A stretch of DNA of 64,000 nt from a virus. The stretch's first letter is position 1, and the number at the start of each line of letters is the position of its first letter. The stretch is taken from IMG/VR virus record IMGVR_UViG_3300011008_000022; one strand, given 5' to 3'. The position numbers and the translations under genes are program-made. The notes beneath the pieces are model-generated. The model was given only the letters and a program-made list of their open reading frames with translations, ran no database searches and was not told the DNA's origin. This document shows, in pieces, positions 1 through 64,000 of this stretch.

Positions 1-1452
1 CGTGGCTTCTGGCATAATATGGATGGTACCAAGAATGCGGTTGCTAACAGCGACGACCGCCGAGGTAACATCAACCGTGCGGGATTCCAGTCTATTTATG
101 CCCGTGCCATTGCCGTGGCCAACGTCATTGAACGTGTGGTGGATGATGTAACCTACTATATCGCTCAGGATAGCGAATATGTGCCACAACAGGGCGACCG
201 CATACTGGAGAATGGTCTTGTTACCGTACAGATGCGTCAGTTCAATACTTCGCCGGCTACTTATTCGCCTGCTCCTGAGAAATGGTCGGTACTCTCTGTA
301 TCTGGTTACTTTGGTACGGATCATCCAGAACGTCAGAAGTTCTTTGTATATACCACGTCCTACATGGCTCGTTTCGAGGGTGTCAATACATGGGAATGGG
401 GCGAACATACCTTTATGGGTGGCTGGGGCGACCTCACGGGCTTCACGATGCTGGAAGACCACGACGGCCAAATCACTCGCAAGGAGTTTACGGGCGAAGG
501 CTTCGTAACCAAGGATGCACACATCTATGGTGTCGTCGATATGTTTACGCGCTTCTCCGACCGTATCGACATCCAACTGTCTCGACCTGATGGCACCATT
601 GCCGATGGTGAACAGCAACGGGCGGACTTCATCTTACGTGACGTGGAGGGTAGCATTATCTCCGGCAACTACACCTTGCAGATCACCCGTCAGTCGGGTA
701 ACGCTGCAGCAGATACAGCATGGAATGCGGCTATCGCTCAGAGATACCCTTCCGGCATACCGTCAGCGTTATATTTCCAGTTCTCTGATGTGCCGGAGAA
801 AGGGGCCGTATTCGTAGTGGCTGCTTCACGTCAGGTGACAACAGACACTACCACTGACACCTATACGACATCGGCATCATTCGTGCTCTCTCGTGCTTAT
901 CCACAAGAAACATTCCTCGGCCCTTGGGACTCTACAACGGAATATGAGCGCACACCACGTCAGTACCCCACCGTCACGCATGGTGGCTGTAAGTGGTATC
1001 TGAAGGTGGCTACAAGCCTGGGCGAAGAGCCACATCCTCTCAGTACATCATGGGGCATGGTATATGGTGCTAACGACCTATCCATTGCTTTCTACAATGA
1101 GAGCGGACAGCGCATCACATCGGCTGTGCAATATCCTGGCAGCGTCAACCTCTTCCTCGATCCGCATCTGCTGTGTGGCAACTTCGATATTACTAACGAA
1201 CTATCGGCTTCTGATTGGGTATGGTCACGCTATACGGGCAACTATGGCGAAGAGATTGATACTCGTACTCCTGCTGACCGTCAGGCTGACCAGGGATGGC
1301 CTAACGCTCACTGGCCGTCAACACCACAGACGCGCACCATCCGCATCAACAACGACGACATGCCGCCGTCATGGGGTAACGGTCCTATCGTCAACTTCAT
1401 CATCACGGCATCCTATAATGGTATCTCCATTCCAAATATAGTCCAGATGTAA
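1..1452 (+). CDS. hypothetical virion-block protein (5' end may lie upstream of window; first ATG at 19)
   Basis: Frame open from base 1 to stop at 1450-1452; 477 aa from ATG 19; no motif recognised; lies in + strand structural block. Confidence 0.6.
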   Translation, partial: RGFWHNMDGTKNAVANSDDRRGNINRAGFQSIYARAIAVANVIERVVDDVTYYIAQDSEYVPQQGDRILENGLVTVQMRQFNTSPATYSPAPEKWSVLSVSGYFGTDHPERQKFFVYTTSYMARFEGVNTWEWGEHTFMGGWGDLTGFTMLEDHDGQITRKEFTGEGFVTKDAHIYGVVDMFTRFSDRIDIQLSRPDGTIADGEQQRADFILRDVEGSIISGNYTLQITRQSGNAAADTAWNAAIAQRYPSGIPSALYFQFSDVPEKGAVFVVAASRQVTTDTTTDTYTTSASFVLSRAYPQETFLGPWDSTTEYERTPRQYPTVTHGGCKWYLKVATSLGEEPHPLSTSWGMVYGANDLSIAFYNESGQRITSAVQYPGSVNLFLDPHLLCGNFDITNELSASDWVWSRYTGNYGEEIDTRTPADRQADQGWPNAHWPSTPQTRTIRINNDDMPPSWGNGPIVNFIITASYNGISIPNIVQM

Positions 1453-1483
1453 CCACCGTGCCCAGCCGTTCTCGGCTGGGTCC
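1453..1483 (+). repeat. family-A hairpin, abuts stop codon
   Basis: ccaccgtgCCCAGCCGttctCGGCTGGGtcc. Confidence 0.9.
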
Positions 1484-1496
1484 TAAACAAAAGAAT

Positions 1497-2267
1497 ATGA
1501 AACAAGACAAATATTTCTTACGCTTTCAGCAGCTCTGCATTGGCATCCTGGCTCAGTCTGACAACTGCATGGAGTCACAACAGCAGTTCAAGTCTGCTCG
1601 CTCCGTTCCTGAACTGGTGACGGCATGGCAGCGATTTTGGGCGGGTGTCCTACACGAAGTACCTGAACAGGTCATCAAGGCTTTTGCTGACCTCTACCCC
1701 GTCTATCGTGATGACATTATTCGTGCCGGTGTCTATTATAACGAGGCTCCGCCTGTCGGCATCTATCCTGAAAACCCTATATCTCCCGTCTCACCCTCCG
1801 ATGCAGCCACCGTGCCCAGCGCTTCTCCGTTGGGTCCTACCACCAACGCCATGATACTCATCGGCGATGCTCCCGCCACCGTTCCCGATGATTCTCCATC
1901 GGGTGAAACAGCTTCTCCATCGGATCTCGTAATTCATGGCCGTAATCGTGTCTATGTCCTCGGCAACCTCCCCGTGACTGTCACCGACAATTCCAGCGTC
2001 CATGTCAACAGCGACCGTGCCGTAGTGACCGTATGTGGTTCTGCTCGTGCTAACATCGAACGGGGAACACTCATCGCTCGTGACCGTGCCGTAGTCAATG
2101 GCAAGGGTCTCATAACCTGCTACGACTCTACGACGATATATGTCTCTGGTGGTGTCCTGCACGATAAAGGACACCTCGATATCATCGCCTATAACGATGC
2201 GGTCATCAACAGCTTCACCAACCGTCGCATCAAACTCAACGACCAGGCAATCCTGAACATCGAATAA
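1497..2267 (+). CDS. hypothetical protein carrying two in-frame family-A hairpins
   Basis: ATG 1497 after A-rich leader; ORF-track start 1458 is a GTG inside the upstream hairpin (MPSRSRLGPK artefact); ATVPSASPLGPT and ATVPDDSPSGET are encoded by hairpins at 1807-1836 and 1876-1905. Confidence 0.7.
   Translation: MKQDKYFLRFQQLCIGILAQSDNCMESQQQFKSARSVPELVTAWQRFWAGVLHEVPEQVIKAFADLYPVYRDDIIRAGVYYNEAPPVGIYPENPISPVSPSDAATVPSASPLGPTTNAMILIGDAPATVPDDSPSGETASPSDLVIHGRNRVYVLGNLPVTVTDNSSVHVNSDRAVVTVCGSARANIERGTLIARDRAVVNGKGLITCYDSTTIYVSGGVLHDKGHLDIIAYNDAVINSFTNRRIKLNDQAILNIE
1807..1836 (+). repeat. family-A hairpin, in frame in CDS 1497..2267
   Basis: ccaccgtgCCCAGCGcttctcCGTTGGGtc (one G-T pair). 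Confidence 0.85.
1876..1905 (+). repeat. family-A hairpin, in frame in CDS 1497..2267
   Basis: ccaccgttCCCGATGattctcCATCGGGtg; a half copy (agcttctccatcgg) follows at 1910-1925. Confidence 0.85.
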
Positions 2268-2275
2268 TAGTCTCT

Positions 2276-2305
2276 CCACCGTGCCCAGTCGTTCTCGGCT
2301 GGGTC
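2276..2305 (+). repeat. family-A hairpin, intergenic
   Basis: ccaccgtgCCCAGTCGttctCGGCTGGGtc (one T-G pair). Confidence 0.9.
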
Positions 2306-2319
2306 CTAAAAGTAAAAGT

Positions 2320-4941
2320 ATGAATAGCCACATTGCCATAACAGCTCAGAAGAACGGCAAGCAGATTCCACTCAATCTGCCGGATGATTTTAGCATCGAC
2401 ATCGACGATCAAAATCCGCTCTTCAACGATAACGAAATGTTCTCATACCCCTGTAGGATGCCTATGGAGGGTAATCGTTTCTTGCTGGGCAATATCGATG
2501 ACCCGCTGAACATCGATCGCCCAGTAGGTCTCGAACATACGAAAATGCGTATCGTGGTGGATAACCAGCCGTTCCGTTCTGGTACGCTCGTCACCGCAGA
2601 GGATGAGGAGATAGACGGTGCGCTGACTATGAATATTTCGGCTTCTGACCATTCTATCGACGATCTGATTGGCGACTTGAAATGTCAGGACATCCCTCTG
2701 AAAGATAAAATCCTGATTGGCGAAAAGATTGGTGCTGTCACAGCTGCTATCAATTACCAGTATCACGTACATATCACATGGGATGGTAAGAAAGCGGACA
2801 CGGACACATGGCCGTCAGCAACGGATTCGTCTGAGGTGGTCTTCACACCACAGGCTTTGGGTTTCTCCTGCCCTGCAGAGTGTAACACCACAGGAAGTAA
2901 GGAGGAAGCGATTGTGGCTTCTGTCATCAACTATGACGATGGCAAGAAACGTAATAAGCCGTCCATCCGTCAGAGCTTTATCAATGTTAGCGAACCGTAC
3001 CCCAACGCGAAGTATTGCAATGCGCGAGTGGCTTACTATCACTATGGACTGGATGAGGAGGGCAAGAAGACCTCTAACAAAATCAATCCGCTCACGAAAA
3101 GGGGTGGACCAGAGAATAAATGGCCATACTGGGTGCTGGATGCTGACCGTCAGCAGTCGGGCATCTGCTTCTATGTCCTGTACTTCCTCGATTGTCTTTT
3201 CTCTTATCTGGGCGTGTCTTTCGATAACAGCGAACTGCTCCAGGTGGAGGATATGCGTCACCTGTGCTTCTTCACAACACACTGCAAGTACGATGAGGAA
3301 TATAAGTACCCGAACCAGGTGCCTTATTTTACCACCATCGAACAGATCAACGCCTGGCTGACATCGCGTGGCACAGGTGCTCACTTCGAGTTCCATGACG
3401 GTGGCAACCGCATGGTCAACAACGTGGACTATATCGACTCTAACGGTACTCGCCACCATGCAGAGGTGGGTAAGGATGGTGTCAACACGATTATGGTGGA
3501 GTCTATCGTCAACAGCCGCTCTGTATCGGGTAATATCATGCGCATGTATGCCAACAGCGAGAACTTCCCTGAAGAGTCGGTAAAAACGGTGCTGGATAGC
3601 CTATGGGCTTCTTTCGGTATTCGTTTTGAATATGACTACGAGAAAAAGCATGTACGTGCTTACTACGTCCGCGAGGTGTTCCGTGATACACAGGATCCTA
3701 TCGACTTCCCTGGACGGGTAATCTCCATGCACAAGATTGCTGAGAAGATTACGGGTGTACGCATGTGCTACTCGGCTGAAAGCAGCAGCAAGGAACAACA
3801 GGGTAATGTGCGCTCCGGCAAAAAGGACTATGATACGTCCTACGATTATATCGACTACCCCCAGAATGCTACCATCACGGATAAGCATTATGAAGAGATA
3901 TTCCGTACTCCTCAGCAGAATAATGCCAGTGGTAACACGAATGTCTATGTGGATAGGGCAACGGGTAACAAGTACCGTATCAAGGTGAATAGCGATGCGG
4001 AAACGGCTATGGACTTGAAGCCGGTGCTCTTTGAGGTAGGACAGTATAAGGGCGTGGAACTGGGCGACTGCTCAGAACTTAACGAGGACTTCATAGAGGA
4101 GATAAAATCGGACTTCGTGCCGATGGTCTTCAATGATGTAAACTATCAGAATGAGGTCAATTCTGCTGCTGGCTCCATGAAGTCGGATGGCTATCAGATC
4201 ATCCTGAATGCTGACCAGGAACAGCCTATCCTTGCGGCTTTCGTCGATGAGGAAATGGAACATGAGTTCCTGGAGCAACGCATCCGTCAGACATTGGCAT
4301 CTAATGTGGCTGAGTTCTATTTCGACGAGGTACTGGATGGCATGATAGAGAACTATGACCCGTCATCCTCTGATGATGGTAATAGTCCGCTGCAGACGGT
4401 CGATTGGGGACTGGCTATCGCTATCATGCGTGGTGGTGGTACGGATGCAACCATACAGACGTATGATCACAACTACGATGGCTTTGGTAACTCGAAATGG
4501 CGCACAGTGGCTGGTCTCTATGCGCTTACGTCTGACAGCCTCGATATGTGGGGCAATGAATACGACTATAACGGTGTATCTCCTGGCATCGGTGGTGGCG
4601 AACGCTTCTCATTGAAGATTCGCTCATGGGTACAGCCGGAATGGGCCAATGCTCCGCTGGTGGATGCTGACGTGGTGGATAGTCAGGGAAACATCGAGAA
4701 GAAAATCAAATCGCGTGGCCTCTTTGACACCTTCATGTCGGAATATGCGAACTTTATCCTAAAACGTCGTAAATACCGCGTCCGCATAGAGTGCTCTGCT
4801 GCTCAGGTGGCAGACGTGCCAAACCATTGGACGCGTCGATTCCGCATCAACGGCATGGTGGGCTTCATTAACAAATTGTCTTATAACGTCTCTGCAAAAG
4901 ATGGTCTTAACGGCCTCGAAGTGGAGTTCTATGTTCTATAA
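2320..4941 (+). CDS. large hypothetical virion-associated protein (873 aa)
   Basis: ATG 2320; track start 2281 is again a GTG inside a hairpin; long uninterrupted ORF; no catalytic motif recognised. Confidence 0.75.
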   Translation: MNSHIAITAQKNGKQIPLNLPDDFSIDIDDQNPLFNDNEMFSYPCRMPMEGNRFLLGNIDDPLNIDRPVGLEHTKMRIVVDNQPFRSGTLVTAEDEEIDGALTMNISASDHSIDDLIGDLKCQDIPLKDKILIGEKIGAVTAAINYQYHVHITWDGKKADTDTWPSATDSSEVVFTPQALGFSCPAECNTTGSKEEAIVASVINYDDGKKRNKPSIRQSFINVSEPYPNAKYCNARVAYYHYGLDEEGKKTSNKINPLTKRGGPENKWPYWVLDADRQQSGICFYVLYFLDCLFSYLGVSFDNSELLQVEDMRHLCFFTTHCKYDEEYKYPNQVPYFTTIEQINAWLTSRGTGAHFEFHDGGNRMVNNVDYIDSNGTRHHAEVGKDGVNTIMVESIVNSRSVSGNIMRMYANSENFPEESVKTVLDSLWASFGIRFEYDYEKKHVRAYYVREVFRDTQDPIDFPGRVISMHKIAEKITGVRMCYSAESSSKEQQGNVRSGKKDYDTSYDYIDYPQNATITDKHYEEIFRTPQQNNASGNTNVYVDRATGNKYRIKVNSDAETAMDLKPVLFEVGQYKGVELGDCSELNEDFIEEIKSDFVPMVFNDVNYQNEVNSAAGSMKSDGYQIILNADQEQPILAAFVDEEMEHEFLEQRIRQTLASNVAEFYFDEVLDGMIENYDPSSSDDGNSPLQTVDWGLAIAIMRGGGTDATIQTYDHNYDGFGNSKWRTVAGLYALTSDSLDMWGNEYDYNGVSPGIGGGERFSLKIRSWVQPEWANAPLVDADVVDSQGNIEKKIKSRGLFDTFMSEYANFILKRRKYRVRIECSAAQVADVPNHWTRRFRINGMVGFINKLSYNVSAKDGLNGLEVEFYVL

Positions 4942-4942
4942 T

Positions 4943-4972
4943 CACAGTGCCCGCTGATTCCGTCAGCGGGTC
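4943..4972 (+). repeat. family-A hairpin variant, 1 nt after the stop codon
   Basis: cacagtgCCCGCTGAttccgTCAGCGGGtc; fully compensated alternative stem. Confidence 0.85.
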
Positions 4973-4989
4973 TCTAAAACGTATAAAAA

Positions 4990-6108
4990 ATGCCTAAAAT
5001 TGAATTGTCCCTTCCCCGCTCCTGGAACCAGTGTACGCTACCTGCGCTCCGTGCTATTGCTGCCGTGCTGACTGACTGCTCGGCACGTATCGATCGCTTC
5101 CATCCTTTTGACATGATGGAGGTAAAGGTGGGGGTATTACTACGTTTAACGAATATCGAAGTGCTGGAACCAATCAACCCGCGAGTAGCGGTCGAAGAGC
5201 AATACTATACCTGCCGCCTACGTCCCTGGACTATCGATGAAGAATATAGTCGTTGGTTCCGTATGCTGCGATACTATCGCAGCTTCTGTGCTTGGTTCCG
5301 TCGCTCTGTCCTCGGACATGATGACACTTTCTCGCTATACGTGTGGCAAATCAATTACTGGCTCACTCCTCACAAAGATCAGGCAACAGGACGCATGGTG
5401 CCTGGTATGCTCGACTGGATGAATAGCGATAGTAAGAGCTTCCTTCAGCGCTTCCCGTTCCCGTCTGTCCGTCGTCGCTCTGGTAAGTGCTCTCGTAAGG
5501 TGACATTCAAGGGACCTAACACGTTTATGGATGGCTTCTCATGGCGACGCTACCGATTCGCTCAGGACTATATGCAGATGTATATCGAACAGCAAAACCA
5601 TTTGCTCGAACTGCAACAGTCTGGCAAGGTGTCGGCAAAGGACTTGCTGAAAGCAACAAAGGCCATGGATCTGTCTAAGGCGCTTTTCCTGGCTACTGTC
5701 TTCAATCGTAAGATAACATTTGTCAACGAGGAAACAGGACAGACTATCACCGATTATCATTACCAGTTTAATCAGCATTCAGATAACAGTCCTTTCTTCC
5801 GTAATTTCGACGATAAGGATTGGCAACTGGTGTGCCTATGGTGGGCGGGCATGATGCACTATTTGCATCAGACTTATCCCAAGGTGTTCAAGGTACAGAA
5901 GGTGAAAGGTAACAAGAAACCTGTCAACCCGCTCATGTTATATGCGCGTACAACGGCAACACTGGAGAAGTACCTCCACTCTACTGCAACGGACATAGAA
6001 AGGGAACCTTACTCCACCATCCTTCAGCAACTCGAAGACATCACACGTCGTAACGAGGAGATAGAAGCTGCAAACCGCAAAATGAGGGCACAATCCCGCC
6101 GTAAGTAG
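4990..6108 (+). CDS. hypothetical protein (372 aa)
   Basis: ATG 4990 after A-rich leader; stop 6106-6108 directly followed by a tandem pair of family-A hairpins. Confidence 0.75.
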   Translation: MPKIELSLPRSWNQCTLPALRAIAAVLTDCSARIDRFHPFDMMEVKVGVLLRLTNIEVLEPINPRVAVEEQYYTCRLRPWTIDEEYSRWFRMLRYYRSFCAWFRRSVLGHDDTFSLYVWQINYWLTPHKDQATGRMVPGMLDWMNSDSKSFLQRFPFPSVRRRSGKCSRKVTFKGPNTFMDGFSWRRYRFAQDYMQMYIEQQNHLLELQQSGKVSAKDLLKATKAMDLSKALFLATVFNRKITFVNEETGQTITDYHYQFNQHSDNSPFFRNFDDKDWQLVCLWWAGMMHYLHQTYPKVFKVQKVKGNKKPVNPLMLYARTTATLEKYLHSTATDIEREPYSTILQQLEDITRRNEEIEAANRKMRAQSRRK

Positions 6109-6175
6109 CCACCGTGCCCAGCGCTTTTTCGCTGGGTTTTCTTCGTCACCGTGCCCAGCCGTTCTCGGCTGGGTC
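6109..6175 (+). repeat. tandem pair of family-A hairpins, first abuts stop codon
   Basis: ccaccgtgCCCAGCGctttttCGCTGGGtt ... tcaccgtgCCCAGCCGttctCGGCTGGGtc. Confidence 0.9.
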
Positions 6176-6214
6176 TTCAAATCACTTTGTCCCGTCCTCG
6201 TCACTCGCATTCTG

Positions 6215-6222
6215 TATCTTTG
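6215..6222 (+). promoter_or_regulatory. Bacteroidota-type -7 promoter box TAnnTTTG
   Basis: tatctttg, about 60 nt upstream of ATG 6284. Confidence 0.6.
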
Positions 6223-6235
6223 CAATATAAAAATA

Positions 6236-6263
6236 GTTCTGTATGTCGCTATGTCTTAGCGAC
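6236..6263 (+). repeat. family-B hairpin in the 5' leader of 6284 gene
   Basis: gttctgtatGTCGCTAtgtctTAGCGAC. Confidence 0.85.
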
Positions 6264-6283
6264 TTTAAAAAGGAAATAAGATT

Positions 6284-8119
6284 ATGGCAAAAAAGACTTC
6301 TGCTCCCGTCACCCGCGTAAAGGCCAGCAACTTCATAAAAAAGGCTGCTGACCTGCATCGCCGTAACTACTCGGTACTCCTGCCAGGCGACCGCTCTTAC
6401 TATAATTTGGATGGCCCCAGCAGCGATATTTCTTGGGGCGACTTCATCGGCTCACAGCTTCGTGCCGGTGCAACCGAAAATGGTAAGTCTCAGCGTAAGT
6501 CTATACCTACGCTCTATTTCTCGTCAGGAAACGAAAGCCAACAGGGAGCTGAGAAGATTGGTACGCCTAACTTGGGATGGATAGAATGGGGCTATGGCAA
6601 CAACCTGCCTAACATCGTGGCATTGCTCACACACATGCTGCCATATACGGCTGCCGGTCTTAAATTCAACACGGATCTCTGTGCTGGACTCGGACCTCAG
6701 CCGATGTACGACTGTACGCAGTATGTGGGTGGTAACATCACACAGAAACTCATCCGCTATAAGGATGCAGGACAATGGCTGCGCGGACGTATCATCGACC
6801 TGCAGACACAGCTGCTGAACCTCGAACAGAAAAACACCACTCCCGATGATTCATCATCGGGCGAAGGCATGGGTGCTGCTGTTGGCTCTGTAACAGGACG
6901 TGGCGCGAAAAAGTCTGAGGTGTACGATGCACTTGTGGATTCTATCAACGAACAGATAAAGGAATTACAAGAGGCACATAAGGTATGGAAGACTACAGAT
7001 GAGGAGGTACAGAAGTTCCTCGATAATAATAATATCGCTCAGACATGGCTTTCGCTGGTGCTCGATCAGGAACTGTTTGGTATCTCGTTCCCAGAACTGT
7101 TGCTGAACCAGCAAGACCTCGACGAGAATGGAAACCCTGTCAAAACGAAGACTTGGACTCCTCGCGTGACGGGTATCGCCCACCGTTCATGCCATACGAC
7201 CCGCATGGAGCGTATGGATGAAATGGGTAAGATTAACTTCGTGTACTGCTCTACAAGATGGCTTGATAAATACTTCATCGAACAGGGTGGAGAGAATAAC
7301 GCGCCTATCAATGCTATACCTGCCCTCCATGTGCCCTCTCCTCTTGCTTCACTGGAGGAGAAGGTACGTGAGGCTCGCCAGAAAAATGTATCTGTCAACA
7401 ACAGACCGACGCACTTTGTTTTGCCGACGGTCTATCCTACCGCTGGTCGCCCATATTACCCGACTCCTGCCTGGTACTCTATCTTTGGTGGTGATATCTA
7501 CGAATACATCACAACGATATTCTCAGACCGCCTCTCTCGTAAGCGTAACAGCAATGTCATCGGACGTGTCATCTATCTGCATAACGATTACATGCAGCAG
7601 TTGTTTGTGGCCAAAAAAGCACAGGCTGATGCTAACAAACAGGCTGAGATACGCGACAAACTCTATACGCAGATCAACCAGTGGCTCGCCAATCGCAACA
7701 ATGCCGGACAGTCATTGCTGGCTTTCACATTCATGGGCACGGATGGTAAGGAGCATAAGAGCTTCGAGATTGTAGAGATCGAAAGCAACAATAAGGATGT
7801 GGTGGCAGCCAACGAGAAAGAGACGGCTGAACTGTCATCAGTGGTATTCATGGCTCTGGGTCTTGATGGTCGTCTGCTGGGTTCTTCGCCGCTGTCTCTC
7901 GTAGGTAGCAACGGTGGTACTGACATCCGCGAACGCTTCCTGCTTCGCTTGATCCTGAAATCACCGCAAATCAACATCATGCTTAAACCGCTGGAAGTGC
8001 TCTCTCGCTTCAACAAGTGGGACCGCCACCTGGTATGGCAGGTGCAAAAGCAGGCAATGACAACACTTGACCGCTCTAAATCGGGCGTGACAACACAATC
8101 TGACGACGAAGGTAAATAG
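6284..8119 (+). CDS. hypothetical virion-block protein (611 aa)
   Basis: Preceded by -7 box 6215-6222 and family-B leader hairpin 6236-6263; long ORF; function not recognisable by eye. Confidence 0.75.
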   Translation: MAKKTSAPVTRVKASNFIKKAADLHRRNYSVLLPGDRSYYNLDGPSSDISWGDFIGSQLRAGATENGKSQRKSIPTLYFSSGNESQQGAEKIGTPNLGWIEWGYGNNLPNIVALLTHMLPYTAAGLKFNTDLCAGLGPQPMYDCTQYVGGNITQKLIRYKDAGQWLRGRIIDLQTQLLNLEQKNTTPDDSSSGEGMGAAVGSVTGRGAKKSEVYDALVDSINEQIKELQEAHKVWKTTDEEVQKFLDNNNIAQTWLSLVLDQELFGISFPELLLNQQDLDENGNPVKTKTWTPRVTGIAHRSCHTTRMERMDEMGKINFVYCSTRWLDKYFIEQGGENNAPINAIPALHVPSPLASLEEKVREARQKNVSVNNRPTHFVLPTVYPTAGRPYYPTPAWYSIFGGDIYEYITTIFSDRLSRKRNSNVIGRVIYLHNDYMQQLFVAKKAQADANKQAEIRDKLYTQINQWLANRNNAGQSLLAFTFMGTDGKEHKSFEIVEIESNNKDVVAANEKETAELSSVVFMALGLDGRLLGSSPLSLVGSNGGTDIRERFLLRLILKSPQINIMLKPLEVLSRFNKWDRHLVWQVQKQAMTTLDRSKSGVTTQSDDEGK

Positions 8120-8146
8120 TTCTGTATGTCGCTATGTCATAGCGAC
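8119..8146 (+). repeat. family-B hairpin between 6284 and 8167 genes
   Basis: gttctgtatGTCGCTATGtCATAGCGAC. Confidence 0.9.
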
Positions 8147-8166
8147 CTCAAAATAAAAGAAAAGAT

Positions 8167-9204
8167 ATGGCACAAGGATTACTCATACAAGGTGCATCAC
8201 CACTCGTAGGCAGCCCTATCACTTATCAGGTGACAGCAGCGGTCATCAGTGGCGATTGCGCTTTTCATCGTGTCAAACTGACGGTATCGGCATTCCTCGA
8301 AGGTGTCGATATCAACTTTGCCGACCTCACGCTGTCCTCTCCGGCTGAGTCGGGAGAAATCCTGAAGTTCGACATCAGCAGCGCACTACGTGCTGTCGCA
8401 GATAAGTATGAGTACACTGTCAACCCGCCTGCCAACTATCCGCGTATCGGATATAGACTGTCTGCCTGCGATGAGTACATGCAGAACGGAGAGGTACACG
8501 ATAACGTGGGCGTGGTGACGATTGACACCATTCAGTATTGCATCATGGGTGCCTACTCGGATATGGAACGTCTGCTATCTGCTGGCAGCAAGTCGGCACA
8601 GCACTTTACACGCAAGCCGAACACGATGCCGGAGGTGGTGGCCGTAGGAGAGAGCATGGTATGCCCTCAGTCCTATGCTCAACCCGTCAGCAGTGGAAAT
8701 ATTACCGTAGGACCTACATCATCGGTGGTAAACATCGTCAACGAGGGATTGCAGACGGTCAATGGCCGTCAGGTGTATGCACTGCCTGCAGGACAGAAAG
8801 ACCGTTACGAGTTCCGCTTTGTCAATGGCCTGGGATGCCTCGAAAGCATCAGCGTAAAGGCTTTGCGTACCTCTGAAACGAACGTTACCCAGGAGTCTTT
8901 CATTCGCTCGGTGCAAGAGACGTTCAACTCATTCTCGCGAGGACTCGTGACTAAGAAAAACGATTACGAGACTTGGAAGATGTGTAGTGGACCGCTCGAC
9001 GAAGCATGGCATTCGTGGTTCATGCACGAGTTCATCATGGCTAAGTTCGCCTGGATAAAAATCAACGGACATTGGATAGGGTGCCACATCGTTCCTGAAG
9101 AAACAGTAGATGGCATCGATCGTACCAGCGGCAACTTCATGCAGGTGGAGTTCTCAGTACAACTTGACATCAATGGCAGCCCACTCGCTGCTTTGGCCAT
9201 ATAG
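8167..9204 (+). CDS. hypothetical virion-block protein (345 aa)
   Basis: Preceded by family-B hairpin 8119-8146; stop abutted by family-A hairpin 9205-9233. Confidence 0.75.
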   Translation: MAQGLLIQGASPLVGSPITYQVTAAVISGDCAFHRVKLTVSAFLEGVDINFADLTLSSPAESGEILKFDISSALRAVADKYEYTVNPPANYPRIGYRLSACDEYMQNGEVHDNVGVVTIDTIQYCIMGAYSDMERLLSAGSKSAQHFTRKPNTMPEVVAVGESMVCPQSYAQPVSSGNITVGPTSSVVNIVNEGLQTVNGRQVYALPAGQKDRYEFRFVNGLGCLESISVKALRTSETNVTQESFIRSVQETFNSFSRGLVTKKNDYETWKMCSGPLDEAWHSWFMHEFIMAKFAWIKINGHWIGCHIVPEETVDGIDRTSGNFMQVEFSVQLDINGSPLAALAI

Positions 9205-9233
9205 CCACCAATCCCAGCCGTTCTCGGCTGGAC
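9205..9233 (+). repeat. family-A hairpin, abuts stop codon
   Basis: ccaccaatCCCAGCCGttctCGGCTGGac. Confidence 0.85.
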
Positions 9234-9266
9234 CTCGAAAAGAAACAACATAATAATAAAATAAAA

Positions 9267-9776
9267 ATGAATAGTATCGTATCATTCTTCCAGAGCTTCT
9301 TCAGCTCAGTACCGCGACAGATTGCTGTCGGACTGGGAATTGTTTGGGCATGGCTGGAGCCAACACTCCCCTATGCCGCTATGTGTTTGTTTGCTGTTGT
9401 CATCGATTGCCTCACGGCATGGCGATTAAATCGGCGTGTGAAGGCTAAATATCCGAACGCAGGAGCCGATGGCAAACTGAAATCCTCACACATGTCGAAG
9501 ATGATATCAGACCTGGCTATCGTTTGGCTCTGCATCCTACTGGCAGACGGTGTGGATGATAATTTGCTCGAACACCTTGGAGGTCTCCACCTCGGCCAGT
9601 ATGTAGCAGCTATCTTTGTCCTCTGCACGGCTGTCTCGATACTCGAAAATGAGTCTTCATGCAATGGCGCTGCATGGGCAAGAGCCGTCCAGAAGATTGT
9701 CACCTCGAAAGTCGCTCGCCATATCGACATCGACGAGAAAGAATTGGAGGAGATCATACACGAGAAAAAAGAATAG
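9267..9776 (+). CDS. holin-like membrane protein (Phage_holin_4_1-like)
   Basis: 169 aa with several hydrophobic helices; VVIDCLTAW...KLKSSHMSK...SILENESSCNG resembles the D..TG / K..SS / SILEN pattern of the holin_4_1 family. Confidence 0.55.
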   Translation: MNSIVSFFQSFFSSVPRQIAVGLGIVWAWLEPTLPYAAMCLFAVVIDCLTAWRLNRRVKAKYPNAGADGKLKSSHMSKMISDLAIVWLCILLADGVDDNLLEHLGGLHLGQYVAAIFVLCTAVSILENESSCNGAAWARAVQKIVTSKVARHIDIDEKELEEIIHEKKE

Positions 9777-9806
9777 TCACCGTGCCCAGCCGCTCTCGGC
9801 TGGGTC
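9777..9806 (+). repeat. family-A hairpin, abuts stop codon
   Basis: tcaccgtgCCCAGCCGctctCGGCTGGGtc. Confidence 0.9.
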
Positions 9807-9820
9807 TCAATCTATAAGGT

Positions 9821-10384
9821 ATGAAAGCAAATATCAGCAAAATCCTCGAAAAATGGGCGGAATTGTACGAGCCTATCAGCCATGACCCCAAGAAAGGGTC
9901 TAAGGATAAGGCATACTATGAGATTCGTACCATCAATGACAATTCTGGCTTCATGCGCAATCAGAATGCGGCTAAGTCACCGTGTATGGCATATTCTATC
10001 CTGATTGATGCTCAGGGCACGAATAACCACGTCGTCAACTATGCTCATGCCATCTACTTCCTCGTCAGGGCTAAATCCTACTCGCTGGCGAAAAATGCAC
10101 GTCAGGATGACGAACTGGGTGCCGACATTCAGATGACGATGGATGATTACGTCCAGGATCTGCTGGCATACCTGCGTGAACTGAAACGGACAGGGATATG
10201 TCCTATCACGGGTGCTACCTACGACCGTCCTACAATGGATGCACTAAGAGGAATGCAACTGGAGAGCGCTGAATGGGCTTCTGCGCCTGTCAAGTACGCT
10301 GAATGGCATGTAATGGGATTGAACATCGAACAAAACGCACCGCGACAACTGTGCGTGAATAAAGAACTCTATAAAAACGAATAG
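9821..10384 (+). CDS. hypothetical protein (187 aa)
   Basis: ORF with ATG in A-rich context; follows holin-like gene. Confidence 0.7.
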   Translation: MKANISKILEKWAELYEPISHDPKKGSKDKAYYEIRTINDNSGFMRNQNAAKSPCMAYSILIDAQGTNNHVVNYAHAIYFLVRAKSYSLAKNARQDDELGADIQMTMDDYVQDLLAYLRELKRTGICPITGATYDRPTMDALRGMQLESAEWASAPVKYAEWHVMGLNIEQNAPRQLCVNKELYKNE

Positions 10385-10388
10385 CATT

Positions 10389-11066
10389 ATGGAAAAATTT
10401 AACTATCAACAACCGTGCTGCATCGAGAGCACACTGCCACAGCTGCTGAAGAAATACGACTGGCTGCCATTCCAGACAAGTGGCGATGTGACAGTAGAGA
10501 AAATCCTGAAGGCTGTAAGCTACCTCGCTGGCAACAACCTCGACATCACTATCTGCCTGCCGGCTATCGACGTAACAATCCTGCGCCTATTCGCTTGGTA
10601 CCATAGACGTGGATGGCTGAAAGCGTTTACCGTCTTAACGGCAACAGACCAAAGCGAACTGATCCGTAACGAATTGCCAAAGGAACTGCCACTAACCATC
10701 GTGGATAGTGCCGACATCCCCGAAAACTATGGTATGTTGGTCATCAAAGGTGAACTGAGCAATGTCATCGTCAATGGTCCGATCTTCTCAGTCGTCACAC
10801 CAGGCATCTGTTCCTATACGGCATACTATGGCAAAGACCCAGAGCGTATCGCTCAACTGACCGACACCATCAATGCCCGCATCCGCGTCGCTGATGCCAA
10901 AAAGAAAAGGGCTGCAAGGAAAACAACCCCAAAGAAAAAAGGCACCACCACTCCCGCCTCCGAAGCTCCTGCTCCCGCTGATGGTTCCACTGTGCTCGGC
11001 GATTCTGTCGTCGAGGAAAAAGACTCCACCTCTCCCGCTGCTTCTCCAGCGGGCACTGATGAATAA
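10389..11066 (+). CDS. hypothetical protein with K/T/P-rich C-terminus
   Basis: 225 aa; 4-nt gap from previous gene; C-terminal low-complexity tail contains two in-frame hairpins (10987-11056). Confidence 0.7.
   Translation: MEKFNYQQPCCIESTLPQLLKKYDWLPFQTSGDVTVEKILKAVSYLAGNNLDITICLPAIDVTILRLFAWYHRRGWLKAFTVLTATDQSELIRNELPKELPLTIVDSADIPENYGMLVIKGELSNVIVNGPIFSVVTPGICSYTAYYGKDPERIAQLTDTINARIRVADAKKKRAARKTTPKKKGTTTPASEAPAPADGSTVLGDSVVEEKDSTSPAASPAGTDE
10987..11056 (+). repeat. two family-A-type hairpins in frame in CDS 10389..11066
   Basis: ccactgtgCTCGGCGAttctgTCGTCGAG and ccacctctCCCGCTGcttctcCAGCGGGcac. Confidence 0.75.
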
Positions 11067-11109
11067 CCATACCGCTGCACCGCAACGGTAAATTCGCGTT
11101 ACTCCTGCA

Positions 11110-11186
11110 CCCAGCCGCCCGTTATCGGCTGGGTGTTTTCTTTTCCAGCGCTTCCGCCACTGTGCCCAGCCGTTCTCGGCTGGGTT
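11110..11186 (+). repeat. two family-A hairpins between convergent genes
   Basis: CCCAGCCGcccgttatCGGCTGGGtgttttctttt and ccactgtgCCCAGCCGttctCGGCTGGGtt. Confidence 0.85.
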
Positions 11187-11753
11187 TTATCCTTCTTTCT
11201 GCTGAATGTTGGCCACGGCATCCTTAACCTCCTCCCATGCCACCATTTCCAATTTGCGAGTATCAGGATCATACTCACCAACAAAGGCAATGGCCTCATG
11301 CAAGGCATCATCGGTGCGGTCGGCAATCACAAAGAACTCGAACGGCTCAATAGGAGGCACCTGAACGGAACCAGGCACAAGACCGGCACGGACAGCACGA
11401 CGGATGCGGTCGGCTTCTGCCTTCGGCAATACAACCACCTGAGCCTTGCGCTCACGGATGGCTGCCTGCTCCAACTCACGGGCATGTTCCTCCCACTTCT
11501 CATTCTGCAACTTCCACACCATATAAAGATAGGCGTTATTCAGGAAATTACGCCAGCGCTCCCACCCTTGACCAATAAACACAACTGCCAAAGGCTCGGC
11601 AATATACAAACGACGCTCACGGGCATTCCACATCAGCATGTTCGACTCAAACAGCTGCTCTAAGTAACCAAACACGCGACTGGTTTTCACCATTTCCTTA
11701 CGCTTCTTCTTTGCGGCTCTCTTCTTACGCCACTCCTTAAAAAATCCAAACAT
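11187..11753 (-). CDS. hypothetical protein (188 aa)
   Basis: Natural-looking basic N-terminus; converges on 10389..11066 with hairpins between them; preferred over overlapping + ORF 11133..11663, which starts inside the hairpins. Confidence 0.7.
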   Translation of the reverse strand: MFGFFKEWRKKRAAKKKRKEMVKTSRVFGYLEQLFESNMLMWNARERRLYIAEPLAVVFIGQGWERWRNFLNNAYLYMVWKLQNEKWEEHARELEQAAIRERKAQVVVLPKAEADRIRRAVRAGLVPGSVQVPPIEPFEFFVIADRTDDALHEAIAFVGEYDPDTRKLEMVAWEEVKDAVANIQQKEG

Positions 11754-11778
11754 ATTCTAAAAGTATTAAGTGAAAAAT

Positions 11779-11905
11779 GTTTCGTCTATTGTTCGGCGAT
11801 TGCATCGCCGCTTTTCGTTCTGTGCCCAGCGCTTTTCCGCTGGTCCTGTATGTCGCTATGTCATAGCGACCTTAGCCATCGTGCCCAGCCGTTCTCGGCT
11901 GGGTC
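11779..11905 (+). repeat. composite C-A-B-A hairpin cluster between two minus-strand genes, all in + orientation
   Basis: gtttcgtctattgttcGGCGATtgcATCGCC; tgtgCCCAGCGcttttcCGCTGGtcc; ctgtatGTCGCTATGtCATAGCGAC; ccatcgtgCCCAGCCGttctCGGCTGGGtc. Confidence 0.9.
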
Positions 11906-12220
11906 TTATCCATAGATCTTCGTCCCGTCTATATCCACAATCAGGAAGTCCCACACATACCTGATAGCCCCAGAGTCCACAAACTGCACCCTGCGCAAAT
12001 GCTTACGACGGTCAACATCCAACGAAATCACCATGCCGCTCTCCAGTCGCCCGCTCTTCGTCACAAAACGGACGAAAAACGGCACTCTGGCCAACTTCTG
12101 TACGCCAGGAGGGGGATTGTACCCTACAGTCATCAGTCCCGTGCGTTTATCCTGCCACGTCCACTTCTCTGCGAACATGCGCACCTTCTGCCAGTGCTCA
12201 CTTGGTTGTCTTTTTGGCAT
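11906..12220 (-). CDS. hypothetical protein (104 aa)
   Basis: ATG 12220 (MPKRQPSEHW) lies about 30 nt downstream of a minus-strand -7 box (TATCTTTG, + coords about 12248-12262); track start 12250 would sit inside the promoter. Confidence 0.6.
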   Translation of the reverse strand: MPKRQPSEHWQKVRMFAEKWTWQDKRTGLMTVGYNPPPGVQKLARVPFFVRFVTKSGRLESGMVISLDVDRRKHLRRVQFVDSGAIRYVWDFLIVDIDGTKIYG

Positions 12221-12279
12221 AATGCTCCTTTTTTGATGATTACTTCGCAAAGATAGTTATTCTCCCCTACTCCACCGTG

Positions 12280-12343
12280 ACAAATTTTTCCCCTATTTTT
12301 GAACCAATTTTAGTCAGAATGAAAAATTTTCCCCCTATTTCTT
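12280..12343. promoter_or_regulatory. two direct repeats AAATTTTTCCCCTATTT in a divergent promoter region (candidate operators)
   Basis: caaatttttcccctatttttg and aaaaattttccccctatttcttg between genes 11906..12220(-) and 12402(+). Confidence 0.55.
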
Positions 12344-12364
12344 GTAAATATCAAAATATATTCG

Positions 12365-12372
12365 TATCTTTG
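12365..12372 (+). promoter_or_regulatory. -7 promoter box
   Basis: attcgTATCTTTGcacc upstream of the XRE gene. Confidence 0.65.
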
Positions 12373-12401
12373 CACCAAAAATAACAAAATAAAATAAGAT
12401 T

Positions 12402-12728
12402 ATGACCTCAAAATTAGACCTTAATCGTGCTTTTAGTGAGCACGGAGTTACTTCTAAGACCGTTGCAGAGCGCATCGGACTGACACCACAGACCATCAGC
12501 GCTTATGTCAACGGCAACCCCACCGTCAAGAGCCTCTATCAGATAGCAGATGCACTTGAATGTGATGTGCGCGACCTGTTCTATCCCGTCGAGGATGCCA
12601 CAGAGGAAACCACCACTCCCGATGCCTCTCCATCGGGCACAAACGGCCCTCGTGCCTCTGCTCTGATTACATGTCCGCATTGCGGCACAGTCCTCTCAGC
12701 ATCCCTTTCGGTCTTCAACAAATCATAA
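12402..12728 (+). CDS. XRE/Cro-CI family HTH transcriptional regulator
   Basis: KTVAERIGLTPQTISAYVNG helix-turn-helix; C-terminal CPHCG; in-frame hairpin 12610-12640 (TTTPDASPSGT). Confidence 0.8.
   Translation: MTSKLDLNRAFSEHGVTSKTVAERIGLTPQTISAYVNGNPTVKSLYQIADALECDVRDLFYPVEDATEETTTPDASPSGTNGPRASALITCPHCGTVLSASLSVFNKS
12610..12640 (+). repeat. family-A hairpin, in frame in the XRE regulator gene
   Basis: ccaccactCCCGATGcctctcCATCGGGcac. Confidence 0.85.
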
Positions 12729-12745
12729 ATTCATAAATTCATCAA
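12722..12745 (+). repeat. TTCATMA heptamer array before a start codon
   Basis: atcataaattcataaattcatcaa, ATG at 12749. Confidence 0.75.
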
Positions 12746-12748
12746 ACA

Positions 12749-13276
12749 ATGAAAAAGCAATTATTTTCTTCCCTCCTGTTTTGTTTGGTGTGTTGCTGTG
12801 TTGCAGCAACTTTCCCCCAGTCTGCTAACGCTCAGGTGGAGTTCTCGAAGTTCAAACTCAGTAAGGATGAGCCTTTCGGTGCTTTCCCTGGACGTAAGAT
12901 GCTCAATACCAAATTCAAGGTGACTGCCGACCGCGACCTGAAATATATCCTCGTGGACTATTACATCGTCAATGCCGTTGGCGATGTTATCTCCGGCTAC
13001 ACACAGGCCATCAAGAATGATACCCTGGAGTTCATCAAACCCAAACGCATGGAATGTACTGGTCCATACAACGCAGGCAAGTCCTACTCCCCTTGGGTCA
13101 GCGGTGTAATCACCTACCCTAACAAAGACATCACCGCCTTCCCGTTCCAAATACAAGTCATGTATATGGGCACCGATGATTGGGTCACAATCCCTATCAC
13201 CAAAGATAACCTCACCACCTATTTTCCCTCCCTCAAATGGATTGAATATAGTCGAAAGAATAAGAAAATCCTATAA
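12749..13276 (+). CDS. secreted hypothetical protein (moron candidate)
   Basis: Signal peptide MKKQLFSSLLFCLVCCCVAATFPQSANA; followed by its own terminator at 13285-13313. Confidence 0.75.
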   Translation: MKKQLFSSLLFCLVCCCVAATFPQSANAQVEFSKFKLSKDEPFGAFPGRKMLNTKFKVTADRDLKYILVDYYIVNAVGDVISGYTQAIKNDTLEFIKPKRMECTGPYNAGKSYSPWVSGVITYPNKDITAFPFQIQVMYMGTDDWVTIPITKDNLTTYFPSLKWIEYSRKNKKIL

Positions 13277-13284
13277 TTATTACT

Positions 13285-13313
13285 CCCCGCCGATTTCGGT
13301 GGGGTTTCTTTTT
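13285..13313 (+). terminator. intrinsic terminator (family-A-like stem plus T-run)
   Basis: CCCCGCCGAttTCGGTGGGGtttcttttt. Confidence 0.8.
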
Positions 13314-13341
13314 GCGATGGCATCGCTACAACAATAACAAC

Positions 13342-14475
13342 ATGAATTACAAATCATATCTACCATTGAGCATGGCACTCGCCATGCTTTTCTCTTGCGA
13401 GAAACCTATATTGAATGAAGAGGATGCCAACGACACCCCCAAAACCATCACCTTTCAACTATTCTCCCCTGCACAGACACGTTCCACGAGATCAGCAGCA
13501 GCTATCACCGACTTCAAGAAAATCTATATCTATGACAGTAAAGGTGGCTATCAAGAGCAGCTGCTGGAGCAGTCTGCAGATGACCCCGATTTCGGCTCAC
13601 CAACCATCACCCTCACGGGTGGCCATCACCAACTGACCTTCGCCGCCATCGATAATGCGGATGCCTACCTCGATGGTAGCGTACTCAGACAGGAAACTAT
13701 GGGCGACACGTTCCTGAAAACCATCGACATCAACACTCAGAATGCACCCGCCAACCAGCGCATCGTGCTCAAACGTGTGGTAGCCGGCATCCTCTATAAG
13801 GGAGAGGGCACCGTGACACTCAGCGGACTGCGCAACGGTCTCTCGCTGTCCTCCGCGAAACCCGCTAAGGCAACAACCACAAAGACACTCTCAACGGGAC
13901 AACAGCTCTATACCCTTGTGCCCGATGACGAGACGGTGGTCATGGATGGTAAACGTAACATCCATATCCTCCAGAATGCCTTTACCGTCATCTACGACAA
14001 CGACGGCACACATACCGACCCAGAAGACCCTACCAACGGCGAATATCTCCTGACAGAAAATGATACCGCACAGATCTATGTCGCACGGATGGAACTTACC
14101 GACATCACACTGGAGAATACACCCGACCCGCAAGCCGCCTATGCAGCACAGATGTACCCCAATCGTATGCCTACCCGACGCGAAGCATACGGCTTCGTCA
14201 AAAAGGAACTGCCGGAAGACTTCTGGACGGGTGCCCGATGCCTCGCCTACGACCGACCCGAAGACAAAGGCTTCCTCGGTGCTACTGGTTGGGGCAGTGG
14301 CGACTACTACACCTTCACATGGGGACCTAACGGCACCTCCAACAAAGCAGGCACCAAAACCGCCTACTCTATCAAACCTATCCGCGTAGTCCCCATAGTC
14401 CCAATCTCCCAGTCCTTCACCCTCGACGGCGACTTCACCTGGTCCACTGACACCACCACCGTCGTCAAATTCTGA
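13342..14475 (+). CDS. lipoprotein, possible fimbrillin-like N-terminus and DUF1566-like C-terminus
   Basis: ATG 13342 (track start 13312 is a TTG inside a hairpin); lipobox AMLFS-C; C-terminal WGSGDYYTF...YSIKPIRVV resembles DUF1566-type endings; own terminator 14687-14714. Confidence 0.7.
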   Translation: MNYKSYLPLSMALAMLFSCEKPILNEEDANDTPKTITFQLFSPAQTRSTRSAAAITDFKKIYIYDSKGGYQEQLLEQSADDPDFGSPTITLTGGHHQLTFAAIDNADAYLDGSVLRQETMGDTFLKTIDINTQNAPANQRIVLKRVVAGILYKGEGTVTLSGLRNGLSLSSAKPAKATTTKTLSTGQQLYTLVPDDETVVMDGKRNIHILQNAFTVIYDNDGTHTDPEDPTNGEYLLTENDTAQIYVARMELTDITLENTPDPQAAYAAQMYPNRMPTRREAYGFVKKELPEDFWTGARCLAYDRPEDKGFLGATGWGSGDYYTFTWGPNGTSNKAGTKTAYSIKPIRVVPIVPISQSFTLDGDFTWSTDTTTVVKF

Positions 14476-14496
14476 CTCCGAGATCTACGACACTCA

Positions 14497-14612
14497 CTAC
14501 AACGTAGTCCCAGCGCTCCAAGTAGCATCTGACCTCTACAACGTAGTATCAGTGCTTCAAAGAGTAATCTGAACTCCTACAACGTAGTAAATAGCGTCGT
14601 AACGTAGTAAAA
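14497..14612 (+). repeat. three tandem ~40-bp units starting CTACAACGTAGT, plus a half unit
   Basis: ctacaacgtagt at 14499, 14537 and 14578; cgtaacgtagt at 14599. Confidence 0.8.
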
Positions 14613-14686
14613 TCAAATTTTAATCTAAAATTTTTAGAAACATTTAGTAAACAACATTAAGTTTAACCCAGCGATGCCACCGCAGC

Positions 14687-14714
14687 CCCACCGAACTCAT
14701 CGGTGGGGTTTTTG
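14687..14714 (+). terminator. intrinsic terminator (family-A-like stem plus T-run)
   Basis: CCCCACCGAactcaTCGGTGGGGttttt. Confidence 0.8.
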
Positions 14715-14745
14715 TTTCGTCATTTGCAAGGCGATTGTATCGCCC
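14715..14745 (+). repeat. family-C motif
   Basis: gtttcgtcatttgcaaGGCGATtgtATCGCC directly after terminator 14687-14714. Confidence 0.85.
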
Positions 14746-14761
14746 TAATCTCCGCCCTGCC

Positions 14762-14908
14762 GCACAAAACATCCGCCATGTCGCACAAAACACCCGCCAT
14801 GTCGCACAAAACACCCGCTCAGTCGAACGAAGTACCCGCTCCATCGAACGAAGTACCCGCTCCATCGAACGAAGTACCCGCCATGTCGAACGAAATCACC
14901 GATCTATA
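14762..14908 (+). repeat. seven tandem 21-bp repeats in two subfamilies
   Basis: 3 x cgcacaaaacacccgccatgt-like, then 4 x cgaacgaagtacccgctccat-like, head to tail without spacers. Confidence 0.9.
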
Positions 14909-15012
14909 CCTTTCTACACCGCATTTCTACACCTTTCTATACCTCTCTATACCATTTTCCTCTAACTACATACAACACTTTTCTCTAACTCCATCATTTT
15001 TCCTCTAACTGT
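14905..15012 (+). repeat. short phased repeats (about 10-11 nt TA(C/T)ACCTTTC x5, then TTTTCCTCTAAC x3)
   Basis: ctatacctttc tacaccgcatttc tacacctttc tatacctctc tataccatttt; ttttcctctaac at about 14956, 14981 and 15000. Confidence 0.75.
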
Positions 15013-15019
15013 TCGCCCA

Positions 15020-15115
15020 GGTTGGTACAAACCTTAGTACAACACAGTACAAACCTCTGATTAGGTTAGTACAAACCTTAGTATAACAAAATACTAACCC
15101 CGCTCAGGTTAGTAT
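15020..15115. repeat. palindromic 16-mers AGGTTnGTACAAACCT (x2) plus hairpin TACTAACC/GGTTAGTA
   Basis: aggttggtacaaacct 15020-15035; aggttagtacaaacct 15064-15079; tactaaccccgctcaggttagta 15093-15115. Confidence 0.8.
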
Positions 15116-15121
15116 TTTCTA

Positions 15122-15156
15122 TTCATAAATCCATTATTTCATCAATTCATAATTCA
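15122..15156 (+). repeat. TTCATMA array, orphan (only a 5-codon ORF follows)
   Basis: attcataaatccattatttcatcaattcataattc. Confidence 0.65.
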
Positions 15157-15339
15157 ATGGGATATACAAAATAATTCTTTTATCTTCTAAAAATGAATTA
15201 TTTTGCACACCCCAAAGTTAGTGTGCAGTGCGTGTCAAAAATTGCCACCGATTTGAGGGGTGCGGTGGTAGAGTGCTGCCCAAAATCGCTTGTAACTTAT
15301 TGAAAATCAGAGTAACCACCTCGAAAAAACAGTCCCATT

Positions 15340-15650
15340 CTCGCCCTCGACCGCCGCCTCACTGGATGGGCACCCCCTCCCCCTTCCCCCTGAATTGCTG
15401 CAAATATGCCGCCGGCCCTCCTGGATGGGTGCCTGATGCCCTCGAAGAGGTGCCGAGGGTGTCCGGCTGGCTCAGATCATCACCCAGAACGCCGCCCAGG
15501 GTGCCTCTCTGCTGCCCGTCATCGGTGGCCGGTGGTGGTGCTCTGCTGACATCCTGAAGAGGTGCCCGCGCTGCTGGTGGTGCTCTGCCGGTGCTCATGG
15601 ATGCCAGAACCGCCGCCCAGGGTGCCGAGGTGGTGCCGGTGGTGGTGTGT
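15340..15650. repeat. GC-rich non-coding block with internal direct repeats and about 7 RGGTGCC motifs
   Basis: gaagaggtgcc x2 (15445, 15557); ccgcccagggtgcc x2 (15492, 15611); ggtggtgctctgc x2 (15535, 15578); ctggatggg x2 (15362, 15422); flanked by AT-rich DNA. Confidence 0.7.
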
Positions 15651-15740
15651 GCTTTTATATATATAATAAGGTAAAACAAAGTATAATTTGTTTATAAGTG
15701 TTAAAAATTCGATTAAATACGAATTTATTTTGTTTTTTGT

Positions 15741-15772
15741 TTGGTGGTATCAAATTTTATTTTTACCTTTGC
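15741..15772 (+). promoter_or_regulatory. -33 TTTG / -7 TACCTTTG promoter
   Basis: tttgg...(20 nt)...tacctttg upstream of the 15826 gene. Confidence 0.6.
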
Positions 15773-15825
15773 AGCAGATTTAAAAAGTTATTCACCGCGC
15801 CACCGGCGCACAAAATTAAAAAATT

Positions 15826-16176
15826 ATGAAAAATTCCGCTTTTGTTCTCGCTTTGATGCAGATTGCAACCGCTAACCCTGAAGGATTCACCGTTAACGCT
15901 CAGACCTTGCAACCAATTACAAAAGGCTACGCCGTAGCCCTGGCAGATACTCAGAACAGCCACGACACCGCCGGCCTTCTCTCTGTTATAGACTACGCCC
16001 AGAACCACGCCGACACCGTGAACGCGATCGGCGGATGGCTCGACACTGAAAGTAACAAATTTTATTTTGATGCTACAGTAATTTGTGACGATCTCGAAGC
16101 CGCGTTAATACTGGGCCGCCGTAATAATCAGATCGCAATTTTTGACCTGGAGAAAATGGAAGAAATCAGGCTTTAA
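15826..16176 (+). CDS. hypothetical protein (116 aa), GC-richer island
   Basis: Preceded by -33/-7 promoter at 15741-15772; GCC-rich codon usage differs from neighbouring genes. Confidence 0.65.
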   Translation: MKNSAFVLALMQIATANPEGFTVNAQTLQPITKGYAVALADTQNSHDTAGLLSVIDYAQNHADTVNAIGGWLDTESNKFYFDATVICDDLEAALILGRRNNQIAIFDLEKMEEIRL

Positions 16177-16223
16177 AGCCTGGTTTCTCTCCTCATGTTA
16201 TAACCGTTTAATATTATTATATT

Positions 16224-16430
16224 ATGACTAATTATGCCCGCATCTATCGCGCCGAACTTCAGGAACTGAAGCCCGCACCCGCTTTTTATCGTTTCGCGCT
16301 GCGTCTCGTCATCGCTGCCGCCCGTATCGCTGACCGCTACCCGCGCACCGTTTCCGCTATCCTCTGGGCCGGCTCTCTCTGGGCTGTCGTTTATATCTTT
16401 TTAAATTATCGTTTTACTACTTATTTATAA
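16224..16430 (+). CDS. small membrane protein (68 aa)
   Basis: Two hydrophobic segments; tightly spaced with flanking genes. Confidence 0.55.
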   Translation: MTNYARIYRAELQELKPAPAFYRFALRLVIAAARIADRYPRTVSAILWAGSLWAVVYIFLNYRFTTYL

Positions 16431-16434
16431 AACT

Positions 16435-16770
16435 ATGAACACCACAAAGAACACCACCACCGCCGCCCCTGTTGCTGATTCTGAGGGCCGCCGCTGTTAT
16501 ACTTATATTATCGCCGTTTCTGGCCGTCTCTGGAGCCTGTGCGCTTCTGAATGGTGGGGAACCCCTGACGAAATGAGAACGAACGCCGCGAGCATGGCAA
16601 CCGCCGCCCGCATTTTCCGACACTCTGCCGCCGTTGCTGTCTATGAGCTGCGAAACGATGACTATTTATATTTTGTGCATGGTTGCGAGCTGCCAGGAAC
16701 CAACGACGCACCGGCCACCTTCCACCGCTACGCCCCGCCAGTGATCCGCCGCCAGTGTGCCAACAAATAA
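16435..16770 (+). CDS. hypothetical protein (111 aa)
   Basis: ATG 4 nt after previous stop. Confidence 0.6.
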   Translation: MNTTKNTTTAAPVADSEGRRCYTYIIAVSGRLWSLCASEWWGTPDEMRTNAASMATAARIFRHSAAVAVYELRNDDYLYFVHGCELPGTNDAPATFHRYAPPVIRRQCANK

Positions 16771-16822
16771 CCCCTATTTATAGTCCGTTTTATTATTCAC
16801 AGATTTTTAAAATTTTCCGATT

Positions 16823-19129
16823 ATGAAATACTTTGTAAATTTCCCCTATACTGCCGAGAGTTTAAAAAATGAGTTCCGCACCCTGTCTTTGAAGTTGCAC
16901 CCAGACACGGGAGGCGATGCCGAGGAGTTCGCCGCCATGATGAACGAATACGAGCAGATCGCCCGCAACCTGTCAGGAACTAAACAACACGCCCAGAGCG
17001 AAGCAGAACGCCAGGCAGAAGAAGCCCGCCGCCGTGAGGAGGAGGAAGAGCGCCGAGAGTGGGAAGCCTACCAGGAGCGCCAGCGCCAGGAACGGGAAGC
17101 AGAGCGCAAAGCAGAGGAAGAGCGCAAAGCTAAGGCCCGCCCCATCTACGAAAAGCGCTGCAAGAAATGGGCGCACCTCATGGAAGATTTAACCCCATTT
17201 ATAGAGGCTGAAAATAATGCCTATAAAAACGAGCGCCAGGCTGCCGAGACTTTCGGCTATCGTTCTGCAGAATATAAGGAGGCAGGCAAAGCCACGAAAG
17301 CCGCCAGAACTGCCACACATGCAGCCCGCCGCCGTAATCTCTTGAAGATGGCGCAAACAGCTTTCAAGGGTGTTAAATTCTCCCTTCGTTACGATAACGG
17401 CTGGGGCGGTGGTTTTATTATCGCATGGACTGACGGCCCAAGCCTGGAAGAGTTCAAGGCTGCAACCGATTACGATCTGTTTGTTTCAGTCTGGGACACC
17501 TTCGACGGTATGACAGACTGTGCCGACTATGAGCGGGCAGATTTTACAGACTTTGCCGATAAGTACAGCGGCCATCATGGAGAGGTGGAATTTGACCGTA
17601 CAATTAGCGACGAGAACAGGCAGAAAATGGCCGACGTTTTAAAGCGTCTTAATCCTGACTTTACAGACCCAGAGGCCCGCGAGCGTTACGACTGCAACAG
17701 CTGGGAAGATATCGCCGTCTTTATAGACGAGGAAAAAATCAGAGAATTTTTCCGTATCTTTGGCGCTGACTTTGACAGCGTGACCGATGAGCAGAAGAGA
17801 GCACAGCGCACAAGCCGCCACAACTTCCGCGACTATATGGACAGCCGCAAGACCTTAGCCGGTTGGATCAACGCCCTGGCCGACTTCATCACATTTAAAA
17901 CGGATGACGAGAAGAAGGCCGAGAAGCCCGCAGAGTTTGCCCCCCGTTATGGTGCCACCCTTCGCGCACTGTTTAAGCTCGTAGGCGGTCAGTCTGCCGC
18001 ATTCTGGCAGCGCGACCCCAAAACCCGCAAGAGTTCCCCGCTGTCATTGTCTGAACTCATCGAGGCCCTGGAACGTGGCGAGGCCGTAGCCTATGGAAAA
18101 AAACATGAGTACACCGACGCAGAAGGTAATATCGAGTCCGTAATTTATTGGGGTGTAAATAATGGCGGATATAAGGTACAAAAAGCCCGTGCCGAGAAGT
18201 TCGCCGCCGCTGGTTATACTCTCAGCAGTTCCGGCCATTCTTCCACCTATGCCGACGTAGAAATTACCGGCATAACTCCAGAGACTGCCGCCGCTCTTCG
18301 TGCTGAACTCGCAGACATCGAGAGACAGCGCCAGCAGTGGGAGACCAAACAGACCGCACAGAAGCCCCAGAACAGCGCCGAGACTGCCGAGCAGTCCAAC
18401 ACACAGCCCACCGACTCCGAGGCCGTCAGCGCTCCGCAAACAGTCGTAGCAGATGCCCCCGCCGATGGCTTGCAGCTCATCGACACCGCCGAGGGTGTGG
18501 CCGTCGTCTCTGAGGACTGGAAAACGACGTATTTTAATAAAAAGCACATCAAGGCCCACGGCTGCCACTGGAACAAGGAGGCGAAACGATGGGAAGCCAC
18601 CGACCCCGACGACGTGGCAAAGGTTCGCGCATGGTTTGCTCTTCGCACAGAAGAGCAGACCACCCCAGAGGCCGACACGTTAGAGGATGCCCAGAATATC
18701 ACAGAAAACGCCCAGGACAGCGCCGAGACTGTCGAGCAGTCCAACACACAGCCCACAGACTCCGAGGCCGTCAGCGAGGACGCACAGCAGCCCGCCAGCG
18801 TTTCCCCACTCTTCGAGGCAGTGGCCGACCTCTTCCGCACCTTTGCCGACATCATCCAGCAGGCCAAACGGTGGGAGGGCGTGACCATTCCAGCCGCCAC
18901 CCTCGAACGATGCGCACAGAACACCGCCGCCCGCCTCTCTGAGGTGTGCGCCTGTCTGGGCAGTCTCACGCCTGACAGCCGCGAACAGTTCGACGCGCTG
19001 GGTGTCATCTTCTGGACGCTCTCCGACAAGATCAAGACTGGCACCGACCCCGACACCCTCCAGAGTGCCACCGACTACGCCCGCGCCCAGCTCTTCGACC
19101 TCATCGAGCGCACACAAACAGAGAACTAG
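16823..19129 (+). CDS. J-domain (DnaJ-like) protein with charged coiled coil and large C-terminal extension
   Basis: N-terminus LKNEFRTLSLKLHPDTGGDAEEFAAMMNEYEQI carries the HPD signature of J domains; E/R/K-rich helix follows; 55-nt in-frame direct repeat (AETAEQSNTQPTDSEAVS twice). Confidence 0.8.
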   Translation: MKYFVNFPYTAESLKNEFRTLSLKLHPDTGGDAEEFAAMMNEYEQIARNLSGTKQHAQSEAERQAEEARRREEEEERREWEAYQERQRQEREAERKAEEERKAKARPIYEKRCKKWAHLMEDLTPFIEAENNAYKNERQAAETFGYRSAEYKEAGKATKAARTATHAARRRNLLKMAQTAFKGVKFSLRYDNGWGGGFIIAWTDGPSLEEFKAATDYDLFVSVWDTFDGMTDCADYERADFTDFADKYSGHHGEVEFDRTISDENRQKMADVLKRLNPDFTDPEARERYDCNSWEDIAVFIDEEKIREFFRIFGADFDSVTDEQKRAQRTSRHNFRDYMDSRKTLAGWINALADFITFKTDDEKKAEKPAEFAPRYGATLRALFKLVGGQSAAFWQRDPKTRKSSPLSLSELIEALERGEAVAYGKKHEYTDAEGNIESVIYWGVNNGGYKVQKARAEKFAAAGYTLSSSGHSSTYADVEITGITPETAAALRAELADIERQRQQWETKQTAQKPQNSAETAEQSNTQPTDSEAVSAPQTVVADAPADGLQLIDTAEGVAVVSEDWKTTYFNKKHIKAHGCHWNKEAKRWEATDPDDVAKVRAWFALRTEEQTTPEADTLEDAQNITENAQDSAETVEQSNTQPTDSEAVSEDAQQPASVSPLFEAVADLFRTFADIIQQAKRWEGVTIPAATLERCAQNTAARLSEVCACLGSLTPDSREQFDALGVIFWTLSDKIKTGTDPDTLQSATDYARAQLFDLIERTQTEN

Positions 19130-19270
19130 GCGCGAGCAGTCCGCGAGGCTGTCAGCTCTGACGACTCCGACCCACTGGAGAAGGCCGCTTGATATAGCGG
19201 CCTCCCCTTCCCCTCTCTTAATGTTATAGCACATCCCAAAAATCAGAAAATTTTAAAAATCTACAAAATC

Positions 19271-19522
19271 ATGGTTACAATTTCACAGAATGCCATCGCC
19301 ACCGTTAAACAGCTTAACGACCAACTTTTTGAAGCTGAGTGTGAACTGGAAGCCCAGCAGCGGGCAGTCTCTAAGTATCGCTATTATCTGGCAGCAGAAG
19401 CCAATCAGGAAACAGTCATGGATCTACGTGGTGCCATAAAGAACCTGCAGGGCTGTCAGCAGCGCGTCGATCATCTGCGCCAGCGTCTCACCGACACCCT
19501 CGAAAATATCTGGTCATTATAG
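19271..19522 (+). CDS. hypothetical protein (83 aa)
   Basis: Helical/coiled-coil-like sequence; ATG in A-rich context. Confidence 0.6.
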   Translation: MVTISQNAIATVKQLNDQLFEAECELEAQQRAVSKYRYYLAAEANQETVMDLRGAIKNLQGCQQRVDHLRQRLTDTLENIWSL

Positions 19523-19542
19523 ACCATCTCAAAAATCCCCGT

Positions 19543-19574
19543 TTTCATCATTTCATCGTTTCATCAATTCATTA
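19543..19574 (+). repeat. TTCATMA array before ATG 19579
   Basis: tttcatcatttcatcgtttcatcaattcatta. Confidence 0.8.
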
Positions 19575-19578
19575 AATT

Positions 19579-19827
19579 ATGGTCATCATCAACGGTCACA
19601 AGTTCTACGAGGTCCCTACCTCTTGCGGCACCTGTCCTTTCCTCCTCACTGGTAACACCTCCACCCCTGGCGTATCTACCGGCTACAGCAAAGGTCTGTG
19701 CGTCCAGTGGAACGAAACCCACCACACCTGGGCCAACATTCCCCGCCGCTGTTCTAAGCTCTTCCGCCGTGCTTTTGACCTCTACAATGACACCGGCGAG
19801 AATTTAGTTATCACTAAAAAAGAGTAA
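19579..19827 (+). CDS. hypothetical Cys-containing protein (82 aa)
   Basis: Start preceded by TTCATCA array 19543-19574. Confidence 0.6.
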   Translation: MVIINGHKFYEVPTSCGTCPFLLTGNTSTPGVSTGYSKGLCVQWNETHHTWANIPRRCSKLFRRAFDLYNDTGENLVITKKE

Positions 19828-19872
19828 AAAACCAACAAATTTCGATTTTATTTTAATTTTCCTGCAAAATTA

Positions 19873-19904
19873 TTTGGCAGTATCAAAATATATTCGTATC
19901 TTTG
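19873..19904 (+). promoter_or_regulatory. early promoter cassette copy 1 (-33 TTTG, -7 TATCTTTG)
   Basis: atatttggcagtatcaaaatatattcgtatctttgcacc. Confidence 0.7.
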
Positions 19905-19923
19905 CACCGACAAATAAAAGTTT

Positions 19924-19946
19924 AACCGAGCCACGAGGCTCACAAA
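19924..19946 (+). promoter_or_regulatory. conserved 5' leader hairpin (L1)
   Basis: aaccGAGCCacgaGGCTCacaaaa. Confidence 0.75.
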
Positions 19947-19959
19947 AAAGTATTTCATC

Positions 19960-20790
19960 ATGTTACAGACAGCAACAACTCAGGCACCATTTGCCGCAAT
20001 CAACATTCAGAACATCGCTAAACAGCGAGAGAACAAACAGGCTACCTTCTCTGCTATCATTCAGAACAACTGGGAAGCATGTAAGAACCGCTTTCGTGTT
20101 ACGTTCACCAATGGCACCACCGAGATCAAGCGCCTCTTTACTAACAGCGGAATGGTCTGCGAGTATGGCAAAGGCCGCCGTACCTATGGCCATTATGCCT
20201 ATATCGACAACTGGCAGAAGGTAGAACCTGTGAAGCCAGCCCCCAAATATAGTTATAGCATGTTCCACCGCAATACCACCAAGGCCGCCGCTCTCCTGGC
20301 TGCCTCTGGCTTGTGGCCCGAAATGCAGAAGCGCATGGCTGTTATGTCCCAGTTCTCCCAGTCTGAATATAACGAGATTATGGATATCTATCAGAAGAGC
20401 TGGGACTGCGACTATCGCGACACAGAGAAGCGTCAGGAACTGGAAAAGTCCTTCAACGACTTCTTCACCTCTCGTGGCACTACTCCCGACTACTACCACT
20501 TCAAGCAACTCAGCGAGAAGTCACAGATCATCAGCATCCCCTTCGGCAAAGATGGGAGTTATGAGCGCCGCATGGTTGCCAACCATTTAGAGCAGGCCCA
20601 GCAGTCCGCTGCCGACTATGACGATGGCTTTGGCGTTCGTTGGTATGGCAGCTATGATTACAGCGTCTCTGTCAGCAAGAAAGATGGTGTACTTCGTGGC
20701 TGGTACTCTGCCGAGTACAAAGGTTGTGGCAATGGCCATTATTACCTCCTACTCGATGCTACTCATGCCATCTATTGCGAAGACGATTGA
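19960..20790 (+). CDS. hypothetical early protein (276 aa)
   Basis: Downstream of promoter cassette (-7 box 19897-19904) and leader hairpin 19924-19946. Confidence 0.75.
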   Translation: MLQTATTQAPFAAINIQNIAKQRENKQATFSAIIQNNWEACKNRFRVTFTNGTTEIKRLFTNSGMVCEYGKGRRTYGHYAYIDNWQKVEPVKPAPKYSYSMFHRNTTKAAALLAASGLWPEMQKRMAVMSQFSQSEYNEIMDIYQKSWDCDYRDTEKRQELEKSFNDFFTSRGTTPDYYHFKQLSEKSQIISIPFGKDGSYERRMVANHLEQAQQSAADYDDGFGVRWYGSYDYSVSVSKKDGVLRGWYSAEYKGCGNGHYYLLLDATHAIYCEDD

Positions 20791-20791
20791 C

Positions 20792-20822
20792 CCACCGTGC
20801 CCAGCCTTTCTCGGCTGGGTCC
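20792..20822 (+). repeat. family-A hairpin, 1 nt after the stop codon
   Basis: ccaccgtgCCCAGCCtttctcGGCTGGGtcc. Confidence 0.9.
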
Positions 20823-20826
20823 CTCT

Positions 20827-20858
20827 TTTCATTCATTCATCAATTCATCAAATCATTA
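20827..20858 (+). repeat. TTCATMA array
   Basis: tttcattcattcatcaattcatcaaatcatta. Confidence 0.8.
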
Positions 20859-20880
20859 ACCGAGCTTTCAGGCTCACGAA
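20858..20880 (+). promoter_or_regulatory. conserved 5' leader hairpin (L2)
   Basis: aaccGAGCtttcagGCTCacgaaaa. Confidence 0.7.
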
Positions 20881-20893
20881 AAAAATCAAACTT

Positions 20894-21139
20894 ATGGATA
20901 TCAAAATCAAGAAAATTGTTTCCTGGATTTTCCCTTATTTCGGGAACGACCACATCATGCCCTATGGCTCTCTTCTCGTTACTGACGGAAAGACTGAGCG
21001 CGTATGCCATACCAAGGGCGACCGCTATCACGATAACGATGGCTATCAGTACATCACCTTCAATCGTCGCCGTTATGAAGTTCTCGCCTCTGGCAATCCA
21101 GCACGAGGCATGAAAATCTCTCTGCGCCCTGTTGCTTAA
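20894..21139 (+). CDS. hypothetical protein (81 aa)
   Basis: ATG 20894 (MDIKIKK) downstream of leader hairpin 20858-20880; the longer track ORF from 20618 overlaps the previous gene. Confidence 0.6.
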   Translation: MDIKIKKIVSWIFPYFGNDHIMPYGSLLVTDGKTERVCHTKGDRYHDNDGYQYITFNRRRYEVLASGNPARGMKISLRPVA

Positions 21140-21170
21140 TTCATCATTTCATCAATTCATCAATTCATCA
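21139..21170 (+). repeat. TTCATMA array before ATG 21175
   Basis: aattcatcatttcatcaattcatcaattcatca. Confidence 0.8.
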
Positions 21171-21174
21171 TATT

Positions 21175-21291
21175 ATGGCAAAGAATTATAAAGTCGAGAA
21201 TGGCAAGCATTTGAAAGCCATTAGAAGCCCTTATGATGGCCGTGTAGTCGGCTGGATAGATATAACTGAAAGTTCAACGAAAAACTCATAA
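21175..21291 (+). CDS. small hypothetical protein (38 aa)
   Basis: MAKNYKVENGKHLKAIRSPYDGRVVGWIDITESSTKNS; below the ORF-track cutoff; start preceded by TTCATCA array as for neighbouring genes. Confidence 0.4.
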   Translation: MAKNYKVENGKHLKAIRSPYDGRVVGWIDITESSTKNS

Positions 21292-21303
21292 ATTCGTCAA
21301 GTT

Positions 21304-21570
21304 ATGAAAGCAATGGAATCCTATCATTCTGGTACTGTCGGCTTCGATATTCTACACACAGATGTTGTCGAGGTAGAACGTCGTACAATTACGATTAAAA
21401 CCTATAATGGTAATATCACCAGACCAGGCAACAGAGTCATGCGCTGCCGTCACTGTGGAAATGAATGGGTGGAGTCTATCACAAGCCCCCAGGTTCTTTC
21501 TCAGGATGTGCTAAACGAACTCCATGAGTATTTCAGCGATTATACAGAATGTAAACAGAAAAAAGCATAA
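21304..21570 (+). CDS. hypothetical protein (88 aa)
   Basis: Contains CRHCG; ATG in A-rich context. Confidence 0.6.
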   Translation: MKAMESYHSGTVGFDILHTDVVEVERRTITIKTYNGNITRPGNRVMRCRHCGNEWVESITSPQVLSQDVLNELHEYFSDYTECKQKKA

Positions 21571-21587
21571 GTAAACCCGCCACAACT

Positions 21588-23096
21588 ATGAACATGTTTT
21601 CTTATAACTCCGATTTCTACCCCACCCCGAAAGAAGTTATTGCCCAGATGATGATGGGCGAAGATATAGTAGGCAAAACCATTCTCGAACCCTCTGCCGG
21701 TTCTGGCAATATCGTTGACTGGCTCAAAGAGAATGGAGTCAAGGAGGTCATCGCCTGCGAGAATGACCCTACCCTACTCCGCATTCTACGCGGAAAGTGT
21801 GACATCCTGGCTGAAGACTTCCTGACAGTCACCTCCGAACAGGTCAGCCACTGCGACTATATCGTAATGAACCCGCCCTTCTCTCATGGTGCCGAGCACA
21901 TTCTTCACGCCTTCGATATTGCCCCCGCTGGCTGCACCGTCGTGGCCCTCTGTAATAGCAGCAACTTTGACTCTTTCTACCGCAACAAGACCAAACAGCG
22001 CCTCGCCGAGACTATCGACCTCTACGGACAGCGCGAGTCGCTGGGTAATGTCTTCCACACTGCCGACCGTCAGACAGATGTCAACATCGAACTTATCAAG
22101 CTATACAAGGAGGGTGCCGGTGCCAGTGAGTTCGACGGTTATATCTTTGAGCAGTACGACTCAGACACTGCTGGCACTCAGGAAGGACTCATGCAATACA
22201 ACTTCGTGCGCGATATTGTGAACCGTTACGTCTCTGCTGTTCGCATGTTCGATGAAGTTATGGCTATGTCAAAGCGCATCAATGAGGTGGCCGACTTCTA
22301 CGACTTCCGCACCGTCACCGACCCTAAGACCGGCGAAACTCGCCAGGAGCCACAATACTATGGCGGACTGCCTATCACCTTTGGCGCTCAGACCAAGGGC
22401 GAACACCCCACCGCTATCAGTCACCAGCGCTATAAGCGAGAACTGCAGAAGCACTACTGGCACATCATTTTCCAGAAGCTCAACATGGAGAAGTATGCCA
22501 CCCGCGAACTCCGTGAGCAGATCAACCGCTTCATCGAGTCCCAGAAGTGCGCACCATTCACCATGAAGAATGTCTATCGCGTCATCGATATGGTCATCCA
22601 GACTAACGGACAGCGAATGCTTACCGCCCTGGAAGAAGCCTTCGACCTCATTTGCTCACTATCTGCCGAGAACTCCACCGCTGGCGAGAAATGGAAGACC
22701 AACGCTAACTATATGGTCAATCGCCGCTTCATCGTTGACTACATCACAGAGGGTTATTTCTATGGCTCCACCCGTCCAACTGTTGACTTCCCTTGTGGTG
22801 GCCGTACCGACCGCATGGAGGATGTCTGCAAGGCACTGTGCTACCTCACTGGACGCAATTACGACGAGATAGGCCGCCTAACTCAGGTAGGCCGTGGCCA
22901 ACAGTGGGGACAGTGGTTTGAGTGGGGCTTCTTCCGCTGCCGTGGCTATAAAAAGGGCACCATGCACTTTGAGTTCCTGGACGAAGACGTGTGGGCACGT
23001 TTCAATTACGAGGTAGCCGTCCAGAAGTCCAAGACAAAAGGCTGGGACCTCCCAAAGGTCACACCTAAAAAGTCGAAAAAAACAAAAGCCGCCTAA
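21588..23096 (+). CDS. N6-adenine DNA methyltransferase with DUF4942-like C-terminal domain
   Basis: FYPTP...ILEPSAGSGNI (SAM motif I) and IVMNPPF (motif IV, NPPF). Confidence 0.8.
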   Translation: MNMFSYNSDFYPTPKEVIAQMMMGEDIVGKTILEPSAGSGNIVDWLKENGVKEVIACENDPTLLRILRGKCDILAEDFLTVTSEQVSHCDYIVMNPPFSHGAEHILHAFDIAPAGCTVVALCNSSNFDSFYRNKTKQRLAETIDLYGQRESLGNVFHTADRQTDVNIELIKLYKEGAGASEFDGYIFEQYDSDTAGTQEGLMQYNFVRDIVNRYVSAVRMFDEVMAMSKRINEVADFYDFRTVTDPKTGETRQEPQYYGGLPITFGAQTKGEHPTAISHQRYKRELQKHYWHIIFQKLNMEKYATRELREQINRFIESQKCAPFTMKNVYRVIDMVIQTNGQRMLTALEEAFDLICSLSAENSTAGEKWKTNANYMVNRRFIVDYITEGYFYGSTRPTVDFPCGGRTDRMEDVCKALCYLTGRNYDEIGRLTQVGRGQQWGQWFEWGFFRCRGYKKGTMHFEFLDEDVWARFNYEVAVQKSKTKGWDLPKVTPKKSKKTKAA

Positions 23097-23107
23097 CCCC
23101 TACCCGC

Positions 23108-23130
23108 CCCCACTGGTTCCCCCAGTGGGG
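23108..23130 (+). repeat. family-A-like hairpin variant after the methyltransferase gene
   Basis: CCCCACTGGttcccCCAGTGGGG. Confidence 0.7.
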
Positions 23131-23136
23131 TGCTCT

Positions 23137-23167
23137 GTTTCGTTTATTGTCAGGCGATTTTATCGCC
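23137..23167 (+). repeat. family-C motif
   Basis: gtttcgtttattgtcaGGCGATtttATCGCC. Confidence 0.85.
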
Positions 23168-23212
23168 AAAACAAAAAAAAATCACTAAAAATCAAAATTT
23201 TATCGAAAAATA

Positions 23213-23244
23213 TTTGGTAATATCAAATTATATTCGTATCTTTG
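23213..23244 (+). promoter_or_regulatory. early promoter cassette copy 2
   Basis: atatttggtaatatcaaattatattcgtatctttgcacc. Confidence 0.7.
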
Positions 23245-23263
23245 CACCGACAAATAAAAGTTT

Positions 23264-23286
23264 AACCGAGGGAATCCCTCACAAAA
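23264..23286 (+). promoter_or_regulatory. conserved 5' leader hairpin (L3)
   Basis: aaccGAGGGaatCCCTCacaaaa. Confidence 0.75.
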
Positions 23287-23300
23287 AACATTTTCAGCGT

Positions 23301-23735
23301 ATGACAATCCAAGAATTTAAGAACGAAGCCGCCCGCCGAGGTCACACCTTCGACAATAGCGACAATGCCTCTCGTGCATGGTCTCGCTCATGGGGCCTTA
23401 CCTGGTGGCGCAATGTATGGTTCTATCGTGAGTACCGTCTGGGTGCTTTCACCTATCGTACTGGTCGCGTCCGCCATCGCCATCACTCTTACACTAACAC
23501 CGAGTATCGTATTAACGACTCTGAGGTTTCACAACGTGAGTTCCTAAAGGCTCTCGACACCTTTCAGGCTCCCGCCCTCTCTGCCGATGAGCAGTCCTAC
23601 ATCCAGCAGCAAGAGCAGCTTGCGCGTCAGGCTGCAGCCCGTCGTGCTGCATGGCACCGCTCCCACCCTTCACGCTCTCGCCGTCAGACCTCTTCCGATC
23701 ATGCCGTGCAACTCACATTCAATTTCGCTGCATGA
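23301..23735 (+). CDS. hypothetical early protein (144 aa)
   Basis: ATG 23301 downstream of promoter cassette (-7 box 23237-23244) and leader hairpin 23264-23286; the track start 23130 would span the promoter. Confidence 0.65.
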   Translation: MTIQEFKNEAARRGHTFDNSDNASRAWSRSWGLTWWRNVWFYREYRLGAFTYRTGRVRHRHHSYTNTEYRINDSEVSQREFLKALDTFQAPALSADEQSYIQQQEQLARQAAARRAAWHRSHPSRSRRQTSSDHAVQLTFNFAA

Positions 23736-23766
23736 TTTCATCAATTCATAAATTCATCTATTCACC
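23736..23766 (+). repeat. TTCATMA array
   Basis: tttcatcaattcataaattcatctattcacc. Confidence 0.8.
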
Positions 23767-23792
23767 GTTTCACTAAAAAACACTAAACAATT

Positions 23793-24359
23793 ATGGATAA
23801 ATTTAATTTTGGAGTTATCAGACCATATATGGTCGAAGAACAGCGCATGATAAATCGTTATGCTAACGAGAATGAGGGCACTCTGCCCATGCTGCATTCA
23901 CCTCATATCAAGTTGGGTCACTATGACACTCAGACTATCGCCTCTGTTGCTATGCGTGGTCTTACCCTGAATGGCTGGACGTGTAAGCAAACCTATAAGT
24001 GGTGGCAGGACTATCGCCGCCACCATTCTGCCCTCTATCCTGGCTCATGCTCTTCTGAGGTCTCTTGTGGTCCTAAGATTTTCGAGCGCGTATGGAACAC
24101 GCTGGCTGAATGGCTGCCATATCATCTGCCTAAGATTACCAACAGCCGGTGGTACTATATGAACATCACCGACTGGGACGGACGCAGACGCAAGTGGTAT
24201 TTCGACCGCCCAGACGATGCCACCGCCGTGCATTATTTCTTGCACCATAAAAAATCAGATCACGATATCAACGAATATCATTCCCTTTATTCTGTCACCT
24301 GGGACGGTCAGAATTTCGTCAACCCGAAACGCCTTTCAGTCTCACACAAAGCTGCATAA
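23793..24359 (+). CDS. hypothetical protein (188 aa)
   Basis: Preceded by TTCATCA array and a conserved leader TTCACCGTTTCACTAAAAAACA..CAATTATG. Confidence 0.7.
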   Translation: MDKFNFGVIRPYMVEEQRMINRYANENEGTLPMLHSPHIKLGHYDTQTIASVAMRGLTLNGWTCKQTYKWWQDYRRHHSALYPGSCSSEVSCGPKIFERVWNTLAEWLPYHLPKITNSRWYYMNITDWDGRRRKWYFDRPDDATAVHYFLHHKKSDHDINEYHSLYSVTWDGQNFVNPKRLSVSHKAA

Positions 24360-24395
24360 ATTCATTCATTCATTATTTCATCAATTCATCAATTC
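24358..24395 (+). repeat. TTCATMA array running into ATG 24396
   Basis: aaattcattcattcattatttcatcaattcatcaattc. Confidence 0.8.
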
Positions 24396-24740
24396 ATGTC
24401 ACACTATCTCTACACATTCACCCTCTCCACAGCCACCGGCGACCATGGCCACCAGTACCCGCTACTCACCGCCAACGAATACCCCTGGATGAACGTCCAG
24501 ATTATCCCCACACCCGACTCTCAGCGCTCCCTCATTCTCGAAGCGCTCAACAAGCGGGGTGGGGGAGTGGCCACCGTCTCAGGGCGCACCGACTTCGTGG
24601 CTATCCAGGCCGGTGGCGGTTCCGAAGAGCACCCCACCATCCCTATCACCCGCCAGAACTACCAACATGTCGCCGCCATTCTCCGCGACTGCCTCCAAGC
24701 AGCTGCCGACCACTGGGCCGCTACTCACCCCGTCGAGTAG
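24396..24740 (+). CDS. hypothetical protein (114 aa)
   Basis: ATG embedded in the last unit of TTCATCA array 24358-24395. Confidence 0.6.
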   Translation: MSHYLYTFTLSTATGDHGHQYPLLTANEYPWMNVQIIPTPDSQRSLILEALNKRGGGVATVSGRTDFVAIQAGGGSEEHPTIPITRQNYQHVAAILRDCLQAAADHWAATHPVE

Positions 24741-24744
24741 AGCG

Positions 24745-24764
24745 CCCAGCGGTTCCCTTGCTGG
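24745..24764 (+). repeat. degenerate family-A hairpin
   Basis: cCCAGCggttcccttGCTGG. Confidence 0.55.
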
Positions 24765-24770
24765 TCCTCT

Positions 24771-24801
24771 GTCCCGTCTCTTTTAGGGCGATTTTATCGC
24801 C
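24771..24801 (+). repeat. family-C motif
   Basis: gtcccgtctcttttagGGCGATtttATCGCC. Confidence 0.8.
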
Positions 24802-24845
24802 AAAACAAAAAAATTAGCCAAAAATCAAATTTTTCTCGAAAAATA

Positions 24846-24877
24846 TTTGGCAGTATCAAAATATATTCGTATCTTTG
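24846..24877 (+). promoter_or_regulatory. early promoter cassette copy 3
   Basis: atatttggcagtatcaaaatatattcgtatctttgcagc. Confidence 0.7.
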
Positions 24878-24903
24878 CAGCGTAAAACAATAAATAATAT
24901 GTT

Positions 24904-24927
24904 TCACCGAGGGTCAGCCCTCACAAA
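24904..24927 (+). promoter_or_regulatory. conserved 5' leader hairpin (L4)
   Basis: caccGAGGGtcagCCCTCacaaa. Confidence 0.75.
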
Positions 24928-24939
24928 TAAACAAAGAAT

Positions 24940-25356
24940 ATGAAAGTAACAATCGACAATTTCAACAACCAACTGGAAGTCACCGTTCAGGGCGACACCA
25001 TGACCGTAGCGTTAGAACGTGGCCACTTCGTGCTATCTGATGCAGTCAATACTGAGTGCTCTTTTGAGACAGAAGAAGACTACGCCAGACTGTTGCACGA
25101 TGCAGCTCTGTCGTTAGTAACGCTGGGTACAGACGTTACCAGTTTCGATGAGTGGGAGAACCTGTTTAGCTCATGGGCCGACGATGAGCCTGGCGACGAT
25201 GCAGATCCCGAAGACCTCGAAGCCTATCACAAGTGCCTGGCGAATGACCGTGCCGACTTTGAGCGCGAACAGGATGCCGCCCGCAACTGGCAGTCACTGA
25301 CTGACCTCGATGCAAAAGCCATCTGGGACTACCTCGAAAACCGCTGGCAAATCTAA
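24940..25356 (+). CDS. highly acidic hypothetical protein (138 aa)
   Basis: Downstream of promoter cassette (-7 box 24870-24877) and leader hairpin 24904-24927; D/E-rich throughout. Confidence 0.7.
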   Translation: MKVTIDNFNNQLEVTVQGDTMTVALERGHFVLSDAVNTECSFETEEDYARLLHDAALSLVTLGTDVTSFDEWENLFSSWADDEPGDDADPEDLEAYHKCLANDRADFEREQDAARNWQSLTDLDAKAIWDYLENRWQI

Positions 25357-25398
25357 TCATTCATCAATTCATACATTCATAAAATCATCAATTCATTA
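25356..25398 (+). repeat. TTCATMA array
   Basis: atcattcatcaattcatacattcataaaatcatcaattcatta. Confidence 0.8.
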
Positions 25399-25417
25399 AA
25401 TATAGGAGAAACAAATT

Positions 25418-25750
25418 ATGAATAAAGAGATTACAATGGAGTTCGTTGCCGGCACCGTTGCCGACTTCCTGAACGCAGTCAATGAGGGTGAACAGTTCGC
25501 CTACGAGAATGCCGTACATACTTTCAAGAATAGCACAGAGCTGAACGATGAGCAGGAAGCTATGTTGAGAAATTCCCTGTACCATTTGGAAATTATGGAA
25601 AACAATATCCCTGATGTTGAAACTATGAAGCCAATCGTAGCATGTGAGTGTCACATCATCTTCTGGACGCTTGCTGCAGACTGGCATTGCATCAATACTC
25701 GCACCCTGGGAGATAGTGACGAGTATATATCACAGAACCCGAAGAACTAA
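25418..25750 (+). CDS. acidic hypothetical protein (110 aa)
   Basis: Preceded by TTCATCA array 25356-25398. Confidence 0.65.
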   Translation: MNKEITMEFVAGTVADFLNAVNEGEQFAYENAVHTFKNSTELNDEQEAMLRNSLYHLEIMENNIPDVETMKPIVACECHIIFWTLAADWHCINTRTLGDSDEYISQNPKN

Positions 25751-25807
25751 CCTCCCGTTATAGCACCCCCAGTTATTCACCGTTTCACTAAAAAACAGAA
25801 AACAATT

Positions 25808-27442
25808 ATGACACATTCAGATTATATCAACGCCGTTGGCCGCGCCAACTACTACTCCCACATGTACTATGTCGCATCCGCTCCCGTTGTGAGCGATGCC
25901 GAGTTTGATGCCCTCGTCGCTCAGATCGAGCAGTACGAACGCCTCAATCCCTCACACATTCTCCCAGACAGTCCCACCCAGCAGGTAGGCTCCGACCTCA
26001 ATGGCAATGGCCGTATCGTCCACCGCACCCCTATGCTCTCCTGTCAGAAGGCTCAGGACATCCAGAAGGTTGCTTCGTGGATCAACAAGACCAACCAGCG
26101 CATGAACGCCCTCACCGGCGACAACCACACTGGCGGTTACAAGCTCGTAGCCATGTGGAAGTACGACGGCATTTCTTGCTCTCTCGTCTATCAGGATGGC
26201 CAACTCATCAGCGCTGCCACTCGTGGCGATGGTAGGGTAGGGCAGGACATCACCGCCCACGCCCTCTGCATCCCCTCCATCCCTCAGCAGCTCCGCGAGA
26301 CGGGTGCCACCTACTCCCTCGCCGGTCGTATTGAGGTCCGTGGCGAAATCGTCTGCAGCAAGCGCAACCTCCACCTACTTTCCACTCGTTACACCGATTG
26401 CCGCACAGCAGCTTCCGCTCTCTGCAACCAGTCAGTGCCCGACGCTATCGATCTCGCCATGCTCGACTTCATCCCCTGGGATGCCTATATCGACGACGCT
26501 ATCAGCAGTCAGATTCAGTTCTCTTGCACCCCGCTCGGCTACCCCTGGCATAAGTTCGACTTCCTCCATCGCCTTTGCTTCATCCACCGTCCTGACGTAT
26601 GGACCGCCCACACTCTCGACGATGTTCAGCAGCTGCTGGCGAAGCGTGAGGCAGAACGTGCCGCTTTCGACTTCCCCGTTGATGGTATCGTCCTCCGCAT
26701 CATGCACGATGACTATTTCCGCGCCCTGGGTGCCACCGCACACCATCCTCATGGCTCTATCGCCTACAAGTTCGCACCCGCTAAGGCCATCACCACATGC
26801 CGCCGTATAGAGGTGACTGTAGGTAAGACTGGCAAGCGCACCCCCGTCGCTTACTTCGACTTTGTGACCCTCCTCGACCGCGAAGTACATTCCGCCTCCC
26901 TCTATTCAGAGAAGACAGCCAACGACCTCGGCATCTATCCAGGTGCCACCATCGAGGTAGGTCTGTCAAACGACATCACCCCAAAGGTCTTTCGCGTTAT
27001 AGCCACTGCCGGCGCTTCTGTTTCCTCCGTAGGCGATGGCTCTGCCGTCGCTCCTTCCCAGCCGCTCTCGGCTGGGGTAGGGGACAATGTTACGGAAAAT
27101 AACCCCTTATCTCCCGCCTCTGACGAAGCTCCCGCCGATTGTCCCGTATGTGGCGACACTATTGCCACCGATGACGAAGAGGAAGAAGTCTGGCTCGCCC
27201 CCTCTCTCTTCTCCGACGAAGCTCCCGCCACCGCTGCCCCTGTCGCCTCTGACAAAGAAGCCGCTCCTACCACAGCGCTCGGTGGTTCTCCCACCGATGA
27301 ACCCGCCACCCCTCACCATAGCACCACCGCCGCAGTTCTCGCCACTGTCGCCTGTGCTGCAGTCCTCTGTTGCTTTGGTGCAGTAGTCCTGGGTGCTGCC
27401 GTCTTCTGTCTGCCCCTCATAGCCGGCACCCTCCGCGTATAG
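25808..27442 (+). CDS. NAD-dependent DNA ligase-like protein lacking HhH/BRCT, with hydrophobic C-terminal tail
   Basis: Domain Ia-like YYSHMYYVASAPVVSDAEFDAL...DSPTQQVGS; adenylation site WKYDGISCSL; ATRGDGRVGQDIT; IEVRGEI; SIAYKFAP; OB-like VGKTGKRTPVAYF. Only a CPVCG remnant of the Zn finger remains. The protein ends in about 35 hydrophobic residues. Confidence 0.8.
   Translation: MTHSDYINAVGRANYYSHMYYVASAPVVSDAEFDALVAQIEQYERLNPSHILPDSPTQQVGSDLNGNGRIVHRTPMLSCQKAQDIQKVASWINKTNQRMNALTGDNHTGGYKLVAMWKYDGISCSLVYQDGQLISAATRGDGRVGQDITAHALCIPSIPQQLRETGATYSLAGRIEVRGEIVCSKRNLHLLSTRYTDCRTAASALCNQSVPDAIDLAMLDFIPWDAYIDDAISSQIQFSCTPLGYPWHKFDFLHRLCFIHRPDVWTAHTLDDVQQLLAKREAERAAFDFPVDGIVLRIMHDDYFRALGATAHHPHGSIAYKFAPAKAITTCRRIEVTVGKTGKRTPVAYFDFVTLLDREVHSASLYSEKTANDLGIYPGATIEVGLSNDITPKVFRVIATAGASVSSVGDGSAVAPSQPLSAGVGDNVTENNPLSPASDEAPADCPVCGDTIATDDEEEEVWLAPSLFSDEAPATAAPVASDKEAAPTTALGGSPTDEPATPHHSTTAAVLATVACAAVLCCFGAVVLGAAVFCLPLIAGTLRV
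27057..27076 (+). repeat. family-A hairpin, in frame in the ligase gene
   Basis: CCCAGCCGctctCGGCTGGG (peptide PSQPLSAG). Confidence 0.85.
27279..27297 (+). repeat. family-A-type hairpin variant, in frame in the ligase gene
   Basis: TCGGTGGttctcCCACCGA (peptide LGGSPTD). Confidence 0.65.
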
Positions 27443-27457
27443 CGGATCTCCCGCTGG
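27441..27457 (+). repeat. short family-A-like hairpin overlapping the ligase stop codon
   Basis: AGCGGatctcCCGCTgg. Confidence 0.5.
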
Positions 27458-27468
27458 TCATCCGGCTC

Positions 27469-27496
27469 GTTCCGCATGTGGCTATGTTATAGCCAT
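27469..27496 (+). repeat. family-B hairpin, stem variant
   Basis: gttccgcatgTGGCTATgttATAGCCAt. Confidence 0.75.
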
Positions 27497-27511
27497 CCTC
27501 CCAAATCACAA

Positions 27512-27540
27512 ATTTCATCAATTCATCAAATCATCATTCA
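27512..27540 (+). repeat. TTCATMA array before ATG 27541
   Basis: atttcatcaattcatcaaatcatcattca. Confidence 0.8.
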
Positions 27541-28359
27541 ATGGAAAATCAATTCAACACCGTTCAGCCCAACCCCATCTGGGATGGCGAACTTTCACAG
27601 TATAGTCAGCACTTCATGTCGGGTATGCAGTTCCACGCACCCTTCATCGTCACCAAGTATCAGCAGCGTTCCGACCTCGGCGACTGCATCATCAGCACCC
27701 GTCCGCCTTATCTCGTTTGCAAGATCCACGGCTTCAAGACAGCAGCTGCTGCCGGACGCACCGACAATCCCAAGCTGGTGGCCATGGCCGAACGTGAGGA
27801 ACAGGCTCGTGTCGAATACCTCCAGCAGCGCCAGCAGGCGTTCCGCAATCGTATTGAAGCCGACCGTCATGGCATCACCATCCGCCAGCTCATTGAACAG
27901 CAGGGACGTGTCTATGACGAAGAACTCGATGAGCCGCGCATCGTCTGCAAGGTGCCTGGTCTTAATGTCTATCTCGAACTCGTAGGCTGCCTCCAGCCGC
28001 TTTCTGATGAAGACCCCGAATGGCTCGGCGACAATGGCATCCTCGCCACGCTCGACTCCATGATGCAGTGGGCACCAAACATCTACGACCGCGCCGATCG
28101 CCGTGCTCGTGCCTCTCAGTTCTCCGACATTCAGCCCCTCGACTCCTGGATTGACCCCTACAATCCTGACCTCCGCCCCTGGATGCCTCGCAAACGTGGC
28201 CTCGGTCATACTTTCATCGACCCCAGCCGCCGCCCTGATCTGCTTTACTCCAAGGCACCGCAAGGCGCTGCCGACTATGGCATGATACGCACCATCAAGG
28301 AGGCCACCGCCCACAATGCCGCCCAGGGCATAGCCCCCGAAGACTATGGCCACCGTTAG
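27541..28359 (+). CDS. hypothetical protein (272 aa)
   Basis: Preceded by TTCATCA array 27512-27540. Confidence 0.7.
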   Translation: MENQFNTVQPNPIWDGELSQYSQHFMSGMQFHAPFIVTKYQQRSDLGDCIISTRPPYLVCKIHGFKTAAAAGRTDNPKLVAMAEREEQARVEYLQQRQQAFRNRIEADRHGITIRQLIEQQGRVYDEELDEPRIVCKVPGLNVYLELVGCLQPLSDEDPEWLGDNGILATLDSMMQWAPNIYDRADRRARASQFSDIQPLDSWIDPYNPDLRPWMPRKRGLGHTFIDPSRRPDLLYSKAPQGAADYGMIRTIKEATAHNAAQGIAPEDYGHR

Positions 28360-28398
28360 CCCCTATATGTCGTTATAGCGCACCTCAAAAATCACAAA

Positions 28399-28449
28399 AT
28401 TTCATCATTTCATCAATTCATACATTCATATATTCATAAATTCATAAAA
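28399..28449 (+). repeat. TTCATMA array (longest, about 6 units) upstream of the parA promoter
   Basis: atttcatcatttcatcaattcatacattcatatattcataaattcataaaa. Confidence 0.8.
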
Positions 28450-28464
28450 TAAACATCATTTTAT

Positions 28465-28495
28465 TTTGTAAAATCAAAATTTATTTTTATCTTTG
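28465..28495 (+). promoter_or_regulatory. parA promoter (-33 TTTG, 19 nt spacer, -7 TATCTTTG)
   Basis: ttttgtaaaatcaaaatttatttttatctttgcacc. Confidence 0.65.
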
Positions 28496-28521
28496 CACCA
28501 AAATTATCAAATTATATCATT

Positions 28522-29385
28522 ATGGCACGTATTAAAGAAATCCTGGCATTCGCCAACAATAAGGGTGGGGTAGCCAAAACCACCACCGTCCAGAACGTCG
28601 CTGCCGGTCTTCTCCGGCGCAACAGTCGTCTGCGCATCCTCTGCATCGATCTCGACCCGCAGGGCAATCTTTCTTCCCTCCTCGGCTGGCGCGATAAGAT
28701 GAAGGAGTACCACGCTAAGAACCTCGCCACTCTCACCGTGGCCGATGCCCTCCGCGATGGCGACAACAACCACCTGCCTGTCTATCAGTCTCGCAAGGGT
28801 CTCTACTATGTCCCCGCCTCTGCCGGACTGTCCGACATCGACCCTGACCTCCATCGTCAGATGCAGTCCAAGCTGGTGCTTTCGTCACTCTTTGGCAATG
28901 ACATCTTCGACATGGACCACCTCTACCTCGGTGCAAAGGCACTCGATGGCGAATACATTGAAGACACCTTCGACTATGTGCTCATCGACTGTGCTCCTGC
29001 CCTCTCCGAACTAACCTTCAACGCGCTCGCTGCCGCCTCTGGTGTCATCATCCCCGTGCAGCTCGGCTCGCTTTCAGTCGATGGCATTGGCCGCATGGTC
29101 GAAGCCTACAAGAATGTCAAGCGCAAACTCAATGCCGACCTCGACATGCGGGGCTTGCTCATTGTCATGGCCGACGAGCGCACCCGACTGGCTCGTGAGA
29201 CTACCGACTACCTCCGCGACCAGTACGACACCACTATCTTTAAGACGCGCATCCGCCAGTGTGTTAAGGTGGGCGAAAGCCAGTTCCAGCATGAGGACAT
29301 CTTCACCTATGCCCCCGAATGCACCGCCTCTCACGACTACCGCGACTTCGTTTCCGAACTCATCAAAACCCAAAATCCTGAATAA
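28522..29385 (+). CDS. parA: ParA/Soj-family partition ATPase
   Basis: Deviant Walker A NNKGGVAKTTT near the N-terminus; DCAP Walker B-like region; own promoter (-33 at 28465-28468, -7 at 28488-28495). Confidence 0.85.
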   Translation: MARIKEILAFANNKGGVAKTTTVQNVAAGLLRRNSRLRILCIDLDPQGNLSSLLGWRDKMKEYHAKNLATLTVADALRDGDNNHLPVYQSRKGLYYVPASAGLSDIDPDLHRQMQSKLVLSSLFGNDIFDMDHLYLGAKALDGEYIEDTFDYVLIDCAPALSELTFNALAAASGVIIPVQLGSLSVDGIGRMVEAYKNVKRKLNADLDMRGLLIVMADERTRLARETTDYLRDQYDTTIFKTRIRQCVKVGESQFQHEDIFTYAPECTASHDYRDFVSELIKTQNPE

Positions 29386-29387
29386 TT

Positions 29388-29732
29388 ATGGCTGTCAAAT
29401 CATTCAAAAAGACTTCCAAAAAGTCCATCGTTGCCGGTTCCCCCGCTATTGAGGAACACGAGCAGATCATGTCCTCCGTCCGTGCTGAGTCTGCCGAACC
29501 TGCTCCAAGCGGTTCTCCCGCTGCCCCCGCTTCCGCTGCGTCAGCATCAGGCACCACCATCGGTGTCTTCTCCACGCTCAACACCGAACCGCTGAAGAAC
29601 GTCCAGACGCGCGTACCGCTCTCTATCTATGAGAAACTGAACCGCATGAAGTATTTTGCCGGACAGCGCACCTCTATCGGCGACATTGTGGCACAGGCCA
29701 TTCAGGAGTATTGCGACCGGCATCCCGTCTGA
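29388..29732 (+). CDS. ParG-like ribbon-helix-helix centromere-binding protein (candidate)
   Basis: Starts 3 nt after parA; disordered N-terminus; C-terminal TRVPLSIYEKLNRMKYFAGQRTSIGDIVAQAIQEY fits a strand-helix-helix pattern. Confidence 0.55.
   Translation: MAVKSFKKTSKKSIVAGSPAIEEHEQIMSSVRAESAEPAPSGSPAAPASAASASGTTIGVFSTLNTEPLKNVQTRVPLSIYEKLNRMKYFAGQRTSIGDIVAQAIQEYCDRHPV
29508..29522 (+). repeat. short family-A-like hairpin, in frame in the ParG-like gene
   Basis: AGCGGttctcCCGCT (peptide PSGSPAA). Confidence 0.55.
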
Positions 29733-29748
29733 TTGGGGTGGGGTATAG

Positions 29749-29809
29749 GTTACGCTTTTTTACCCCTAAATTACGTTCCTTATCCCCATAGGGTTACGCT
29801 TTTTACCCC
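29749..29809 (-). repeat. three inverted Rep iterons
   Basis: GTTACGcttttttACCCC, aTTACGttccttaTCCCC, GTTACGctttttACCCC; these are reverse complements of the GGGGTnnnnnnnCGTAAC units. Confidence 0.8.
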
Positions 29810-29814
29810 CTAAA

Positions 29815-29890
29815 CATGATATATATCTTTATTTATTATATAGTATTGATAAATTTTCTTTTATATGATTATAAGAATATATAATTACCT
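29815..29890. promoter_or_regulatory. AT-rich stretch between iteron sets (candidate DNA unwinding element of the plasmid-type origin)
   Basis: atgatatatatctttatttattatatagtattgataaattttcttttatatgattataagaatatataatt. Confidence 0.6.
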
Positions 29891-29944
29891 GCGCCCTCCA
29901 TTGGCTCACAACCCCCGTAAATACTGGCTTTCTGCCGTTTCGGT

Positions 29945-30190
29945 GGGGTATTTCTCCGTAGCCTTCGGTGGCATTCTCCGTAACCTTTGGGCTGTTCTTG
30001 GTAACGGTGGGGTGCATTTCCGGCCACTCTCTTCGTTAGGGGTCATTTTCCGTAACTCTCTCCCCGTTGTTCTCTATGTTGCTATACCATCGCAACTCTT
30101 CTATAAGGGGTCATTTTCCGTAACTCTCCCCCGTCCGTGCATGTGGCTATGCCATAGCCACCAGTCATTTAAGGGGTAAATCTTCGTAAC
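29945..30190 (+). repeat. seven direct Rep iterons (about 18 nt; first four spaced about 20-23 nt)
   Basis: GGGGTAtttctcCGTAGC 29945; GGTGGCattctcCGTAAC 29967; tGGGCTgttcttGGTAAC 29988; GGGGTGcatttcCGGCCA 30009; GGGGTCattttcCGTAAC 30039 and 30107; GGGGTAaatcttCGTAAC 30173, abutting the rep ATG. Confidence 0.85.
30133..30161 (+). repeat. family-B hairpin, stem variant, inside the iteron region
   Basis: gtccgtgcatGTGGCTATGcCATAGCCAC. Confidence 0.85.
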
Positions 30191-30191
30191 T

Positions 30192-31661
30192 ATGGCAAAG
30201 AAAACTGATAAGATGCAGCAGCTCATCAAGTCTGACAATAGCATCATCCGCGAACTCCGCGACCAGAAGTGGATCTACAATCCAAAAGTCTATGCTCAGG
30301 TGGCAGGCGACTTCTCCCTCATGCACCAGCGCGTCCTCATGGGTGTACTCGAAAAGTTGCAGGACCGCATCGCCTATTCTGCTTCCGAACATCAAAAGAA
30401 CCAGCAACTCTGGCTGCCGCTTTTCGCACCAGAGGAAATGAATACCTCCGTTGACTTCGAGATCGAGGCTCGTGACCTGGGTGTCACTCCTGGCCACTAT
30501 CCCGAACTGGCTCAGGCACTCGGCGACCTCGTAAGCATGAAGATAGGCTATCCGAAGAAAAAGGGCAATAAGACCGTCTATGTCTTCGCCTCGCTCTTCT
30601 CTCGCATTGAAATGCCTACCTCCGATAATGGCTGGCGCACCGGCAAAATCCGTGTCAAGATGGATAAGGAGAATGTCAACGACTTCCTCTCTATGGATCG
30701 TGGTTATACCGACCATATCGCCCGCATAGCCCAGTTCTCAAAGAAACAGCGCACACCGCGCATCTATATCTATCTCTCCACCTTCAAGTACAAAGGACGT
30801 AACGAGGTGGAGTACCCCGAACTCTGCGAATTTCTCGGCATCGACGATGCTACCTACGTCGCTACTCATAAGGCCGAGAAACCCGATGTCAAACCTACCG
30901 ACAATCCCTTCCACAAGTTCTCAAAGGTCAAGAAACTCATCCTCGACCCCTCTAAGGCCGAAATGGATGCTTTCTCTGCTGACCGCAAAATCGACTTCTC
31001 TTTCACCTACGAACCGCTCTATAAGGATGGACGCAAAAAGGGCAATCCTACCCATATCGAGTTTGTCATTGTCCCTGGTGCCCTCGGCATCGAACGCGAA
31101 CAGGAACGCAAGCGCCACAACCAGATACAGGCGCTCATCAATGCCCTCACCCGTCAGTGGTCCGACCTCCATGCCTACGACCTCCTCGAAGTCGCTAAGG
31201 ATGTTGCTGATGATTGGCTCGACGACTTCTGCAACTATGCCTATGATGATGTGCGCCGCCAGGTGGAGAAAACACAGCCCGACCATGTAGCCGAATACGT
31301 CCTCACCCTCCTGCAGACGTGGGTCAAGAATAAGACCAACGAGGCTCGCCGTTTGGAGGTAGAGCGCAAACGTCAGTACGACATCTTCGTCCAGCAGCAG
31401 GCAGAAAGCCGGTGGCGTTCGCTGATGCAGGAACTCGGCGCACAGACCCCTCTCCGTGCCCGTCAGATCAACATCGAGCGCTATGACGAAGAAACTCACA
31501 CCCTCACCATCGCCCTCGCCGGCAAGGATATCTACGACCAGATAGAACCTATCACCGACGACCAGGGCAACACCATCACCAAAGGCATCTATCAGGATAT
31601 CTGGTTTTCTCTTGTGCGCAAATACTTTCCCCGCTCCATAGTCCAGTACCGCATGTCCTGA
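30192..31661 (+). CDS. iteron-type plasmid replication initiator (Rep_3/RepB-like)
   Basis: N-terminal IKSDNSIIREL...DFSLMHQRVLMGVLEKL resembles initiator Rep N-termini; seven upstream iterons with the last abutting the ATG; inverted iterons on both sides. Confidence 0.7.
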   Translation: MAKKTDKMQQLIKSDNSIIRELRDQKWIYNPKVYAQVAGDFSLMHQRVLMGVLEKLQDRIAYSASEHQKNQQLWLPLFAPEEMNTSVDFEIEARDLGVTPGHYPELAQALGDLVSMKIGYPKKKGNKTVYVFASLFSRIEMPTSDNGWRTGKIRVKMDKENVNDFLSMDRGYTDHIARIAQFSKKQRTPRIYIYLSTFKYKGRNEVEYPELCEFLGIDDATYVATHKAEKPDVKPTDNPFHKFSKVKKLILDPSKAEMDAFSADRKIDFSFTYEPLYKDGRKKGNPTHIEFVIVPGALGIEREQERKRHNQIQALINALTRQWSDLHAYDLLEVAKDVADDWLDDFCNYAYDDVRRQVEKTQPDHVAEYVLTLLQTWVKNKTNEARRLEVERKRQYDIFVQQQAESRWRSLMQELGAQTPLRARQINIERYDEETHTLTIALAGKDIYDQIEPITDDQGNTITKGIYQDIWFSLVRKYFPRSIVQYRMS

Positions 31662-31662
31662 A

Positions 31663-31680
31663 GTTACGCTTTTTTACCCC
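31663..31680 (-). repeat. inverted iteron immediately after the rep stop
   Basis: GTTACGcttttttACCCC, identical to the copy at 29749. Confidence 0.8.
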
Positions 31681-31688
31681 TAACCGTT

Positions 31689-31715
31689 CCCAGCCTTTCT
31701 CGGCTGGGCTTTTTT
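31689..31715 (+). terminator. family-A hairpin with T-run after rep
   Basis: CCCAGCCtttctcGGCTGGGctttttt. Confidence 0.8.
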
Positions 31716-31741
31716 GTCCCTTTCCTCTCGCTGGTTCTTCA

Positions 31742-31749
31742 TATCTTTG
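31742..31749 (+). promoter_or_regulatory. -7 promoter box
   Basis: catatctttgcc upstream of the 31776 gene. Confidence 0.55.
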
Positions 31750-31775
31750 CCATTGTAATCAAAGATATTATAGCC

Positions 31776-32393
31776 ATGCAGAAAAAATCACTTATTCCCC
31801 GTTCCGTGTGCTGCTATCTCGTAGCAGCCTTATGTGCTTTCTCTGTGCTCTCTTGCACCACGTCTCGTACCGCCACCTCCACTGTCACCCATAGTGAGGG
31901 CGATAGCCTCCGTGCGCTCTCAGCTCAGTATGCTGCCGTCTCACAGCAGCTGTCTCGTTACGACTCCCTCTTTGCCCAGATGCAGGCTCGCATCACTGCC
32001 CAGCAGTCCACACAAGAGCAAAGCACTGAGCGTATCCAGGAGTCCGTCACCACCTATCTCGACTCCCTGGGGCGTGAGGTACGTCAGGAAAACCGCACCA
32101 TCGACCGCAACCTCTCTCGTCAGACAGAACTACGCTACGAGCAACAGATCTCCTCACTCCAACAGCAGCTGTCACAGGAAACGGCTCGTACCGACTCCCT
32201 CTCAGAAGCCCTCTACATGCTCCAACAGGTCAACTGGCTCGACTCCCTCAATCAGCAATCATATAAAGAACCAGCGCCCTCCCGCATTCAGTCGTGGTGG
32301 GATGGCTTAGTCCTCCATCTGGGCTATATCGCCCTCTTTGGCATCCTCGGTGTCCTCATCTTCCTCGTCGCCCGCTACTTCCTATGCAAATAA
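31776..32393 (+). CDS. lipoprotein with coiled-coil centre and C-terminal TM helix (u-spanin-like architecture)
   Basis: Lipobox FSVLS-C; Q/S/L-rich heptad-like middle; C-terminal LGYIALFGILGVLIFLVARYF; -7 box at 31742-31749. Confidence 0.7.
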   Translation: MQKKSLIPRSVCCYLVAALCAFSVLSCTTSRTATSTVTHSEGDSLRALSAQYAAVSQQLSRYDSLFAQMQARITAQQSTQEQSTERIQESVTTYLDSLGREVRQENRTIDRNLSRQTELRYEQQISSLQQQLSQETARTDSLSEALYMLQQVNWLDSLNQQSYKEPAPSRIQSWWDGLVLHLGYIALFGILGVLIFLVARYFLCK

Positions 32394-32399
32394 CAGAAG

Positions 32400-32419
32400 C
32401 CCAGCCGTTCTCGGCTGGG
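32400..32419 (+). repeat. family-A hairpin between convergent genes
   Basis: CCCAGCCGttctCGGCTGGG. Confidence 0.9.
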
Positions 32420-32429
32420 CCTCTCGTTA

Positions 32430-32460
32430 GTTTCGTCCATTGTCCGGCGATTCCATCGCC
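32430..32460 (+). repeat. family-C motif
   Basis: gtttcgtccattgtccGGCGATtccATCGCC. Confidence 0.85.
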
Positions 32461-32463
32461 GTC

Positions 32464-33078
32464 TTATTTCCTTTTCAGCATTTCCGCCAGCCGTGCCTGT
32501 TGCTCTTTCGTCACAACCATTTCCGCTGCCTGCTGCTTCATGTACTCCTGCATCTGCTTCGTCGTGCGTTCCTCCCATGCCTTGTGCAACTTCTTAAAGT
32601 GGCAGAAAGCCTTATTGACCCACTTCGTGCGCTTATAGCCATGCTTCATGCCCAGATAGCTGCTCATGGTAATCTTCACGTCGTTGGCACCCAGTTCCAC
32701 CTTTGGCTCCATGTCGCGGATAGTCATCTTCCTATATGCCTTCTTCAACTTCCTTGGCAACCGCTCCTTTTTAAAGAACATTCTCTTAATCCTCTTCTTA
32801 TCCGCTTTACTGAAGTAGTGCTTCACATTAACGCTTATGCTAAAAGGCTCCTTGGGCACCTCCACTTTCGGCGCTACCATTTCCGGCTCAATAAAGACAG
32901 AAGGAGTCACCTTGACGTTATGCTGCTCTATCACGTTCGACATCGGCACCGGCTGCCCAGGCACAATAGGGTGGTCTATTGACGGCTTAATCAGATACAC
33001 CTTTGTCGTATCAAATGCCGGCATTCCCGCTAAATCATACGTCAGCATACCAGGCTTTAAGTTCTTCAAATCATCCAT
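32464..33078 (-). CDS. hypothetical protein (204 aa)
   Basis: Lys-rich natural sequence; preferred over overlapping + ORF 32440..32982. Confidence 0.7.
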   Translation of the reverse strand: MDDLKNLKPGMLTYDLAGMPAFDTTKVYLIKPSIDHPIVPGQPVPMSNVIEQHNVKVTPSVFIEPEMVAPKVEVPKEPFSISVNVKHYFSKADKKRIKRMFFKKERLPRKLKKAYRKMTIRDMEPKVELGANDVKITMSSYLGMKHGYKRTKWVNKAFCHFKKLHKAWEERTTKQMQEYMKQQAAEMVVTKEQQARLAEMLKRK

Positions 33079-33093
33079 TGCTTTTCCTATGTT

Positions 33094-33720
33094 TTATTCA
33101 AGTGATTTCCATTGCGCTTGCGTCACATCTTTATCCTCTGCAGCGTCAAGTATCTCCTCTATGGATTTCTCGCCAACCACACCCACATAGATGCCAGCGG
33201 TAATGGTGCCGGTATCATCATCCAGATTGTCGTATCTCAGTTCTATCAACTCCGTTTTTTCAAGAGTCTCTAAAAGTTTCTGACGTGCCTCCAGTTCAAG
33301 ATGGTATTTCCTACGGCTCGTTTCCATTTCGTTATAGCCTTTTAGAAACGATGCCTTGTATCTATAAGTATGCTCAATGCGCTCCATGCGCACATTATGG
33401 GCCACCATGAGCACTTTGTCATAGGAAAACGGGTCGTTAATCTGACGCATGTGTTTCAGCAGGTCGTTATTCTTCTCTGTCAGTTTTGCGTTCTGCTCCA
33501 CCAGGACCTTGCTACCCTCACGCATCACCTCCATTTGCTCCTTCATCACTTCATTCTGTTTCCTGAATAGGATGTTAGAGGTTATCACCAGCATATACAG
33601 CAGATCGAGCACTCCATGAAAAGTGTCCCCCTTCATAAAGAAGTAAAAGGAGAAAAGTATTAGACCACACATCAGCAGCCCGTTAAATGCCCAAAAGCAA
33701 ATTGTCTTCAATGTCTTCAT
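33094..33720 (-). CDS. membrane-anchored coiled-coil protein (208 aa)
   Basis: Two N-terminal hydrophobic helices followed by a charged helical region. Confidence 0.7.
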   Translation of the reverse strand: MKTLKTICFWAFNGLLMCGLILFSFYFFMKGDTFHGVLDLLYMLVITSNILFRKQNEVMKEQMEVMREGSKVLVEQNAKLTEKNNDLLKHMRQINDPFSYDKVLMVAHNVRMERIEHTYRYKASFLKGYNEMETSRRKYHLELEARQKLLETLEKTELIELRYDNLDDDTGTITAGIYVGVVGEKSIEEILDAAEDKDVTQAQWKSLE

Positions 33721-33724
33721 GTCT

Positions 33725-34222
33725 TTATAGCTTTTTGTTCATACTAACTGTAAATCCCTGCTGTCCTTCAGGGTTCTCATCGTATATCTCAAATCCCAAC
33801 TTTCTATACCAGGGAATGAGGAAAGTCCCTTTGCGGGCACTCAGGTATATCTGTTCCAGCCCCTGCTCTCTCGCCACTCTCTCAACGCGCTTCATTAGCT
33901 GGGTACCAACACCCTTCTGTCGCTCTTCCTCCAACACCTGTAACGATGTAATGGCACCGGCATCTGTGCGCTCGTTTTCGATAGACAGCATCACCATTCC
34001 TCGGCCACCATCGACGATGATAGTAAACGATTTACCCCACCACCACAGGTTTTCGTGGATAATCTCTTTACACTGCCTTCTTTCCCATACAGAACCATGA
34101 TGAAAAAACTGCTGTGCCACACGCTTCTCTTCAGGAGAAAAGCGACTACGATATTGCTCTTCCTCTACGATGGCCTCTTGCACAGCCTGTTTCAGTTTCA
34201 TTAGCTTTTTGAAATCTACCAT
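33725..34222 (-). CDS. GNAT-family N-acetyltransferase
   Basis: LQVLEEERQKGVGTQLM (Q/RxxGxG/A acetyl-CoA motif A) and YRKLGFE motif B-like. Confidence 0.75.
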   Translation of the reverse strand: MVDFKKLMKLKQAVQEAIVEEEQYRSRFSPEEKRVAQQFFHHGSVWERRQCKEIIHENLWWWGKSFTIIVDGGRGMVMLSIENERTDAGAITSLQVLEEERQKGVGTQLMKRVERVAREQGLEQIYLSARKGTFLIPWYRKLGFEIYDENPEGQQGFTVSMNKKL

Positions 34223-34225
34223 AAC

Positions 34226-34591
34226 TCAATCTTTTTTTATCAGTTCGTGTGCATCATAACCGCACCAGGTATTGATACCGCTGACAGCCTGCATCAGCTC
34301 GTGCCAATGAGAATACGCCCCCTCTATCCACAGCATCTTTCCGCTGGTATAGATGTATATCTTTTGAATGTTTTTATAGTGGATGCGAAGTCTGTCAACG
34401 ATGGATATCAATTCCTCTCTCAGCAGATAGAACGGGTCGCCACCAGTGAGGCATACCGTATGAGCTTGTTTCAGGTCCTCTACTGTTATCACAGGCAGTT
34501 TGTCTATGTCATAGAGTCTGTTGCAACATAGCGGGCAGTTGTGGCCGCATTTGTGCGTGATGTAAAGATGATATATCTGTTCCATAATCAT
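34226..34591 (-). CDS. small radical-SAM activase-like protein (NrdG/QueE COG0602-like)
   Basis: HKCGHNCPLCCN (CX3CX2C cluster motif), VCLTGGDPF (GGEP-like SAM motif), IYIYTSG; only 121 aa. Confidence 0.6.
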   Translation of the reverse strand: MIMEQIYHLYITHKCGHNCPLCCNRLYDIDKLPVITVEDLKQAHTVCLTGGDPFYLLREELISIVDRLRIHYKNIQKIYIYTSGKMLWIEGAYSHWHELMQAVSGINTWCGYDAHELIKKD

Positions 34592-34605
34592 ATAATTAAA
34601 ATGAT

Positions 34606-34998
34606 TTATTTAACTTCAGTAAATATGGTATGACGTTCCACGAAATATGCCTCACACCTAATCAATTTACCCTTTTTATCCCGCTCGTGGTTACGGTATC
34701 TTATATCCGTGCCGTCGAGGAACAGCTGACAGTTACGCTTCGACGACATAAACAGTCGCCATTCCGCTTCCAGATACACCCACTCTTCACCCTTGGGCTT
34801 AGAGTCAGTCATCAGTCGCTCCATCAACTTCTGCCCCATGTCACGGGCACCCTGGTAGTAGGAGGCATACATGGCCAGTCGTTGCACACTGATTTTTACC
34901 TCGTGCTCAACGGCAAACAGCTTCGCCCGTTCATCCTGCCGACGCTCTAAAATCTGCCTCGCCTGCTCAATGATTTTGTCCTCTTGCTTCGTATTCAT
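34606..34998 (-). CDS. hypothetical protein (130 aa)
   Basis: Start preceded on the minus strand by a TTCATCA-type array (34999-35020). Confidence 0.7.
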   Translation of the reverse strand: MNTKQEDKIIEQARQILERRQDERAKLFAVEHEVKISVQRLAMYASYYQGARDMGQKLMERLMTDSKPKGEEWVYLEAEWRLFMSSKRNCQLFLDGTDIRYRNHERDKKGKLIRCEAYFVERHTIFTEVK

Positions 34999-35020
34999 AA
35001 ATTTATGAATTGATGATTTG
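34999..35020 (-). repeat. TTCATMA array on the minus strand before ATG 34998
   Basis: Minus strand caaatcatcaattcataaatttATG; orientation follows the gene. Confidence 0.7.
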
Positions 35021-35857
35021 TTAGAAAAATAAGTCTATCATTTTCTGGCTCATGTAGTAGGGAGGCTTATGCTTGTGCGCCTTGTTATATTCACGAGCCT
35101 TTGCTATATGCTCCTTAGTATGTTCGCTATCCACAATCCAGAAGTCATCATGCGACTTCCATGCGATAGAGTATTCAATGTTTCCATCTTTATCCAGGAC
35201 ATAGACGGAAATATCTCTGTAAGTGCGACATTCACGCCCAGTAATATGACCATAGAGCGTAGCATAGTCACCTTCCACGATACACGTTTGCCCAGTCTCT
35301 TTGTGACGTATCAGATAACCAGGCATAAAGCGCACGAAGTTCGCATTATACTCCAGCATCTTATTGATGGCCGGAATAAAGTATTGCTCCCATTGCTCAT
35401 CGGTATATACATGCTTCTCTATATACAGTCGTGCATCATCCAACATCTGCTCAGAACTCTTGATGTCGTTGCCGTCGTGAGTCATTTCGTAAGTAAGATA
35501 TTCCACCTCGTCGCCACCCATGGCCATGCGGTTCTGCATCGCACAGATGTTTCCGTGCCACAACTCCATTGTGCGCTCAAACATTTCCACCGTCTCAGGA
35601 TTGATTGGTCTCGCTTTCAACTGTTCAAGTGTTATGGTGTTCTTTTCCTGGGATTTCTCCTTTTTCTTCTCCATCAGTTCCTGTGCTAAACCGATGATAT
35701 AATTACACGTCCCCGTCAGCTCTTCTAAATTCTCAAAATGGAATTTAATACTGTTAGGCTCTCGCATGTTGATGCACTTCAACTCCATAAAGAAGCTGTC
35801 ACCAGTCGCTTCACTCACGGTGCAACAAATCTCCGCTCTTTTAAATACCTTTTCCAT
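35021..35857 (-). CDS. hypothetical protein (278 aa)
   Basis: Long ORF tightly packed in the minus-strand operon. Confidence 0.7.
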   Translation of the reverse strand: MEKVFKRAEICCTVSEATGDSFFMELKCINMREPNSIKFHFENLEELTGTCNYIIGLAQELMEKKKEKSQEKNTITLEQLKARPINPETVEMFERTMELWHGNICAMQNRMAMGGDEVEYLTYEMTHDGNDIKSSEQMLDDARLYIEKHVYTDEQWEQYFIPAINKMLEYNANFVRFMPGYLIRHKETGQTCIVEGDYATLYGHITGRECRTYRDISVYVLDKDGNIEYSIAWKSHDDFWIVDSEHTKEHIAKAREYNKAHKHKPPYYMSQKMIDLFF

Positions 35858-36142
35858 CTATTTATATCTAAAACTTTTACTGATTCTAAATTTGTTGTCA
35901 GCAGCTTTTCTTCCGAAAAATATGGCAAACCTGAATTGAATGCAGAGGAATGAAAGTTCTGTGGCAATATACCATCGTCTGCCCCATCCTTTATAATATT
36001 TCATGTAAGGAAATTGCACGATTAAAGAGGGGATGAGGTGCAAGTAGGCTCCATTGATTCCGTAACCAATGGAGAAACCAAATTGTAGCAATATTATTTT
36101 GAGTCTGATATTTAACTCTTGTCTGTATTCTGGTATCTTCAT
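35858..36142 (-). CDS. hypothetical small protein (94 aa), possibly membrane
   Basis: Abuts the downstream ATG and overlaps the upstream stop by ATGA. Confidence 0.5.
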   Translation of the reverse strand: MKIPEYRQELNIRLKIILLQFGFSIGYGINGAYLHLIPSLIVQFPYMKYYKGWGRRWYIATELSFLCIQFRFAIFFGRKAADNKFRISKSFRYK

Positions 36143-36489
36143 TTCTCTTCAAATAAATTATTCAACTTCCACTCAAAATCTTTATCACTCTTAATCACAT
36201 GGTCAAAGGGCGTTTCTATCTTTTCGATGATGGCGATGTATATCAGACATGCCAAAACGTTAAACCCGTAGTCAGCATCTGTATGGTTCCCTGAGTAGTA
36301 TGCCTGTGCGCGTATGCGTAACATATACCTCACGAAGTCGCTCTGCTCAGTTACTAATGTAATAGCCGTATGAAGAAAACAGGAGTATTTAGGCTTATAC
36401 TGATAGTCCCAAGCCTTGTATATCGCCATTAACTCATCAGGAGTCTTGCGGCTTAATCTGATCAGAGCGAGTATTTCTTCTTTTTTCAT
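36139..36489 (-). CDS. hypothetical protein (116 aa)
   Basis: 4-nt overlaps at both ends (translational coupling). Confidence 0.65.
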   Translation of the reverse strand: MKKEEILALIRLSRKTPDELMAIYKAWDYQYKPKYSCFLHTAITLVTEQSDFVRYMLRIRAQAYYSGNHTDADYGFNVLACLIYIAIIEKIETPFDHVIKSDKDFEWKLNNLFEEK

Positions 36490-37304
36490 CGAGTAGTATA
36501 TGTCATGTTATCACTCTTCACACTCACGCTCACCAGTCTCAGCCGATTGTCACCGTCACTCAGGTTCGCATTCAGCCACTCCTGAACACTCTCTTTCAGG
36601 AACTCTGCAGCATCGTTAGCAGGGTAGTGGTCACACCAAGGGTACGTCAGTTCCACCTCTATCTTCATCGTCTTAGGCATCTTCTGGCGGTCCTCTTTCC
36701 ACAGTTCAATGGCTTGCTGCATCAGATCGTCATCGTTCACCTCCTTTTTAGGATTTGCCATTACCAGGCTCTCCCATCTTCTCATATCCTTTGCCCACTC
36801 TTTCCGCAGAGCTTCCGGCACTTCTATCACCCTGTCGTGAATTTGGCCTAAAGTACCTATTGCCGACGGCCCTGCATACGGATTGCCACTGATACCACTG
36901 CTCAGATAGCCAAAACCATGATGGAAGTCCCACATCCTTCCCCAGAACGGGAAAAACGGCTTATCGTTAGGCTTTGCAGGTCGCCACCAGTCCTCTTCCT
37001 TAAAGGTGATGTCATCGGTAGTCTTTCCCAGCTTCTCAGGATGCTTCTCGAAGTCCTTAAACTTTGTTTTCACGTAGTCTATCTGCTTCTCGATCTCCTC
37101 TTTCGATGGTCCTGTCATGTTGGGCCATATCTTCTTTGTCTGGGCGAAGCTATCCACCGTCAGTTTCTCCACTTTCGGTTTCAGCGTCTCGTATTCCTCC
37201 ACAGTGAGACCCCTGATAGGACCAAAGTCAGACTCCTGGCATAGCAATCTCCATACCAGGCCGTCCACCCACCATAAGTGACAATAAACAAACTCTTCTT
37301 TCAT
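36486..37304 (-). CDS. hypothetical protein (272 aa)
   Basis: Long ORF; family-B hairpin upstream at 37322-37349. Confidence 0.7.
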   Translation of the reverse strand: MKEEFVYCHLWWVDGLVWRLLCQESDFGPIRGLTVEEYETLKPKVEKLTVDSFAQTKKIWPNMTGPSKEEIEKQIDYVKTKFKDFEKHPEKLGKTTDDITFKEEDWWRPAKPNDKPFFPFWGRMWDFHHGFGYLSSGISGNPYAGPSAIGTLGQIHDRVIEVPEALRKEWAKDMRRWESLVMANPKKEVNDDDLMQQAIELWKEDRQKMPKTMKIEVELTYPWCDHYPANDAAEFLKESVQEWLNANLSDGDNRLRLVSVSVKSDNMTYTTR

Positions 37305-37321
37305 GTCTCTTCTATTTTTTT

Positions 37322-37349
37322 GTTCTGTATGTCGCTATGCCATAGCGAC
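37322..37349 (+). repeat. family-B hairpin between minus-strand genes, + orientation
   Basis: gttctgtatGTCGCTATGcCATAGCGAC. Confidence 0.9.
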
Positions 37350-37357
37350 TCATTCTT

Positions 37358-38166
37358 TCACTCCTCAAAGTCCAGCGTCATCTGCCTGCCAGCCTCTTTG
37401 ATGCGTTTCTCGGCGATGGCGAAATACTTGGGGTCTTTCTCGATGCCTATATATTGCCGCTTCTCAATCACAGCAGCCACACAGGTAGTGCCGCTCCCCA
37501 TCGTATTGTCAAGAATTACCCCCCCGAATTGGTATAAGTCCTAATCAGATAGCGAAGCAGATCCACGGGCTTTTGTGTCGGATGGTACACCGTCGTCTCG
37601 TGCTCCTTCTGAATATGGATAATCGACTGAGGGAATTTCTCGTTAGGTCGGGTAGGGGCCACTTTCTTGATCTGCTTATCGTAGTCATACGTCCTGCCCG
37701 TCTTGAACTGTCCGTAACAGTTGTTAGTCCTCGGATGCTCCAACTTCCCTTGCGAGTGGTTCGGCTCACCAATGCCCATCTGAGGGTTATACACTGGCAG
37801 CTGCTTATAGAACACACAGATGTCCTCATGGCAGCGCATTGGCATCCTGTTCGCATTCAGGAACCCTGTTCCACGTCCTTTGTCCCATATCAGGTTATAT
37901 CGCCACAGTTTCCTGTTACTCTGCATCAGGTCGCTGGTAAACATCCCCTGACCAAACAGAGCAATCACACCTCTCGGCTTGATGATGCGCTCATAGTGCG
38001 CCCAAAGAGGCTCAAAGGGTATCATCCTATCCCATTGCGCATTCGGGTTATCCTTATGTAGCACCTGGTATGGCAAATCACAGATAATCGCATCTATGCT
38101 CTTATCTGCTATCCCTGCCATCAGTTCCAGACAGTCGCCCTGGTATATGTGGTTTGCTTCTAACAT
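37358..38166 (-). CDS. N4/N6 DNA methyltransferase (PF01555-like), reading frame broken at a G7 tract
   Basis: N-terminal part 37516..38166 has DAIICDLPY (motif IV) and HPTQKP and ends ..YTNSGG-stop. With one extra G at 37519-37525 it continues [40 protein letters not shown] (motif I) to a stop at 37358-37360. Confidence 0.8.
37519..37525 (-). repeat. homopolymer G7 (minus strand) interrupting methyltransferase 37358..38166
   Basis: Minus strand aattcGGGGGGGtaattc; 8 G would restore the frame. Confidence 0.9.
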
Positions 38167-38178
38167 ATCTCTATCTTT

Positions 38179-38206
38179 GTTCTGTCTGCAGCTATGTCAT
38201 AGCGAC
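38179..38206 (+). repeat. family-B hairpin between minus-strand genes, + orientation
   Basis: gttctgtctgcaGCTATGtCATAGCgac. Confidence 0.8.
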
Positions 38207-38211
38207 TCCAT

Positions 38212-38388
38212 CTATCCCTTTTTCTGATGTATCTCTTTTTGCATAGCCCTGGCTATTTGCTGGTAGCGCACCTTGTGAATGTCGCTCGTGGTTGAAACCA
38301 TCTGCAGGTCCCTCATATATAGCTGTCCTGCCATCGTTGCCAACCTCGCCAGCCGTTTCACCCTCGGCTCATGTATGTTTATACTCAT
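38212..38388 (-). CDS. small hypothetical protein (58 aa)
   Basis: MSINIHEPRVKRLARLATMAGQLYMRDLQM...; below track cutoff; fills the gap between two family-B hairpins. Confidence 0.4.
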   Translation of the reverse strand: MSINIHEPRVKRLARLATMAGQLYMRDLQMVSTTSDIHKVRYQQIARAMQKEIHQKKG

Positions 38389-38396
38389 TCCTTTTC

Positions 38397-38424
38397 GTTC
38401 TGTATGTGGCTATGTCATAGCCAC
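38397..38424 (+). repeat. family-B hairpin, stem variant, + orientation
   Basis: gttctgtatGTGGCTATGtCATAGCCAC. Confidence 0.9.
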
Positions 38425-39553
38425 CCGTCAAATTCCAATTCATACTGGAGGAACTTCTCGGCATACCATTTCTTGTAGGCTTTTCCACTGATCCACCAGT
38501 CGAAGATGTTTCCGGCTATTTCCTGCTCTTGCTCATCAGTCAAGCCGTCAGGCGATGAGCAATCTGAAAACCCGCTTTCCAGTGGTTCGGGTCTGGGTGT
38601 TGGATGAACCCGTAATCGTCGGTCTTTCCCCCAGCGTATCGGCTTCCAGTCTTTTCCAATACCGTACCACAGGGTTTGTTGTGGTAAGCGTTCTTTGCAA
38701 TACCCCCCCCGAACGGATGGCTATGATAGCCTTTATCCAGTTTCTTCTTACGTGAGGCCATCGCTCGTTTTCAACCGTTTTCTGTCTGGGTGGCGACATC
38801 GGACAGCAGATGCAACCTATGCGGGTAAATCCTTGGTCGTAGAGTTCGCAGTGTGGCACCTGTACCACCTTATTCAGAAATTCCCATACATCCCTTTCAG
38901 TCCAGTGGATGATAGGCGATATCAACAGTGTTTCTTTACCACTGATGCAGCCTATGGTCTTCTCTTCTTTGGCATTGGTGATATTCACCTCACCCTTCTT
39001 TCGTGTGCTCGGCGATTTGGTCGCCGATAGCTTTTCTTTCCTGAACTTCTCAAAGGCTTTCAGATCACCGCTGAATGAGTAGTTGCTAATCTCCACCTCA
39101 TTACGTTTGGCCCTGTTCCGACTCTCCTGGTGTCTGATGCCGATGAGTGTCACTTTGCCCGCACCGGCTTTCTCCTTGAACTCTTCGCAGCACCATCTTA
39201 CTTTCTTGGTAGGTAGCAGCTGCTTTCTCAGAGCAACATGGTAGATGCTATCCTTGGGTTTGATGAGTTCCACTTCTGGATATTCCCGTTTCACAAAACG
39301 GATCACCTCTGGCGGGTCCACAGAAGTCAAATTCATGTGTCCCTCGAATTGTACGCCGGCCAACTGTGCAATATGGATGAGCGCCTGACTGTCTTTGCCT
39401 CCGCTGAAAGCAAGGTAATACCCCCCCCCTCGTATCGTAGGCCAGTGCCAACTTCTCAGCCTTACGCAGTAGGCTGATGGAGTATTCCATCTTCCTGCGT
39501 AGCCGTTTGCTGGCTCTTCCATACGCTTGTGCCAATGTCATGTTTATCTTCAT
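38415..39553 (-). CDS. PAPS-reductase/DndC-like PP-loop protein, frame broken at G9 and G8 tracts
   Basis: Core YYLAFSGGKDSQALIHIA (PP-loop SGGKDS) and RIGCICCP. The natural-looking N-terminus MKINMTLAQAYG...LALAYDTRGG is in another frame and joins if tract 39421-39429 has 8 G. After tract 38703-38710 all three frames stay open, and the longest ends at 38415. Confidence 0.7.
38703..38710 (-). repeat. homopolymer G8 (minus strand) in the PAPS-reductase-like gene
   Basis: Minus strand ccgttcGGGGGGGGtattgc; all three frames are open downstream. Confidence 0.9.
39421..39429 (-). repeat. homopolymer G9 (minus strand) in the PAPS-reductase-like gene
   Basis: Minus strand gatacgaGGGGGGGGGtattac; 8 G would join the N-terminus to the PP-loop core. 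Confidence 0.9.
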
Positions 39554-39656
39554 TATATGTCTCTTATTTCCAATATTCCGAAAAAATAAGCCCCTTTTTC
39601 GTGACTTTTTCTCTTATTCTCTATTTAAATGGCAAATTAAGCAGTTTTTGACCGCC

Positions 39657-39848
39657 TTATTTTGTCAAATATAACTCCCGCTCCTCTTCATCGCAGTGGT
39701 CAATAATCGTTGGCTCCTCGCCCTTTGCTCTTTGCGGACAGAATGCTGTCGTCTGCTGGAAGCGCTCACAGCTCTGCTTCAACAGACAGCGCTCCCCATG
39801 ACAGAGTAACATCAAATGTTTTCCCATAGCTCTTAATGTTTCGTTCAT
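39657..39848 (-). CDS. small Cys-rich hypothetical protein (63 aa)
   Basis: Six Cys residues; start codon lies inside the flank of family-C motif 39838-39868. Confidence 0.5.
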   Translation of the reverse strand: MNETLRAMGKHLMLLCHGERCLLKQSCERFQQTTAFCPQRAKGEEPTIIDHCDEEERELYLTK

Positions 39849-39868
39849 TGTAAGGCGATTGCATCGCC
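39838..39868 (+). repeat. family-C motif, + orientation in the minus-strand block
   Basis: gtttcgttcattgtaaGGCGATtgcATCGCC. Confidence 0.85.
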
Positions 39869-39872
39869 GTCC

Positions 39873-40471
39873 TCAGTTAAACCATTTAATCACCGTGTCG
39901 CCCTGATAGCCTTTCACCCACACAAACCAGGCATAGGCCGTCGCGCTCCCGCTGATCTTATCAAACTCACCATTCATGGCACATAGCAGTCTCGATGAAC
40001 TGACCCATACTCGTGCCGGAGGCTGTGTCCTGAACAGGTGCTTTCTCCCTCGCCCTTCCAAAAAGGTAAGTTTGAGAAACATGCACACCTTTTTCCCCTC
40101 TGGAATAATCTGCAGCGCTTTCTCCACAAACTCTTGTGCATAGGCATAAGGCGGGTTTGTAATGATGTCCCCGTCCCATTGTAGATTGTCGATAGCCAGA
40201 AAGTCGGCCACTTCTCCATAACCTCGATCGATGATATCTCGCGAAGTAACGGAATACCCCCCCTAATAAGCACCTTACTGATGTGACCCTCGCCACAGGC
40301 AGGTTCCAGGATGGGACCGTCAAACTTTTCCAGACGTAGCAGCCACTCCGTCGCCTTTGGCTCAGTGGCATAGTAGTCACCCCAAGCCCGCTCATGGTCG
40401 GTATGGTTACTGGCACCCAGCGTCTTAAACACCGATGCCCTGCCTCCTACCCAGTCTTTCTTCTCGCTCAT
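39873..40471 (-). CDS. N6-adenine DNA methyltransferase, reading frame broken at a G7 tract
   Basis: N-terminal part has ILEPACGEGHI (motif I) and ends in frame ..VLIRGG. With one extra G at 40257-40263 it continues YSVTSRDIIDRGYGEVADFLAIDNLQWDGDIITNPPY (motif IV). Probable ATG at 40471 overlaps the upstream stop (TGATG). Confidence 0.8.
40257..40263 (-). repeat. homopolymer G7 (minus strand) interrupting methyltransferase 39873..40471
   Basis: Minus strand cttattaGGGGGGGtattcc; 8 G would restore the frame. Confidence 0.9.
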
Positions 40472-40605
40472 CACATCAAAAGGTTTTTCTCTCTCAATAT
40501 ACTTTTCACTCGTGCCGGCTTCACCTTGGCAATGCTGGCAATGTTCTGTATCTGCCATCCCTCTTGATGCAGAGCGATGATCTGTTGTTCAATAGTCTTA
40601 TTCAT
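40471..40605 (-). CDS. small HTH protein (44 aa, resolvase/Hin-type HTH-like)
   Basis: MNKTIEQQIIALHQEGWQIQNIASIAKVKPARVKSILREKNLLM; below track cutoff; stop overlaps the methyltransferase start. Confidence 0.5.
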   Translation of the reverse strand: MNKTIEQQIIALHQEGWQIQNIASIAKVKPARVKSILREKNLLM

Positions 40606-40607
40606 AG

Positions 40608-41672
40608 TTATAGTGTAATTTTTACTTCTACATTATCGATAGTCAGTACCACGCCGCCTCGCCAGCCACGCCTCTGTATCTCGTCTATCAGCTCCTTATC
40701 CGTGAAGTATTCAAGAGTAGTTGGCACAGCGGTCTTTCCTGGTTGCACTTGGCCATGACCAAAGCCACCGATAAAGTCATCTATGCCTCTTTCTATATGC
40801 TCATTCAGCTCCTCTTCAGCAGGGGCATGGTTGTTTTCCTCTTGCTCCTCTTCTCCCGCCACCGTGCCCTGCCGTTCTTGGCTGGGTTCTTCCACTACTC
40901 CCAGCGTATCTCCGCTGGGTCTCTCCACTGTGTCCGCTGTTTCTCCAACGGGTATTTTAGGCACTAAGCCTTTTCTTCCCTGTCGGCTCTCTCGTGGTTC
41001 AAAAGAGGAAAGATCTTTCTCATCACACCAGTAGAAACCACCAGCCAACCGTTTCTTATCGATGGCCCTGCTGATGTTCTTAATGCCCAGCCCATGTTCG
41101 GCTGCACCCATCGACTCCCACACCCTGACAACCTTCAGCGTCGAGGGGTCTATTTGTGCAACCTTGCGCTTGGCTCGGTTCTTACTTCTTCCCAACGTGT
41201 CCCGTTCACCCTGATAGGGATTTTTCGGCGTCACCCGTGTTTGCTTCCTTTGTTCCATAACTGGCGTATTTTGTTCTGATTTTAACACTTTTCGTTCCAA
41301 TTTCGGCTCTTTCCGTTCCAATTTTAACGCTTTCCGTTCTTTCTGCTCCTTTTCCGCAGGCAGAGGCATCGCCTCTGCACCATCCAGGATGGCTCTGTAG
41401 TCAAACGTCGGCATCGGGCATTCCTCTGGCGCTTCATCATGCGCAAAGTTCAGCACATGCACCATCACACTGGCAGCGCGTGTCTTATCCTCCACGAACA
41501 CAGGGCCACGCTTTTTCATCGCCTCTGTCAACACCGATAGCGTCAGCATTTTGCAGGGCGTGTCAAAGTCTAACTTCCTCCACACCTGCATAAAGGCACT
41601 GCGCGTCTTGATATATAGCGTCTGCCTCTGTTTCTGCTTACCCCATTTTTCGTATGCTTCTTTCAGTGTCAT
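40608..41672 (-). CDS. DNA-binding protein with NUMOD-like motif; no catalytic domain recognised
   Basis: VAQIDPSTLKVVRVWESMGAAEHGLGIKNISRAIDKKRLAGGFYW resembles NUMOD1-type modules of homing endonucleases. Probable start MTLKEAYEKW at 41672. Two + oriented family-A hairpins sit in frame at 40858-40920. Confidence 0.6.
   Translation of the reverse strand: MTLKEAYEKWGKQKQRQTLYIKTRSAFMQVWRKLDFDTPCKMLTLSVLTEAMKKRGPVFVEDKTRAASVMVHVLNFAHDEAPEECPMPTFDYRAILDGAEAMPLPAEKEQKERKALKLERKEPKLERKVLKSEQNTPVMEQRKQTRVTPKNPYQGERDTLGRSKNRAKRKVAQIDPSTLKVVRVWESMGAAEHGLGIKNISRAIDKKRLAGGFYWCDEKDLSSFEPRESRQGRKGLVPKIPVGETADTVERPSGDTLGVVEEPSQERQGTVAGEEEQEENNHAPAEEELNEHIERGIDDFIGGFGHGQVQPGKTAVPTTLEYFTDKELIDEIQRRGWRGGVVLTIDNVEVKITL
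40858..40920 (+). repeat. two family-A hairpins inside minus-strand CDS 40608..41672, still in + orientation
   Basis: ccaccgtgCCCTGCCGttctTGGCTGGGtt and ccactactCCCAGCGtatctcCGCTGGGtc. Confidence 0.85.
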
Positions 41673-41678
41673 CTTTTT

Positions 41679-41709
41679 GCTTCGTTCTTTGTCAGGCGAT
41701 TGCATCGCC
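41679..41709 (+). repeat. family-C motif, + orientation in the minus-strand block
   Basis: gcttcgttctttgtcaGGCGATtgcATCGCC. Confidence 0.85.
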
Positions 41710-41722
41710 GTCCTTATATGCT

Positions 41723-42160
41723 TTATCTATTTCTTTTATACCCCAGCGCCCGCATCATGGCAGCAGTTTCCTTGATGCCAGGCACCATCGAAAATTCGGT
41801 GGTCGATGCAATCACCTTCACCTTGGCCAATGAATAGCGGGTACAACAATATTCCGTTTTCGTGATATGGGGAACTTCATCCAGACTGGTAGGCAATAAG
41901 TCAATCTCCTTATCGCTCTTATGGTCCCGATAGATGGCCTTCGTCTTGCGAAGCATTCCCTCCGGCACCTCCATCGTTACACAGACATCAGTATCTACAT
42001 TGCCACTCAGGTAATGGATGGCCTCTTTCGGATCATCAGTCGTAAAACAAAAACCGCGACTCTCAGAACGAAAGCCTCTATGCTTACTCTCGTTCACCAG
42101 CAGCTGACCGGCTTGCAGCCGCCGCCACTCTTCTGCGCTCATAAATCTGTGTACTACCAT
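41723..42160 (-). CDS. hypothetical protein (145 aa)
   Basis: ORF between a family-C motif and family-A hairpin 42174-42199. Confidence 0.65.
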   Translation of the reverse strand: MVVHRFMSAEEWRRLQAGQLLVNESKHRGFRSESRGFCFTTDDPKEAIHYLSGNVDTDVCVTMEVPEGMLRKTKAIYRDHKSDKEIDLLPTSLDEVPHITKTEYCCTRYSLAKVKVIASTTEFSMVPGIKETAAMMRALGYKRNR

Positions 42161-42173
42161 CTGTCTTCGTTAG

Positions 42174-42199
42174 TGTGCCCAGCCGTTCTCGGCTGGGTC
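42174..42199 (+). repeat. family-A hairpin between two minus-strand genes, + orientation
   Basis: tgtgCCCAGCCGttctCGGCTGGGtc. Confidence 0.9.
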
Positions 42200-42220
42200 T
42201 CTACACCTTATTATTATATA

Positions 42221-42547
42221 TTATATAGAGTCAATGAGTGTCATGCCACCCACAGCTCGCTCCGTCACAAAGATGGCAGGCTCATTCATCATGCCAACCT
42301 TCATCACAAAGCCCTTATCTTCCAGTCTGCTCAGGTATATCGTCAGAGGATCGCCCAACTTCGTGGGATATGCCTTGAAGAATGTGCGCAACTTCGTCTC
42401 GTCGAAAAACAAAGTCGCTGCCGATTCTCCCTCTACTGGTTGGAAGGCATCTACGAACGCATCTATCTTTTGGGGAATAACGAAATCCTCCAGCGACGCG
42501 CCCTCTTCTTTGGCTTCCTCAAAAACGTCTTTCTTTTTATGACCCAT
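42221..42547 (-). CDS. hypothetical protein (108 aa)
   Basis: Minus-strand -7 box (TACCTTTG, + coords 42576-42583) about 30 nt upstream of the ATG. Confidence 0.65.
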   Translation of the reverse strand: MGHKKKDVFEEAKEEGASLEDFVIPQKIDAFVDAFQPVEGESAATLFFDETKLRTFFKAYPTKLGDPLTIYLSRLEDKGFVMKVGMMNEPAIFVTERAVGGMTLIDSI

Positions 42548-42679
42548 GACCGTAAAAATTATAGTTTATCTTTGGCAAAGGTACAAATAATTTTATAATT
42601 ACAAATTAAAACTAAGATTTATTTTGTAATTTTTATGAAAATCCCAAATATAAAATCTGTTTTTCTCAAATATTTTATG

Positions 42680-42687
42680 TAACTTTG
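42680..42687 (+). promoter_or_regulatory. -7 promoter box
   Basis: tgtaactttgcc upstream of the 42757 gene. Confidence 0.55.
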
Positions 42688-42723
42688 CCCCCGAAATCGA
42701 TAAAATAATCTCGTTCCACTCTC

Positions 42724-42741
42724 TCCTGCGATAAATCGCAG
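42724..42741 (+). repeat. C-like hairpin in the 5' leader of 42757 gene
   Basis: CCTGCGATaaATCGCAGG. Confidence 0.7.
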
Positions 42742-42756
42742 GACCTAAAAACTAAG

Positions 42757-43656
42757 ATGATGTCTAAAATCAAACATTACTACCAGTGCGACATGTATAG
42801 CACCATCGGCAAGCAGCTCCAAAAATATTGGGACAGCATTATCCGTGCCGCATCCCGTGCCGATGACTATGCCCGTAAGTATGGCGCTTCCAGCTACGAA
42901 GCCCCAGTACAATACTTCGAGGGTGGGGTAGATTACCTCATTTTCGACCACACTCCCGACCTCAAAGTGTGGCGTAAGAAAATTACGGATGCCGAGGGTA
43001 CCGACCTCTACGAACCTAACTGCATGTATCGTTCTGATGTGCTCGTCATGCCTGATGACCGCTTCCATCCCTCCGACACATGGGATAAGACATACTCCAA
43101 GGAACACCTCGCCTGGAAGGATGCCAAACAGCTGAAGACCTTTGACCAGTGGGCTGCCATTGCCAAACTGAAACGGACTGATGACCGTGAGGCCGACATG
43201 AAGGCGCTCGATCAACTGATGTCTCGCTATACATTCGTCACCTTCCTCCATTTCTATGGCGACGAAGCCACCACCGTGCCTGATGCTTCTCCATCGGGTA
43301 GCCGTTTCCCGCAGGGACGTGCCGCCGGTCGCACAGCAGCTGCTCGTGCTCGTGCTGCTGCCAGTGGCAAGAATGCTCCCGACTGCCCTCAATGGCTCCG
43401 CAAAGCCATCCGTGCCGAGAAAGACCGTCAGGCGCTTCCCGTTGTCGAGATCTATCCGCTCATGGCGATGCTTGATATGCGTCCATCCACCACAGGTCGC
43501 AGCGTCACGCTCAATGTTACGCCGCAGTTCTTCCTTTATGGAGAGACATTTTTCATCGGTACTGAGTACCCATGCCATGCAGAGGGATTGCACCCCACCA
43601 CAGAGGGCAATTTCATCTGCAACATGAATGCCGCCAAACGTCAGCGCAACAATTAG
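42757..43656 (+). CDS. hypothetical protein (299 aa)
   Basis: -7 box at 42680-42687 and leader hairpin at 42724-42741; in-frame hairpin 43271-43300 (TTVPDASPSGS). Confidence 0.7.
   Translation: MMSKIKHYYQCDMYSTIGKQLQKYWDSIIRAASRADDYARKYGASSYEAPVQYFEGGVDYLIFDHTPDLKVWRKKITDAEGTDLYEPNCMYRSDVLVMPDDRFHPSDTWDKTYSKEHLAWKDAKQLKTFDQWAAIAKLKRTDDREADMKALDQLMSRYTFVTFLHFYGDEATTVPDASPSGSRFPQGRAAGRTAAARARAAASGKNAPDCPQWLRKAIRAEKDRQALPVVEIYPLMAMLDMRPSTTGRSVTLNVTPQFFLYGETFFIGTEYPCHAEGLHPTTEGNFICNMNAAKRQRNN
43271..43300 (+). repeat. family-A hairpin, in frame in CDS 42757..43656
   Basis: ccaccgtgCCTGATGcttctcCATCGGGta (one T-G pair). Confidence 0.85.
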
Positions 43657-43835
43657 ACCTCATACGATTAAAAATAGTTATTAAGTAATGATTTGTTTTA
43701 GTAGATTAGTAGTTTGGACCGAAACATAGTCAAGTGTGACTTTGTGACATAAGGTTAAATATCGAATGTAATTCATGGTATTAGATTTTAAGGTTGCCGC
43801 CTGCCCTGTCGCGATGACACAGCAGGCGGTTTTTC

Positions 43836-44621
43836 CTACGTCTCTTCTGGCCCGTCGTCTGCAGCTATTCCTGACATGAACGAACCACGCTGGCTCCGTT
43901 GGTAGAACTTCGTCAACTCGGCATTCTGCCGCTCAATGATATCCATTAGCCGATTGCGCTCCGCATCAAATCCTGCTTGACAGTCTCGCCTGATGTGGTC
44001 CTCGCGCTCATGGTGCTCACGCTCCAGTTTGATAATCTCCTTTGTGTGCTCCAACCGCAATCGCAGTATAGTTTCACTCTCACACTCCCCACCGACTGCC
44101 TCAATGGGTCTGTCCGTGTGCACAGTGGTTTCCCCACTGGGAATGTTGCCACCACTCCCAGCCGTTTTCGGCTGGGTAATATCCCGTTCCTTTGCCGCCG
44201 CTTCCTCCTCGGCATCGCGCATCTTCAATAACTGTTCTTTGCGTTCCAGTCCAGCCGTCACCGCTGCTGCCTGTGCCCTGCTGCTCACCTGGCGCTCCCT
44301 AACCTGTGTCTCGATGATACTCTTTCCGGCACCATTGCCGATGCCGTAACCGTCCGTTGGCATGGTCTGACTGTCTTCAGTGGGTCTTTCGATAGTCAGC
44401 GTACTCTTACCGTCACCGTCGAAGAAGAAACCGCTTATCGGTATGTTATAGTAGTTACACAACCTTAGCATAGCCGTGACATGGATGGGGGTCTTCCCGT
44501 CAAGCCAACGGTTAATGCCAGTATAATCTGAACTCCCTAACGCCTCTAACAGGTCTTTCTTCGATAACTTGTTGGCCTCTTTGAACTCTCGCAGAAAACC
44601 ATAATTGAAACTGTAGTCCAT
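43836..44621 (-). CDS. CI-like repressor candidate (XRE-type HTH N-terminus)
   Basis: LSKKDLLEALGSSDYTGINRWLDGKTPIHVTAMLRLCNYYNIPISGFF; divergent from the 44828 gene; carries a + oriented family-A hairpin at 44149-44178. Confidence 0.65.
   Translation of the reverse strand: MDYSFNYGFLREFKEANKLSKKDLLEALGSSDYTGINRWLDGKTPIHVTAMLRLCNYYNIPISGFFFDGDGKSTLTIERPTEDSQTMPTDGYGIGNGAGKSIIETQVRERQVSSRAQAAAVTAGLERKEQLLKMRDAEEEAAAKERDITQPKTAGSGGNIPSGETTVHTDRPIEAVGGECESETILRLRLEHTKEIIKLEREHHEREDHIRRDCQAGFDAERNRLMDIIERQNAELTKFYQRSQRGSFMSGIAADDGPEET
44149..44178 (+). repeat. family-A hairpin inside the minus-strand repressor gene, + orientation
   Basis: ccaccactCCCAGCCGttttCGGCTGGGta. Confidence 0.85.
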
Positions 44622-44762
44622 AACTAATTATTTATATATATTTAACAATAAAGGTTGTATATCGCATAGTTTCCACCTTATATTATCTTTAATTATTAAA
44701 CGCCAAAATCTGACATTAAATTTTATCTAAATGTTAAATTTCCAACAAAAACTAATATAATC

Positions 44763-44794
44763 TTTGATTTTTCAAATTAAAATTCGTATCTTTG
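44763..44794 (+). promoter_or_regulatory. -33 TTTG / -7 TATCTTTG promoter facing the CI-like repressor gene
   Basis: tctttgatttttcaaattaaaattcgtatctttgcac. Confidence 0.65.
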
Positions 44795-44827
44795 CACAAA
44801 ATTACAAAAATATTTTTATATATCAAC

Positions 44828-45298
44828 ATGATTATTGAGAAGTTACAACAGCCAGAGGTACACTTCCAGTGTGATGATCTGACTCCAAATCAGAAAAAAC
44901 TGTTAGCAGAGGTCATGCTTCGCCACGAAATGAAGTGGGGACTGGCCTACAACCGTTTCTTCCGATTTGGATTCAAAGAATGGGAATTGAAAGGCATCGA
45001 CCAGATCAAACGCGACTTCCTCTCTCAACATCAGGAGGAGATTTTTCCGCCTAACCTGGATATGTCGCAGCCTACACCCGACGACATGGTTAGTGGCAAA
45101 GGCGTGTTCTACCGTATGCTCGGCATGACCATCGGCATGAAAAAACTGTTCATGGAACACATGAACACACTCGGTATGGGTTCCAACTCCGTTATCAATA
45201 AGTTCTCCAACGATGATTGGGCGGACTACGAAAAGGTGGGAATACTCACCATCCTAAAGGAGTTTGAACGTGAGGCTGCAGCTCTAAGCGAAACATAA
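44828..45298 (+). CDS. hypothetical early protein (156 aa)
   Basis: ATG 44828 about 35 nt downstream of the -7 box 44787-44794; track start 44792 lies inside the promoter. Confidence 0.65.
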   Translation: MIIEKLQQPEVHFQCDDLTPNQKKLLAEVMLRHEMKWGLAYNRFFRFGFKEWELKGIDQIKRDFLSQHQEEIFPPNLDMSQPTPDDMVSGKGVFYRMLGMTIGMKKLFMEHMNTLGMGSNSVINKFSNDDWADYEKVGILTILKEFEREAAALSET

Positions 45299-45687
45299 TG
45301 AGACAGCCATGTCGAAGAAAACCAGGAAGACCGCTGAAAGACCGTCGCAGACATCTTCTTATAGCGGCTACAACAGACTTTCGAGGACCCGATGAAGACC
45401 AACTCTTCTTCCTCTTTCGCGGTGCCTCGCATCGTCTGCTATCTGATGTGTTCCGTTTTCTCATCGGCAATGGTAATGGTATCGCTCGTCAGGTGGTCAT
45501 CACCGAAGAGCACGACACCATCAAACGTAATGGTAAGGGGTATTGGCGCATGGCAGTGAAACTCTGTGAACCAAACTACCACTTCTGCAGCCTGGAAGAT
45601 ATGCGCATACTCATCGATGCAGCGTTCCATCGTCATCATCCCTGCTCAGTCCATTGGCTCACCATTGATAAGTTCCTAAACGTATAG
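45298..45687 (+). CDS. hypothetical basic protein (129 aa)
   Basis: TAATG overlap with the previous gene; N-terminal RKPGRPLKDRRR. Confidence 0.5.
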   Translation: MRQPCRRKPGRPLKDRRRHLLIAATTDFRGPDEDQLFFLFRGASHRLLSDVFRFLIGNGNGIARQVVITEEHDTIKRNGKGYWRMAVKLCEPNYHFCSLEDMRILIDAAFHRHHPCSVHWLTIDKFLNV

Positions 45688-45688
45688 C

Positions 45689-45716
45689 AACCGTCCCAGC
45701 CGTTCTCGGCTGGGTA
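45689..45716 (+). repeat. family-A hairpin, intergenic
   Basis: caaccgtCCCAGCCGttctCGGCTGGGta. Confidence 0.9.
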
Positions 45717-45730
45717 CTAAAAGCAAAAAT

Positions 45731-46369
45731 ATGAAACTGATTGATATTACATTCGACCTTGAAAGCCTATCGCTGGCTTCTAATGCTGCCATCGTACAGA
45801 TAGCTGCTGTTGTTTTCAATCGTCATGCGTCCTCTGCTGACGAGTTGTTTCCCATCAATATCCCGCCGTTCGAGTGCAAGGTGGATATCCGATCTTGCGT
45901 AGCCGACGGGTTCGATTTCTCACCATCTACCGTGAAGTGGTGGGCTGAAAAGCCGGAAGAGGTAAAGACCGAAGTGCTCTCTGGCGATTGCTATCCGCTG
46001 CAGGAGGTATTCGCTAACTTCATCGAATGGCTCAACGAGGTAAAAACGGCCACACAGTCTGACATGCTCTGCCTCTGGGCACAAGGCTCTGACTTCGACA
46101 TCAGCGTTTTGCGCACCATACTGCGCACCTACAACCTCGAAGAGCGCTTCCCTGTGCCGTACCATAACTATCGCGATGCTCGTACATTCATTGCCGAGAT
46201 AGGTAGCCATTTCGCTGCCAACGAAGAGGCATTGGCCGACCATGCTAAGATCTACGAGGCCCTGCCTAAATATACGGGCGATGGCAACGTCCATAATGCC
46301 GTTTACGACTGCCTCCGCACCTCCTGGTCTGTATGGCAGTGCTTCTCTCTTCTCCCTGACCCTGCATAA
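45731..46369 (+). CDS. DEDDh 3'-5' exonuclease (DnaQ-like)
   Basis: ITFDLESL (Exo I), LWAQGSDFDISVL (Exo II), HNAVYDC (Exo III). Confidence 0.75.
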   Translation: MKLIDITFDLESLSLASNAAIVQIAAVVFNRHASSADELFPINIPPFECKVDIRSCVADGFDFSPSTVKWWAEKPEEVKTEVLSGDCYPLQEVFANFIEWLNEVKTATQSDMLCLWAQGSDFDISVLRTILRTYNLEERFPVPYHNYRDARTFIAEIGSHFAANEEALADHAKIYEALPKYTGDGNVHNAVYDCLRTSWSVWQCFSLLPDPA

Positions 46370-46377
46370 TATTTGGT

Positions 46378-49300
46378 ATGATCTACGACCCACTCATAGA
46401 CGAACTTGCAGCATTACCGCTGAACCTCCTCATACAACCTGCCGACCAGCAGACAGAAGAGGGACAGACGGCATGTTGGTGTCCGTTCTGTAAGGGTAAT
46501 GCCAGTGCGTCCGCTGGTTCTGCTGGCGGGAAAAGCACTCCGCATTTCATCATCTACCACCGTCGTCGTGGTGGTCTCTATGGCAAACCTGTCGAATATT
46601 GGTTCTGTACCAAGACGCGACGGGGTGGCTATGGAGCCATCGAACTGTATGCGGCAATGATGGGGCTGGGCTATTGGTGGCGTAAGGATGCACACGCTCC
46701 GCAGACATTCATCTGTGTGGGAGAGGATCTGCGACATGCCTGCCTCGGATTGGCCGAGAAGATGGGACATACCCGTGAGGAAATCAAAGAGAAGTGGCCA
46801 CAGCTGCTGGCTCGTGACTACCGAGAGACTGCCGTGCGACCACAAGAGGTGCTGACATTCGAGCCTAAGACGGACTTTACACCGCAGGATCTCGCAGCAC
46901 TCGGATGCACCACATGGCTCTCACGCGATGGCATCGAACAGTATGGCTTCGATACGGCCAACAAAGAGGCTGACTGGCATTTCCACCCGTCCATGATTCA
47001 AAAGGACTTTCACGTTTATGCGGTTGGTAAGGTGACGCTGCCTGCTGTCTCTCGCCAGGGCGAACCTCAGTCTGAGGTGCTGGTATCTACGCCTTGGAAC
47101 CCTATCTTTGTCGCGCTCGCCGATGATGAGAACGAGGATTGTGGCTCTATCTTCCGTCCGGCCATCGAGGAACAGCCCCCTATGGTATTCTCTACAACCG
47201 AGGAGCATACCACTACCAAGGTAAGCCGTTGGCTGGCGGGCGATAAGGTCTTCTTACGCGCTGTCGAACTGCGCACATCCGACACGACGGGTGTACGCAA
47301 GGCCATTCAGGAACTCGACCCAGAGGAACGGGTGACTGAGGTAAAACAGGAATGGCAGGAGTCTTCCGATAAAAACGGCAACCCGAAAATGGAACTGATA
47401 GACGTGCCCATCCGTGATAAGGATATCAAGGCTCGTGCTGTTATCTATTGCACCTCGGCTCAGGATGCCATAGCCACCTACTACCACCTGAAGGCACTGC
47501 GACACACATACCCCAAGCAGTTCGGCAACCGCTGGTATCATGTGTGCTTCCCTTATGGCGATGTGCCTTTCTCGAATATTCATTATAATAAGATGCACCG
47601 CTTTGCGGATAACATCTACACCCTTTTCGCCTCTGACACGAAACAGACACTCCGTGCCCGTGACATCAGCTGCCGCTATCGTGACGTGCTACGTGCCCAA
47701 CTGCCAGAGACAATGACAGACAGGGCACACCTTTATTTCCCACGTCTCTTCTGTCACCCCTCACAGACGGTACGCGACTTCTTCCTGGCTTACCACATGC
47801 TGCCGCGTGAGGCGTTCCAGAACGATGAGGACATCAACCGCCTCTTCTCATCATGTATCACGTCGGCTCTCAGCAGCGACCCCTTCGAGCGAAAAGAGAA
47901 AAGGGATAAGAATGGCATGGTGAAGGAGGTGTATTATACCATCAATCCAGCTACCCTTTGGGAGTTTATGGCCAGTGCGGGCTATGCTCGCGACGTGCGT
48001 CCCGATGAGCCGGATAAGATAGGACGTTATGTGCATATCGATGGCCCTTTTGCCGACGAACTGGAACCGCAGTCTATGGTGCAGGCCACCATCGAACACC
48101 TGAAGGCGTATGCACGTCAACTCAACGACGCTCGCCCTGGCCTTCCCGATGAATATGAGCTGATGGTGCAGTCTGTGCTTCGTGCAAATAAGGAGATCAA
48201 CGAGAAGACGATAGCCTCGCTCCCCGCTGTCAAGATGAACTATAACGAGGGCTATGGTCGCCACATCGAACATTTCTTCTACGAGAATGGTGCGCTTCGT
48301 ATCACCGACAACGAGATAACTTTGCTTCCCTACGATCAGATAGACTTCAACGTGGAACGTGGCGAGAAACTGCATTGGAACATCACGCCGCTAAAAGAAC
48401 TGCCGTTCGAGATTTCCGAAAACCCCGACTATCGTCGTCGTTTGGAGGCTATCAAGGCTAAAGAGGCTGAAAAGGATGACAACGGCAAACCGCTCTATAC
48501 GCTCTCCCAACTGGAACAGGATAAAAACGACCTGGCTCTCTGGGCACAGTCTCATCGCTGGCTCGTCGATTGGAAGGGTAAGCATGAGGATGAAATGTGG
48601 CCCACGCTCCGCGTCATTCGTGGCTTTGCGAATGAGGAGTGGGAACAGGAACAGCGCCTGATTCACGATGGCAAACAGTTTTCTTCTGAGGAACAGATGA
48701 AACTGGATTGTCGTTTTGCTAACCTGATATTCTGTTTGGGACGTATGCTCTGGCGCTACCGTGATAGCAAGTCCAACTGTATCAGTTATCTCATCGAAAA
48801 CGTGGTGTCTGCAGCCAACCGTGCTGAAGGTGGCTCAGGTAAATCTACATTCGTGCGTATCTTTGCCGGCTGTGCAGCGCATATCCTGAACATCAACGGA
48901 CGCGACCTTATTAGTAATAAGGAGTTCTCGGCTAACCTGGCTGAGTATCAGCACCACAAACACCGCATCGTACACTGGGAGGATGTGGATGCCTCACTCG
49001 ATTTCGGTAAGCTCTACAACCTCACCACCGGCGACTTCTCCGTCCGCTATATGTATAAGGACCGTATCACCATTCCTTTGTCTGAGGGTCCTGGTCATGT
49101 GGTCACGTCTAACTATCCGCTTCACGACCTCGACGACTCTACCATGCGTCGTGTCTGTCTGGGTGGTTTCTCTCATCGCTTCTGTGGCCAAAATATAATG
49201 AAGAACAAAGCGGCTCGCTATATTTCGGACATCATGCCCGACTTCAATGCCGTTTCTCCTGAAAAACTCTCCGCCACCTCTCGCAATCAGATTGCTATGA

Positions 49301-50046
49301 TATGCGCCCTCGCTGTGCAGTTTGTCATGCGCTACGATGAGAAGGTGGACGCTCAGAAGAAGTACATGGAACAGCGTACCCTCACACAGTCACTCGGAGA
49401 GGCGTTCCTGCGTTTCGCTCGTGTGTTCTTTGCTCAGGAACATGTCTATGGTGTTCCCGTCGATCTCGACTCTATGCTGGAAGAATATAAGTCCGACTTT
49501 GCCGAGGCATCGAAAAATAAGACTGACTCATTCTCTCCCAAGGCATTCAAACGCCGCATCCTCGATTACTGCGAGACTGCCGGCATTCTGATGAACCCGC
49601 CACAACTCTTCAAGAAAGCGGATGGTAAGGTGCTCAAAAAGGCTGAACAGACCAACTACTTCGCACACCAGGCTTGGTGTACGCGCCGTTACTTCGAGGG
49701 CCGTGAATGGGAGGAGGATGCAACGATTGCACCTAAGCAGATCCGTGAATTGGTACGCACCGAACATGCGGTATATTTCTATCGCTCCGGCAAAGATACC
49801 ATACCCGCTAACAACGATGAACTGATGAAGGCTTACGAGGCATTCCTGGCACAGCCCGATCCAGCACCAATCACTGATGATAATGGTCATATCGTAGCAC
49901 TCACCGAAGAGGAACAGCAACGCTGGCGCTCATACCTCGATGGCCGTCAGCGCAAAAGGGCTTCTGGCGCTGCTCCTGCCACGCCAACAGCAGCAACCGC
50001 CACACCTGCCTCTACTGCACCGCCCGAAGATGACCTCCCCTTCTAA
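46378..50046 (+). CDS. primase-helicase (CHC2-like zinc finger plus P-loop NTPase)
   Basis: CWCPFCKG...TPHFIIY...GGYGAIELYAAMMGL resembles a CHC2 primase finger; Walker A AEGGSGKSTF; 1222 aa; C-terminus ends EDDLPF. Confidence 0.7.
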   Translation: MIYDPLIDELAALPLNLLIQPADQQTEEGQTACWCPFCKGNASASAGSAGGKSTPHFIIYHRRRGGLYGKPVEYWFCTKTRRGGYGAIELYAAMMGLGYWWRKDAHAPQTFICVGEDLRHACLGLAEKMGHTREEIKEKWPQLLARDYRETAVRPQEVLTFEPKTDFTPQDLAALGCTTWLSRDGIEQYGFDTANKEADWHFHPSMIQKDFHVYAVGKVTLPAVSRQGEPQSEVLVSTPWNPIFVALADDENEDCGSIFRPAIEEQPPMVFSTTEEHTTTKVSRWLAGDKVFLRAVELRTSDTTGVRKAIQELDPEERVTEVKQEWQESSDKNGNPKMELIDVPIRDKDIKARAVIYCTSAQDAIATYYHLKALRHTYPKQFGNRWYHVCFPYGDVPFSNIHYNKMHRFADNIYTLFASDTKQTLRARDISCRYRDVLRAQLPETMTDRAHLYFPRLFCHPSQTVRDFFLAYHMLPREAFQNDEDINRLFSSCITSALSSDPFERKEKRDKNGMVKEVYYTINPATLWEFMASAGYARDVRPDEPDKIGRYVHIDGPFADELEPQSMVQATIEHLKAYARQLNDARPGLPDEYELMVQSVLRANKEINEKTIASLPAVKMNYNEGYGRHIEHFFYENGALRITDNEITLLPYDQIDFNVERGEKLHWNITPLKELPFEISENPDYRRRLEAIKAKEAEKDDNGKPLYTLSQLEQDKNDLALWAQSHRWLVDWKGKHEDEMWPTLRVIRGFANEEWEQEQRLIHDGKQFSSEEQMKLDCRFANLIFCLGRMLWRYRDSKSNCISYLIENVVSAANRAEGGSGKSTFVRIFAGCAAHILNINGRDLISNKEFSANLAEYQHHKHRIVHWEDVDASLDFGKLYNLTTGDFSVRYMYKDRITIPLSEGPGHVVTSNYPLHDLDDSTMRRVCLGGFSHRFCGQNIMKNKAARYISDIMPDFNAVSPEKLSATSRNQIAMICALAVQFVMRYDEKVDAQKKYMEQRTLTQSLGEAFLRFARVFFAQEHVYGVPVDLDSMLEEYKSDFAEASKNKTDSFSPKAFKRRILDYCETAGILMNPPQLFKKADGKVLKKAEQTNYFAHQAWCTRRYFEGREWEEDATIAPKQIRELVRTEHAVYFYRSGKDTIPANNDELMKAYEAFLAQPDPAPITDDNGHIVALTEEEQQRWRSYLDGRQRKRASGAAPATPTAATATPASTAPPEDDLPF

Positions 50047-50048
50047 GT

Positions 50049-50077
50049 CCCTGTGTCCAGCCGTTCTCGGCTGGGTC
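50049..50077 (+). repeat. family-A hairpin after the primase-helicase gene
   Basis: ccctgtgtCCAGCCGttctCGGCTGGgtc. Confidence 0.9.
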
Positions 50078-50129
50078 TCACTAAGGAAACAACGTAATAA
50101 CAATAAAAAATTAACTTAAAAGTAAAATT

Positions 50130-50729
50130 ATGGCACGTTACAGATTTTCTATCGACATCGGCACCTTTATCGGTGCCAGGTTCTTAAACCTCACACTCAC
50201 AGAGGGTGGTAAACCCATTCCTGGCATCTTCATCCCTGCTGGCATCAATGGCATAGAGATACAACAGGACACCCGCGATGAGGGTAAGCGCAACGCCTCC
50301 GGCTTCCGTGCATTCCTGAACTTCCTCCAGCGCTCGTGCAATGGTAAGTACATCGATGCAGTGAAACAGTCACTCATGCGCAAAGGCGAAGAAATCACAC
50401 TCTACAACGTCCCTGCCTATCAGGTGGCCTACACGCTGCCCGAAGAGAAACGTAACAAAATCCGTGCGGCTCTCAAAGCGCGTGTCATCGCTGATCATCC
50501 TGAATGGAAAGACCAGTCCGACACACAGGGAACCGACCTCTCACGCGCTATCTCTATGCTGGTTCCCTATCAGATGGGCGACTCCTACCTGGTGGAAGAC
50601 CAGAACACGCAGCAGCCACGTAACAGCTCCGCACCTGTCGCTCAGGGTGTAGCCGGCTATACTCAGCCTGCCTCTTCTGAATACGACCCGTTTGGCGGTG
50701 GCGAAGCCAACGACGACCTCCCATTCTAA
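50130..50729 (+). CDS. SSB-like protein (non-canonical N-terminus, canonical SSB C-terminal tip)
   Basis: Q/P/G/S-rich linker followed by a terminal DPFGGGEANDDLPF, which matches the SSB-Ct tip consensus DDD(I/L)PF; sits between the primase-helicase and the clamp. Confidence 0.45.
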   Translation: MARYRFSIDIGTFIGARFLNLTLTEGGKPIPGIFIPAGINGIEIQQDTRDEGKRNASGFRAFLNFLQRSCNGKYIDAVKQSLMRKGEEITLYNVPAYQVAYTLPEEKRNKIRAALKARVIADHPEWKDQSDTQGTDLSRAISMLVPYQMGDSYLVEDQNTQQPRNSSAPVAQGVAGYTQPASSEYDPFGGGEANDDLPF

Positions 50730-50730
50730 C

Positions 50731-50759
50731 CCCTGTGCCCAGCCGTTCTCGGCTGGGTC
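50731..50759 (+). repeat. family-A hairpin after the SSB-like gene
   Basis: ccctgtgCCCAGCCGttctCGGCTGGGtc. Confidence 0.9.
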
Positions 50760-50777
50760 CCTAAAAAAGCATTAACA

Positions 50778-51929
50778 ATGAAATTCAACGTATCATCCCG
50801 CGAACTGCTCCGTGTTCTGAAGGCCACCGGCGCAGTCATCCAACGCAAATGCAGCCTTCCCATCCTGACCAGCCACCTCTTTACGCAGGTAGGCGATAAG
50901 TTCTTCATCACTGGCTCGTCACTGGAGAACGCCCTCACCATGCCGGTGGGCATCCTCATGGATGCTGGCGACACATTCCAGCCGTTCTGCCTGCCTGCTG
51001 CCGACATCATCCCGCTACTTGGCTCTCTGCCTGAACAGCCAGTGACGTTCGATATCGACATGACCGCACATATCGCTCGTGTCATCTATCAGAGCGGACA
51101 GGTGTCTGTACCTATCGAAGACTCTGCCGAATATCCCAAGGTGGCTGATGTGGCCACACCTAAAACGGCTTTCACCGTTCCTGCCAATATATTCTTCCCT
51201 GCTGTCAAGGCTGCCAACGGCTGTACGGCTGTCGATGACACCCTGCGTCCGCAGATGTCTGCAGTAGCCCTCGACGTGAAAGATGAACAGGTTATCTTTG
51301 TGGGTACCGACGGCCATAGCCTCTATAAGTATGAGTATTTCCATGGTGCGCCGTTCCTGTCAGGCGAAAAGACGGTCATCCTCATTCCTAACACCATCGT
51401 AGGATCACTCCAGACACCATTCCTCGGTGTAGAAGCTATTGAAGTGCTGTACGACGGTAAGCATGTATGCCTCCGTGCTGGTGATATCTCTTTCACCATT
51501 CGTGACATCGAAAAGAAATATCCCAACTACAACAGCGTCATTCCAAAGAGTAACCCTTATCATGTGATACTGCCGGTGGCATCACTCCTCGGTGCCCTCA
51601 AACGTGTGCAGCTGATGGCCTCCGATGCCTCTAATATGGTCAAGCTCTCTAAGGATGGTATGTTTGTCAACCTCTCCGCTGCCGACATCGATTTCTCGAA
51701 GTCTGCCTCTGAGAACCTGACACTCGCCGAGGTGGATAAGCCGCTGACGCTGCCAGACGCTTTCGCCATCGGCTTCAAGGCGGTTACGCTCCTGAAACTG
51801 CTGGATAACATCAGTACCGACAATGTGCGTATCGAACTCTCTGACCCTGCTCATGCTATGCTGATTAAAGAGGATGCGGAAAACTCCGTCCTCACCGAAT
51901 TGTGTATGCCAATGAAACTCGAAGAATAA
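50778..51929 (+). CDS. dnaN: DNA polymerase III beta sliding clamp
   Basis: 383 aa; [46 protein letters not shown] match conserved DnaN blocks. Confidence 0.9.
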
Positions 51930-52363
51930 TGAAAATAGATATCATCAACAACTCCCACCACCCACTCCCTGAATATGCCACAGCTCAGTCTGCAGGCATG
52001 GATCTTCGTGCTAACCTCACAGAGCCTATCGTTCTGCAACCCATGGAGCGTGTATTAGTCCCCACCGGCCTGCATATCGCACTCCCCGCAGGCTACGAGG
52101 CTCAGGTGCGCCCACGCTCAGGACTCGCCCTGAAACATGGTATCACCGTGCTCAATGCACCAGGCACCATCGATGCCGACTACCGTGGCGAAATTGGTGT
52201 GTTGCTCATCAATCTTAGCAACATCCCCTTCGAGATCACCGATGGCGAACGCATCGCCCAACTGGTGATTGCTTCTTACGAACAGGCAGAGTGGAACCCA
52301 GTGACAGTCCTCGACGATACCGAACGTGGCGATGGCGGTTACGGACATACCGGCACAAAGTAA
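51929..52363 (+). CDS. dut: dUTP diphosphatase
   Basis: [40 protein letters not shown] (dUTPase motifs 1-5); TAATG overlap with dnaN. Confidence 0.9.
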
Positions 52364-52779
52364 TGGATAATATGTATAACTGTGATTTTATCGCAAAGTC
52401 ACTTGTTGCTGATGAGGGCTGTGCCACCAACTGTCCTGGTGTTACTCACCGTATAGAGGTGGCCTGCTTCTTCCGGCATGGCCGCACATCCTATTTCATT
52501 GCGAAAGATGGCCGTGTCCTATCAGCTCCTACAGCCACCGTGCTCGATGGTTCTCCATCGAGTCCTGGCGCTCTCTGTAAGGAGATAGCATCTTTCAACG
52601 GCAAGGGCTATCGCCGTGTCCGTCTCGCTGGTAAGAACTTTAAGGTGCATCGCCTCGTGGCAGAAGCCTTTGTCCCTAACCCAGACAACCTTCCCCACGT
52701 CATCCATATCGATGGCAACCGCACCAATAATCATTTCTCTAACCTCAAATGGTCCGCCACCCAGTCTAACCGCGAATGA
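52363..52779 (+). CDS. HNH homing-type endonuclease (HNH_3/NUMOD4-like)
   Basis: VHRLVAEAFVPNPDNLPHVIHIDGNRTNNHFSNLKW; TAATG overlap with dut; in-frame hairpin 52535-52564. Confidence 0.75.
   Translation: MDNMYNCDFIAKSLVADEGCATNCPGVTHRIEVACFFRHGRTSYFIAKDGRVLSAPTATVLDGSPSSPGALCKEIASFNGKGYRRVRLAGKNFKVHRLVAEAFVPNPDNLPHVIHIDGNRTNNHFSNLKWSATQSNRE
52535..52564 (+). repeat. family-A hairpin, in frame in the HNH gene
   Basis: ccaccgtgCTCGATGGttctCCATCGAGtc (both arms changed relative to CCCGATGG/CCATCGGG). Confidence 0.85.
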
Positions 52780-52967
52780 AGCATCAGAAGAAAAAGAACC
52801 ACGACCCACGACGGCTGGAGCGCATCGATCCCTACGATATCAAGCGCCCACTCCCGTCACCATCCAGAACTTCCACAAAGTCCTACATCCGTGGTGACAT
52901 CCGTCCCCGCCGTCGCCCTATCATTACAGCGCTGATAATCGTAATTCTTGTTTTAATTCCTATATGA
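52776..52967 (+). CDS. small basic protein with C-terminal TM helix (63 aa)
   Basis: ATGA overlaps at both ends. Confidence 0.45.
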   Translation: MKHQKKKNHDPRRLERIDPYDIKRPLPSPSRTSTKSYIRGDIRPRRRPIITALIIVILVLIPI

Positions 52968-54580
52968 AAGAGAATATTAAACTACTATATATAGATTTAT
53001 TTTGTGGTGCTGGAGGCACCTCTACTGGAGTGGAATATGCACGAGTGCATGGAGAAAAATGTGCTCGTGTTATTGCCTGTGTAAACCACGATGCTAACGC
53101 TATTCTATCACATCAGGCAAATCATCCTGATACGCTCCACTTTACTGAGGATATTCGTACTTTGGAACTGTCGCCATTGGTAGCACACCTGGAAAAGATG
53201 AAATTGCAATATCCTGATGCTCATGTGGTATTGTGGGCCAGTTTGGAATGCACGAATTTTAGCAGGGCAAAAGGTGGCCAGCCTCGTGACGCTGATTCAC
53301 GAACATTAGCTGAACATTTGTTCCGATATATTGAAGCCTTACGTCCTCATTATATTCAAATTGAGAATGTAGAAGAATTTATGTGCTGGGGCGAACTCGA
53401 TGAGCATGGAAAGCCTGTCAGCAAACATAAAGGCACATCATATCTCCGATGGGTACGTAATGTATGTCACTATGGTTATGATTTTGATTGGCGCATCCTG
53501 AATGCTGCAGATTTTGGCGCATATACTTCAAGAAAGCGTTTCTTTGGTCAGTTTGCTCTTCATGGCCTGCCTATTGTTTTCCCAATTTCAACTCACACAA
53601 AAGTGGTAGATGATAGTGGCATGTTCCATGACTATGAACAATGGAAACCTGTTAAGGAAGTTTTAGATTTGAATGACGAGGGGACCAGTATCTTTGGAAA
53701 GAAAAAGCCTTTATGTGAGCGTACTCTTGAACGTATCTATGCTGGTTTGGTCAAATTCGTTGCTGGTGGTAAAAAACAGCACGAGGCATGGATATTGAAG
53801 TACAACTCCATGAACAAAAACCACTATCATGTAGCGCCATCTATTGATGAGCCGTGTCCTACCGTGACAGTCCAAAACCGTCTTGGACTGGTTAAGTGTA
53901 ATTTTTTGTCAAAACAGTTTGGTGGCAGTCCTGAAGGTAAGAATATTCCTATTGATGGTCCTGCCGGTGCTATTACTACCAGGGATCATCATGCTTTCAT
54001 TACTGCCTATTACGGTAATGGTTTTAATCATTCAATAGAAGAACCTGCTCCGACTATTACAACCTCAGATAGGTTTGGTATTGTTAAAAGTGTCTTTATG
54101 GCGAACGAATATAGTGGTGGCGGCCAGATTTCTGATTTGGAAGCCCCCTGTCCTGCTGTGCTTACTACACCTAAACAGAAAATCGTTTCAGCGCAATATT
54201 TGATGAACCCCCAATACCAGAGTGAGGGAGGAAGTATAGATAGCCCCTGTTTTACTCTGATTGCCAGAATGGATAAGATGCCCCCTTATCTTATTAGTAC
54301 CGAGAAAGGACTGGGGATTGCTATTTATGAAGATGACAGCCCTATGACTAAAAAGGTTAAAGAGTTTATGGCTATGTATGGCATCGTTGATATAAAGATG
54401 CGTATGCTTAAAATTACTGAATTGAAAAAGATTATGGGTTTCCCAGAAGATTACGTGCTTATAGGAACTCAGGCAGAGCAAAAGAAATTTATCGGTAATG
54501 CTGTAGAGGTGAATATGAGCCGAGTGCTTTGTGAGGCATTATGTGCTCGTCTGGCAAAAGAAAATCGTATAGCAGTATAA
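52964..54580 (+). CDS. DNA (cytosine-5) methyltransferase
   Basis: DLFCGAGGTS (motif I), ECTNFS (motif IV variant), IENVEEF (VI), TSRKRFF (VIII), GNAVEV (X); visibly AT-richer than its neighbours. Confidence 0.85.
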   Translation: MKENIKLLYIDLFCGAGGTSTGVEYARVHGEKCARVIACVNHDANAILSHQANHPDTLHFTEDIRTLELSPLVAHLEKMKLQYPDAHVVLWASLECTNFSRAKGGQPRDADSRTLAEHLFRYIEALRPHYIQIENVEEFMCWGELDEHGKPVSKHKGTSYLRWVRNVCHYGYDFDWRILNAADFGAYTSRKRFFGQFALHGLPIVFPISTHTKVVDDSGMFHDYEQWKPVKEVLDLNDEGTSIFGKKKPLCERTLERIYAGLVKFVAGGKKQHEAWILKYNSMNKNHYHVAPSIDEPCPTVTVQNRLGLVKCNFLSKQFGGSPEGKNIPIDGPAGAITTRDHHAFITAYYGNGFNHSIEEPAPTITTSDRFGIVKSVFMANEYSGGGQISDLEAPCPAVLTTPKQKIVSAQYLMNPQYQSEGGSIDSPCFTLIARMDKMPPYLISTEKGLGIAIYEDDSPMTKKVKEFMAMYGIVDIKMRMLKITELKKIMGFPEDYVLIGTQAEQKKFIGNAVEVNMSRVLCEALCARLAKENRIAV

Positions 54581-54594
54581 TATCATTCTTCCCC

Positions 54595-54622
54595 GTTCCG
54601 TCTGTCGCTATGCCATAGCGAC
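54595..54622 (+). repeat. family-B hairpin after the C5-methyltransferase gene
   Basis: gttccgtctGTCGCTATGcCATAGCGAC. Confidence 0.9.
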
Positions 54623-54627
54623 ATTCT

Positions 54628-54695
54628 CCACTACTCCCAGCCGTTCTCGGCTGGGTTTTTCTTTTCCTCCCAGCGCTTCTCCGCTGGGTCTTTTT
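54628..54695 (+). terminator. two family-A hairpins, each with a T-run, after the C5-methyltransferase gene
   Basis: ccactactCCCAGCCGttctCGGCTGGGttttt and CCCAGCGcttctcCGCTGGGtcttttt. Confidence 0.8.
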
Positions 54696-54721
54696 GTCCC
54701 GTCCTCGCTGCCGCTTCTTCG

Positions 54722-54729
54722 TATCTTTG
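54722..54729 (+). promoter_or_regulatory. -7 promoter box for the tail operon
   Basis: cgtatctttgtgc upstream of ATG 54745. Confidence 0.6.
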
Positions 54730-54744
54730 TGCAAAATAAGAACA

Positions 54745-55269
54745 ATGGCAGCACAACTCGAAAAACCAATGCGTCGCCCGAATGTGGTCCTGCGCCGCTT
54801 CGCGATGGATGCCGTGCAAGCACTTCAGGCGAACATGCAGACACAGCATGTGTTCCCGACGGAGATCTACCCAGGCTTCCGTCAGGTCAACGAGTATCGT
54901 CACAGACATGGCTCCTGGTATGCCACTGGTAAAGGTGCCCGCTCTTTTACTTCCCGCATCGATGCCACTCCTGGGCATGAAGCTATCAGCCTCGGTTTCC
55001 GCGACTACCTGCGTTTCGTCGATATGGGTACTGTCGGTGGCCGACCGCTCGACGTGGTGCGCCGTGACCGTAAGGCCCGCCATAACCGCCGCTATGTCCG
55101 CCAGTGGATTGCCGTCATGGGCGAAAGCGCCCGACCATCGATAATGATGGAGGCTCGACATGTAGCCTCTCGTATGCAGCGCTATTACGAAGACTTCTAC
55201 GGACGCGAACTGTCAGTAGAGGTGTTCCGTGATATCGAAGACCTGCCACCACTCGTGTTCCAATTCTAA
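54745..55269 (+). CDS. hypothetical protein upstream of the tape measure (174 aa)
   Basis: ATG 54745 downstream of the -7 box 54722-54729; position typical of a tail assembly chaperone, but no slippery site seen. Confidence 0.6.
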   Translation: MAAQLEKPMRRPNVVLRRFAMDAVQALQANMQTQHVFPTEIYPGFRQVNEYRHRHGSWYATGKGARSFTSRIDATPGHEAISLGFRDYLRFVDMGTVGGRPLDVVRRDRKARHNRRYVRQWIAVMGESARPSIMMEARHVASRMQRYYEDFYGRELSVEVFRDIEDLPPLVFQF

Positions 55270-55281
55270 TATCTACCAATT

Positions 55282-58200
55282 ATGGCCGATAAACAGATAT
55301 ACATCAAAATCAGTGCGGATTCAGCACAACCAGTAGCAGCCGTAAAAGCCATGCGCAACGAACTGTCGCGCTTGCAGAAGGCGTATGATGCCATCAACAC
55401 GTCCACAGCTACTGGCGCTCAACGTGCCCAGAAACTGCAAAAGGAAATGGCCGACCTCCGTGCGCTCATCAAACAGCAGGAGGCTGACATGAATAAAGTG
55501 TCGAAGGTGATTACCAATCTGTCGAATGCGTCTTTGTCTCAGCTCAACCAGGCGCTTCGTCAGGTGAAAAAGGAAATCTCGCGCACCAGTGAGTCCAGCC
55601 CGAAACTGGAAGAGTTACGCCAGAAATACAAGGCTATTACCGACCAGATTAAGGTGATGAATGGCGAAATGATTAACATCAAAAAGCACATGGGCGAACT
55701 CTCCACGCAGACGGATTCCTGGCTGCAACGTGCCATCAATCAGCAGAAACAGCTGGTGGAGTCCACGCAGAAGACGAGTAGCGCTTATCAGGGACAGGTC
55801 AACATCCTACACCAACTCCAAAACGAACAGGCGCGTCGTGCTGTCTCTACCATCAGCGATGGGGGGGCTTCTGCCGATGCACTCCGCACCGCTCGTGCTA
55901 ACCTGGTGTCTTATCGCGACCAACTGGGTAAGGGTGGCATCCTGCCGGCATCGGGCAATGTGGCTACTGAGATCGAGCGCATCAATGCCGAACTGAAAAA
56001 GTGTGATGACCAACTGGACGCTATCGCTGGCAAGGAGAAACAGATTGAATTGACCACCGACCAACTCCAGCAAAAGGCTGATAATATCATCCTCGACCCC
56101 AAGAAATTCTCGCCAAAGGAGATAAAGGCTGCCATCGATGAGATTCAGAAGAAGTTGAACAACCTCGGCACGAATGATACTGCTCGTAAGAAACTCAACG
56201 AACAGATGAAGCAGCTGAAAAACATTCTCGATGGTGTCGATCACGAACTGGTGAATATCGGGGACCTCTTGAAGCCTGGCAACCTCCGCAAAGCACCACT
56301 CGAAACGCTCCAAAAGGCTGCAAAGCAGTTGGAGAATGAAATGGCAAAGCTCAACCGCGACCAACAGCAGTATATCGATAAGCAAAAACAACTCGCCGCT
56401 ATCCGTGGCGAGATAGAACGTACCACCGGCGCTATTAACCGTCAGGGGTCTGCATGGAAAACGACGTTTCGCAATATCTCTATGTACTTCGGTGTCTTCC
56501 AACTGTTTTCTATCGCTCAACAGAAACTGCAGGGGATGTTGCAAAGCAACCTGGCTTATTCTGACCAACTCGCCGACATCCGCAAGGTGACGGGTCTCGC
56601 CACCAAGGAGGTCAACGAACTATCTGACAGCCTGGCAACGCTCAACACGCGCTCTACGGTACAGGATTTGGCCGACCTCGCTTATCAAGGCGGTAAGATG
56701 GGATTCGGAAAGTACGGTGTAGAAGGCATGAGCGCATTCGTCCGCGCTGCCGACCAGGTAAAGGTGGCGCTGTCTGATGACCTCGGCGATGACAGCCTCT
56801 TGCAGATCTCCAAGCTCGTCGATACCATGGGACTGATACCTAAACTGGGTGTCGAACGTTCCATGCTTGCTGTCGGCTCATCCATCAACCAGCTTTCGGC
56901 CACTTCTACGGCATCAGGAACGCATATCGTGGACTTCGCGAAGCGCCTCACAGGTCTCTCGCGTATCACGGGTATCACAACGCCGGAACTACTGGCACTC
57001 GGCTCGGCTGCCGATGCACTTGGGCAGGCTCCTGAAGTCGCGGCCACGGCTTTCGGTAAACTCTTCACGTCGCTGCAAACCAACCACAACCTGATTGAAC
57101 AGCAGCTGAACATGGAAAAGGGCACCATCAACAACCTCTTCTCACAGGGTAAGGCGATGGAGGCTATTCTTCAAATCATGGAGAAGATGCGCGAAAAGGG
57201 TAATATGAATGCCCTCGGCAACATCTGGAAAGACCTCGGTTCTGAGGGACAGCGCCTGATAGGTGTCATGGCTACCATGTCTAAGAATGTCGATACCGTT
57301 CGTGCTCATGTCGAAGAGTCTAACGTCGCCTTTGAGGAAGCTACGTCTCTTACCAATGAGTACGCTCTGAAACAGGACACAGCCAATGCCATTCTCGAAA
57401 AGGGTAACAACCTCTGGGCAAAGGCTTTCACCAACCCTGAAGGGGTGGATATGGTCAAGCAGATGGCTCAGGCATGGTACGACCTCTCGAAGTCGATGAC
57501 TTCCAACGAGGCTTCCATGTGGATAATGAAAAATCTCCTCGGACTGATTGCTGCTGAATTGAAGATACTCCTCGCACTCCTGCCGGCAATCCTCACAGGT
57601 TTGCTCTTCAAGGGTGCCTCTGTCGCTATCATCGGCCTCGCATCGTCTATCGGACTCATGGGTAAGAATGCGGTACTCGCCACCCTGCAGACAAAGGGAT
57701 TGGTGGCTGCATGGCACGCCCTGAATACGGCTCAGAAGATGAACGTCATCGGCCTCTGTATCTCTCTTCTCACGGGTCTCGCTATCGCCATCGCTTCTGT
57801 CATCAAGAAAGGCAACGAGGCTACTACATGGATGCAGGGCTTCAATAGCACCATGTCCGACTTCAACCGTGAGTTTGCTATTGCTGACGACCGCCTGAAG
57901 CGCTTTAAGAAGGCTATCGATGATGCTGCTACTGGCTCACGTCAACGTGCAGCTGCCATCCGTAATTTCAACAAGGAATATGGGCAGTATCTCTCGAAGA
58001 TGCTCACCGAGAAATCTACGGCTGATGATATCGCCAAAGCCTATAAGGAGGTGGTGAAGCAACTCCGTGCGAAGATTGCCCTTCAGATGAAGGAAAAGGA
58101 TATCACCTCACAGGTGGCTCCTCGTGTCGGATGGTCTGCCGACCGCCTCACAGAATACGACAACGTGGCAGGTGGCTCTGCCTACAATGGCACATGGCTG

Positions 58201-61071
58201 AAAGCCTATGTCGATGACATGAGGGCTGCCGGAAAGTCTGTCGAAGATATCAATAAAGACCTGGCAAAGAAACTGGGTGTCGAAGGCAAGGTGGCTCGTG
58301 ATGCTTATAACCGCCGTTCTGATAAGACTTTGCGTACTACTTTCTTCGATCAAGAGAGTTATCGGGCACAGGCGCAATATGATATGGATGGTGGTTTTGC
58401 TGCCGCCAGAAATACGACCCGCGCCCTCACCCAAGCCGAACAGATGTTGTATGCCGCTACTCGTTATGCTACGCAGGCGTACTCCGCATCCAACGCCATG
58501 AACCGCGTCAATAAGAAGTGGAAGCCGTTTGAGGAGGACCTATCGACGGTCACTGATGAGACTCCTGGCACCCTCGACAACGATGCACCCGATAAGGAAG
58601 CCGAGAAGCGCCGCAAGGCTGAGGAAGCGGCTCGACGCAAGGCGCTCCGTGCGGAAATGAAGGAGGAACAGGCTAAGGCTCAGGCTATCGTCGATAATGT
58701 CAAGAACTACTACGAGCGTCAGATTGCTGCCATTACGGAAATGGCTACAAAGACGGGCATGGATTCTGAACTCCAGAAGAAACTCGTCGATGGTATGACC
58801 GTCCGCATGAATAATGCACTGGCTAATGTCCGTCAGGCTATCGCTGGCACTGAGAACGATTGGGCTGACTTCCGCCAGTCGATGATAAATGACCTCTACG
58901 AACCGCTGTCTGAGGATGGTACTAACCAGTCCACACAGTTGCTCGATAACATCATCCATAATGATATCGACAAACTGAAGGAAATGATTACGGTTCTCTC
59001 GAAAGAACTGGGACAGAATGGCTCTGTGCTTCTCGATCAGATATGGCGTAAGGCTACTGAGAATGAACTGAAAAACGCTAACCAACAGAACAAGGCATAC
59101 CAGGAGCGTCAGAGGGTGCTTCTGGAAAAGAACTATACGGGCAAGGTAAACCTCGACTACGAGAACCAGATGGAACAGTTTGGTGTCGCCGAACTGACCT
59201 CTGAACAGATTGCTCAGATGATGGGGTGGTCGCAGAAGGGTAACAACGAGGCTATCCAACAGTTTCTCGATGACCGTACCGAACAGTGGCAAAAGGCGTT
59301 TGCATCGGCCCGTAAGAATGTCGTTGACCTGCTCTCTGTCGATGCCAACAGTGAGGATGCACCTGATAAGGTGCTCACTATCCTCTTCGGTAAGGATTAC
59401 AAGTCTTATCTCGCCGGCACGGGCCTCTCGTCACTGCTCGATATGTCTGCCGACCAGTTCAAGGTGTTCTACCAGAAACTCATCGAATACTCTGATGCCT
59501 ATACTGATGCTCAGAAGAAAGCCTACGACGAGGCAAAACGTCGGGCGGATTTCATCTTTAATAACAATCCTACCATTCAGAGTATCGACCAGTCAACACA
59601 ACAGCTGTCAACCATCAACAGCGACCAGCAACGCTTCGAGTCTGATAAGAACATCGGACAGCAGATGGGTATGTCCTGGAACATCGATTCTGACCCCGAA
59701 ATTCTGCGCTATCGCCTGCTGGCTGAACGTGCCCGTCTCTACTATGAGGATATGGCGCGTCTGCGTGAACAGGATAAGATCTCTGAACAGCAGCTGACGG
59801 ATGCAAAGCGTCAGATGATGGAGGCTCAGTCTAACATGGCCGACCAGGTGGCTCGTAAGTTCCATGAGCGGGTGTCTCTGCTCCAGAACTTCTCCGAACC
59901 GCTGAACACCTTTGCCGAAGGGGTAGGGGAGTCGCTGGGTAACATGATCTACGACACCGAACAGTCGGATGTCAAGATGAAAGACTTGCTGAAAGACATG
60001 CTGAAGTCGTATGTGAAGATGTCGCTGCAACTTATTGCCCAGGACCTCACACGCCGTGTCACTAAGCAACTCTACTACCGTCAGGAGGAAATGGATGAGA
60101 CAATGCACCAGCAGACCATGCTGCAAATACAGCAGCTCTACCAGTCGCTGATGTTGACAGCTCAGACTACTGGCGATGCAGCGCGTCTTACACAACACGC
60201 CACATCGAATGCTACCGAACTGTCAGCAGAGGCGGGTGCTACCACTGGTAAGGTGGGCCTCGGTATTGCCGGTGGTGCAGCTAAGATCATCGGCACCCTG
60301 GGCTTCTGGGGTATTCCGCTGATTGGTGTGATTACGGCACTCTTGATGGGACTGCTCTCTTGGGCTATCGGATTGGCTTTCGGTGGCGATGACAGCGGTG
60401 CCAGTGCATCGGATGCTACGCCTAACGTCAAACTCGCCACAGGTATGTTGACGTATGACAGCGGTAACGTGCAGAGTGTGGGCAACGGTTCTCCCGTTGC
60501 TTCTCCCTCCGGCTATGCGCCCTCCGCCTCTCCTGGTGGTAGTGGTGCGCCCGCTGGTGCTGCCGGCGGGGATAGAACGCCTGTCCTCGGTTCTGATGGC
60601 TATGTCTATCAGGCTCGCCAGGTGCCACAACTGCAGACGGGTCTCGTCACGTCGCCTATCGCCACCATGGTCAACGGACAACCGTCACTGGTTGGCGAAC
60701 GTGGCCCTGAAATGGTGATTGGACGCGAGACAACAGCAGCAATGCAGATGGCACGTCCCGACCTCCTCGCGGCTATCGTGAAGTTTGATAAGAACTACTC
60801 CAATGGCCATGCCTATCGCACCTATGACGAAGGCAACCTCTCCGACTTCGCCACCGTGCCCGATGGATCTCCATCGGGTGAAGGCACTCTCACCAAAGAG
60901 GATATCGACGGACTCCGTTCTACGCTCTCCGAGTTTACAGCGGTCATGCTGGCTATCAAGCGCAACGGCCTCCATGTCAACAAGTACGGACGTGGTGGCA
61001 TCGCTCAGGAGTCGCAGGATGGCGCTAATTTCATGCGTCGTAACTCCGGCGACCGTCTCTGGAAAGGTTAG
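55282..61071 (+). CDS. tail tape measure protein
   Basis: 1929 aa; long coiled-coil regions; TP901-type core (ADLAYQGGKMGFG...SINQLSATSTASGTHIVDFAKRL...LGSAADALGQ); central hydrophobic segments; in-frame hairpin 60851-60880. Confidence 0.85.
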   Translation: MADKQIYIKISADSAQPVAAVKAMRNELSRLQKAYDAINTSTATGAQRAQKLQKEMADLRALIKQQEADMNKVSKVITNLSNASLSQLNQALRQVKKEISRTSESSPKLEELRQKYKAITDQIKVMNGEMINIKKHMGELSTQTDSWLQRAINQQKQLVESTQKTSSAYQGQVNILHQLQNEQARRAVSTISDGGASADALRTARANLVSYRDQLGKGGILPASGNVATEIERINAELKKCDDQLDAIAGKEKQIELTTDQLQQKADNIILDPKKFSPKEIKAAIDEIQKKLNNLGTNDTARKKLNEQMKQLKNILDGVDHELVNIGDLLKPGNLRKAPLETLQKAAKQLENEMAKLNRDQQQYIDKQKQLAAIRGEIERTTGAINRQGSAWKTTFRNISMYFGVFQLFSIAQQKLQGMLQSNLAYSDQLADIRKVTGLATKEVNELSDSLATLNTRSTVQDLADLAYQGGKMGFGKYGVEGMSAFVRAADQVKVALSDDLGDDSLLQISKLVDTMGLIPKLGVERSMLAVGSSINQLSATSTASGTHIVDFAKRLTGLSRITGITTPELLALGSAADALGQAPEVAATAFGKLFTSLQTNHNLIEQQLNMEKGTINNLFSQGKAMEAILQIMEKMREKGNMNALGNIWKDLGSEGQRLIGVMATMSKNVDTVRAHVEESNVAFEEATSLTNEYALKQDTANAILEKGNNLWAKAFTNPEGVDMVKQMAQAWYDLSKSMTSNEASMWIMKNLLGLIAAELKILLALLPAILTGLLFKGASVAIIGLASSIGLMGKNAVLATLQTKGLVAAWHALNTAQKMNVIGLCISLLTGLAIAIASVIKKGNEATTWMQGFNSTMSDFNREFAIADDRLKRFKKAIDDAATGSRQRAAAIRNFNKEYGQYLSKMLTEKSTADDIAKAYKEVVKQLRAKIALQMKEKDITSQVAPRVGWSADRLTEYDNVAGGSAYNGTWLKAYVDDMRAAGKSVEDINKDLAKKLGVEGKVARDAYNRRSDKTLRTTFFDQESYRAQAQYDMDGGFAAARNTTRALTQAEQMLYAATRYATQAYSASNAMNRVNKKWKPFEEDLSTVTDETPGTLDNDAPDKEAEKRRKAEEAARRKALRAEMKEEQAKAQAIVDNVKNYYERQIAAITEMATKTGMDSELQKKLVDGMTVRMNNALANVRQAIAGTENDWADFRQSMINDLYEPLSEDGTNQSTQLLDNIIHNDIDKLKEMITVLSKELGQNGSVLLDQIWRKATENELKNANQQNKAYQERQRVLLEKNYTGKVNLDYENQMEQFGVAELTSEQIAQMMGWSQKGNNEAIQQFLDDRTEQWQKAFASARKNVVDLLSVDANSEDAPDKVLTILFGKDYKSYLAGTGLSSLLDMSADQFKVFYQKLIEYSDAYTDAQKKAYDEAKRRADFIFNNNPTIQSIDQSTQQLSTINSDQQRFESDKNIGQQMGMSWNIDSDPEILRYRLLAERARLYYEDMARLREQDKISEQQLTDAKRQMMEAQSNMADQVARKFHERVSLLQNFSEPLNTFAEGVGESLGNMIYDTEQSDVKMKDLLKDMLKSYVKMSLQLIAQDLTRRVTKQLYYRQEEMDETMHQQTMLQIQQLYQSLMLTAQTTGDAARLTQHATSNATELSAEAGATTGKVGLGIAGGAAKIIGTLGFWGIPLIGVITALLMGLLSWAIGLAFGGDDSGASASDATPNVKLATGMLTYDSGNVQSVGNGSPVASPSGYAPSASPGGSGAPAGAAGGDRTPVLGSDGYVYQARQVPQLQTGLVTSPIATMVNGQPSLVGERGPEMVIGRETTAAMQMARPDLLAAIVKFDKNYSNGHAYRTYDEGNLSDFATVPDGSPSGEGTLTKEDIDGLRSTLSEFTAVMLAIKRNGLHVNKYGRGGIAQESQDGANFMRRNSGDRLWKG
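60851..60880 (+). repeat. family-A hairpin, in frame in the tape-measure gene
   Basis: ccaccgtgCCCGATGGatctCCATCGGGtg (peptide ATVPDGSPSG). Confidence 0.9.
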
Positions 61072-61101
61072 TCACCGTGCCCAGCAGTTTTCGGCTGGGT
61101 T
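61072..61101 (+). repeat. family-A hairpin, abuts the tape-measure stop codon
   Basis: tcaccgtgCCCAGCAGttttCGGCTGGGtt. Confidence 0.85.
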
Positions 61102-61102
61102 C

Positions 61103-61141
61103 TCATAAATTCATAAATTCATTAAATTATCAATTCATCAA
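61103..61141 (+). repeat. TTCATMA array before the ACP gene
   Basis: ctcataaattcataaattcattaaattatcaattcatca. Confidence 0.8.
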
Positions 61142-61144
61142 ATT

Positions 61145-61408
61145 ATGGAAGAAAAACTTTTCGCTCGTATCGTGGCGCTCCTCACCGCCCACTTCGACAA
61201 CATGCCTGCAGCCGAGGACATCCACCTCGACGACAATCTGCATGAAGACCTCAATCTCGATTCTATCGACATTGTGGACTTCATTATGATGTGTGAAACG
61301 AACTTCAACATTAAACTCGACATGACAGATGCGAAGAACACGCACACCCTGCGCGACCTCATCCGTTCTATCATCGAAGTAAAGCCCAGCCTATGCGACG
61401 CACAGTAA
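61145..61408 (+). CDS. acyl carrier protein
   Basis: 87 aa acidic four-helix pattern with the phosphopantetheine-site motif DLNLDSIDIVDFI (DSxD). Confidence 0.75.
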   Translation: MEEKLFARIVALLTAHFDNMPAAEDIHLDDNLHEDLNLDSIDIVDFIMMCETNFNIKLDMTDAKNTHTLRDLIRSIIEVKPSLCDAQ

Positions 61409-62625
61409 TCACGGGCATGGGCATCTGGTCCTGCATCGGTCAGTCCGTTCAGGAGGTGGCTCAGTCTCTCCGTCTTGGAAAGAGTGGCATCGGCATCGAT
61501 CCTGAGCGTACCGCCTACGGCTACCAATCACCCCTTACCGGCATCGTGCCGCGTCCCGACATCAAGGCTCAGGGATTGCGACGCTCTCAGCGCATCACAC
61601 TCTCCGAACCTGGTGAATATGGCTACATGGCCATGAAAGAGGCGCTGACGATGGCTCCTGTCAGCGACCTCTATCGCTGTGGCCTTATCGTCAGCAATGA
61701 CAGCACTGCTGGCGCTCTCGCTGAGACAGAGGCTATCATGGCGGAATACCATGACAGCCGACGACTGGGTGCCGGCATGGTGTTCCGCACCCTCAATAGC
61801 TCGGTATCTATGTCGCTGGCTTCCATCTTTGGCATCGGTGGCCTCACACTCTCCGTCTCTGCTGCCTGTGCCGGTGGTGGCCACGCTATCGGTCTCGCTC
61901 ATTCGCTCATTCAGTCCGGCCAACTGGACTGCTGCATTGTGGTAGGCGCTCAGGAGGTAGGACTACATGCCTATACATCCTTTGATGCACTCGGTCTCTT
62001 CAGCAAGCGTACCGACAACCCAGCAGCTGCCTCACGTCCGTTTGACACAGAGCGTGACGGCCTCGTGCCCTCTGGTGGCGCTGCCTGCGTTATCCTCGAA
62101 ACAGCCGGACATGCCGCTATGGGAAACAGAAAACCCTTGGCCATGGTCGATGGCTATGGCTTCTCCACCAGTCCCGATCTCGTTTCTCCCTCTTCCGATG
62201 CTATTTACCAGTCCATGACCGCCGCCCTATCTGCCGCCACTGTGCCCAGCGGTTCTCCGCTGGGTCCTGGTATCTCCGCTATCATGGCTCACGCTACCTC
62301 CACGCCCGATGGCGACCGTGCCGAGGCAGAAGCTATCCACCGCTTCTGTCTTGATAATGGTCTATCTCATCCTTTCGTCATCAGCACCAAGGCGCTCACA
62401 GGTCACGAGTGCTGGATGTCGGGTGTCTCTCAGATCGTCTATGCACTCATACAGATGCAAGGTGGTTTCATAGCACCAAACATCAACCTCCGCACCATCG
62501 ACCCAGCAGCAGCTACGCTACGCATTCCAACAGCGCCAACCGTCACCACGCTAACCACCGTTCTCTGCAACGCCTTCGGTTTCGGTGGCACCAACAGTAG
62601 CCTGGTAATCTCTCGCGCTGGCTAA
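61393..62625 (+). CDS. beta-ketoacyl-ACP synthase (KAS I/II, FabF/FabB-like)
   Basis: VITGMGIWS, active-site SAACAGGGHAIG (Cys), HATSTPDGDRAE (His), TGHECWMSG (His), NAFGFGGTNSSLVI; overlaps the ACP gene by 16 nt; in-frame hairpin 62237-62266. Confidence 0.85.
   Translation: MRRTVITGMGIWSCIGQSVQEVAQSLRLGKSGIGIDPERTAYGYQSPLTGIVPRPDIKAQGLRRSQRITLSEPGEYGYMAMKEALTMAPVSDLYRCGLIVSNDSTAGALAETEAIMAEYHDSRRLGAGMVFRTLNSSVSMSLASIFGIGGLTLSVSAACAGGGHAIGLAHSLIQSGQLDCCIVVGAQEVGLHAYTSFDALGLFSKRTDNPAAASRPFDTERDGLVPSGGAACVILETAGHAAMGNRKPLAMVDGYGFSTSPDLVSPSSDAIYQSMTAALSAATVPSGSPLGPGISAIMAHATSTPDGDRAEAEAIHRFCLDNGLSHPFVISTKALTGHECWMSGVSQIVYALIQMQGGFIAPNINLRTIDPAAATLRIPTAPTVTTLTTVLCNAFGFGGTNSSLVISRAG
62237..62266 (+). 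repeat. family-A hairpin, in frame in the ketoacyl synthase gene
   Basis: ccactgtgCCCAGCGGttctCCGCTGGGtc (peptide ATVPSGSPLG). Confidence 0.9.
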
Positions 62626-62655
62626 TCACCGTGCCCAGCGCCTCTCCGCTGGGCT
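62626..62655 (+). repeat. family-A hairpin, abuts the KAS stop codon
   Basis: tcaccgtgCCCAGCGcctctcCGCTGGGct. Confidence 0.9.
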
Positions 62656-62773
62656 TCGCTAACTATTCTTGTACTACCGCTCTGTCGGTAATGTCTTCAT
62701 TCGGTGGCTGTGCTGTGAAGCACGGCCACCGCCTTTCTATCATCCTCTCCATCGCTCGTCACTAATCAAAAAG

Positions 62774-62793
62774 CCCAGCCGTTATCGGCTGGG
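62774..62793 (+). repeat. family-A hairpin in a non-coding region
   Basis: CCCAGCCGttatCGGCTGGG. Confidence 0.85.
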
Positions 62794-63061
62794 TCTCTAT
62801 CTGTCTTCGTCTATTGTGTGGGACTGTATCGCCACCTCCGCGCTCATCGGTAATATCCAGCGCCGCAAGGCGCTGTGTCAGCGTCAGTGTCATTGGCTGG
62901 GGCACCTACGGTGGTATCATTCACAGCGGCAACGCCGCTGTCCTCTATATAGCGCAAATAGGCGCATATTACCCCAATTTAATACATGGTGCAAAGGTAA
63001 TCATTTTCCGCGACATCACCAAACTTTTTCGCCACTATTTTCTAATTATTTTCCCGCTCCC

Positions 63062-63089
63062 GTTCTGCATGTCGCTATGTCATAGCGAC
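63062..63089 (+). repeat. family-B hairpin in a non-coding region
   Basis: gttctgcatGTCGCTATGtCATAGCGAC. Confidence 0.9.
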
Positions 63090-63102
63090 CAGGACTCCTC
63101 TT

Positions 63103-63127
63103 CCACTCCCAGCCGTTCTTGGCTGGG
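63103..63127 (+). repeat. family-A hairpin in a non-coding region
   Basis: ccactCCCAGCCGttctTGGCTGGG. Confidence 0.8.
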
Positions 63128-63800
63128 CATATCTATCTACCCCGCGCCCCTCAGTGATGGCAAAAGTAATTTCGAGGATGGCATCTTTCTCCCTCTCTTT
63201 CCCCTATTTACCGCGCCTCTCCCTCATTTTTACCCTCCAAAAAGTAAAAATGACGTTATTTTGGCATACCTCATCCTAATTTTGCGAAAAATTCTTTTGA
63301 AGAAATGATAAAATCCCGTACCCTAAAAGTGATTGAGCAATAAAGCGAAAGCTCCGCTTTCTCCTTTGAGTATCAACGAGTTGTGGGGGAACGGGGTAAG
63401 CAGTTAAGCGGTGCGTTTTGCTACTTTTCAGTGTAATTTCTGAATTTCTATTTTTCTCCTGTATGCGCTAAAGTTTGTAGAGAAATGGGTAAAAATAACT
63501 TTTTACTATGATAATGTAATGAGTATCAACGACTTACACGAAAACAAAAACGTCTTTTTGATAACTTTTTCCAACTCTCCACAACTTTTACCCAGAATTT
63601 TCACCTTGCATGTTCCGATGGATGGGGCTGCAAAAAGTTATTTTGAAAGTTCAAGGAAGAAAATCTCCCCATTCAGGGAAAAATCTCCCTCGAAAGTGTT
63701 AAAACTTATATCAAATTAGAAAATAATTGGTATTTTATTTTGTAAATTCAAAGTTTATCTTTAATTTTACGGCAAAATAACAAATATAATCTCAGTTTAT

Positions 63801-64000
63801 ATGAAAACCTATCTTATTCTACTCAACTGGGTATTCATCGCCGCTATCATAGGCATCTGCCAGTGGCAACACCCGCTCATCGCTGGTTGGGCTTTCTTGG
63901 TCGGCTTCCTCATGGGGGCATTCTTAACAGTTGGTCTTGTTACCGTCCAGTTCGCTAAGGACCCGTCCAACGAGAAGGAATGGCGCTGGCGACATAGCTA
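63801..64000 (+). CDS. membrane protein, 3' end outside window
   Basis: ATG 63801 (MKTYLILLNWVFIAAIIGICQW...) open to the window end; two hydrophobic helices; AT-rich promoter-like region upstream. Confidence 0.45.
   Translation, partial: MKTYLILLNWVFIAAIIGICQWQHPLIAGWAFLVGFLMGAFLTVGLVTVQFAKDPSNEKEWRWRHS

What the first reader, a model, noticed from the sequence alone, without database searches (positions are those of the whole stretch)
1450..62655. Intergenic hairpins start 0-2 nt after stop codons
For at least 10 genes the CCACC/TCACC flank begins immediately after the stop. Examples: taa|CCACCGTG at 1453, tag|CCACCGTG at 6109, tag|CCACCAAT at 9205, tag|TCACCGTG at 9777, tga-c|CCACCGTG at 20792, tag|TCACCGTG at 61072, and taa|TCACCGTG at 62626. 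The copies at 4943, 50049 and 50731 start within 3 nt. Such exact register is not expected for terminators, which only need to be somewhere downstream. It suggests either that the element prefers or creates a stop-proximal insertion site, or that the hairpin acts on the terminating ribosome. Possible effects are ribosome-dependent unfolding, coupling to the next start, read-through, or 3' end protection.
Basis: seen in the sequence. Interest (0 to 1): 0.6.

Follow-up and report, generated by a model that had tools for sequence, protein, structure and literature searches.

The report
Phage hairpin cassettes docked at stop codons
In this ~100-kb uncultured Prevotella-type phage, a short repeated hairpin really does begin at the first base after many stop codons, most likely because whole stop-to-start spacer cassettes are gained, swapped and lost in a genome with no spare DNA, as with bacterial REP and phage PeSL elements.

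Summary
In the window, 8 of 14 junctions where a family-A hairpin (G-YCACCGTG-CCCAGCCG-TTCT-CGGCTGGG-TCY) follows a + strand gene have 0 nt between stop and flank, and 11 of 14 are within 1 nt. Uniform placement in the gap predicts 0.5 (P about 1e-9). Excluding a 12-nt leader gives P about 1e-5. Two full-length relatives give the same result.

Related phages explain the register:
- The same junctions are empty, hold family A, or hold a second hairpin family (B) in the same register.
- Stop codons stay put, apart from a one-codon shift at one junction, so insertion did not shorten ORFs.
- At one junction a hairpin-plus-leader cassette sits exactly inside a TAATG gene overlap.
- One contig carries a gene duplication whose joint is a crossover between two copies.

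The unit that turns over is therefore the stop-to-ATG spacer. No Y1 transposase, TnpB or tyrosine integrase is encoded. Polarity follows the DNA strand, not the gene direction.

An effect on the terminating ribosome is geometrically possible (7-8 nt spacer) but untested. One orthologue has only a 2-nt spacer. Stop-docked REPs and PeSLs are known, and this scan holds many similar notes for other genomes.

The parts
1453..1483 (+). Family-A hairpin cassette, 0 nt after TAA of ORF 19..1452. A 13-nt A-rich leader follows, then ATG at 1497.
   Evidence: (RNA fold -18.6 kcal/mol)
2276..2306 (+). Family-A copy 8 nt after the TAA of a TAA-TAG tandem stop pair (5 nt after its TAG). G001 and G002 carry a family-B hairpin at this junction instead.
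4942..4973 (+). Family-A variant (TCACAGTG-CCCGCTGA...), 0 nt after TAA of ORF 2320..4941.
6109..6176 (+). Tandem pair of family-A copies (6109 and 6146). The first is 0 nt after TAG of ORF 4990..6108 and is followed by a T-run, so it is terminator-like. Absent in G002, L020 and L022.
9205..9235 (+). Family-A copy 0 nt after TAG of ORF 8167..9204. Relatives L019-L022, L036 and L039 have an empty 19-nt spacer with the stop at the same codon. L018 has two copies.
9777..9807 (+). Family-A copy 0 nt after TAG of ORF 9267..9776. The junction exists in three states in relatives: A, family B, or empty.
11157..11187 (+). Family-A copy at a convergent junction. The stop (TTA, 11187-11189) of minus gene 11187..11753 lies 2 nt after the stem. 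T-run on the + strand.
11876..11906 (+). Family-A copy in + polarity between two minus-strand genes. The stop of 11906..12250(-) lies 2 nt after the stem. It is preceded by TAG although no ORF ends there.
20792..20822 (+). Family-A copy 1 nt after TGA of ORF 19960..20790. ATTCATMAA repeats follow.
31681..31711 (+). Family-A copy 19 nt after TGA of ORF 30192..31661, with a T-run (terminator-like).
32392..32422 (+). Hairpin with a degenerate flank. The stem starts 6 nt after TAA of ORF 31776..32393, at the +/- convergent boundary.
42170..42200 (+). Family-A copy in + polarity between two minus-strand genes. Relatives L098, L099 and L101 carry family B plus C hairpins here.
45687..45717 (+). Family-A copy whose shortened flank overlaps TAG (45685-45687). 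7-nt spacer to the stem and a 13-nt leader to ATG at 45731.
50048..50078 (+). Family-A copy 1 nt after TAA of ORF 46378..50046. Relatives L097-L101 and G002 are empty here, with the stop at the same codon.
50730..50760 (+). Family-A copy 0 nt after TAA of ORF 50130..50729. In L095 it has recombined with the 50048 copy, giving a tandem duplication of that gene.
54628..54691 (+). Tandem family-A pair (54628 and 54661) with T-runs, 47 nt after the stop and just behind family-B hairpin 54603-54623.
61072..61102 (+). Family-A copy 0 nt after TAG of the 1929-aa tape-measure-like ORF 55282..61071. ATTCATMAA repeats follow, then ATG at 61145.
62626..62656 (+). Family-A copy 0 nt after TAA of the ketoacyl-synthase-like ORF 61393..62625. 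Absent in G002, where the stop is one codon earlier.
62766..63130 (+). Non-coding hairpin cluster holding family-A copies 62766 and 63100, family-B hairpin 63071-63089 and two other hairpins.
8119..8146 (+). Family-B hairpin (G-TTCTGTAT-GTCGCTAT-GTC-ATAGCGAC). Its G is the last base of TAG of ORF 6284..8119, and the spacer to the stem is again 8 nt. G002 carries a family-A cassette here.
60851..60881 (+). Example of the in-ORF copies. The others start at 1807, 1876, 6834, 11026, 12610, 27049, 40859, 40925, 43271, 44149, 52535 and 62237. In the + strand ORFs they are read as (A)-T-V-P-x-x-S-x-x-G. None is preceded by TAR.

Best explanation
The hairpin is the core of an intercistronic cassette that fills the whole space from a stop codon to the next start.

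Anatomy: a 9-nt arm (G-YCACCGTG), an 8-9-bp GC stem with a TTCT loop, TC(Y), and usually a 12-18-nt A-rich leader.

In this phage lineage such cassettes, in at least two sequence families with one shared DNA polarity, are gained, lost, swapped and recombined as discrete units at ORF boundaries. Genes here are otherwise contiguous or overlapping, and the bases before a start codon are needed for initiation. The only viable place for a cassette is therefore flush against the upstream stop. The conserved arm begins there and shares its first G with TAG stops.

Shown: the register, the turnover, unchanged stop positions, crossover between copies, selection on the stem, and the absence of a phage-encoded recombinase of the three classes tested.

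Inferred: the cassettes are copied by a strand-specific process, either a host enzyme acting on single-stranded DNA or replication-linked template switching. Also inferred: in mRNA the hairpin works as an intercistronic 3' stabiliser or attenuator (a true terminator where a T-run follows) that uncouples neighbouring cistrons.
For: Register
- See the statistics.

Turnover at fixed gene boundaries
- Junction 9777 exists as family A, family B or empty. The B unit is a clean 26-nt indel, TAGT^...^CCTAAAAT, with no target duplication.
- Junctions 2267 and 8119 carry A in one genome and B in another, with the swap bounded by the stop and the ATG.
- Junction 42170 carries A in one clade and B plus C in another.
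- Junctions 9205, 50048 and 62626 are filled in some genomes and empty in others, with the stop conserved.
- In G002 a hairpin-plus-leader cassette of about 46 nt sits between the clamp and dUTPase-region genes, which overlap as TAATG in the window and G001.
- Copies present in only one of G001 and G002 are at 0-1 nt in 10 of 12 cases.
- Copy number runs from 50 (G001) and 45 (G002) to 8, 6, 0 and 0 in syntenic relatives.

Recombination
- L095 has a tandem duplication of gene 50130..50729 joined by a chimeric hairpin made from copies 50730 and 50048.

Structure
- 95% of stem cells are paired, and 6 of 8 pairs show changes on both sides.
- G.T mispairs outnumber A.C 29 to 11 when read on the + strand.
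- Fold energy is about -18 kcal/mol.
- Only 5 window copies have a T-run.

Element boundary
- The base at -1 is G in most in-ORF and other copies.
- TAG is enriched at docked stops: 7 of 13 against 13 of 69 elsewhere. TGA is absent.

Second register
- The element end lies 12-18 nt from the next ATG in tight junctions.
- The family-B stem end lies 14-20 nt from the ATG.
Against: - No mechanism of copying was observed. No transposase or recombinase was found in four phage genomes, and the host is unknown.
- Most filled-versus-empty comparisons involve diverged flanks, so insertion cannot be told apart from excision or patch recombination. Only one or two events are clean.
- TAA or TAG also lies directly before copies at four junctions where no ORF ends. 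This hints at some sequence preference that the packing argument does not explain.
- The absolute strand polarity is unexplained by an RNA role. It holds for 2 intergenic and 3 in-ORF family-A copies, plus several family-B and C hairpins, inside the minus-strand gene block.
Confidence: 0.5

Rival explanations
1. Ribosome-directed function. The hairpin is kept 7-8 nt after the stop because it acts on the terminating ribosome. It could stall it, with tmRNA-mediated down-regulation of the upstream gene as reported for E. coli REPs under 16 nt from a stop. It could also promote re-initiation at the next ATG, or stimulate read-through.
For: - Two unrelated flanks (family A and family B) both place the stem 8 nt after the stop.
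- That distance matches the 3' edge of a ribosome with the stop in its A site, and the 5-9-nt spacers of recoding signals (own knowledge).
[quoted passage not shown] 2015, as summarised in PMC12306157).
- The base after the stop is C or T, and C is a weak termination context in E. coli (own knowledge).
Against: - G001 has an orthologous copy only 2 nt from the stop (junction 79818). Other copies have 4-7-nt spacers.
- For two minus-strand genes the stop lies 2 nt from the stem on the other side.
- Relatives lack the hairpin at the same junctions without change to the ORFs.
- In more distant relatives the hairpin-to-stop spacers scatter from 1 to 21 nt.
- Gap lengths show no frame preference, and the read-through frames are heterogeneous: 15 extra codons at 1453, and in-frame fusion to the next gene at 50730 (read from the sequence).
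Confidence: 0.17
2. Pure function plus compaction. The hairpins are ordinary mRNA terminator or processing signals that are not mobile in any sense. They abut stops only because deletion bias removes every non-functional base.
For: - The genome is very compact. Many junctions have 4 nt or less, or overlap as TAATG.
- Wide gaps are filled with other repeated motifs such as ATTCATMAA just before the ATG.
- Five copies have T-runs at the ends of gene blocks.
Against: - Near-identical 31-mers sit at dozens of unrelated junctions, with 4- to 8-fold differences in copy number between syntenic relatives.
- About 13 copies lie inside ORFs.
- Lineage-specific copies are already flush with the stop.
- There is one clean 26-nt unit indel.
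- Polarity ignores gene direction.
Confidence: 0.18
3. DNA-level signal. The hairpins act on one DNA strand, for example as lagging-strand priming or protein-loading sites, as nicking sites, or in packaging. Their position at gene ends only reflects where they are tolerated.
For: - Polarity is strictly single-strand: 50 of 50 family-A copies in G001, 123 of 123 in partial relatives, and family B the same apart from one ambiguous overlapping hit among 70.
- The polarity holds inside the minus-strand gene block.
- GC skew is negative throughout, including that block, which suggests one replication direction.
- The phage encodes its own clamp, ligase and a primase-helicase-like protein.
Against: - Spacing is not regular (coefficient of variation 1.07, with clusters and tandems).
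- Relatives with the same replication genes have 0-8 copies.
- The excess of G.T over A.C favours pairing in the + sense transcript.
- One flipped copy exists in G002.
Confidence: 0.12

Closest known systems
REP / tagged palindromic repeats of bacteria (GTAG and CGTC families; Di Nocera et al. 2013, PMC3733652), and stop-proximal REPs that regulate translation (Liang, Rudd & Deutscher 2015)
   Same: - Short GC-rich palindromes with a conserved 5' arm and high copy number.
- Mostly downstream of ORFs, and often abutting or supplying the stop codon.
- Some copies lie inside ORFs.
- G.T pairs in the stems.
- Many copies lie under 16 nt from a stop.
   Different: - No GTAG or CGTC tag next to the stem.
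- No RAYT or Y1 transposase in the genome.
- No inverted pairs (BIMEs). All copies share one polarity.
- Carried by a phage, at about one copy per 2 kb.
- No high-copy bacterial genome was found among the representatives of 185,579 species.
PeSLs (promoter-early stem-loops) of T4-type phages (Arbiol et al. 2010, PMC2839356; PMC4122927)
   Same: [quoted passage not shown]
- Recombination between copies deletes, duplicates or swaps genes.
- Cassettes differ between close relatives.
   Different: - No recognisable promoter in the tight cassettes.
- The hairpin sits at the extreme 5' edge, against the stop.
- Copies also occur inside ORFs.
- Polarity is independent of gene direction.
- Copies are spread over the whole genome rather than confined to hyperplastic regions.
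IS200/IS605-type single-strand 'peel and paste' elements
   Same: - Hairpin with a short 5' guide-like arm.
- Strict strand bias that would follow the replication direction.
- One clean unit indel without target duplication.
   Different: - No TnpA or TnpB.
- No left and right ends.
- No fixed 4-5-nt target.
Integron attC sites
   Same: - A folded single-strand recombination site that begins right after the cassette ORF's stop.
- All in one orientation.
   Different: - No integrase.
- Much shorter.
- No R/L boxes or extrahelical bases.
T7 intercistronic RNase III sites and intrinsic terminators
   Same: Hairpins between cistrons that would define or protect mRNA ends.
   Different: - The 8-9-bp stem is too short for RNase III.
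- Most stop-docked copies lack a U-tract.

Membership tests
REP / REPtron | Short GC-rich palindrome, many extragenic copies | tested here: met
   About 35 copies in the window and 50 in G001. The stem is supported by covariation.
REP / REPtron | Conserved GTAG or CGTC tetranucleotide next to the palindrome | tested here: not met
   The arm is G-YCACCGTG in family A and G-TTCYGTAT in family B. CGTG and GTAT match the tags at only 3 of 4 positions.
REP / REPtron | Cognate Y1 (RAYT) transposase gene in the genome | tested here: not met
   PF01797 is absent from G001, G002, G003 and G005, and the controls were positive. The host genome is unknown.
REP / REPtron | Copies frequently in inverted pairs (BIMEs) | tested here: not met
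   All copies lie on one strand, apart from one flipped copy in G002.
PeSL-type phage regulatory cassette | Repeated stop-to-ATG intergenic cassette containing a stem-loop | tested here: met
   (a shared module of about 55 nt).
PeSL-type phage regulatory cassette | Host-type early promoter inside the cassette | tested here: inconclusive
   No sigma-70-type match inside the cassettes. Bacteroidota promoters are not covered by that scan.
PeSL-type phage regulatory cassette | Recombination between copies that reshuffles genes | tested here: met
   L095 has a tandem gene duplication with a chimeric hairpin. A/B cassette swaps occur at 2267, 8119, 9777 and 42170.
Intrinsic terminator | GC hairpin followed directly by a U-tract | tested here: not met
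   Met only for copies 6109, 11157, 31681 and 54628/54661. Of the copies at 0-1 nt from a stop, only 6109 has a T-run; the others lack one.
RNase III processing site (T7 type) | About 20 bp or more of double-stranded RNA | tested here: not met
   8-9 bp stem.
IS200/IS605-like single-strand element | Y1 transposase, with or without TnpB | tested here: not met
IS200/IS605-like single-strand element | Strand-specific orientation and insertion without target duplication | tested here: met
   Polarity. One clean 26-nt indel without duplication.
Integron attC | Tyrosine integrase acting on the folded site | tested here: not met
   PF00589 is absent from four genomes.
Stop-proximal translational REP (Liang et al. 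2015) | [quoted passage not shown] | tested here: met
   The spacer from stop to stem is 7-9 nt at 11 window junctions.
Stop-proximal translational REP (Liang et al. 2015) | Ribosome stalling and tmRNA-dependent down-regulation | not testable with these tools
   This needs ribosome profiling or reporters.

The most novel reading that the evidence does not exclude
The hairpins are a transposase-less, strand-specific mini-element. It is copied through single-stranded DNA by a host enzyme or a replication-linked mechanism, and it homes to the first base after a stop codon. Its 8-nt arm is tuned to the footprint of the terminating ribosome, so that each insertion resets the translational coupling and mRNA stability of two neighbouring phage genes. 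This would be a self-spreading 'expression spacer' rather than a passive repeat.
Probability: 0.18. Interest if true: 0.7.

Novelty: new variant of a known kind. Interest (0 to 1): 0.45.

Why it matters
If correct, this phage lineage shows at unusual density (about one copy per 2 kb) how short hairpin cassettes colonise gene boundaries.

- Cassettes convert overlapping, translationally coupled genes into separately initiated ones. They also provide homology for gene duplication and swapping.
- This links bacterial REP biology, including the reported effect of stop-proximal REPs on translation, with PeSL-type modular shuffling in phages.
- It does so in Bacteroidota, where translation initiation and mRNA processing are poorly understood.
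- The three-state junctions (empty, family A, family B) among near-identical phages are natural experiments. They could be used to measure what an intercistronic hairpin does to expression.

The strict DNA-strand polarity without any encoded recombinase remains a real open question.

Tried and rejected
- **Known RNA families, tRNAs, known phages:** no match.
- **Whole genome of the window:** not held. The close IMG/VR relative G001 was used instead.
- **Target-site duplication:** the TAA often seen after GGGTCC belongs to the native A-rich leader. It is also present at the empty site in L036. The clean family-B indel has no duplication.
- **Strict TAR target:** rejected. None of the window's 12 examined in-ORF copies is preceded by TAR, and only 2 of 45 in-ORF sequences across the five genomes are. 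A weaker preference cannot be excluded.
- **Element creates the stop or shortens the ORF:** rejected at 5 junctions.
- **Link to the phage's DGR:** VR and TR repeats lie elsewhere, with no family-A hairpin beside them.
- **Regularly spaced replication signals:** rejected. The coefficient of variation of spacing is 1.07.
- **Host-derived high-copy REP:** only 1-4 copies per 8-kb locus in some Prevotella and Bacteroidaceae MAG contigs, and chance hits elsewhere.
- **Phage-encoded Y1 transposase, TnpB or tyrosine integrase:** none found.
- **Functional read-through products:** extension frames are heterogeneous and gap lengths show no frame bias (read from the sequence).
- **My first codon-usage gene caller** missed several minus-strand genes. 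It was corrected using Pfam hits.

Full report
**What the element is**

The window is part of an uncultured phage of about 100 kb.
- It encodes a 1929-aa tape-measure-like protein, a sliding clamp, an NAD ligase, a ParA-like ATPase and several methylases.
- Its own assembly is not held.
- The closest record, G001 (101,861 bp), aligns to the window at 80-98% identity (87-98% over the long blocks).

A hairpin scan and a covariance model (R1) find about 35 strong copies of one element, all on the + strand. I call it family A: G-YCACCGTG / CCCAGCCG-TTCT-CGGCTGGG / TCY.
- The stem is real. 95% of cells are paired, and 6 of 8 pairs carry changes on both sides.
- Fold energy is about -18 kcal/mol.
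- No Rfam family matches.

**The observation**

I counted junctions where a copy follows a + strand gene.
- Window: 8 of 14 have 0 nt between stop and arm, and 11 of 14 are within 1 nt.
- Uniform placement inside each gap predicts 0.49 at 0 nt (P=1.3e-9). Forbidding the 12 nt before the next start predicts 2.58 (P=1e-5).
- G001 gives 9 of 17 (P=7e-9) and G002 gives 11 of 16 (P=8e-12).

The register is real and is not chance.

There is a second register. In tight junctions the element ends 12-18 nt before the next ATG. The whole spacer is then stop, 31-nt element, A-rich leader, ATG, for 43-52 nt in total.

**What relatives show**

I fetched 87 related loci and three more whole genomes. Copy number falls from 50 (G001) and 45 (G002) to 8, 6, 0 and 0 in syntenic relatives. 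The hairpins are therefore dispensable and expanded in one lineage.

Orthologous junctions are polymorphic:
- **9777:** family A in the window clade, a different hairpin (family B, G-TTCYGTAT / GCTGCTGT-GCT-ACAGCAGC) in L019, L021, L022 and L039, and empty in L020 and L036. The B unit is a clean 26-nt indel directly after TAG-T, with no target duplication.
- **2267 and 8119:** A in one genome and B in another. The swap is bounded by the stop and the ATG.
- **42170:** A in one clade, B plus a third hairpin type in another.
- **9205, 50048 and 62626:** filled or empty, with the stop at the same codon or one codon away. Insertion did not shorten the ORFs.
- **Clamp/dUTPase-region junction:** the window and G001 have an overlapping TAATG. 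G002 has TAA, a family-A hairpin, a 15-nt leader and then ATG. The inserted unit is the whole intercistronic cassette, placed exactly between stop and start.
- **L095:** a tandem duplication of gene 50130..50729. Its joint is a chimeric hairpin with the arm of copy 50730 and the tail of copy 50048, which marks a crossover inside the repeat.

Copies present in only one of G001 and G002 are at 0-1 nt in 10 of 12 cases, against 10 of 18 for shared copies. The flush position therefore exists from the start and is not reached by gradual trimming.

**Where the element really begins**

- The base before the arm is G in most in-ORF and other copies.
- Family B has the same conserved G nine bases before its stem.
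- TAG is over-represented at docked stops: 7 of 13 against 13 of 69 elsewhere in G001. TGA is absent there.

With TAG stops, the element overlaps the stop by one base. GTAG-tagged REPs are reported to supply the TAG stop of flanking ORFs in a similar way (PMC3733652).

TAA or TAG also sits directly before copies at four junctions where no ORF ends. However, none of the window's 12 examined in-ORF copies is preceded by TAR, and only 2 of 45 in-ORF sequences across the five genomes are. A strict TAR target is rejected, and a weak preference stays open.

**Polarity**

Family A and family B share one DNA polarity in every genome examined.
- Family A: 50 of 50 in G001, 123 of 123 in partial relatives, and one flipped copy in G002.
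- Family B: 69 of 70 matches, the exception being a hit that overlaps a + strand hit.
- Sources.

This holds inside the minus-strand gene block at 32.4-44.6 kb and around minus gene 11187..11753. The stops of minus genes 11187..11753 and 11906..12250 lie 2 nt from the 3' side of the stem. GC skew is negative across the whole window, including the minus block. Polarity therefore follows the DNA strand, possibly the replication direction, and not transcription.

Spacing is irregular (coefficient of variation 1.07), which argues against evenly spaced replication signals.

No Y1 transposase, TnpB or tyrosine integrase is encoded by four of these genomes. No bacterial genome in the species collection carries the element at high copy number.

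**Function**

- Of the window's stop-docked copies (0-1 nt), only 6109 has a T-run. In all, five window copies are terminator-like, at the ends of gene blocks.
- G.T mispairs outnumber A.C mispairs 29 to 11 when read on the + strand. This favours pairing in the sense transcript, although orthologous copies are not independent.

I infer an mRNA role as an intercistronic hairpin: a 3' stabiliser or attenuator that also uncouples neighbouring cistrons.

**The ribosome hypothesis**

The 7-8-nt spacer puts the stem at about the leading edge of a ribosome with the stop in its A site (own knowledge). It also lies within the under-16-nt range in which E. coli REPs are reported to reduce translation of the upstream gene (Liang et al. 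2015, as summarised in PMC12306157).

Several results count against it as the cause of the register:
- An orthologous copy in G001 has only a 2-nt spacer.
- Other copies have 4-7 nt.
- The two minus-gene cases have 2 nt.
- Spacers scatter from 1 to 21 nt in distant relatives.
- Junctions work without any hairpin.

It remains a live secondary possibility.

**Verdict**

The register is best explained by the biology of a stop-to-start cassette in a genome with no neutral spacer. Cassettes are born flush against the stop and are exchanged as units.

This is a phage variant of known kinds: REPs that abut stops, and PeSL cassettes (PMC2839356). This scan's own notes list many similar stop-docked repeats in other genomes.

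What is unusual here is the copy density, the two families that share one niche and one polarity, the in-ORF copies, and the lack of any encoded recombinase.

Noticed in passing
window 5265-5283, 6245-6263, 8128-8146, 11852-11870, 27479-27495, 30143-30161, 31810-31828, 37331-37349, 38406-38424, 54603-54623, 63071-63089: Second hairpin family (B): G-TTCYGTAT arm, 8-bp stem (GTCGCTAT type) and 3-nt loop. There are 70 matches in five genomes, all in the same DNA polarity as family A apart from one hit that overlaps a + strand hit. The stem end usually lies 14-20 nt upstream of a start codon. It also lies just upstream of minus-strand gene starts without being flipped.
   Followed up: partly
window 11794-11810 and 32445-32461: Third small hairpin type (ATTGTY-CGGCGAT-NNN-ATCGCCG). 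It occurs in clusters with families A and B at block boundaries, and again in + polarity.
   Followed up: no
window 12729-28450 and 61109-61143 (for example 20835-20853, 21147-21165, 23736-23754, 24376-24394, 27513-27531): An 8-nt-periodic motif (A/T)TTCAT(A/C)AA(A/T)T, often doubled. There are 22 matches against 0.37 expected. All but one are on the + strand, and the single minus-strand hit is the reverse reading of a palindromic + strand site at 34993-35010. The motif sits directly upstream of start codons and is a candidate leader, operator or promoter element.
   Followed up: partly
L095 (IMGVR_UViG_3300038674_000232) about 10110-10900: Tandem duplication of the 199-aa gene orthologous to window 50130..50729, joined by a chimeric family-A hairpin. 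It could be a real unequal crossover or an assembly artefact.
   Followed up: partly
window 50130-51929: ORF 50130..50729 and the clamp gene 50778..51929 are in the same frame. Only the TAA at 50727-50729 separates them, so read-through would fuse them. This is probably coincidence.
   Followed up: no
window 61145-62625: A beta-ketoacyl-synthase-like gene (Pfam PF00109/PF02801) preceded by an 87-aa ORF. This is an unusual auxiliary gene for a phage, and the small ORF was not tested for acyl-carrier identity.
   Followed up: no
window 62626-63500; G002 (oriented) about 52292: A non-coding stretch packed with at least six hairpins of several types. G002 holds the only flipped family-A copy at the matching place. 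It may be an origin or a regulatory region.
   Followed up: no
window 28522-29385: ParA/MinD-type ATPase gene. With no integrase found in the relatives, this hints at a plasmid-like prophage lifestyle.
   Followed up: no
window 42745-43656: Long ORFs on both strands overlap here: 299 aa on + and 282 aa on -. The in-frame family-A copy at 43271 and codon usage favour the + ORF inside an otherwise minus-strand block.
   Followed up: partly
L119-L172 (Prevotella and Bacteroidaceae MAG contigs): The same arm-plus-hairpin occurs at 1-4 copies per 8 kb in several rumen and gut MAG contigs. Many copies sit in GC-rich coding-like context, read as ..TVPSGSPLG... One contig (L162) has an inverted pair. 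These may be related prophages or host copies.
   Followed up: partly

Follow-up and report, generated by a model that had tools for sequence, protein, structure and literature searches.

Results

The window analysed here (the whole stretch of 64,000 nucleotides) belongs to a phage genome of ~100 kb (~102 kb), whose hosts are rumen/gut Prevotella-type bacteria, and it holds ~65 short GC-rich hairpin repeats when the two classes described below are pooled. Each element is ~30 nt in total and is laid out as a single-stranded 5′ tag, a GC-rich stem of 8-9 bp, a loop of 3-4 nt and a short tail. Class 1 has the form CCACCGTG-GCCCAGCCG-TTCT-CGGCTGGGT and counts 42 + strand copies in the window under the covariance model R1 (filters off, + strand matches at E≤0.016); the full hairpin listing gives ~42-44 family members spanning 1460-63127, in keeping with the ~44 copies of an earlier, sequence-only reading. 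The family, with R1 scores in bits, is as follows.

1452-1482, +: class 1, 49.4; intergenic, tag begins at stop codon of gene 19-1452
1806-1836, +: class 1, 45.2; in frame in + gene 1497-2267 (ATVPSASPLG), internal G-T
1876-1904, +: class 1, 34.9; in frame in + gene 1497-2267 (ATVPDDSPSG)
2275-2305, +: class 1, 41.5; intergenic, class-2-like hairpin instead in relatives L019/L018/L001
4941-4972, +: class 1, variant stem GCCCGCTGA, 36.5; intergenic, 3′ of 2320-4941 stop
6108-6138, +: class 1, 25.6; T-rich tail, terminator-like, 3′ of 4990-6108 stop
6145-6175, +: class 1, 48.5; intergenic
6834-6862, +: class 1, 28.1; in frame in + gene 6284-8119 (NTTPDDSSSG)
9206-9232, +: class 1, 40.5; intergenic, empty site ATATAA/AAACATG in L004, double in L006
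9776-9806, +: class 1, 46.7; intergenic, class-2-like hairpin at same site in L004
11026-11054, +: class 1, 33.0; in frame, C-terminus of + gene 10389-11066 (STSPAASPAG), stem switch GCTG to or from GATG in L011 (99% identical)
11099-11137, +: class 1 relative, 8-nt loop, 18.2; T-rich tail, convergent gene junction
11156-11186, +: class 1, 48.1; T-rich tail, convergent junction, adjoins stop of − gene 11187-11753
11818-11844, +: class 1, short stem, 31.8; between two − genes, anti-oriented to transcription
11875-11905, +: class 1, 46.6; between two − genes, anti-oriented
12610-12638, +: class 1, 32.2; in frame in + HTH gene 12402-12728 (TTTPDASPSG), absent from L004/L012
13277-13305, +: class 1, variant CCCCGCCG/CGGTGGGG, 28.1; T-tract, end of gene 12749-13276
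14676-14711, +: class 1 relative, AGCCCCACCGA stem, 12.3; T-tract, operon end, before iterons
20791-20821, +: class 1, 45.1; immediately 3′ of 19960-20790 stop
23100-23131, +: class 1, variant CCCCACTGG, 29.0; 3′ of 21588-23096 stop, then class 2 copy
24738-24765, +: class 1, variant, two G-T, 23.8; 3′ of 24396-24740 stop, then class 2
27048-27078, +: class 1, 23.1; in frame, C-terminal tail of NAD ligase gene 25808-27442
27271-27298, +: class 1, variant TCGGTGG, 28.1; in frame, same tail of gene 25808-27442
29497-29526, +: weak class 1 relative, 15.8; inside + gene 29388-29732 (APSGSPAAP)
31681-31709, +: class 1, 39.2; T-tract, end of 30192-31661
32391-32421, +: perfect palindrome GCCCAGCCG..CGGCTGGGC, no tag, 29.4 on + and 13.1 on −; convergent junction of + and − modules, bidirectional terminator-like
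40858-40888, +: degenerate class 1 (T-T mismatch), canonical tag CCACCGTG at 40859, from sequence and translation; antisense in − gene 40608-41672
40892-40920, +: class 1, 39.2; antisense in − gene 40608-41672 (read as RPSGDTLGVV)
42169-42199, +: class 1, 44.7; between − genes 41723-42160 and 42221-42547, anti-oriented
43269-43301, +: class 1, 36.4; in frame in + gene 42757-43656 (ATTVPDASPSG)
44149-44177, +: class 1, 40.0; antisense in − HTH gene 43836-44621 (TQPKTAGSGG)
45687-45715, +: class 1, 32.0; 3′ of 45298-45687 stop
50047-50077, +: class 1, 40.4; 3′ of primase-helicase gene stop, site empty in L055/L066
50729-50759, +: class 1, 46.3; 3′ of 50130-50729 stop
52534-52564, +: class 1, variant CTCGATGG, 40.3; in frame in HNH gene 52363-52779, two compensatory switches in L008
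54628-54656, +: class 1, 45.7; T-tract, end of C5-methylase gene
54661-54689, +: class 1, 28.5; T-tract, tandem to copy 54628-54656
60472-60503, +: class 1, variant GGGCAACGG, 28.0; in frame in tape-measure gene 55282-61071
60849-60881, +: class 1, 38.3; in frame in tape-measure gene 55282-61071 (FATVPDGSPSG)
61071-61101, +: class 1, 40.4; 3′ of tape-measure gene stop
62236-62266, +: class 1, 49.1; 27-nt, 9-aa in-frame insertion (TVPSGSPLG) in FabB-like ketoacyl synthase 61393-62625
62625-62655, +: class 1, 42.4; 3′ of ketoacyl synthase stop TAA, site empty in L048
62765-62795, +: class 1 stem, no tag, loop TTAT, 38.6; T-run on − strand, loop flipped (AGAA) in relative L048
63100-63128, +: class 1, closing G-T, 38.4; non-coding region

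Class 2 hairpins, of the form YYCGTTCTGTAT-GTCGCTAT-GTC-ATAGCGAC or GGCGAT-NNN-ATCGCC, had gone unnoticed in the sequence-only reading, as had the in-frame copies within genes and the link to strand composition given below. The R2 model finds 21 of them in the window (R2 scores in bits).

5255-5284, +: class 2 (GCTGCGAT act ATCGCAGC), 34.6; inside + gene 4990-6108
6235-6264, +: class 2, 36.1; 20 nt 5′ of ATG 6284
8118-8147, +: class 2, 43.4; immediately 3′ of stop TAG 8119, ATG 8167 20 nt on
11785-11810, +: class 2 (GGCGAT tgc ATCGCC), 38.7; between − genes, anti-oriented
11842-11871, +: class 2, 42.5; between − genes, anti-oriented
12782-12811, +: class 2 relative, 26.1; inside + gene 12749-13276
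14720-14745, +: class 2, 32.6; after class 1 copy 14684, before iterons
23143-23168, +: class 2, 37.2; after class 1 copy 23108, 5′ of Bacteroidetes-type promoter
24777-24802, +: class 2, 33.7; after class 1 copy 24746
27468-27497, +: class 2, 39.3; 3′ of ligase gene
30133-30162, +: class 2, 31.3; 30 nt 5′ of ATG 30192
31800-31829, +: class 2, 40.3; near beginning of + ORF 31776-32393
32436-32461, +: class 2, 43.2; at stop of − gene 32464-33078, convergent junction
37321-37350, +: class 2, 45.7; between − genes, 26 nt upstream of − gene start 37304, anti-oriented
38178-38207, +: class 2, 37.5; 22 nt upstream of start of − methylase gene 37516-38166, anti-oriented
38396-38425, +: class 2, 47.6; between − genes, anti-oriented
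39001-39026, +: class 2, T-G wobble, 29.8; antisense in − PAPS-reductase-like gene 38548-39522
39844-39869, +: class 2, 41.0; between − genes, anti-oriented
41685-41710, +: class 2, 40.9; 22 nt upstream of − gene ATG 41672, anti-oriented
54593-54623, +: class 2, 42.8; before class 1 copies 54636 and 54669
63061-63090, +: class 2, 41.8; before class 1 copy 63108

Class 1 stems differ between copies and stay complementary, as had been described: 91% of cells are paired, 57 are double-change cells, none of 500 shuffles pairs equally well and slid controls collapse. The earlier description also holds for the variant stems and for the four copies with G-T pairs (1814, 2283, 13285, 43277).

Orientation is uniform in both classes, with strand counts (+:−) in the window of 42:0 for class 1 (R1, two-sided binomial p ~5e-13) and 21:0 for class 2 (R2), which makes the one-orientation claim not only real but stronger than first put. 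R1 was trained on + copies, yet it would have scored an inverted copy just as highly on the − strand, where R1 found no independent copy and all matches (≤13 bits) were the same palindromic stems read in reverse complement. An orientation-blind scan (T[TC]CT loop, stem ≥5 bp) returned 19 hairpins on the + strand, 16 of them obvious family members, and seven on the − strand, none family-like, and the window has the flank CCACCRTG 13 times on the + strand and twice on the − strand (4.05 expected in total).

The independence from transcription direction noted before is borne out by ~15 window copies that lie within − transcription units and are all still + oriented. Among the − gene contexts cited, those of 11826/11883 (between real − genes by codon scores), 40859/40900, 42177 and 44157 hold, whereas 43277 lies in + gene 42757-43656. 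For all matches, 83 of 86 loci show one strand per contig, the three exceptions being either palindromic terminators that lack the tag or a hairpin with its loop flipped, and 15.6% of the 167 unique copies with unambiguous gene context are antisense, vs 23% of coding length. In two lineages copies lie antisense within giant ORFs: these unrelated phages carry them in a tape-measure ORF of 2016 aa and a polyvalent-protein ORF of at least 2930 aa. The same-orientation rule is common to at least two independent phage lineages, and probably to ~7. What orientation tracks is a polarity of the whole genome, not the direction of transcription.

The top strand of the hairpins is always the C-rich strand, with negative GC skew in 14 of 16 independent loci, and GC skew at 4-fold sites (in + strand terms) is -0.41 in + genes and -0.28 in − genes. 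Since synonymous-site skew is negative for both gene strands, orientation is tied to a genome-polar process.

T-tracts or T-rich tails accompany nine copies at operon ends, rather than the ~6 counted before, and these nine do look like ordinary terminators, which qualifies the statement that most copies are not; the tag-less hairpin at 62765-62795 is probably a − strand terminator. G-T exceeds A-C by 35:7 in sense copies and stands at 9:6 in antisense copies. The asymmetry of the G-T pairs, previously noted as such when read on the + strand, is strong only in gene-sense copies, and it may therefore reflect selection at the mRNA level rather than a DNA role.

When relatives are compared, hairpin copies behave as indels. 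They are placed 8 nt 3′ of stop codons and relatives have empty sites directly after TAA; in alignment with PDB FabB structures a 9-aa gap falls exactly where the phage synthase has its hairpin, and other in-frame copies lie inside proteins in disordered linkers. Tandem duplicates and arrays occur, the two classes swap at orthologous sites, and these sites are bimodal: at some the hairpin is 93-100% conserved, at the others it is replaced or absent, and identity in the flanks is 75-90%. The presence/absence polymorphism of single copies that had been proposed as a check is found, e.g., at 9206 (L004), 12610 (L004/L012) and 50047 (L055/L066), and the same tag and hairpin recur in ~7 contig groups unrelated by protein. 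Orthologous sites show gain, loss, tandem duplication and replacement of copies, although which changes are gains and which are losses is inferred.

Discussion

Three options had been offered for the repeats, and a REP/RPE-like insertion element with strand bias fits best, given that copies are inserted in frame, are polymorphic for presence/absence, are duplicated in tandem and occur across unrelated phages. A function in replication or packaging, or as a primase signal, is possible, and the genome-polar process fixing orientation is itself probably replicative. The compensatory stem switches, for their part, could be the product of quasi-palindrome correction or gene conversion and not of selection.

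The phage hairpins resemble published REPs in architecture (tag, 8-9 bp stem, 4-5 nt loop, tail) and in habits, REPs being found just 3′ of ORFs, with the tag supplying the stop codon, and in frame within genes (PMC3733652). Against such a reading counts the tag, which is neither GT[AG]G nor CGTC. By the usual rule the leading strand is G-rich, and the C-rich top strand should then serve as template for the leading strand, whereas Y1 enzymes use the lagging-strand template. We know of no REPs with a uniform genome orientation irrespective of gene direction. Bacteroidetes do have REP-associated Y1 subclasses, and the substrate of Y1 enzymes is single-stranded DNA of the lagging-strand template (PMC6006769). 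No RAYT/HUH gene of the kind envisaged earlier, nor any Y1 or other transposase, was found with Pfam among ~115 phage proteins (most of the ~102-kb genome). A common high-copy host REP is rejected, as host genomes seldom contain the exact element, which turns up at single sites in a few Prevotella/Bacteroidaceae MAGs; this rarity therefore gives no evidence for an active host REP system.

To the best explanation, that these hairpins are replication-polarised, REP/RPE-like tagged-palindrome insertion elements that have in part been co-opted as mRNA 3′ hairpins and terminators, we give an even chance of being right. Small insertion elements would multiply within and between Prevotella-type phage genomes, new copies being made or inserted via an intermediate that consists of one specific DNA strand in single-stranded form, tied to one-directional phage replication, by analogy with Y1/HUH elements (IS200/IS605, RAYT-REP) and their use of the lagging-strand template; the enzyme may come from the host or be an unrecognised phage protein. 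Orientation would in this way be fixed to the replicon and not to the genes. Copies with a T-tract may then have been retained as full terminators, and gene-sense copies as mRNA hairpins for 3′-end protection, intercistronic insulation or pausing, a retention that would explain why these copies are strongly conserved and why, when in sense, they accept G-U yet not A-C.

Results

Two classes of tagged hairpins

The sequence-only reading had noted about 44 hairpins of a single orientation, and an orientation-blind hairpin scan of the window recovers this family, in which TTCT loop and CCACCGTG flank are always on the + strand; the flank motif itself occurs 13 times on the + strand and twice on the - strand, with about four occurrences expected in total. 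Forty copies of these class 1 elements aligned readily, giving a consensus in which the tag CCACCGTG is followed by CCC (i.e., GTGC, not GTGG or GTAG), and in about a quarter of the copies GTG is replaced by ACT or other triplets. The stem covaries, with 91% of alignment cells paired and 57 double changes, a result equalled by none of 500 shuffles, and the signal collapses in slid controls. When both strands were scanned with the unfiltered class 1 covariance model, it returned 42 matches on the + strand and only weak palindrome echoes on the - strand, and in 19 loci from close relatives all 134 matches lie on one strand per contig.

A second class, overlooked in the earlier reading, has 3-nt loops, a common 12-nt 5′ flank (YYCGTTCTGTAT), the tag consensus CGTTCTGTAT and the stems GTCGCTAT/ATAGCGAC, GTGGCTAT/ATAGCCAC, GCTGCGAT/ATCGCAGC or GGCGAT/ATCGCC; its covariance model finds 21 copies on the + strand and no independent one on the - strand. 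Both classes carry a C-Y-G-T-R motif at the 5′ foot, have stems of 8-9 bp (91-92% of cells paired, with covariation) under loops of 4 nt in class 1 and 3 nt in class 2, and fold as DNA with an energy of -11 kcal/mol. They replace each other at orthologous intergenic sites (2283 in loci L019, L018 and L001; 9784 in locus L004) and are therefore equivalent units. Their combined density is about one copy per kb (~65 per 64 kb), and they are clustered (CV 1.35, with pairs 30-60 nt apart and gaps of up to 6 kb), the clusters being direct tandems; no regular, Okazaki-like spacing was seen among the window copies. No Rfam 15 family matches any part of the window at gathering threshold. Intergenic class 1 copies also form direct tandem triplets and doublets, with periods of 36-42 nt, in an unrelated phage (L041, 1937-2065, 5430-5546 and 8080-8160).

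The phage and its gene blocks

The window (GC ~50%) has no megablast match among GenBank phages, and the database matches of its proteins are remote ones only. Parts of two IMG/VR contigs, of 101.9 kb and 62.6 kb, are 94-98% identical to it; the full phage genome is estimated at ~102 kb and is probably circular or circularly permuted. A Prevotella-like host is probable, as Prevotella/Bacteroidaceae MAGs are the only cellular carriers of the element, and the promoters fit TAnnTTTG, the -7 box of Bacteroidetes. The + strand holds 80% of the coding sequence, and coding on the - strand takes up 21% of the window.

Gene blocks and other features of the window (coordinates, strand, feature)
1-11.1 kb, + strand, gene block
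11.2-12.2 kb, - strand, gene block
12.4-32.4 kb, + strand, gene block
32.5-44.6 kb, - strand, gene block (exception: one + gene at 42757-43656)
44.8-64 kb, + strand, gene block
46378-50046, P4/D5-type primase-helicase gene
12723, 19543, 21138, 23737, 24355, 25359, 27514, 28401 and 61103, all + strand, tandem arrays of an 8-bp unit (none in - modules)

Among the genes are those for a tape-measure protein, a holin, an NAD ligase, a beta clamp, a dUTPase, the P4/D5-type primase-helicase (1222 aa; no PDB homologue found), several DNA methylases, a ParA-like protein and a weakly matching Rep-like protein, and a gene for a PrimPol+PriCT_2 protein lies ~200 nt to the right of the window in the same genome (L005:9649-10641). 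Just right of the window there are also a Tad2-like anti-Thoeris gene (L005:12999-13460, in a locus outside the window), ThyX and a radical SAM gene. At 61145-62625 the phage encodes an acyl carrier protein together with a FabB-like beta-ketoacyl-ACP synthase (E=1e-64 against PDB FabB), an unusual auxiliary metabolic pair. The DNA methyltransferase genes number at least five (DUF4942-type, two N6/N4, C5 and Dam-like) and are accompanied by a PAPS-reductase-like gene with a DndC-like fold (together at window 21588-23096, 37516-38166, 38548-39522 and 52964-54580, and at L005:13863-14540 and L096:2167-2619), a set that points to putatively heavy DNA modification. About six 21-bp iterons (CCGCCATGTCGAACGAAGTAC) followed by 44-bp repeats at 14752-15114, the ParA-like gene (28522-29385) and the weak Rep3-like gene (30192-31661) suggest a plasmid-type origin, and the element may be a phage-plasmid. 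The 8-bp unit (TTCATCAA / TTCATAAA) is repeated 3-6 times per array in the leaders of many + genes, where it may be bound by a regulator or act as a translation signal.

Orientation is independent of transcription

The earlier claim that hairpin orientation is blind to transcription is borne out in both classes, since the 6-7 class 1 and nine class 2 copies in - gene context are all + oriented (p ~3e-5 under random orientation). The nine class 2 copies belong to - transcription units, as a rule 17-26 nt upstream of the start codon of a - gene, and no inverted copy serving any - gene was found in the window. A first tally over viral loci gave 15.6% of copies in unambiguous gene context as antisense, against 23% of coding length; once metagenome loci are included, 34 of 239 unique copies run opposite to the local gene, and the elements are therefore almost indifferent to gene strand. 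The same is seen in unrelated phages, where tag and hairpin occur antisense inside a 2016-aa tape-measure ORF (L051) and, in three copies, inside a polyvalent-protein ORF of at least 2930 aa (L049), and the tag is conserved even in such antisense in-gene copies. In a second lineage (L041/L074/L093), one genomic strand holds the copies of both + and - gene blocks.

Altogether, matches are confined to one strand in 83 of the 86 loci that have any. The exceptions are tag-less perfect palindromes at convergent junctions, together with window site 62773; this is a - strand terminator, and in a relative its loop is flipped, TTCT being read there on the - strand. A ~210-nt non-coding transcript of the - strand is probable at 62773-63000: its predicted -7 box (CAAAGGTA on the + strand, 62992-62999) is directed to the left, and it would stop at the hairpin 62794-62773, which is followed by a T-run on the - strand, an arrangement kept in a relative (L048). 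Two class 1 copies are also found antisense to all genes of an 8.2-kb Prevotella MAG contig (L030), which encodes a DnaG-type zinc-ribbon primase and looks like a fragment of a small phage or mobile element; one of them lies in the Gly/Pro/Gln-rich tail of a protein ending DDDLPF, which is SSB-like by eye and has only a weak DUF3127 match in Pfam.

Strand composition and the strand that folds

The + strand is C-rich at synonymous sites for either gene direction. In + strand terms, the 4-fold GC skew is -0.41 in + genes and -0.28 in - genes, and its sign is constant over the 64 kb, unlike AT skew, which tracks the gene strand; in composition the + strand is pyrimidine-rich, not of the usual keto/amino (deamination) pattern. 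With hairpins set to +, almost all viral loci have a negative GC skew, among them unrelated ones with antisense genes (L049, -0.21; L051, -0.11; L030, -0.05), and on the hairpin top strand the skew is negative in 14 of 16 independent metagenome loci. The direction of the hairpins is thus linked to an asymmetry between the strands that spans the genome and is of the sort produced by one-directional replication. The C-rich strand is usually the leading-strand template, and the sign of the skew is awkward in this respect, as this rule would make the + strand that template while the + gene majority suggests the opposite direction.

Over the seven core stem positions, non-Watson-Crick pairs read on the top strand comprise 41 G-T against 12 A-C. 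This excess opposes the mutational bias implied by the skew and so reflects selection. By context, the G-T:A-C counts are 35:7 in sense and 9:6 in antisense copies, ratios which, as estimated from the counts, do not differ significantly. Read most simply, sense copies would be kept as mRNA hairpins, in which G-U is allowed, and antisense copies show no clear strand preference; because the two ratios are not significantly different, top-strand folding may also be needed at the level of DNA. A cruciform or a protein site in double-stranded DNA was discarded, since neither would produce an asymmetry of G-T versus A-C.

Insertion-like behaviour between and within genes

The intergenic layout is stereotyped, consisting of a stop codon, 8 nt of tag, the hairpin, ~16 nt of A-rich sequence and ATG, and in 12-13 copies the stop codon occupies fixed alignment columns (5-7). 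Alignment of relatives for the presence or absence of single copies, a check proposed with the first reading, does reveal empty sites directly after the stop codon (9214, 50055, 62633), as well as tandem duplications and stem types switched by paired substitutions in genomes that are 98-99% identical. Orthologous sites are bimodal, being either 93-100% identical, within flanks of 75-90% identity, or else replaced or absent. That most copies are not ordinary intrinsic terminators, as was thought, also holds: a T-tract (at least 6 T in the next 10 nt) follows nine of 42 class 1 copies, all nine at operon ends, and two class 1 copies have a T-run on the opposite strand. By their sequence, these nine do qualify as putative intrinsic terminators.

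More than 15 copies lie in frame within genes, where sense copies read (A/T)T(V/T)P(D/S)xSP(S/L)G and antisense copies (R/E)PSG(D/E)xLG(T/V)V, and all translated copies are within Pro/Ser/Gly-rich linkers. Comparison of the FabB-like ketoacyl synthase with solved FabB structures shows its copy to be an insertion of exactly 9 aa (27 nt). A change in one arm has its counterpart in the other, although both encoded residues are altered (D..S, S..L, A..A). It is therefore the nucleic acid and not the peptide on which selection or correction acts, and a peptide-level repeat is ruled out, as residues change together while base pairing stays.

Hosts, transposases and other enzymes

A common host REP (a high-copy host repeat) is ruled out on the evidence of the exact 20-mer core, which is found in 17 single-copy stretches among 185,579 species genomes, six of them in Prevotella/Bacteroidaceae, and in 33 stretches in the metagenome scan; the 8-kb flanks of host stretches have no extra copies except a tandem triple (L029) and the second copy in L030. 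A few identical copies lie between ordinary host genes (GH88/GH28 hydrolase, M13 peptidase) and are co-oriented with them.

No counterpart of the RAYT/HUH-type nuclease that had been proposed as an option was found among ~115 proteins from the window and most of the rest of the ~102-kb genome, which gave no Y1_Tnp or other HUH match, and all-against-all BLASTP of the sampled, partial loci revealed no enzyme family shared by the hairpin-bearing phages. A diversity-generating retroelement (DGR) lies ~10-12 kb to the left of window position 1 in the same phage group (L009:9949-12272), in the order target gene, variable repeat (VR), ~360 nt (avd-sized), template repeat (TR) and RT, with a 448-aa reverse transcriptase and a 126-nt TR and VR that are 85% identical, every mismatch being at a TR adenine. 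A class 1 hairpin ~80 nt 3′ of its VR may be the target-site hairpin that some DGRs need. The DGR is a classic one with adenine-specific TR/VR differences, and we see no way for its reverse transcriptase to be the source of the 65 hairpins.

Discussion

Tagged palindromic repeats of REP/RPE type are a known kind of element. REPs (GTAG- and CGTC-type) and the Rickettsia RPE-4 and RPE-6 are 20-40 nt long and consist of an unpaired tag at one of their ends, a stem of 8-9 bp, a loop of 4-5 nt and a short tail (PMC3733652, PMC6006769); they lie within ~20 nt of ORF 3′ ends, where the tag can supply the stop codon, or in frame within genes (PMC3733652), and several REP subfamilies can share one genome, the CGTC type being without a dedicated transposase (PMC3733652, PMC6006769). 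The phage elements share the tag, stem, loop and tail, the position at ORF 3′ ends, the stop codon in the tag, the in-frame copies and the subfamilies, and they also share with canonical REPs a GC-rich basal stem of at least 7 bp and a loop of 2-5 nt. They differ in being phage-borne and not chromosomal, and in their tags CCACCGTG and YYCGTTCTGTAT, which are not the GT[AG]G that stands 0-2 nt 5′ of the hairpin foot in canonical REPs (PMC6006769). The CGTC type has a terminal CGTC (or TGTC/CCTC), a stem that starts with A-T pairs and a CCA tail (PMC3733652), and the comparison with it is mixed: the consensus tags here are not CGTC, but their core CGT(G/T/-)C is similar to it and CCGTCCC is present in some copies (45695; the unrelated phage L041), while stems begin with G-C pairs (CCC/GGG) and the tail is TCC. 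Copies are single or in direct tandem, never in the inverted dimers (BIME/REPIN) frequent in REPs, orientation is 100% uniform per genome, and no RAYT gene was found, whereas canonical REPs share their genome with a cognate tnpA_REP (Y1 HUH) gene that REPs usually flank.

In Y1/HUH systems (IS200/IS605, RAYT), transposition uses single-stranded DNA at the fork and is coupled to replication (PMC6006769). Likeness to these systems lies in the recognised unit, a hairpin with an adjoining short motif, and in the orientation bias linked to replication that a fork-exposed active strand gives. Here, however, no transposase gene, pair of left and right ends or defined target tetranucleotide is seen, and the sign of the strand composition is opposite to that expected of a lagging-strand template. 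What appears to be new, with no description found in a limited literature search, is the carriage by phages at about one copy per kb, the two interchangeable classes, and an exception-free orientation that is independent of transcription and linked to composition, without inverted dimers or a transposase.

The structure of the elements, their orientation rule, their indel and in-frame behaviour and the correlate in composition are direct observations. To them we add, by inference, a single-stranded step coupled to replication and a role in RNA, and we give an even chance to the resulting reading, namely that these are REP-like insertion elements subject to strand-specific copying or insertion and to retention at the mRNA level. 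Copying or insertion would proceed through one particular single strand, coupled to one-directional replication of the phage, by an enzyme from the host or of an unrecognised type that makes Y1/HUH-like use of fork ssDNA, and the copies would afterwards be retained as intercistronic or 3′ mRNA hairpins and terminators.

Strict strand specificity regardless of genes, a tag conserved even in antisense in-gene copies, hairpin classes interchangeable at one site and polar genome composition would agree with priming signals, i.e., with a tag and hairpin on the strand exposed in one-directional or rolling-circle replication and recognised by a phage AEP-type primase. The genome does encode candidates for such a system, a PrimPol with a PriCT-2 helix-bundle domain and the P4/D5-type SF3 primase-helicase, the primer would be made on the conserved tag beside GTG, with CCACC conserved 5′ of GTG at the hairpin foot, and the elements would provide a single strand with dozens of dedicated sites for Okazaki starts, spread as mobile 30-nt units even into coding sequence. 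There are precedents in the ssi of RSF1010, a strand-specific priming site of an AEP-type primase with a helix-bundle domain, where RepB′ primes only on the 40-nt ssiA/ssiB (6-nt 5′ tag, hairpin at nt 7-27, GTG; PMC8567376), and in the pRN1 primase, which requires 5′-GTG-3′, an 8-nt primer being made on the bases to its 5′ side (PMC8076596). The likeness extends to the single-stranded 5′ tag, the ~21-nt hairpin, GTG and the PrimPol+PriCT-2 protein, yet GTG lies 5′ of the hairpin here and 3′ in ssiA, and RSF1010 has one site per strand at its origin against ~65 putative ones per 64 kb on one strand here. We consider this reading unlikely, given that the spacing is clustered and irregular, half of the sites vary between relatives, so that single copies are dispensable, the quarter of class 1 copies with replaced triplets has no GTG, ordinary host genes have identical elements between them, antisense copies show a weak G-T bias, and the top strand is C-rich, unlike the usual lagging-strand template; in-frame copies would, moreover, still require an insertion mechanism.

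Purely RNA elements of + transcripts (terminators, RNase processing sites or 3′ stabilisers), with copies in - modules serving read-through or antisense + transcription, would agree with the predominance of + coding, the stereotyped intergenic layout, the T-tracts at operon ends, the G-U tolerated in sense copies, the co-orientation of host copies with flanking genes and the loop flip, in a relative, of the one clear - strand terminator, which there has TTCT on the - strand. We nevertheless find this very doubtful: there is no inverted copy for - genes in spite of their 21% share, antisense copies amount to ~15 in the window and to the 34 of 239 overall, some of them inside giant ORFs of unrelated phages, more than 12 sense copies are within ORFs and would do harm there as terminators, most copies have no T-tract, and orientation follows strand composition and not gene direction. 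The promoter-early stem-loops (PeSLs) of T4-type phages and the RNase III sites of T7 are repeated, one-way intergenic stem-loops flanking small gene cassettes, co-oriented with the transcription of a one-directional gene block; the elements described here resemble them in being repeated, intergenic and of single orientation in a phage, but are also found antisense to genes and inside ORFs. PeSLs, like lambdoid linker sequences, could further be taken as a model for recombination linkers, i.e., short, conserved stretches at boundaries, at which co-infecting phages would swap gene or domain cassettes and only collinear (direct) copies give viable recombinants, hence one orientation whatever the gene in between. 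Copies do lie at gene and domain boundaries and are common to otherwise unrelated phages, and 39% of homology breakpoints between relatives are within 40 nt of a hairpin, against 8.8% of random positions. With a proper baseline this enrichment shrinks, to a hairpin at 51% of intergenic breakpoints against 39% of gene boundaries, and hairpin polymorphism itself breaks alignments; the lone 27-nt insert in FabB is no cassette boundary, thirty nucleotides are short for homologous exchange, and the link to strand composition is left unexplained, all of which makes linkers improbable.

REP-type palindromes have been known for forty years, and their spread and the control of their orientation are still argued. 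Here they are found in a small, fast-evolving replicon without a transposase of its own, in which insertions into proteins are visible and gains and losses are seen between near-identical genomes, so that the link of ssDNA exposure, replication direction and repeat propagation becomes directly testable in a phage. For the annotation of Bacteroidota phages, dozens of linker peptides (e.g., TVPSGSPLG) and many intergenic hairpins are one repeat family and not protein motifs or terminators. If the priming reading were true, lagging-strand synthesis would be organised in a manner new for a dsDNA phage, which would hard-wire the start points of its Okazaki fragments or of rolling-circle complementary-strand synthesis.
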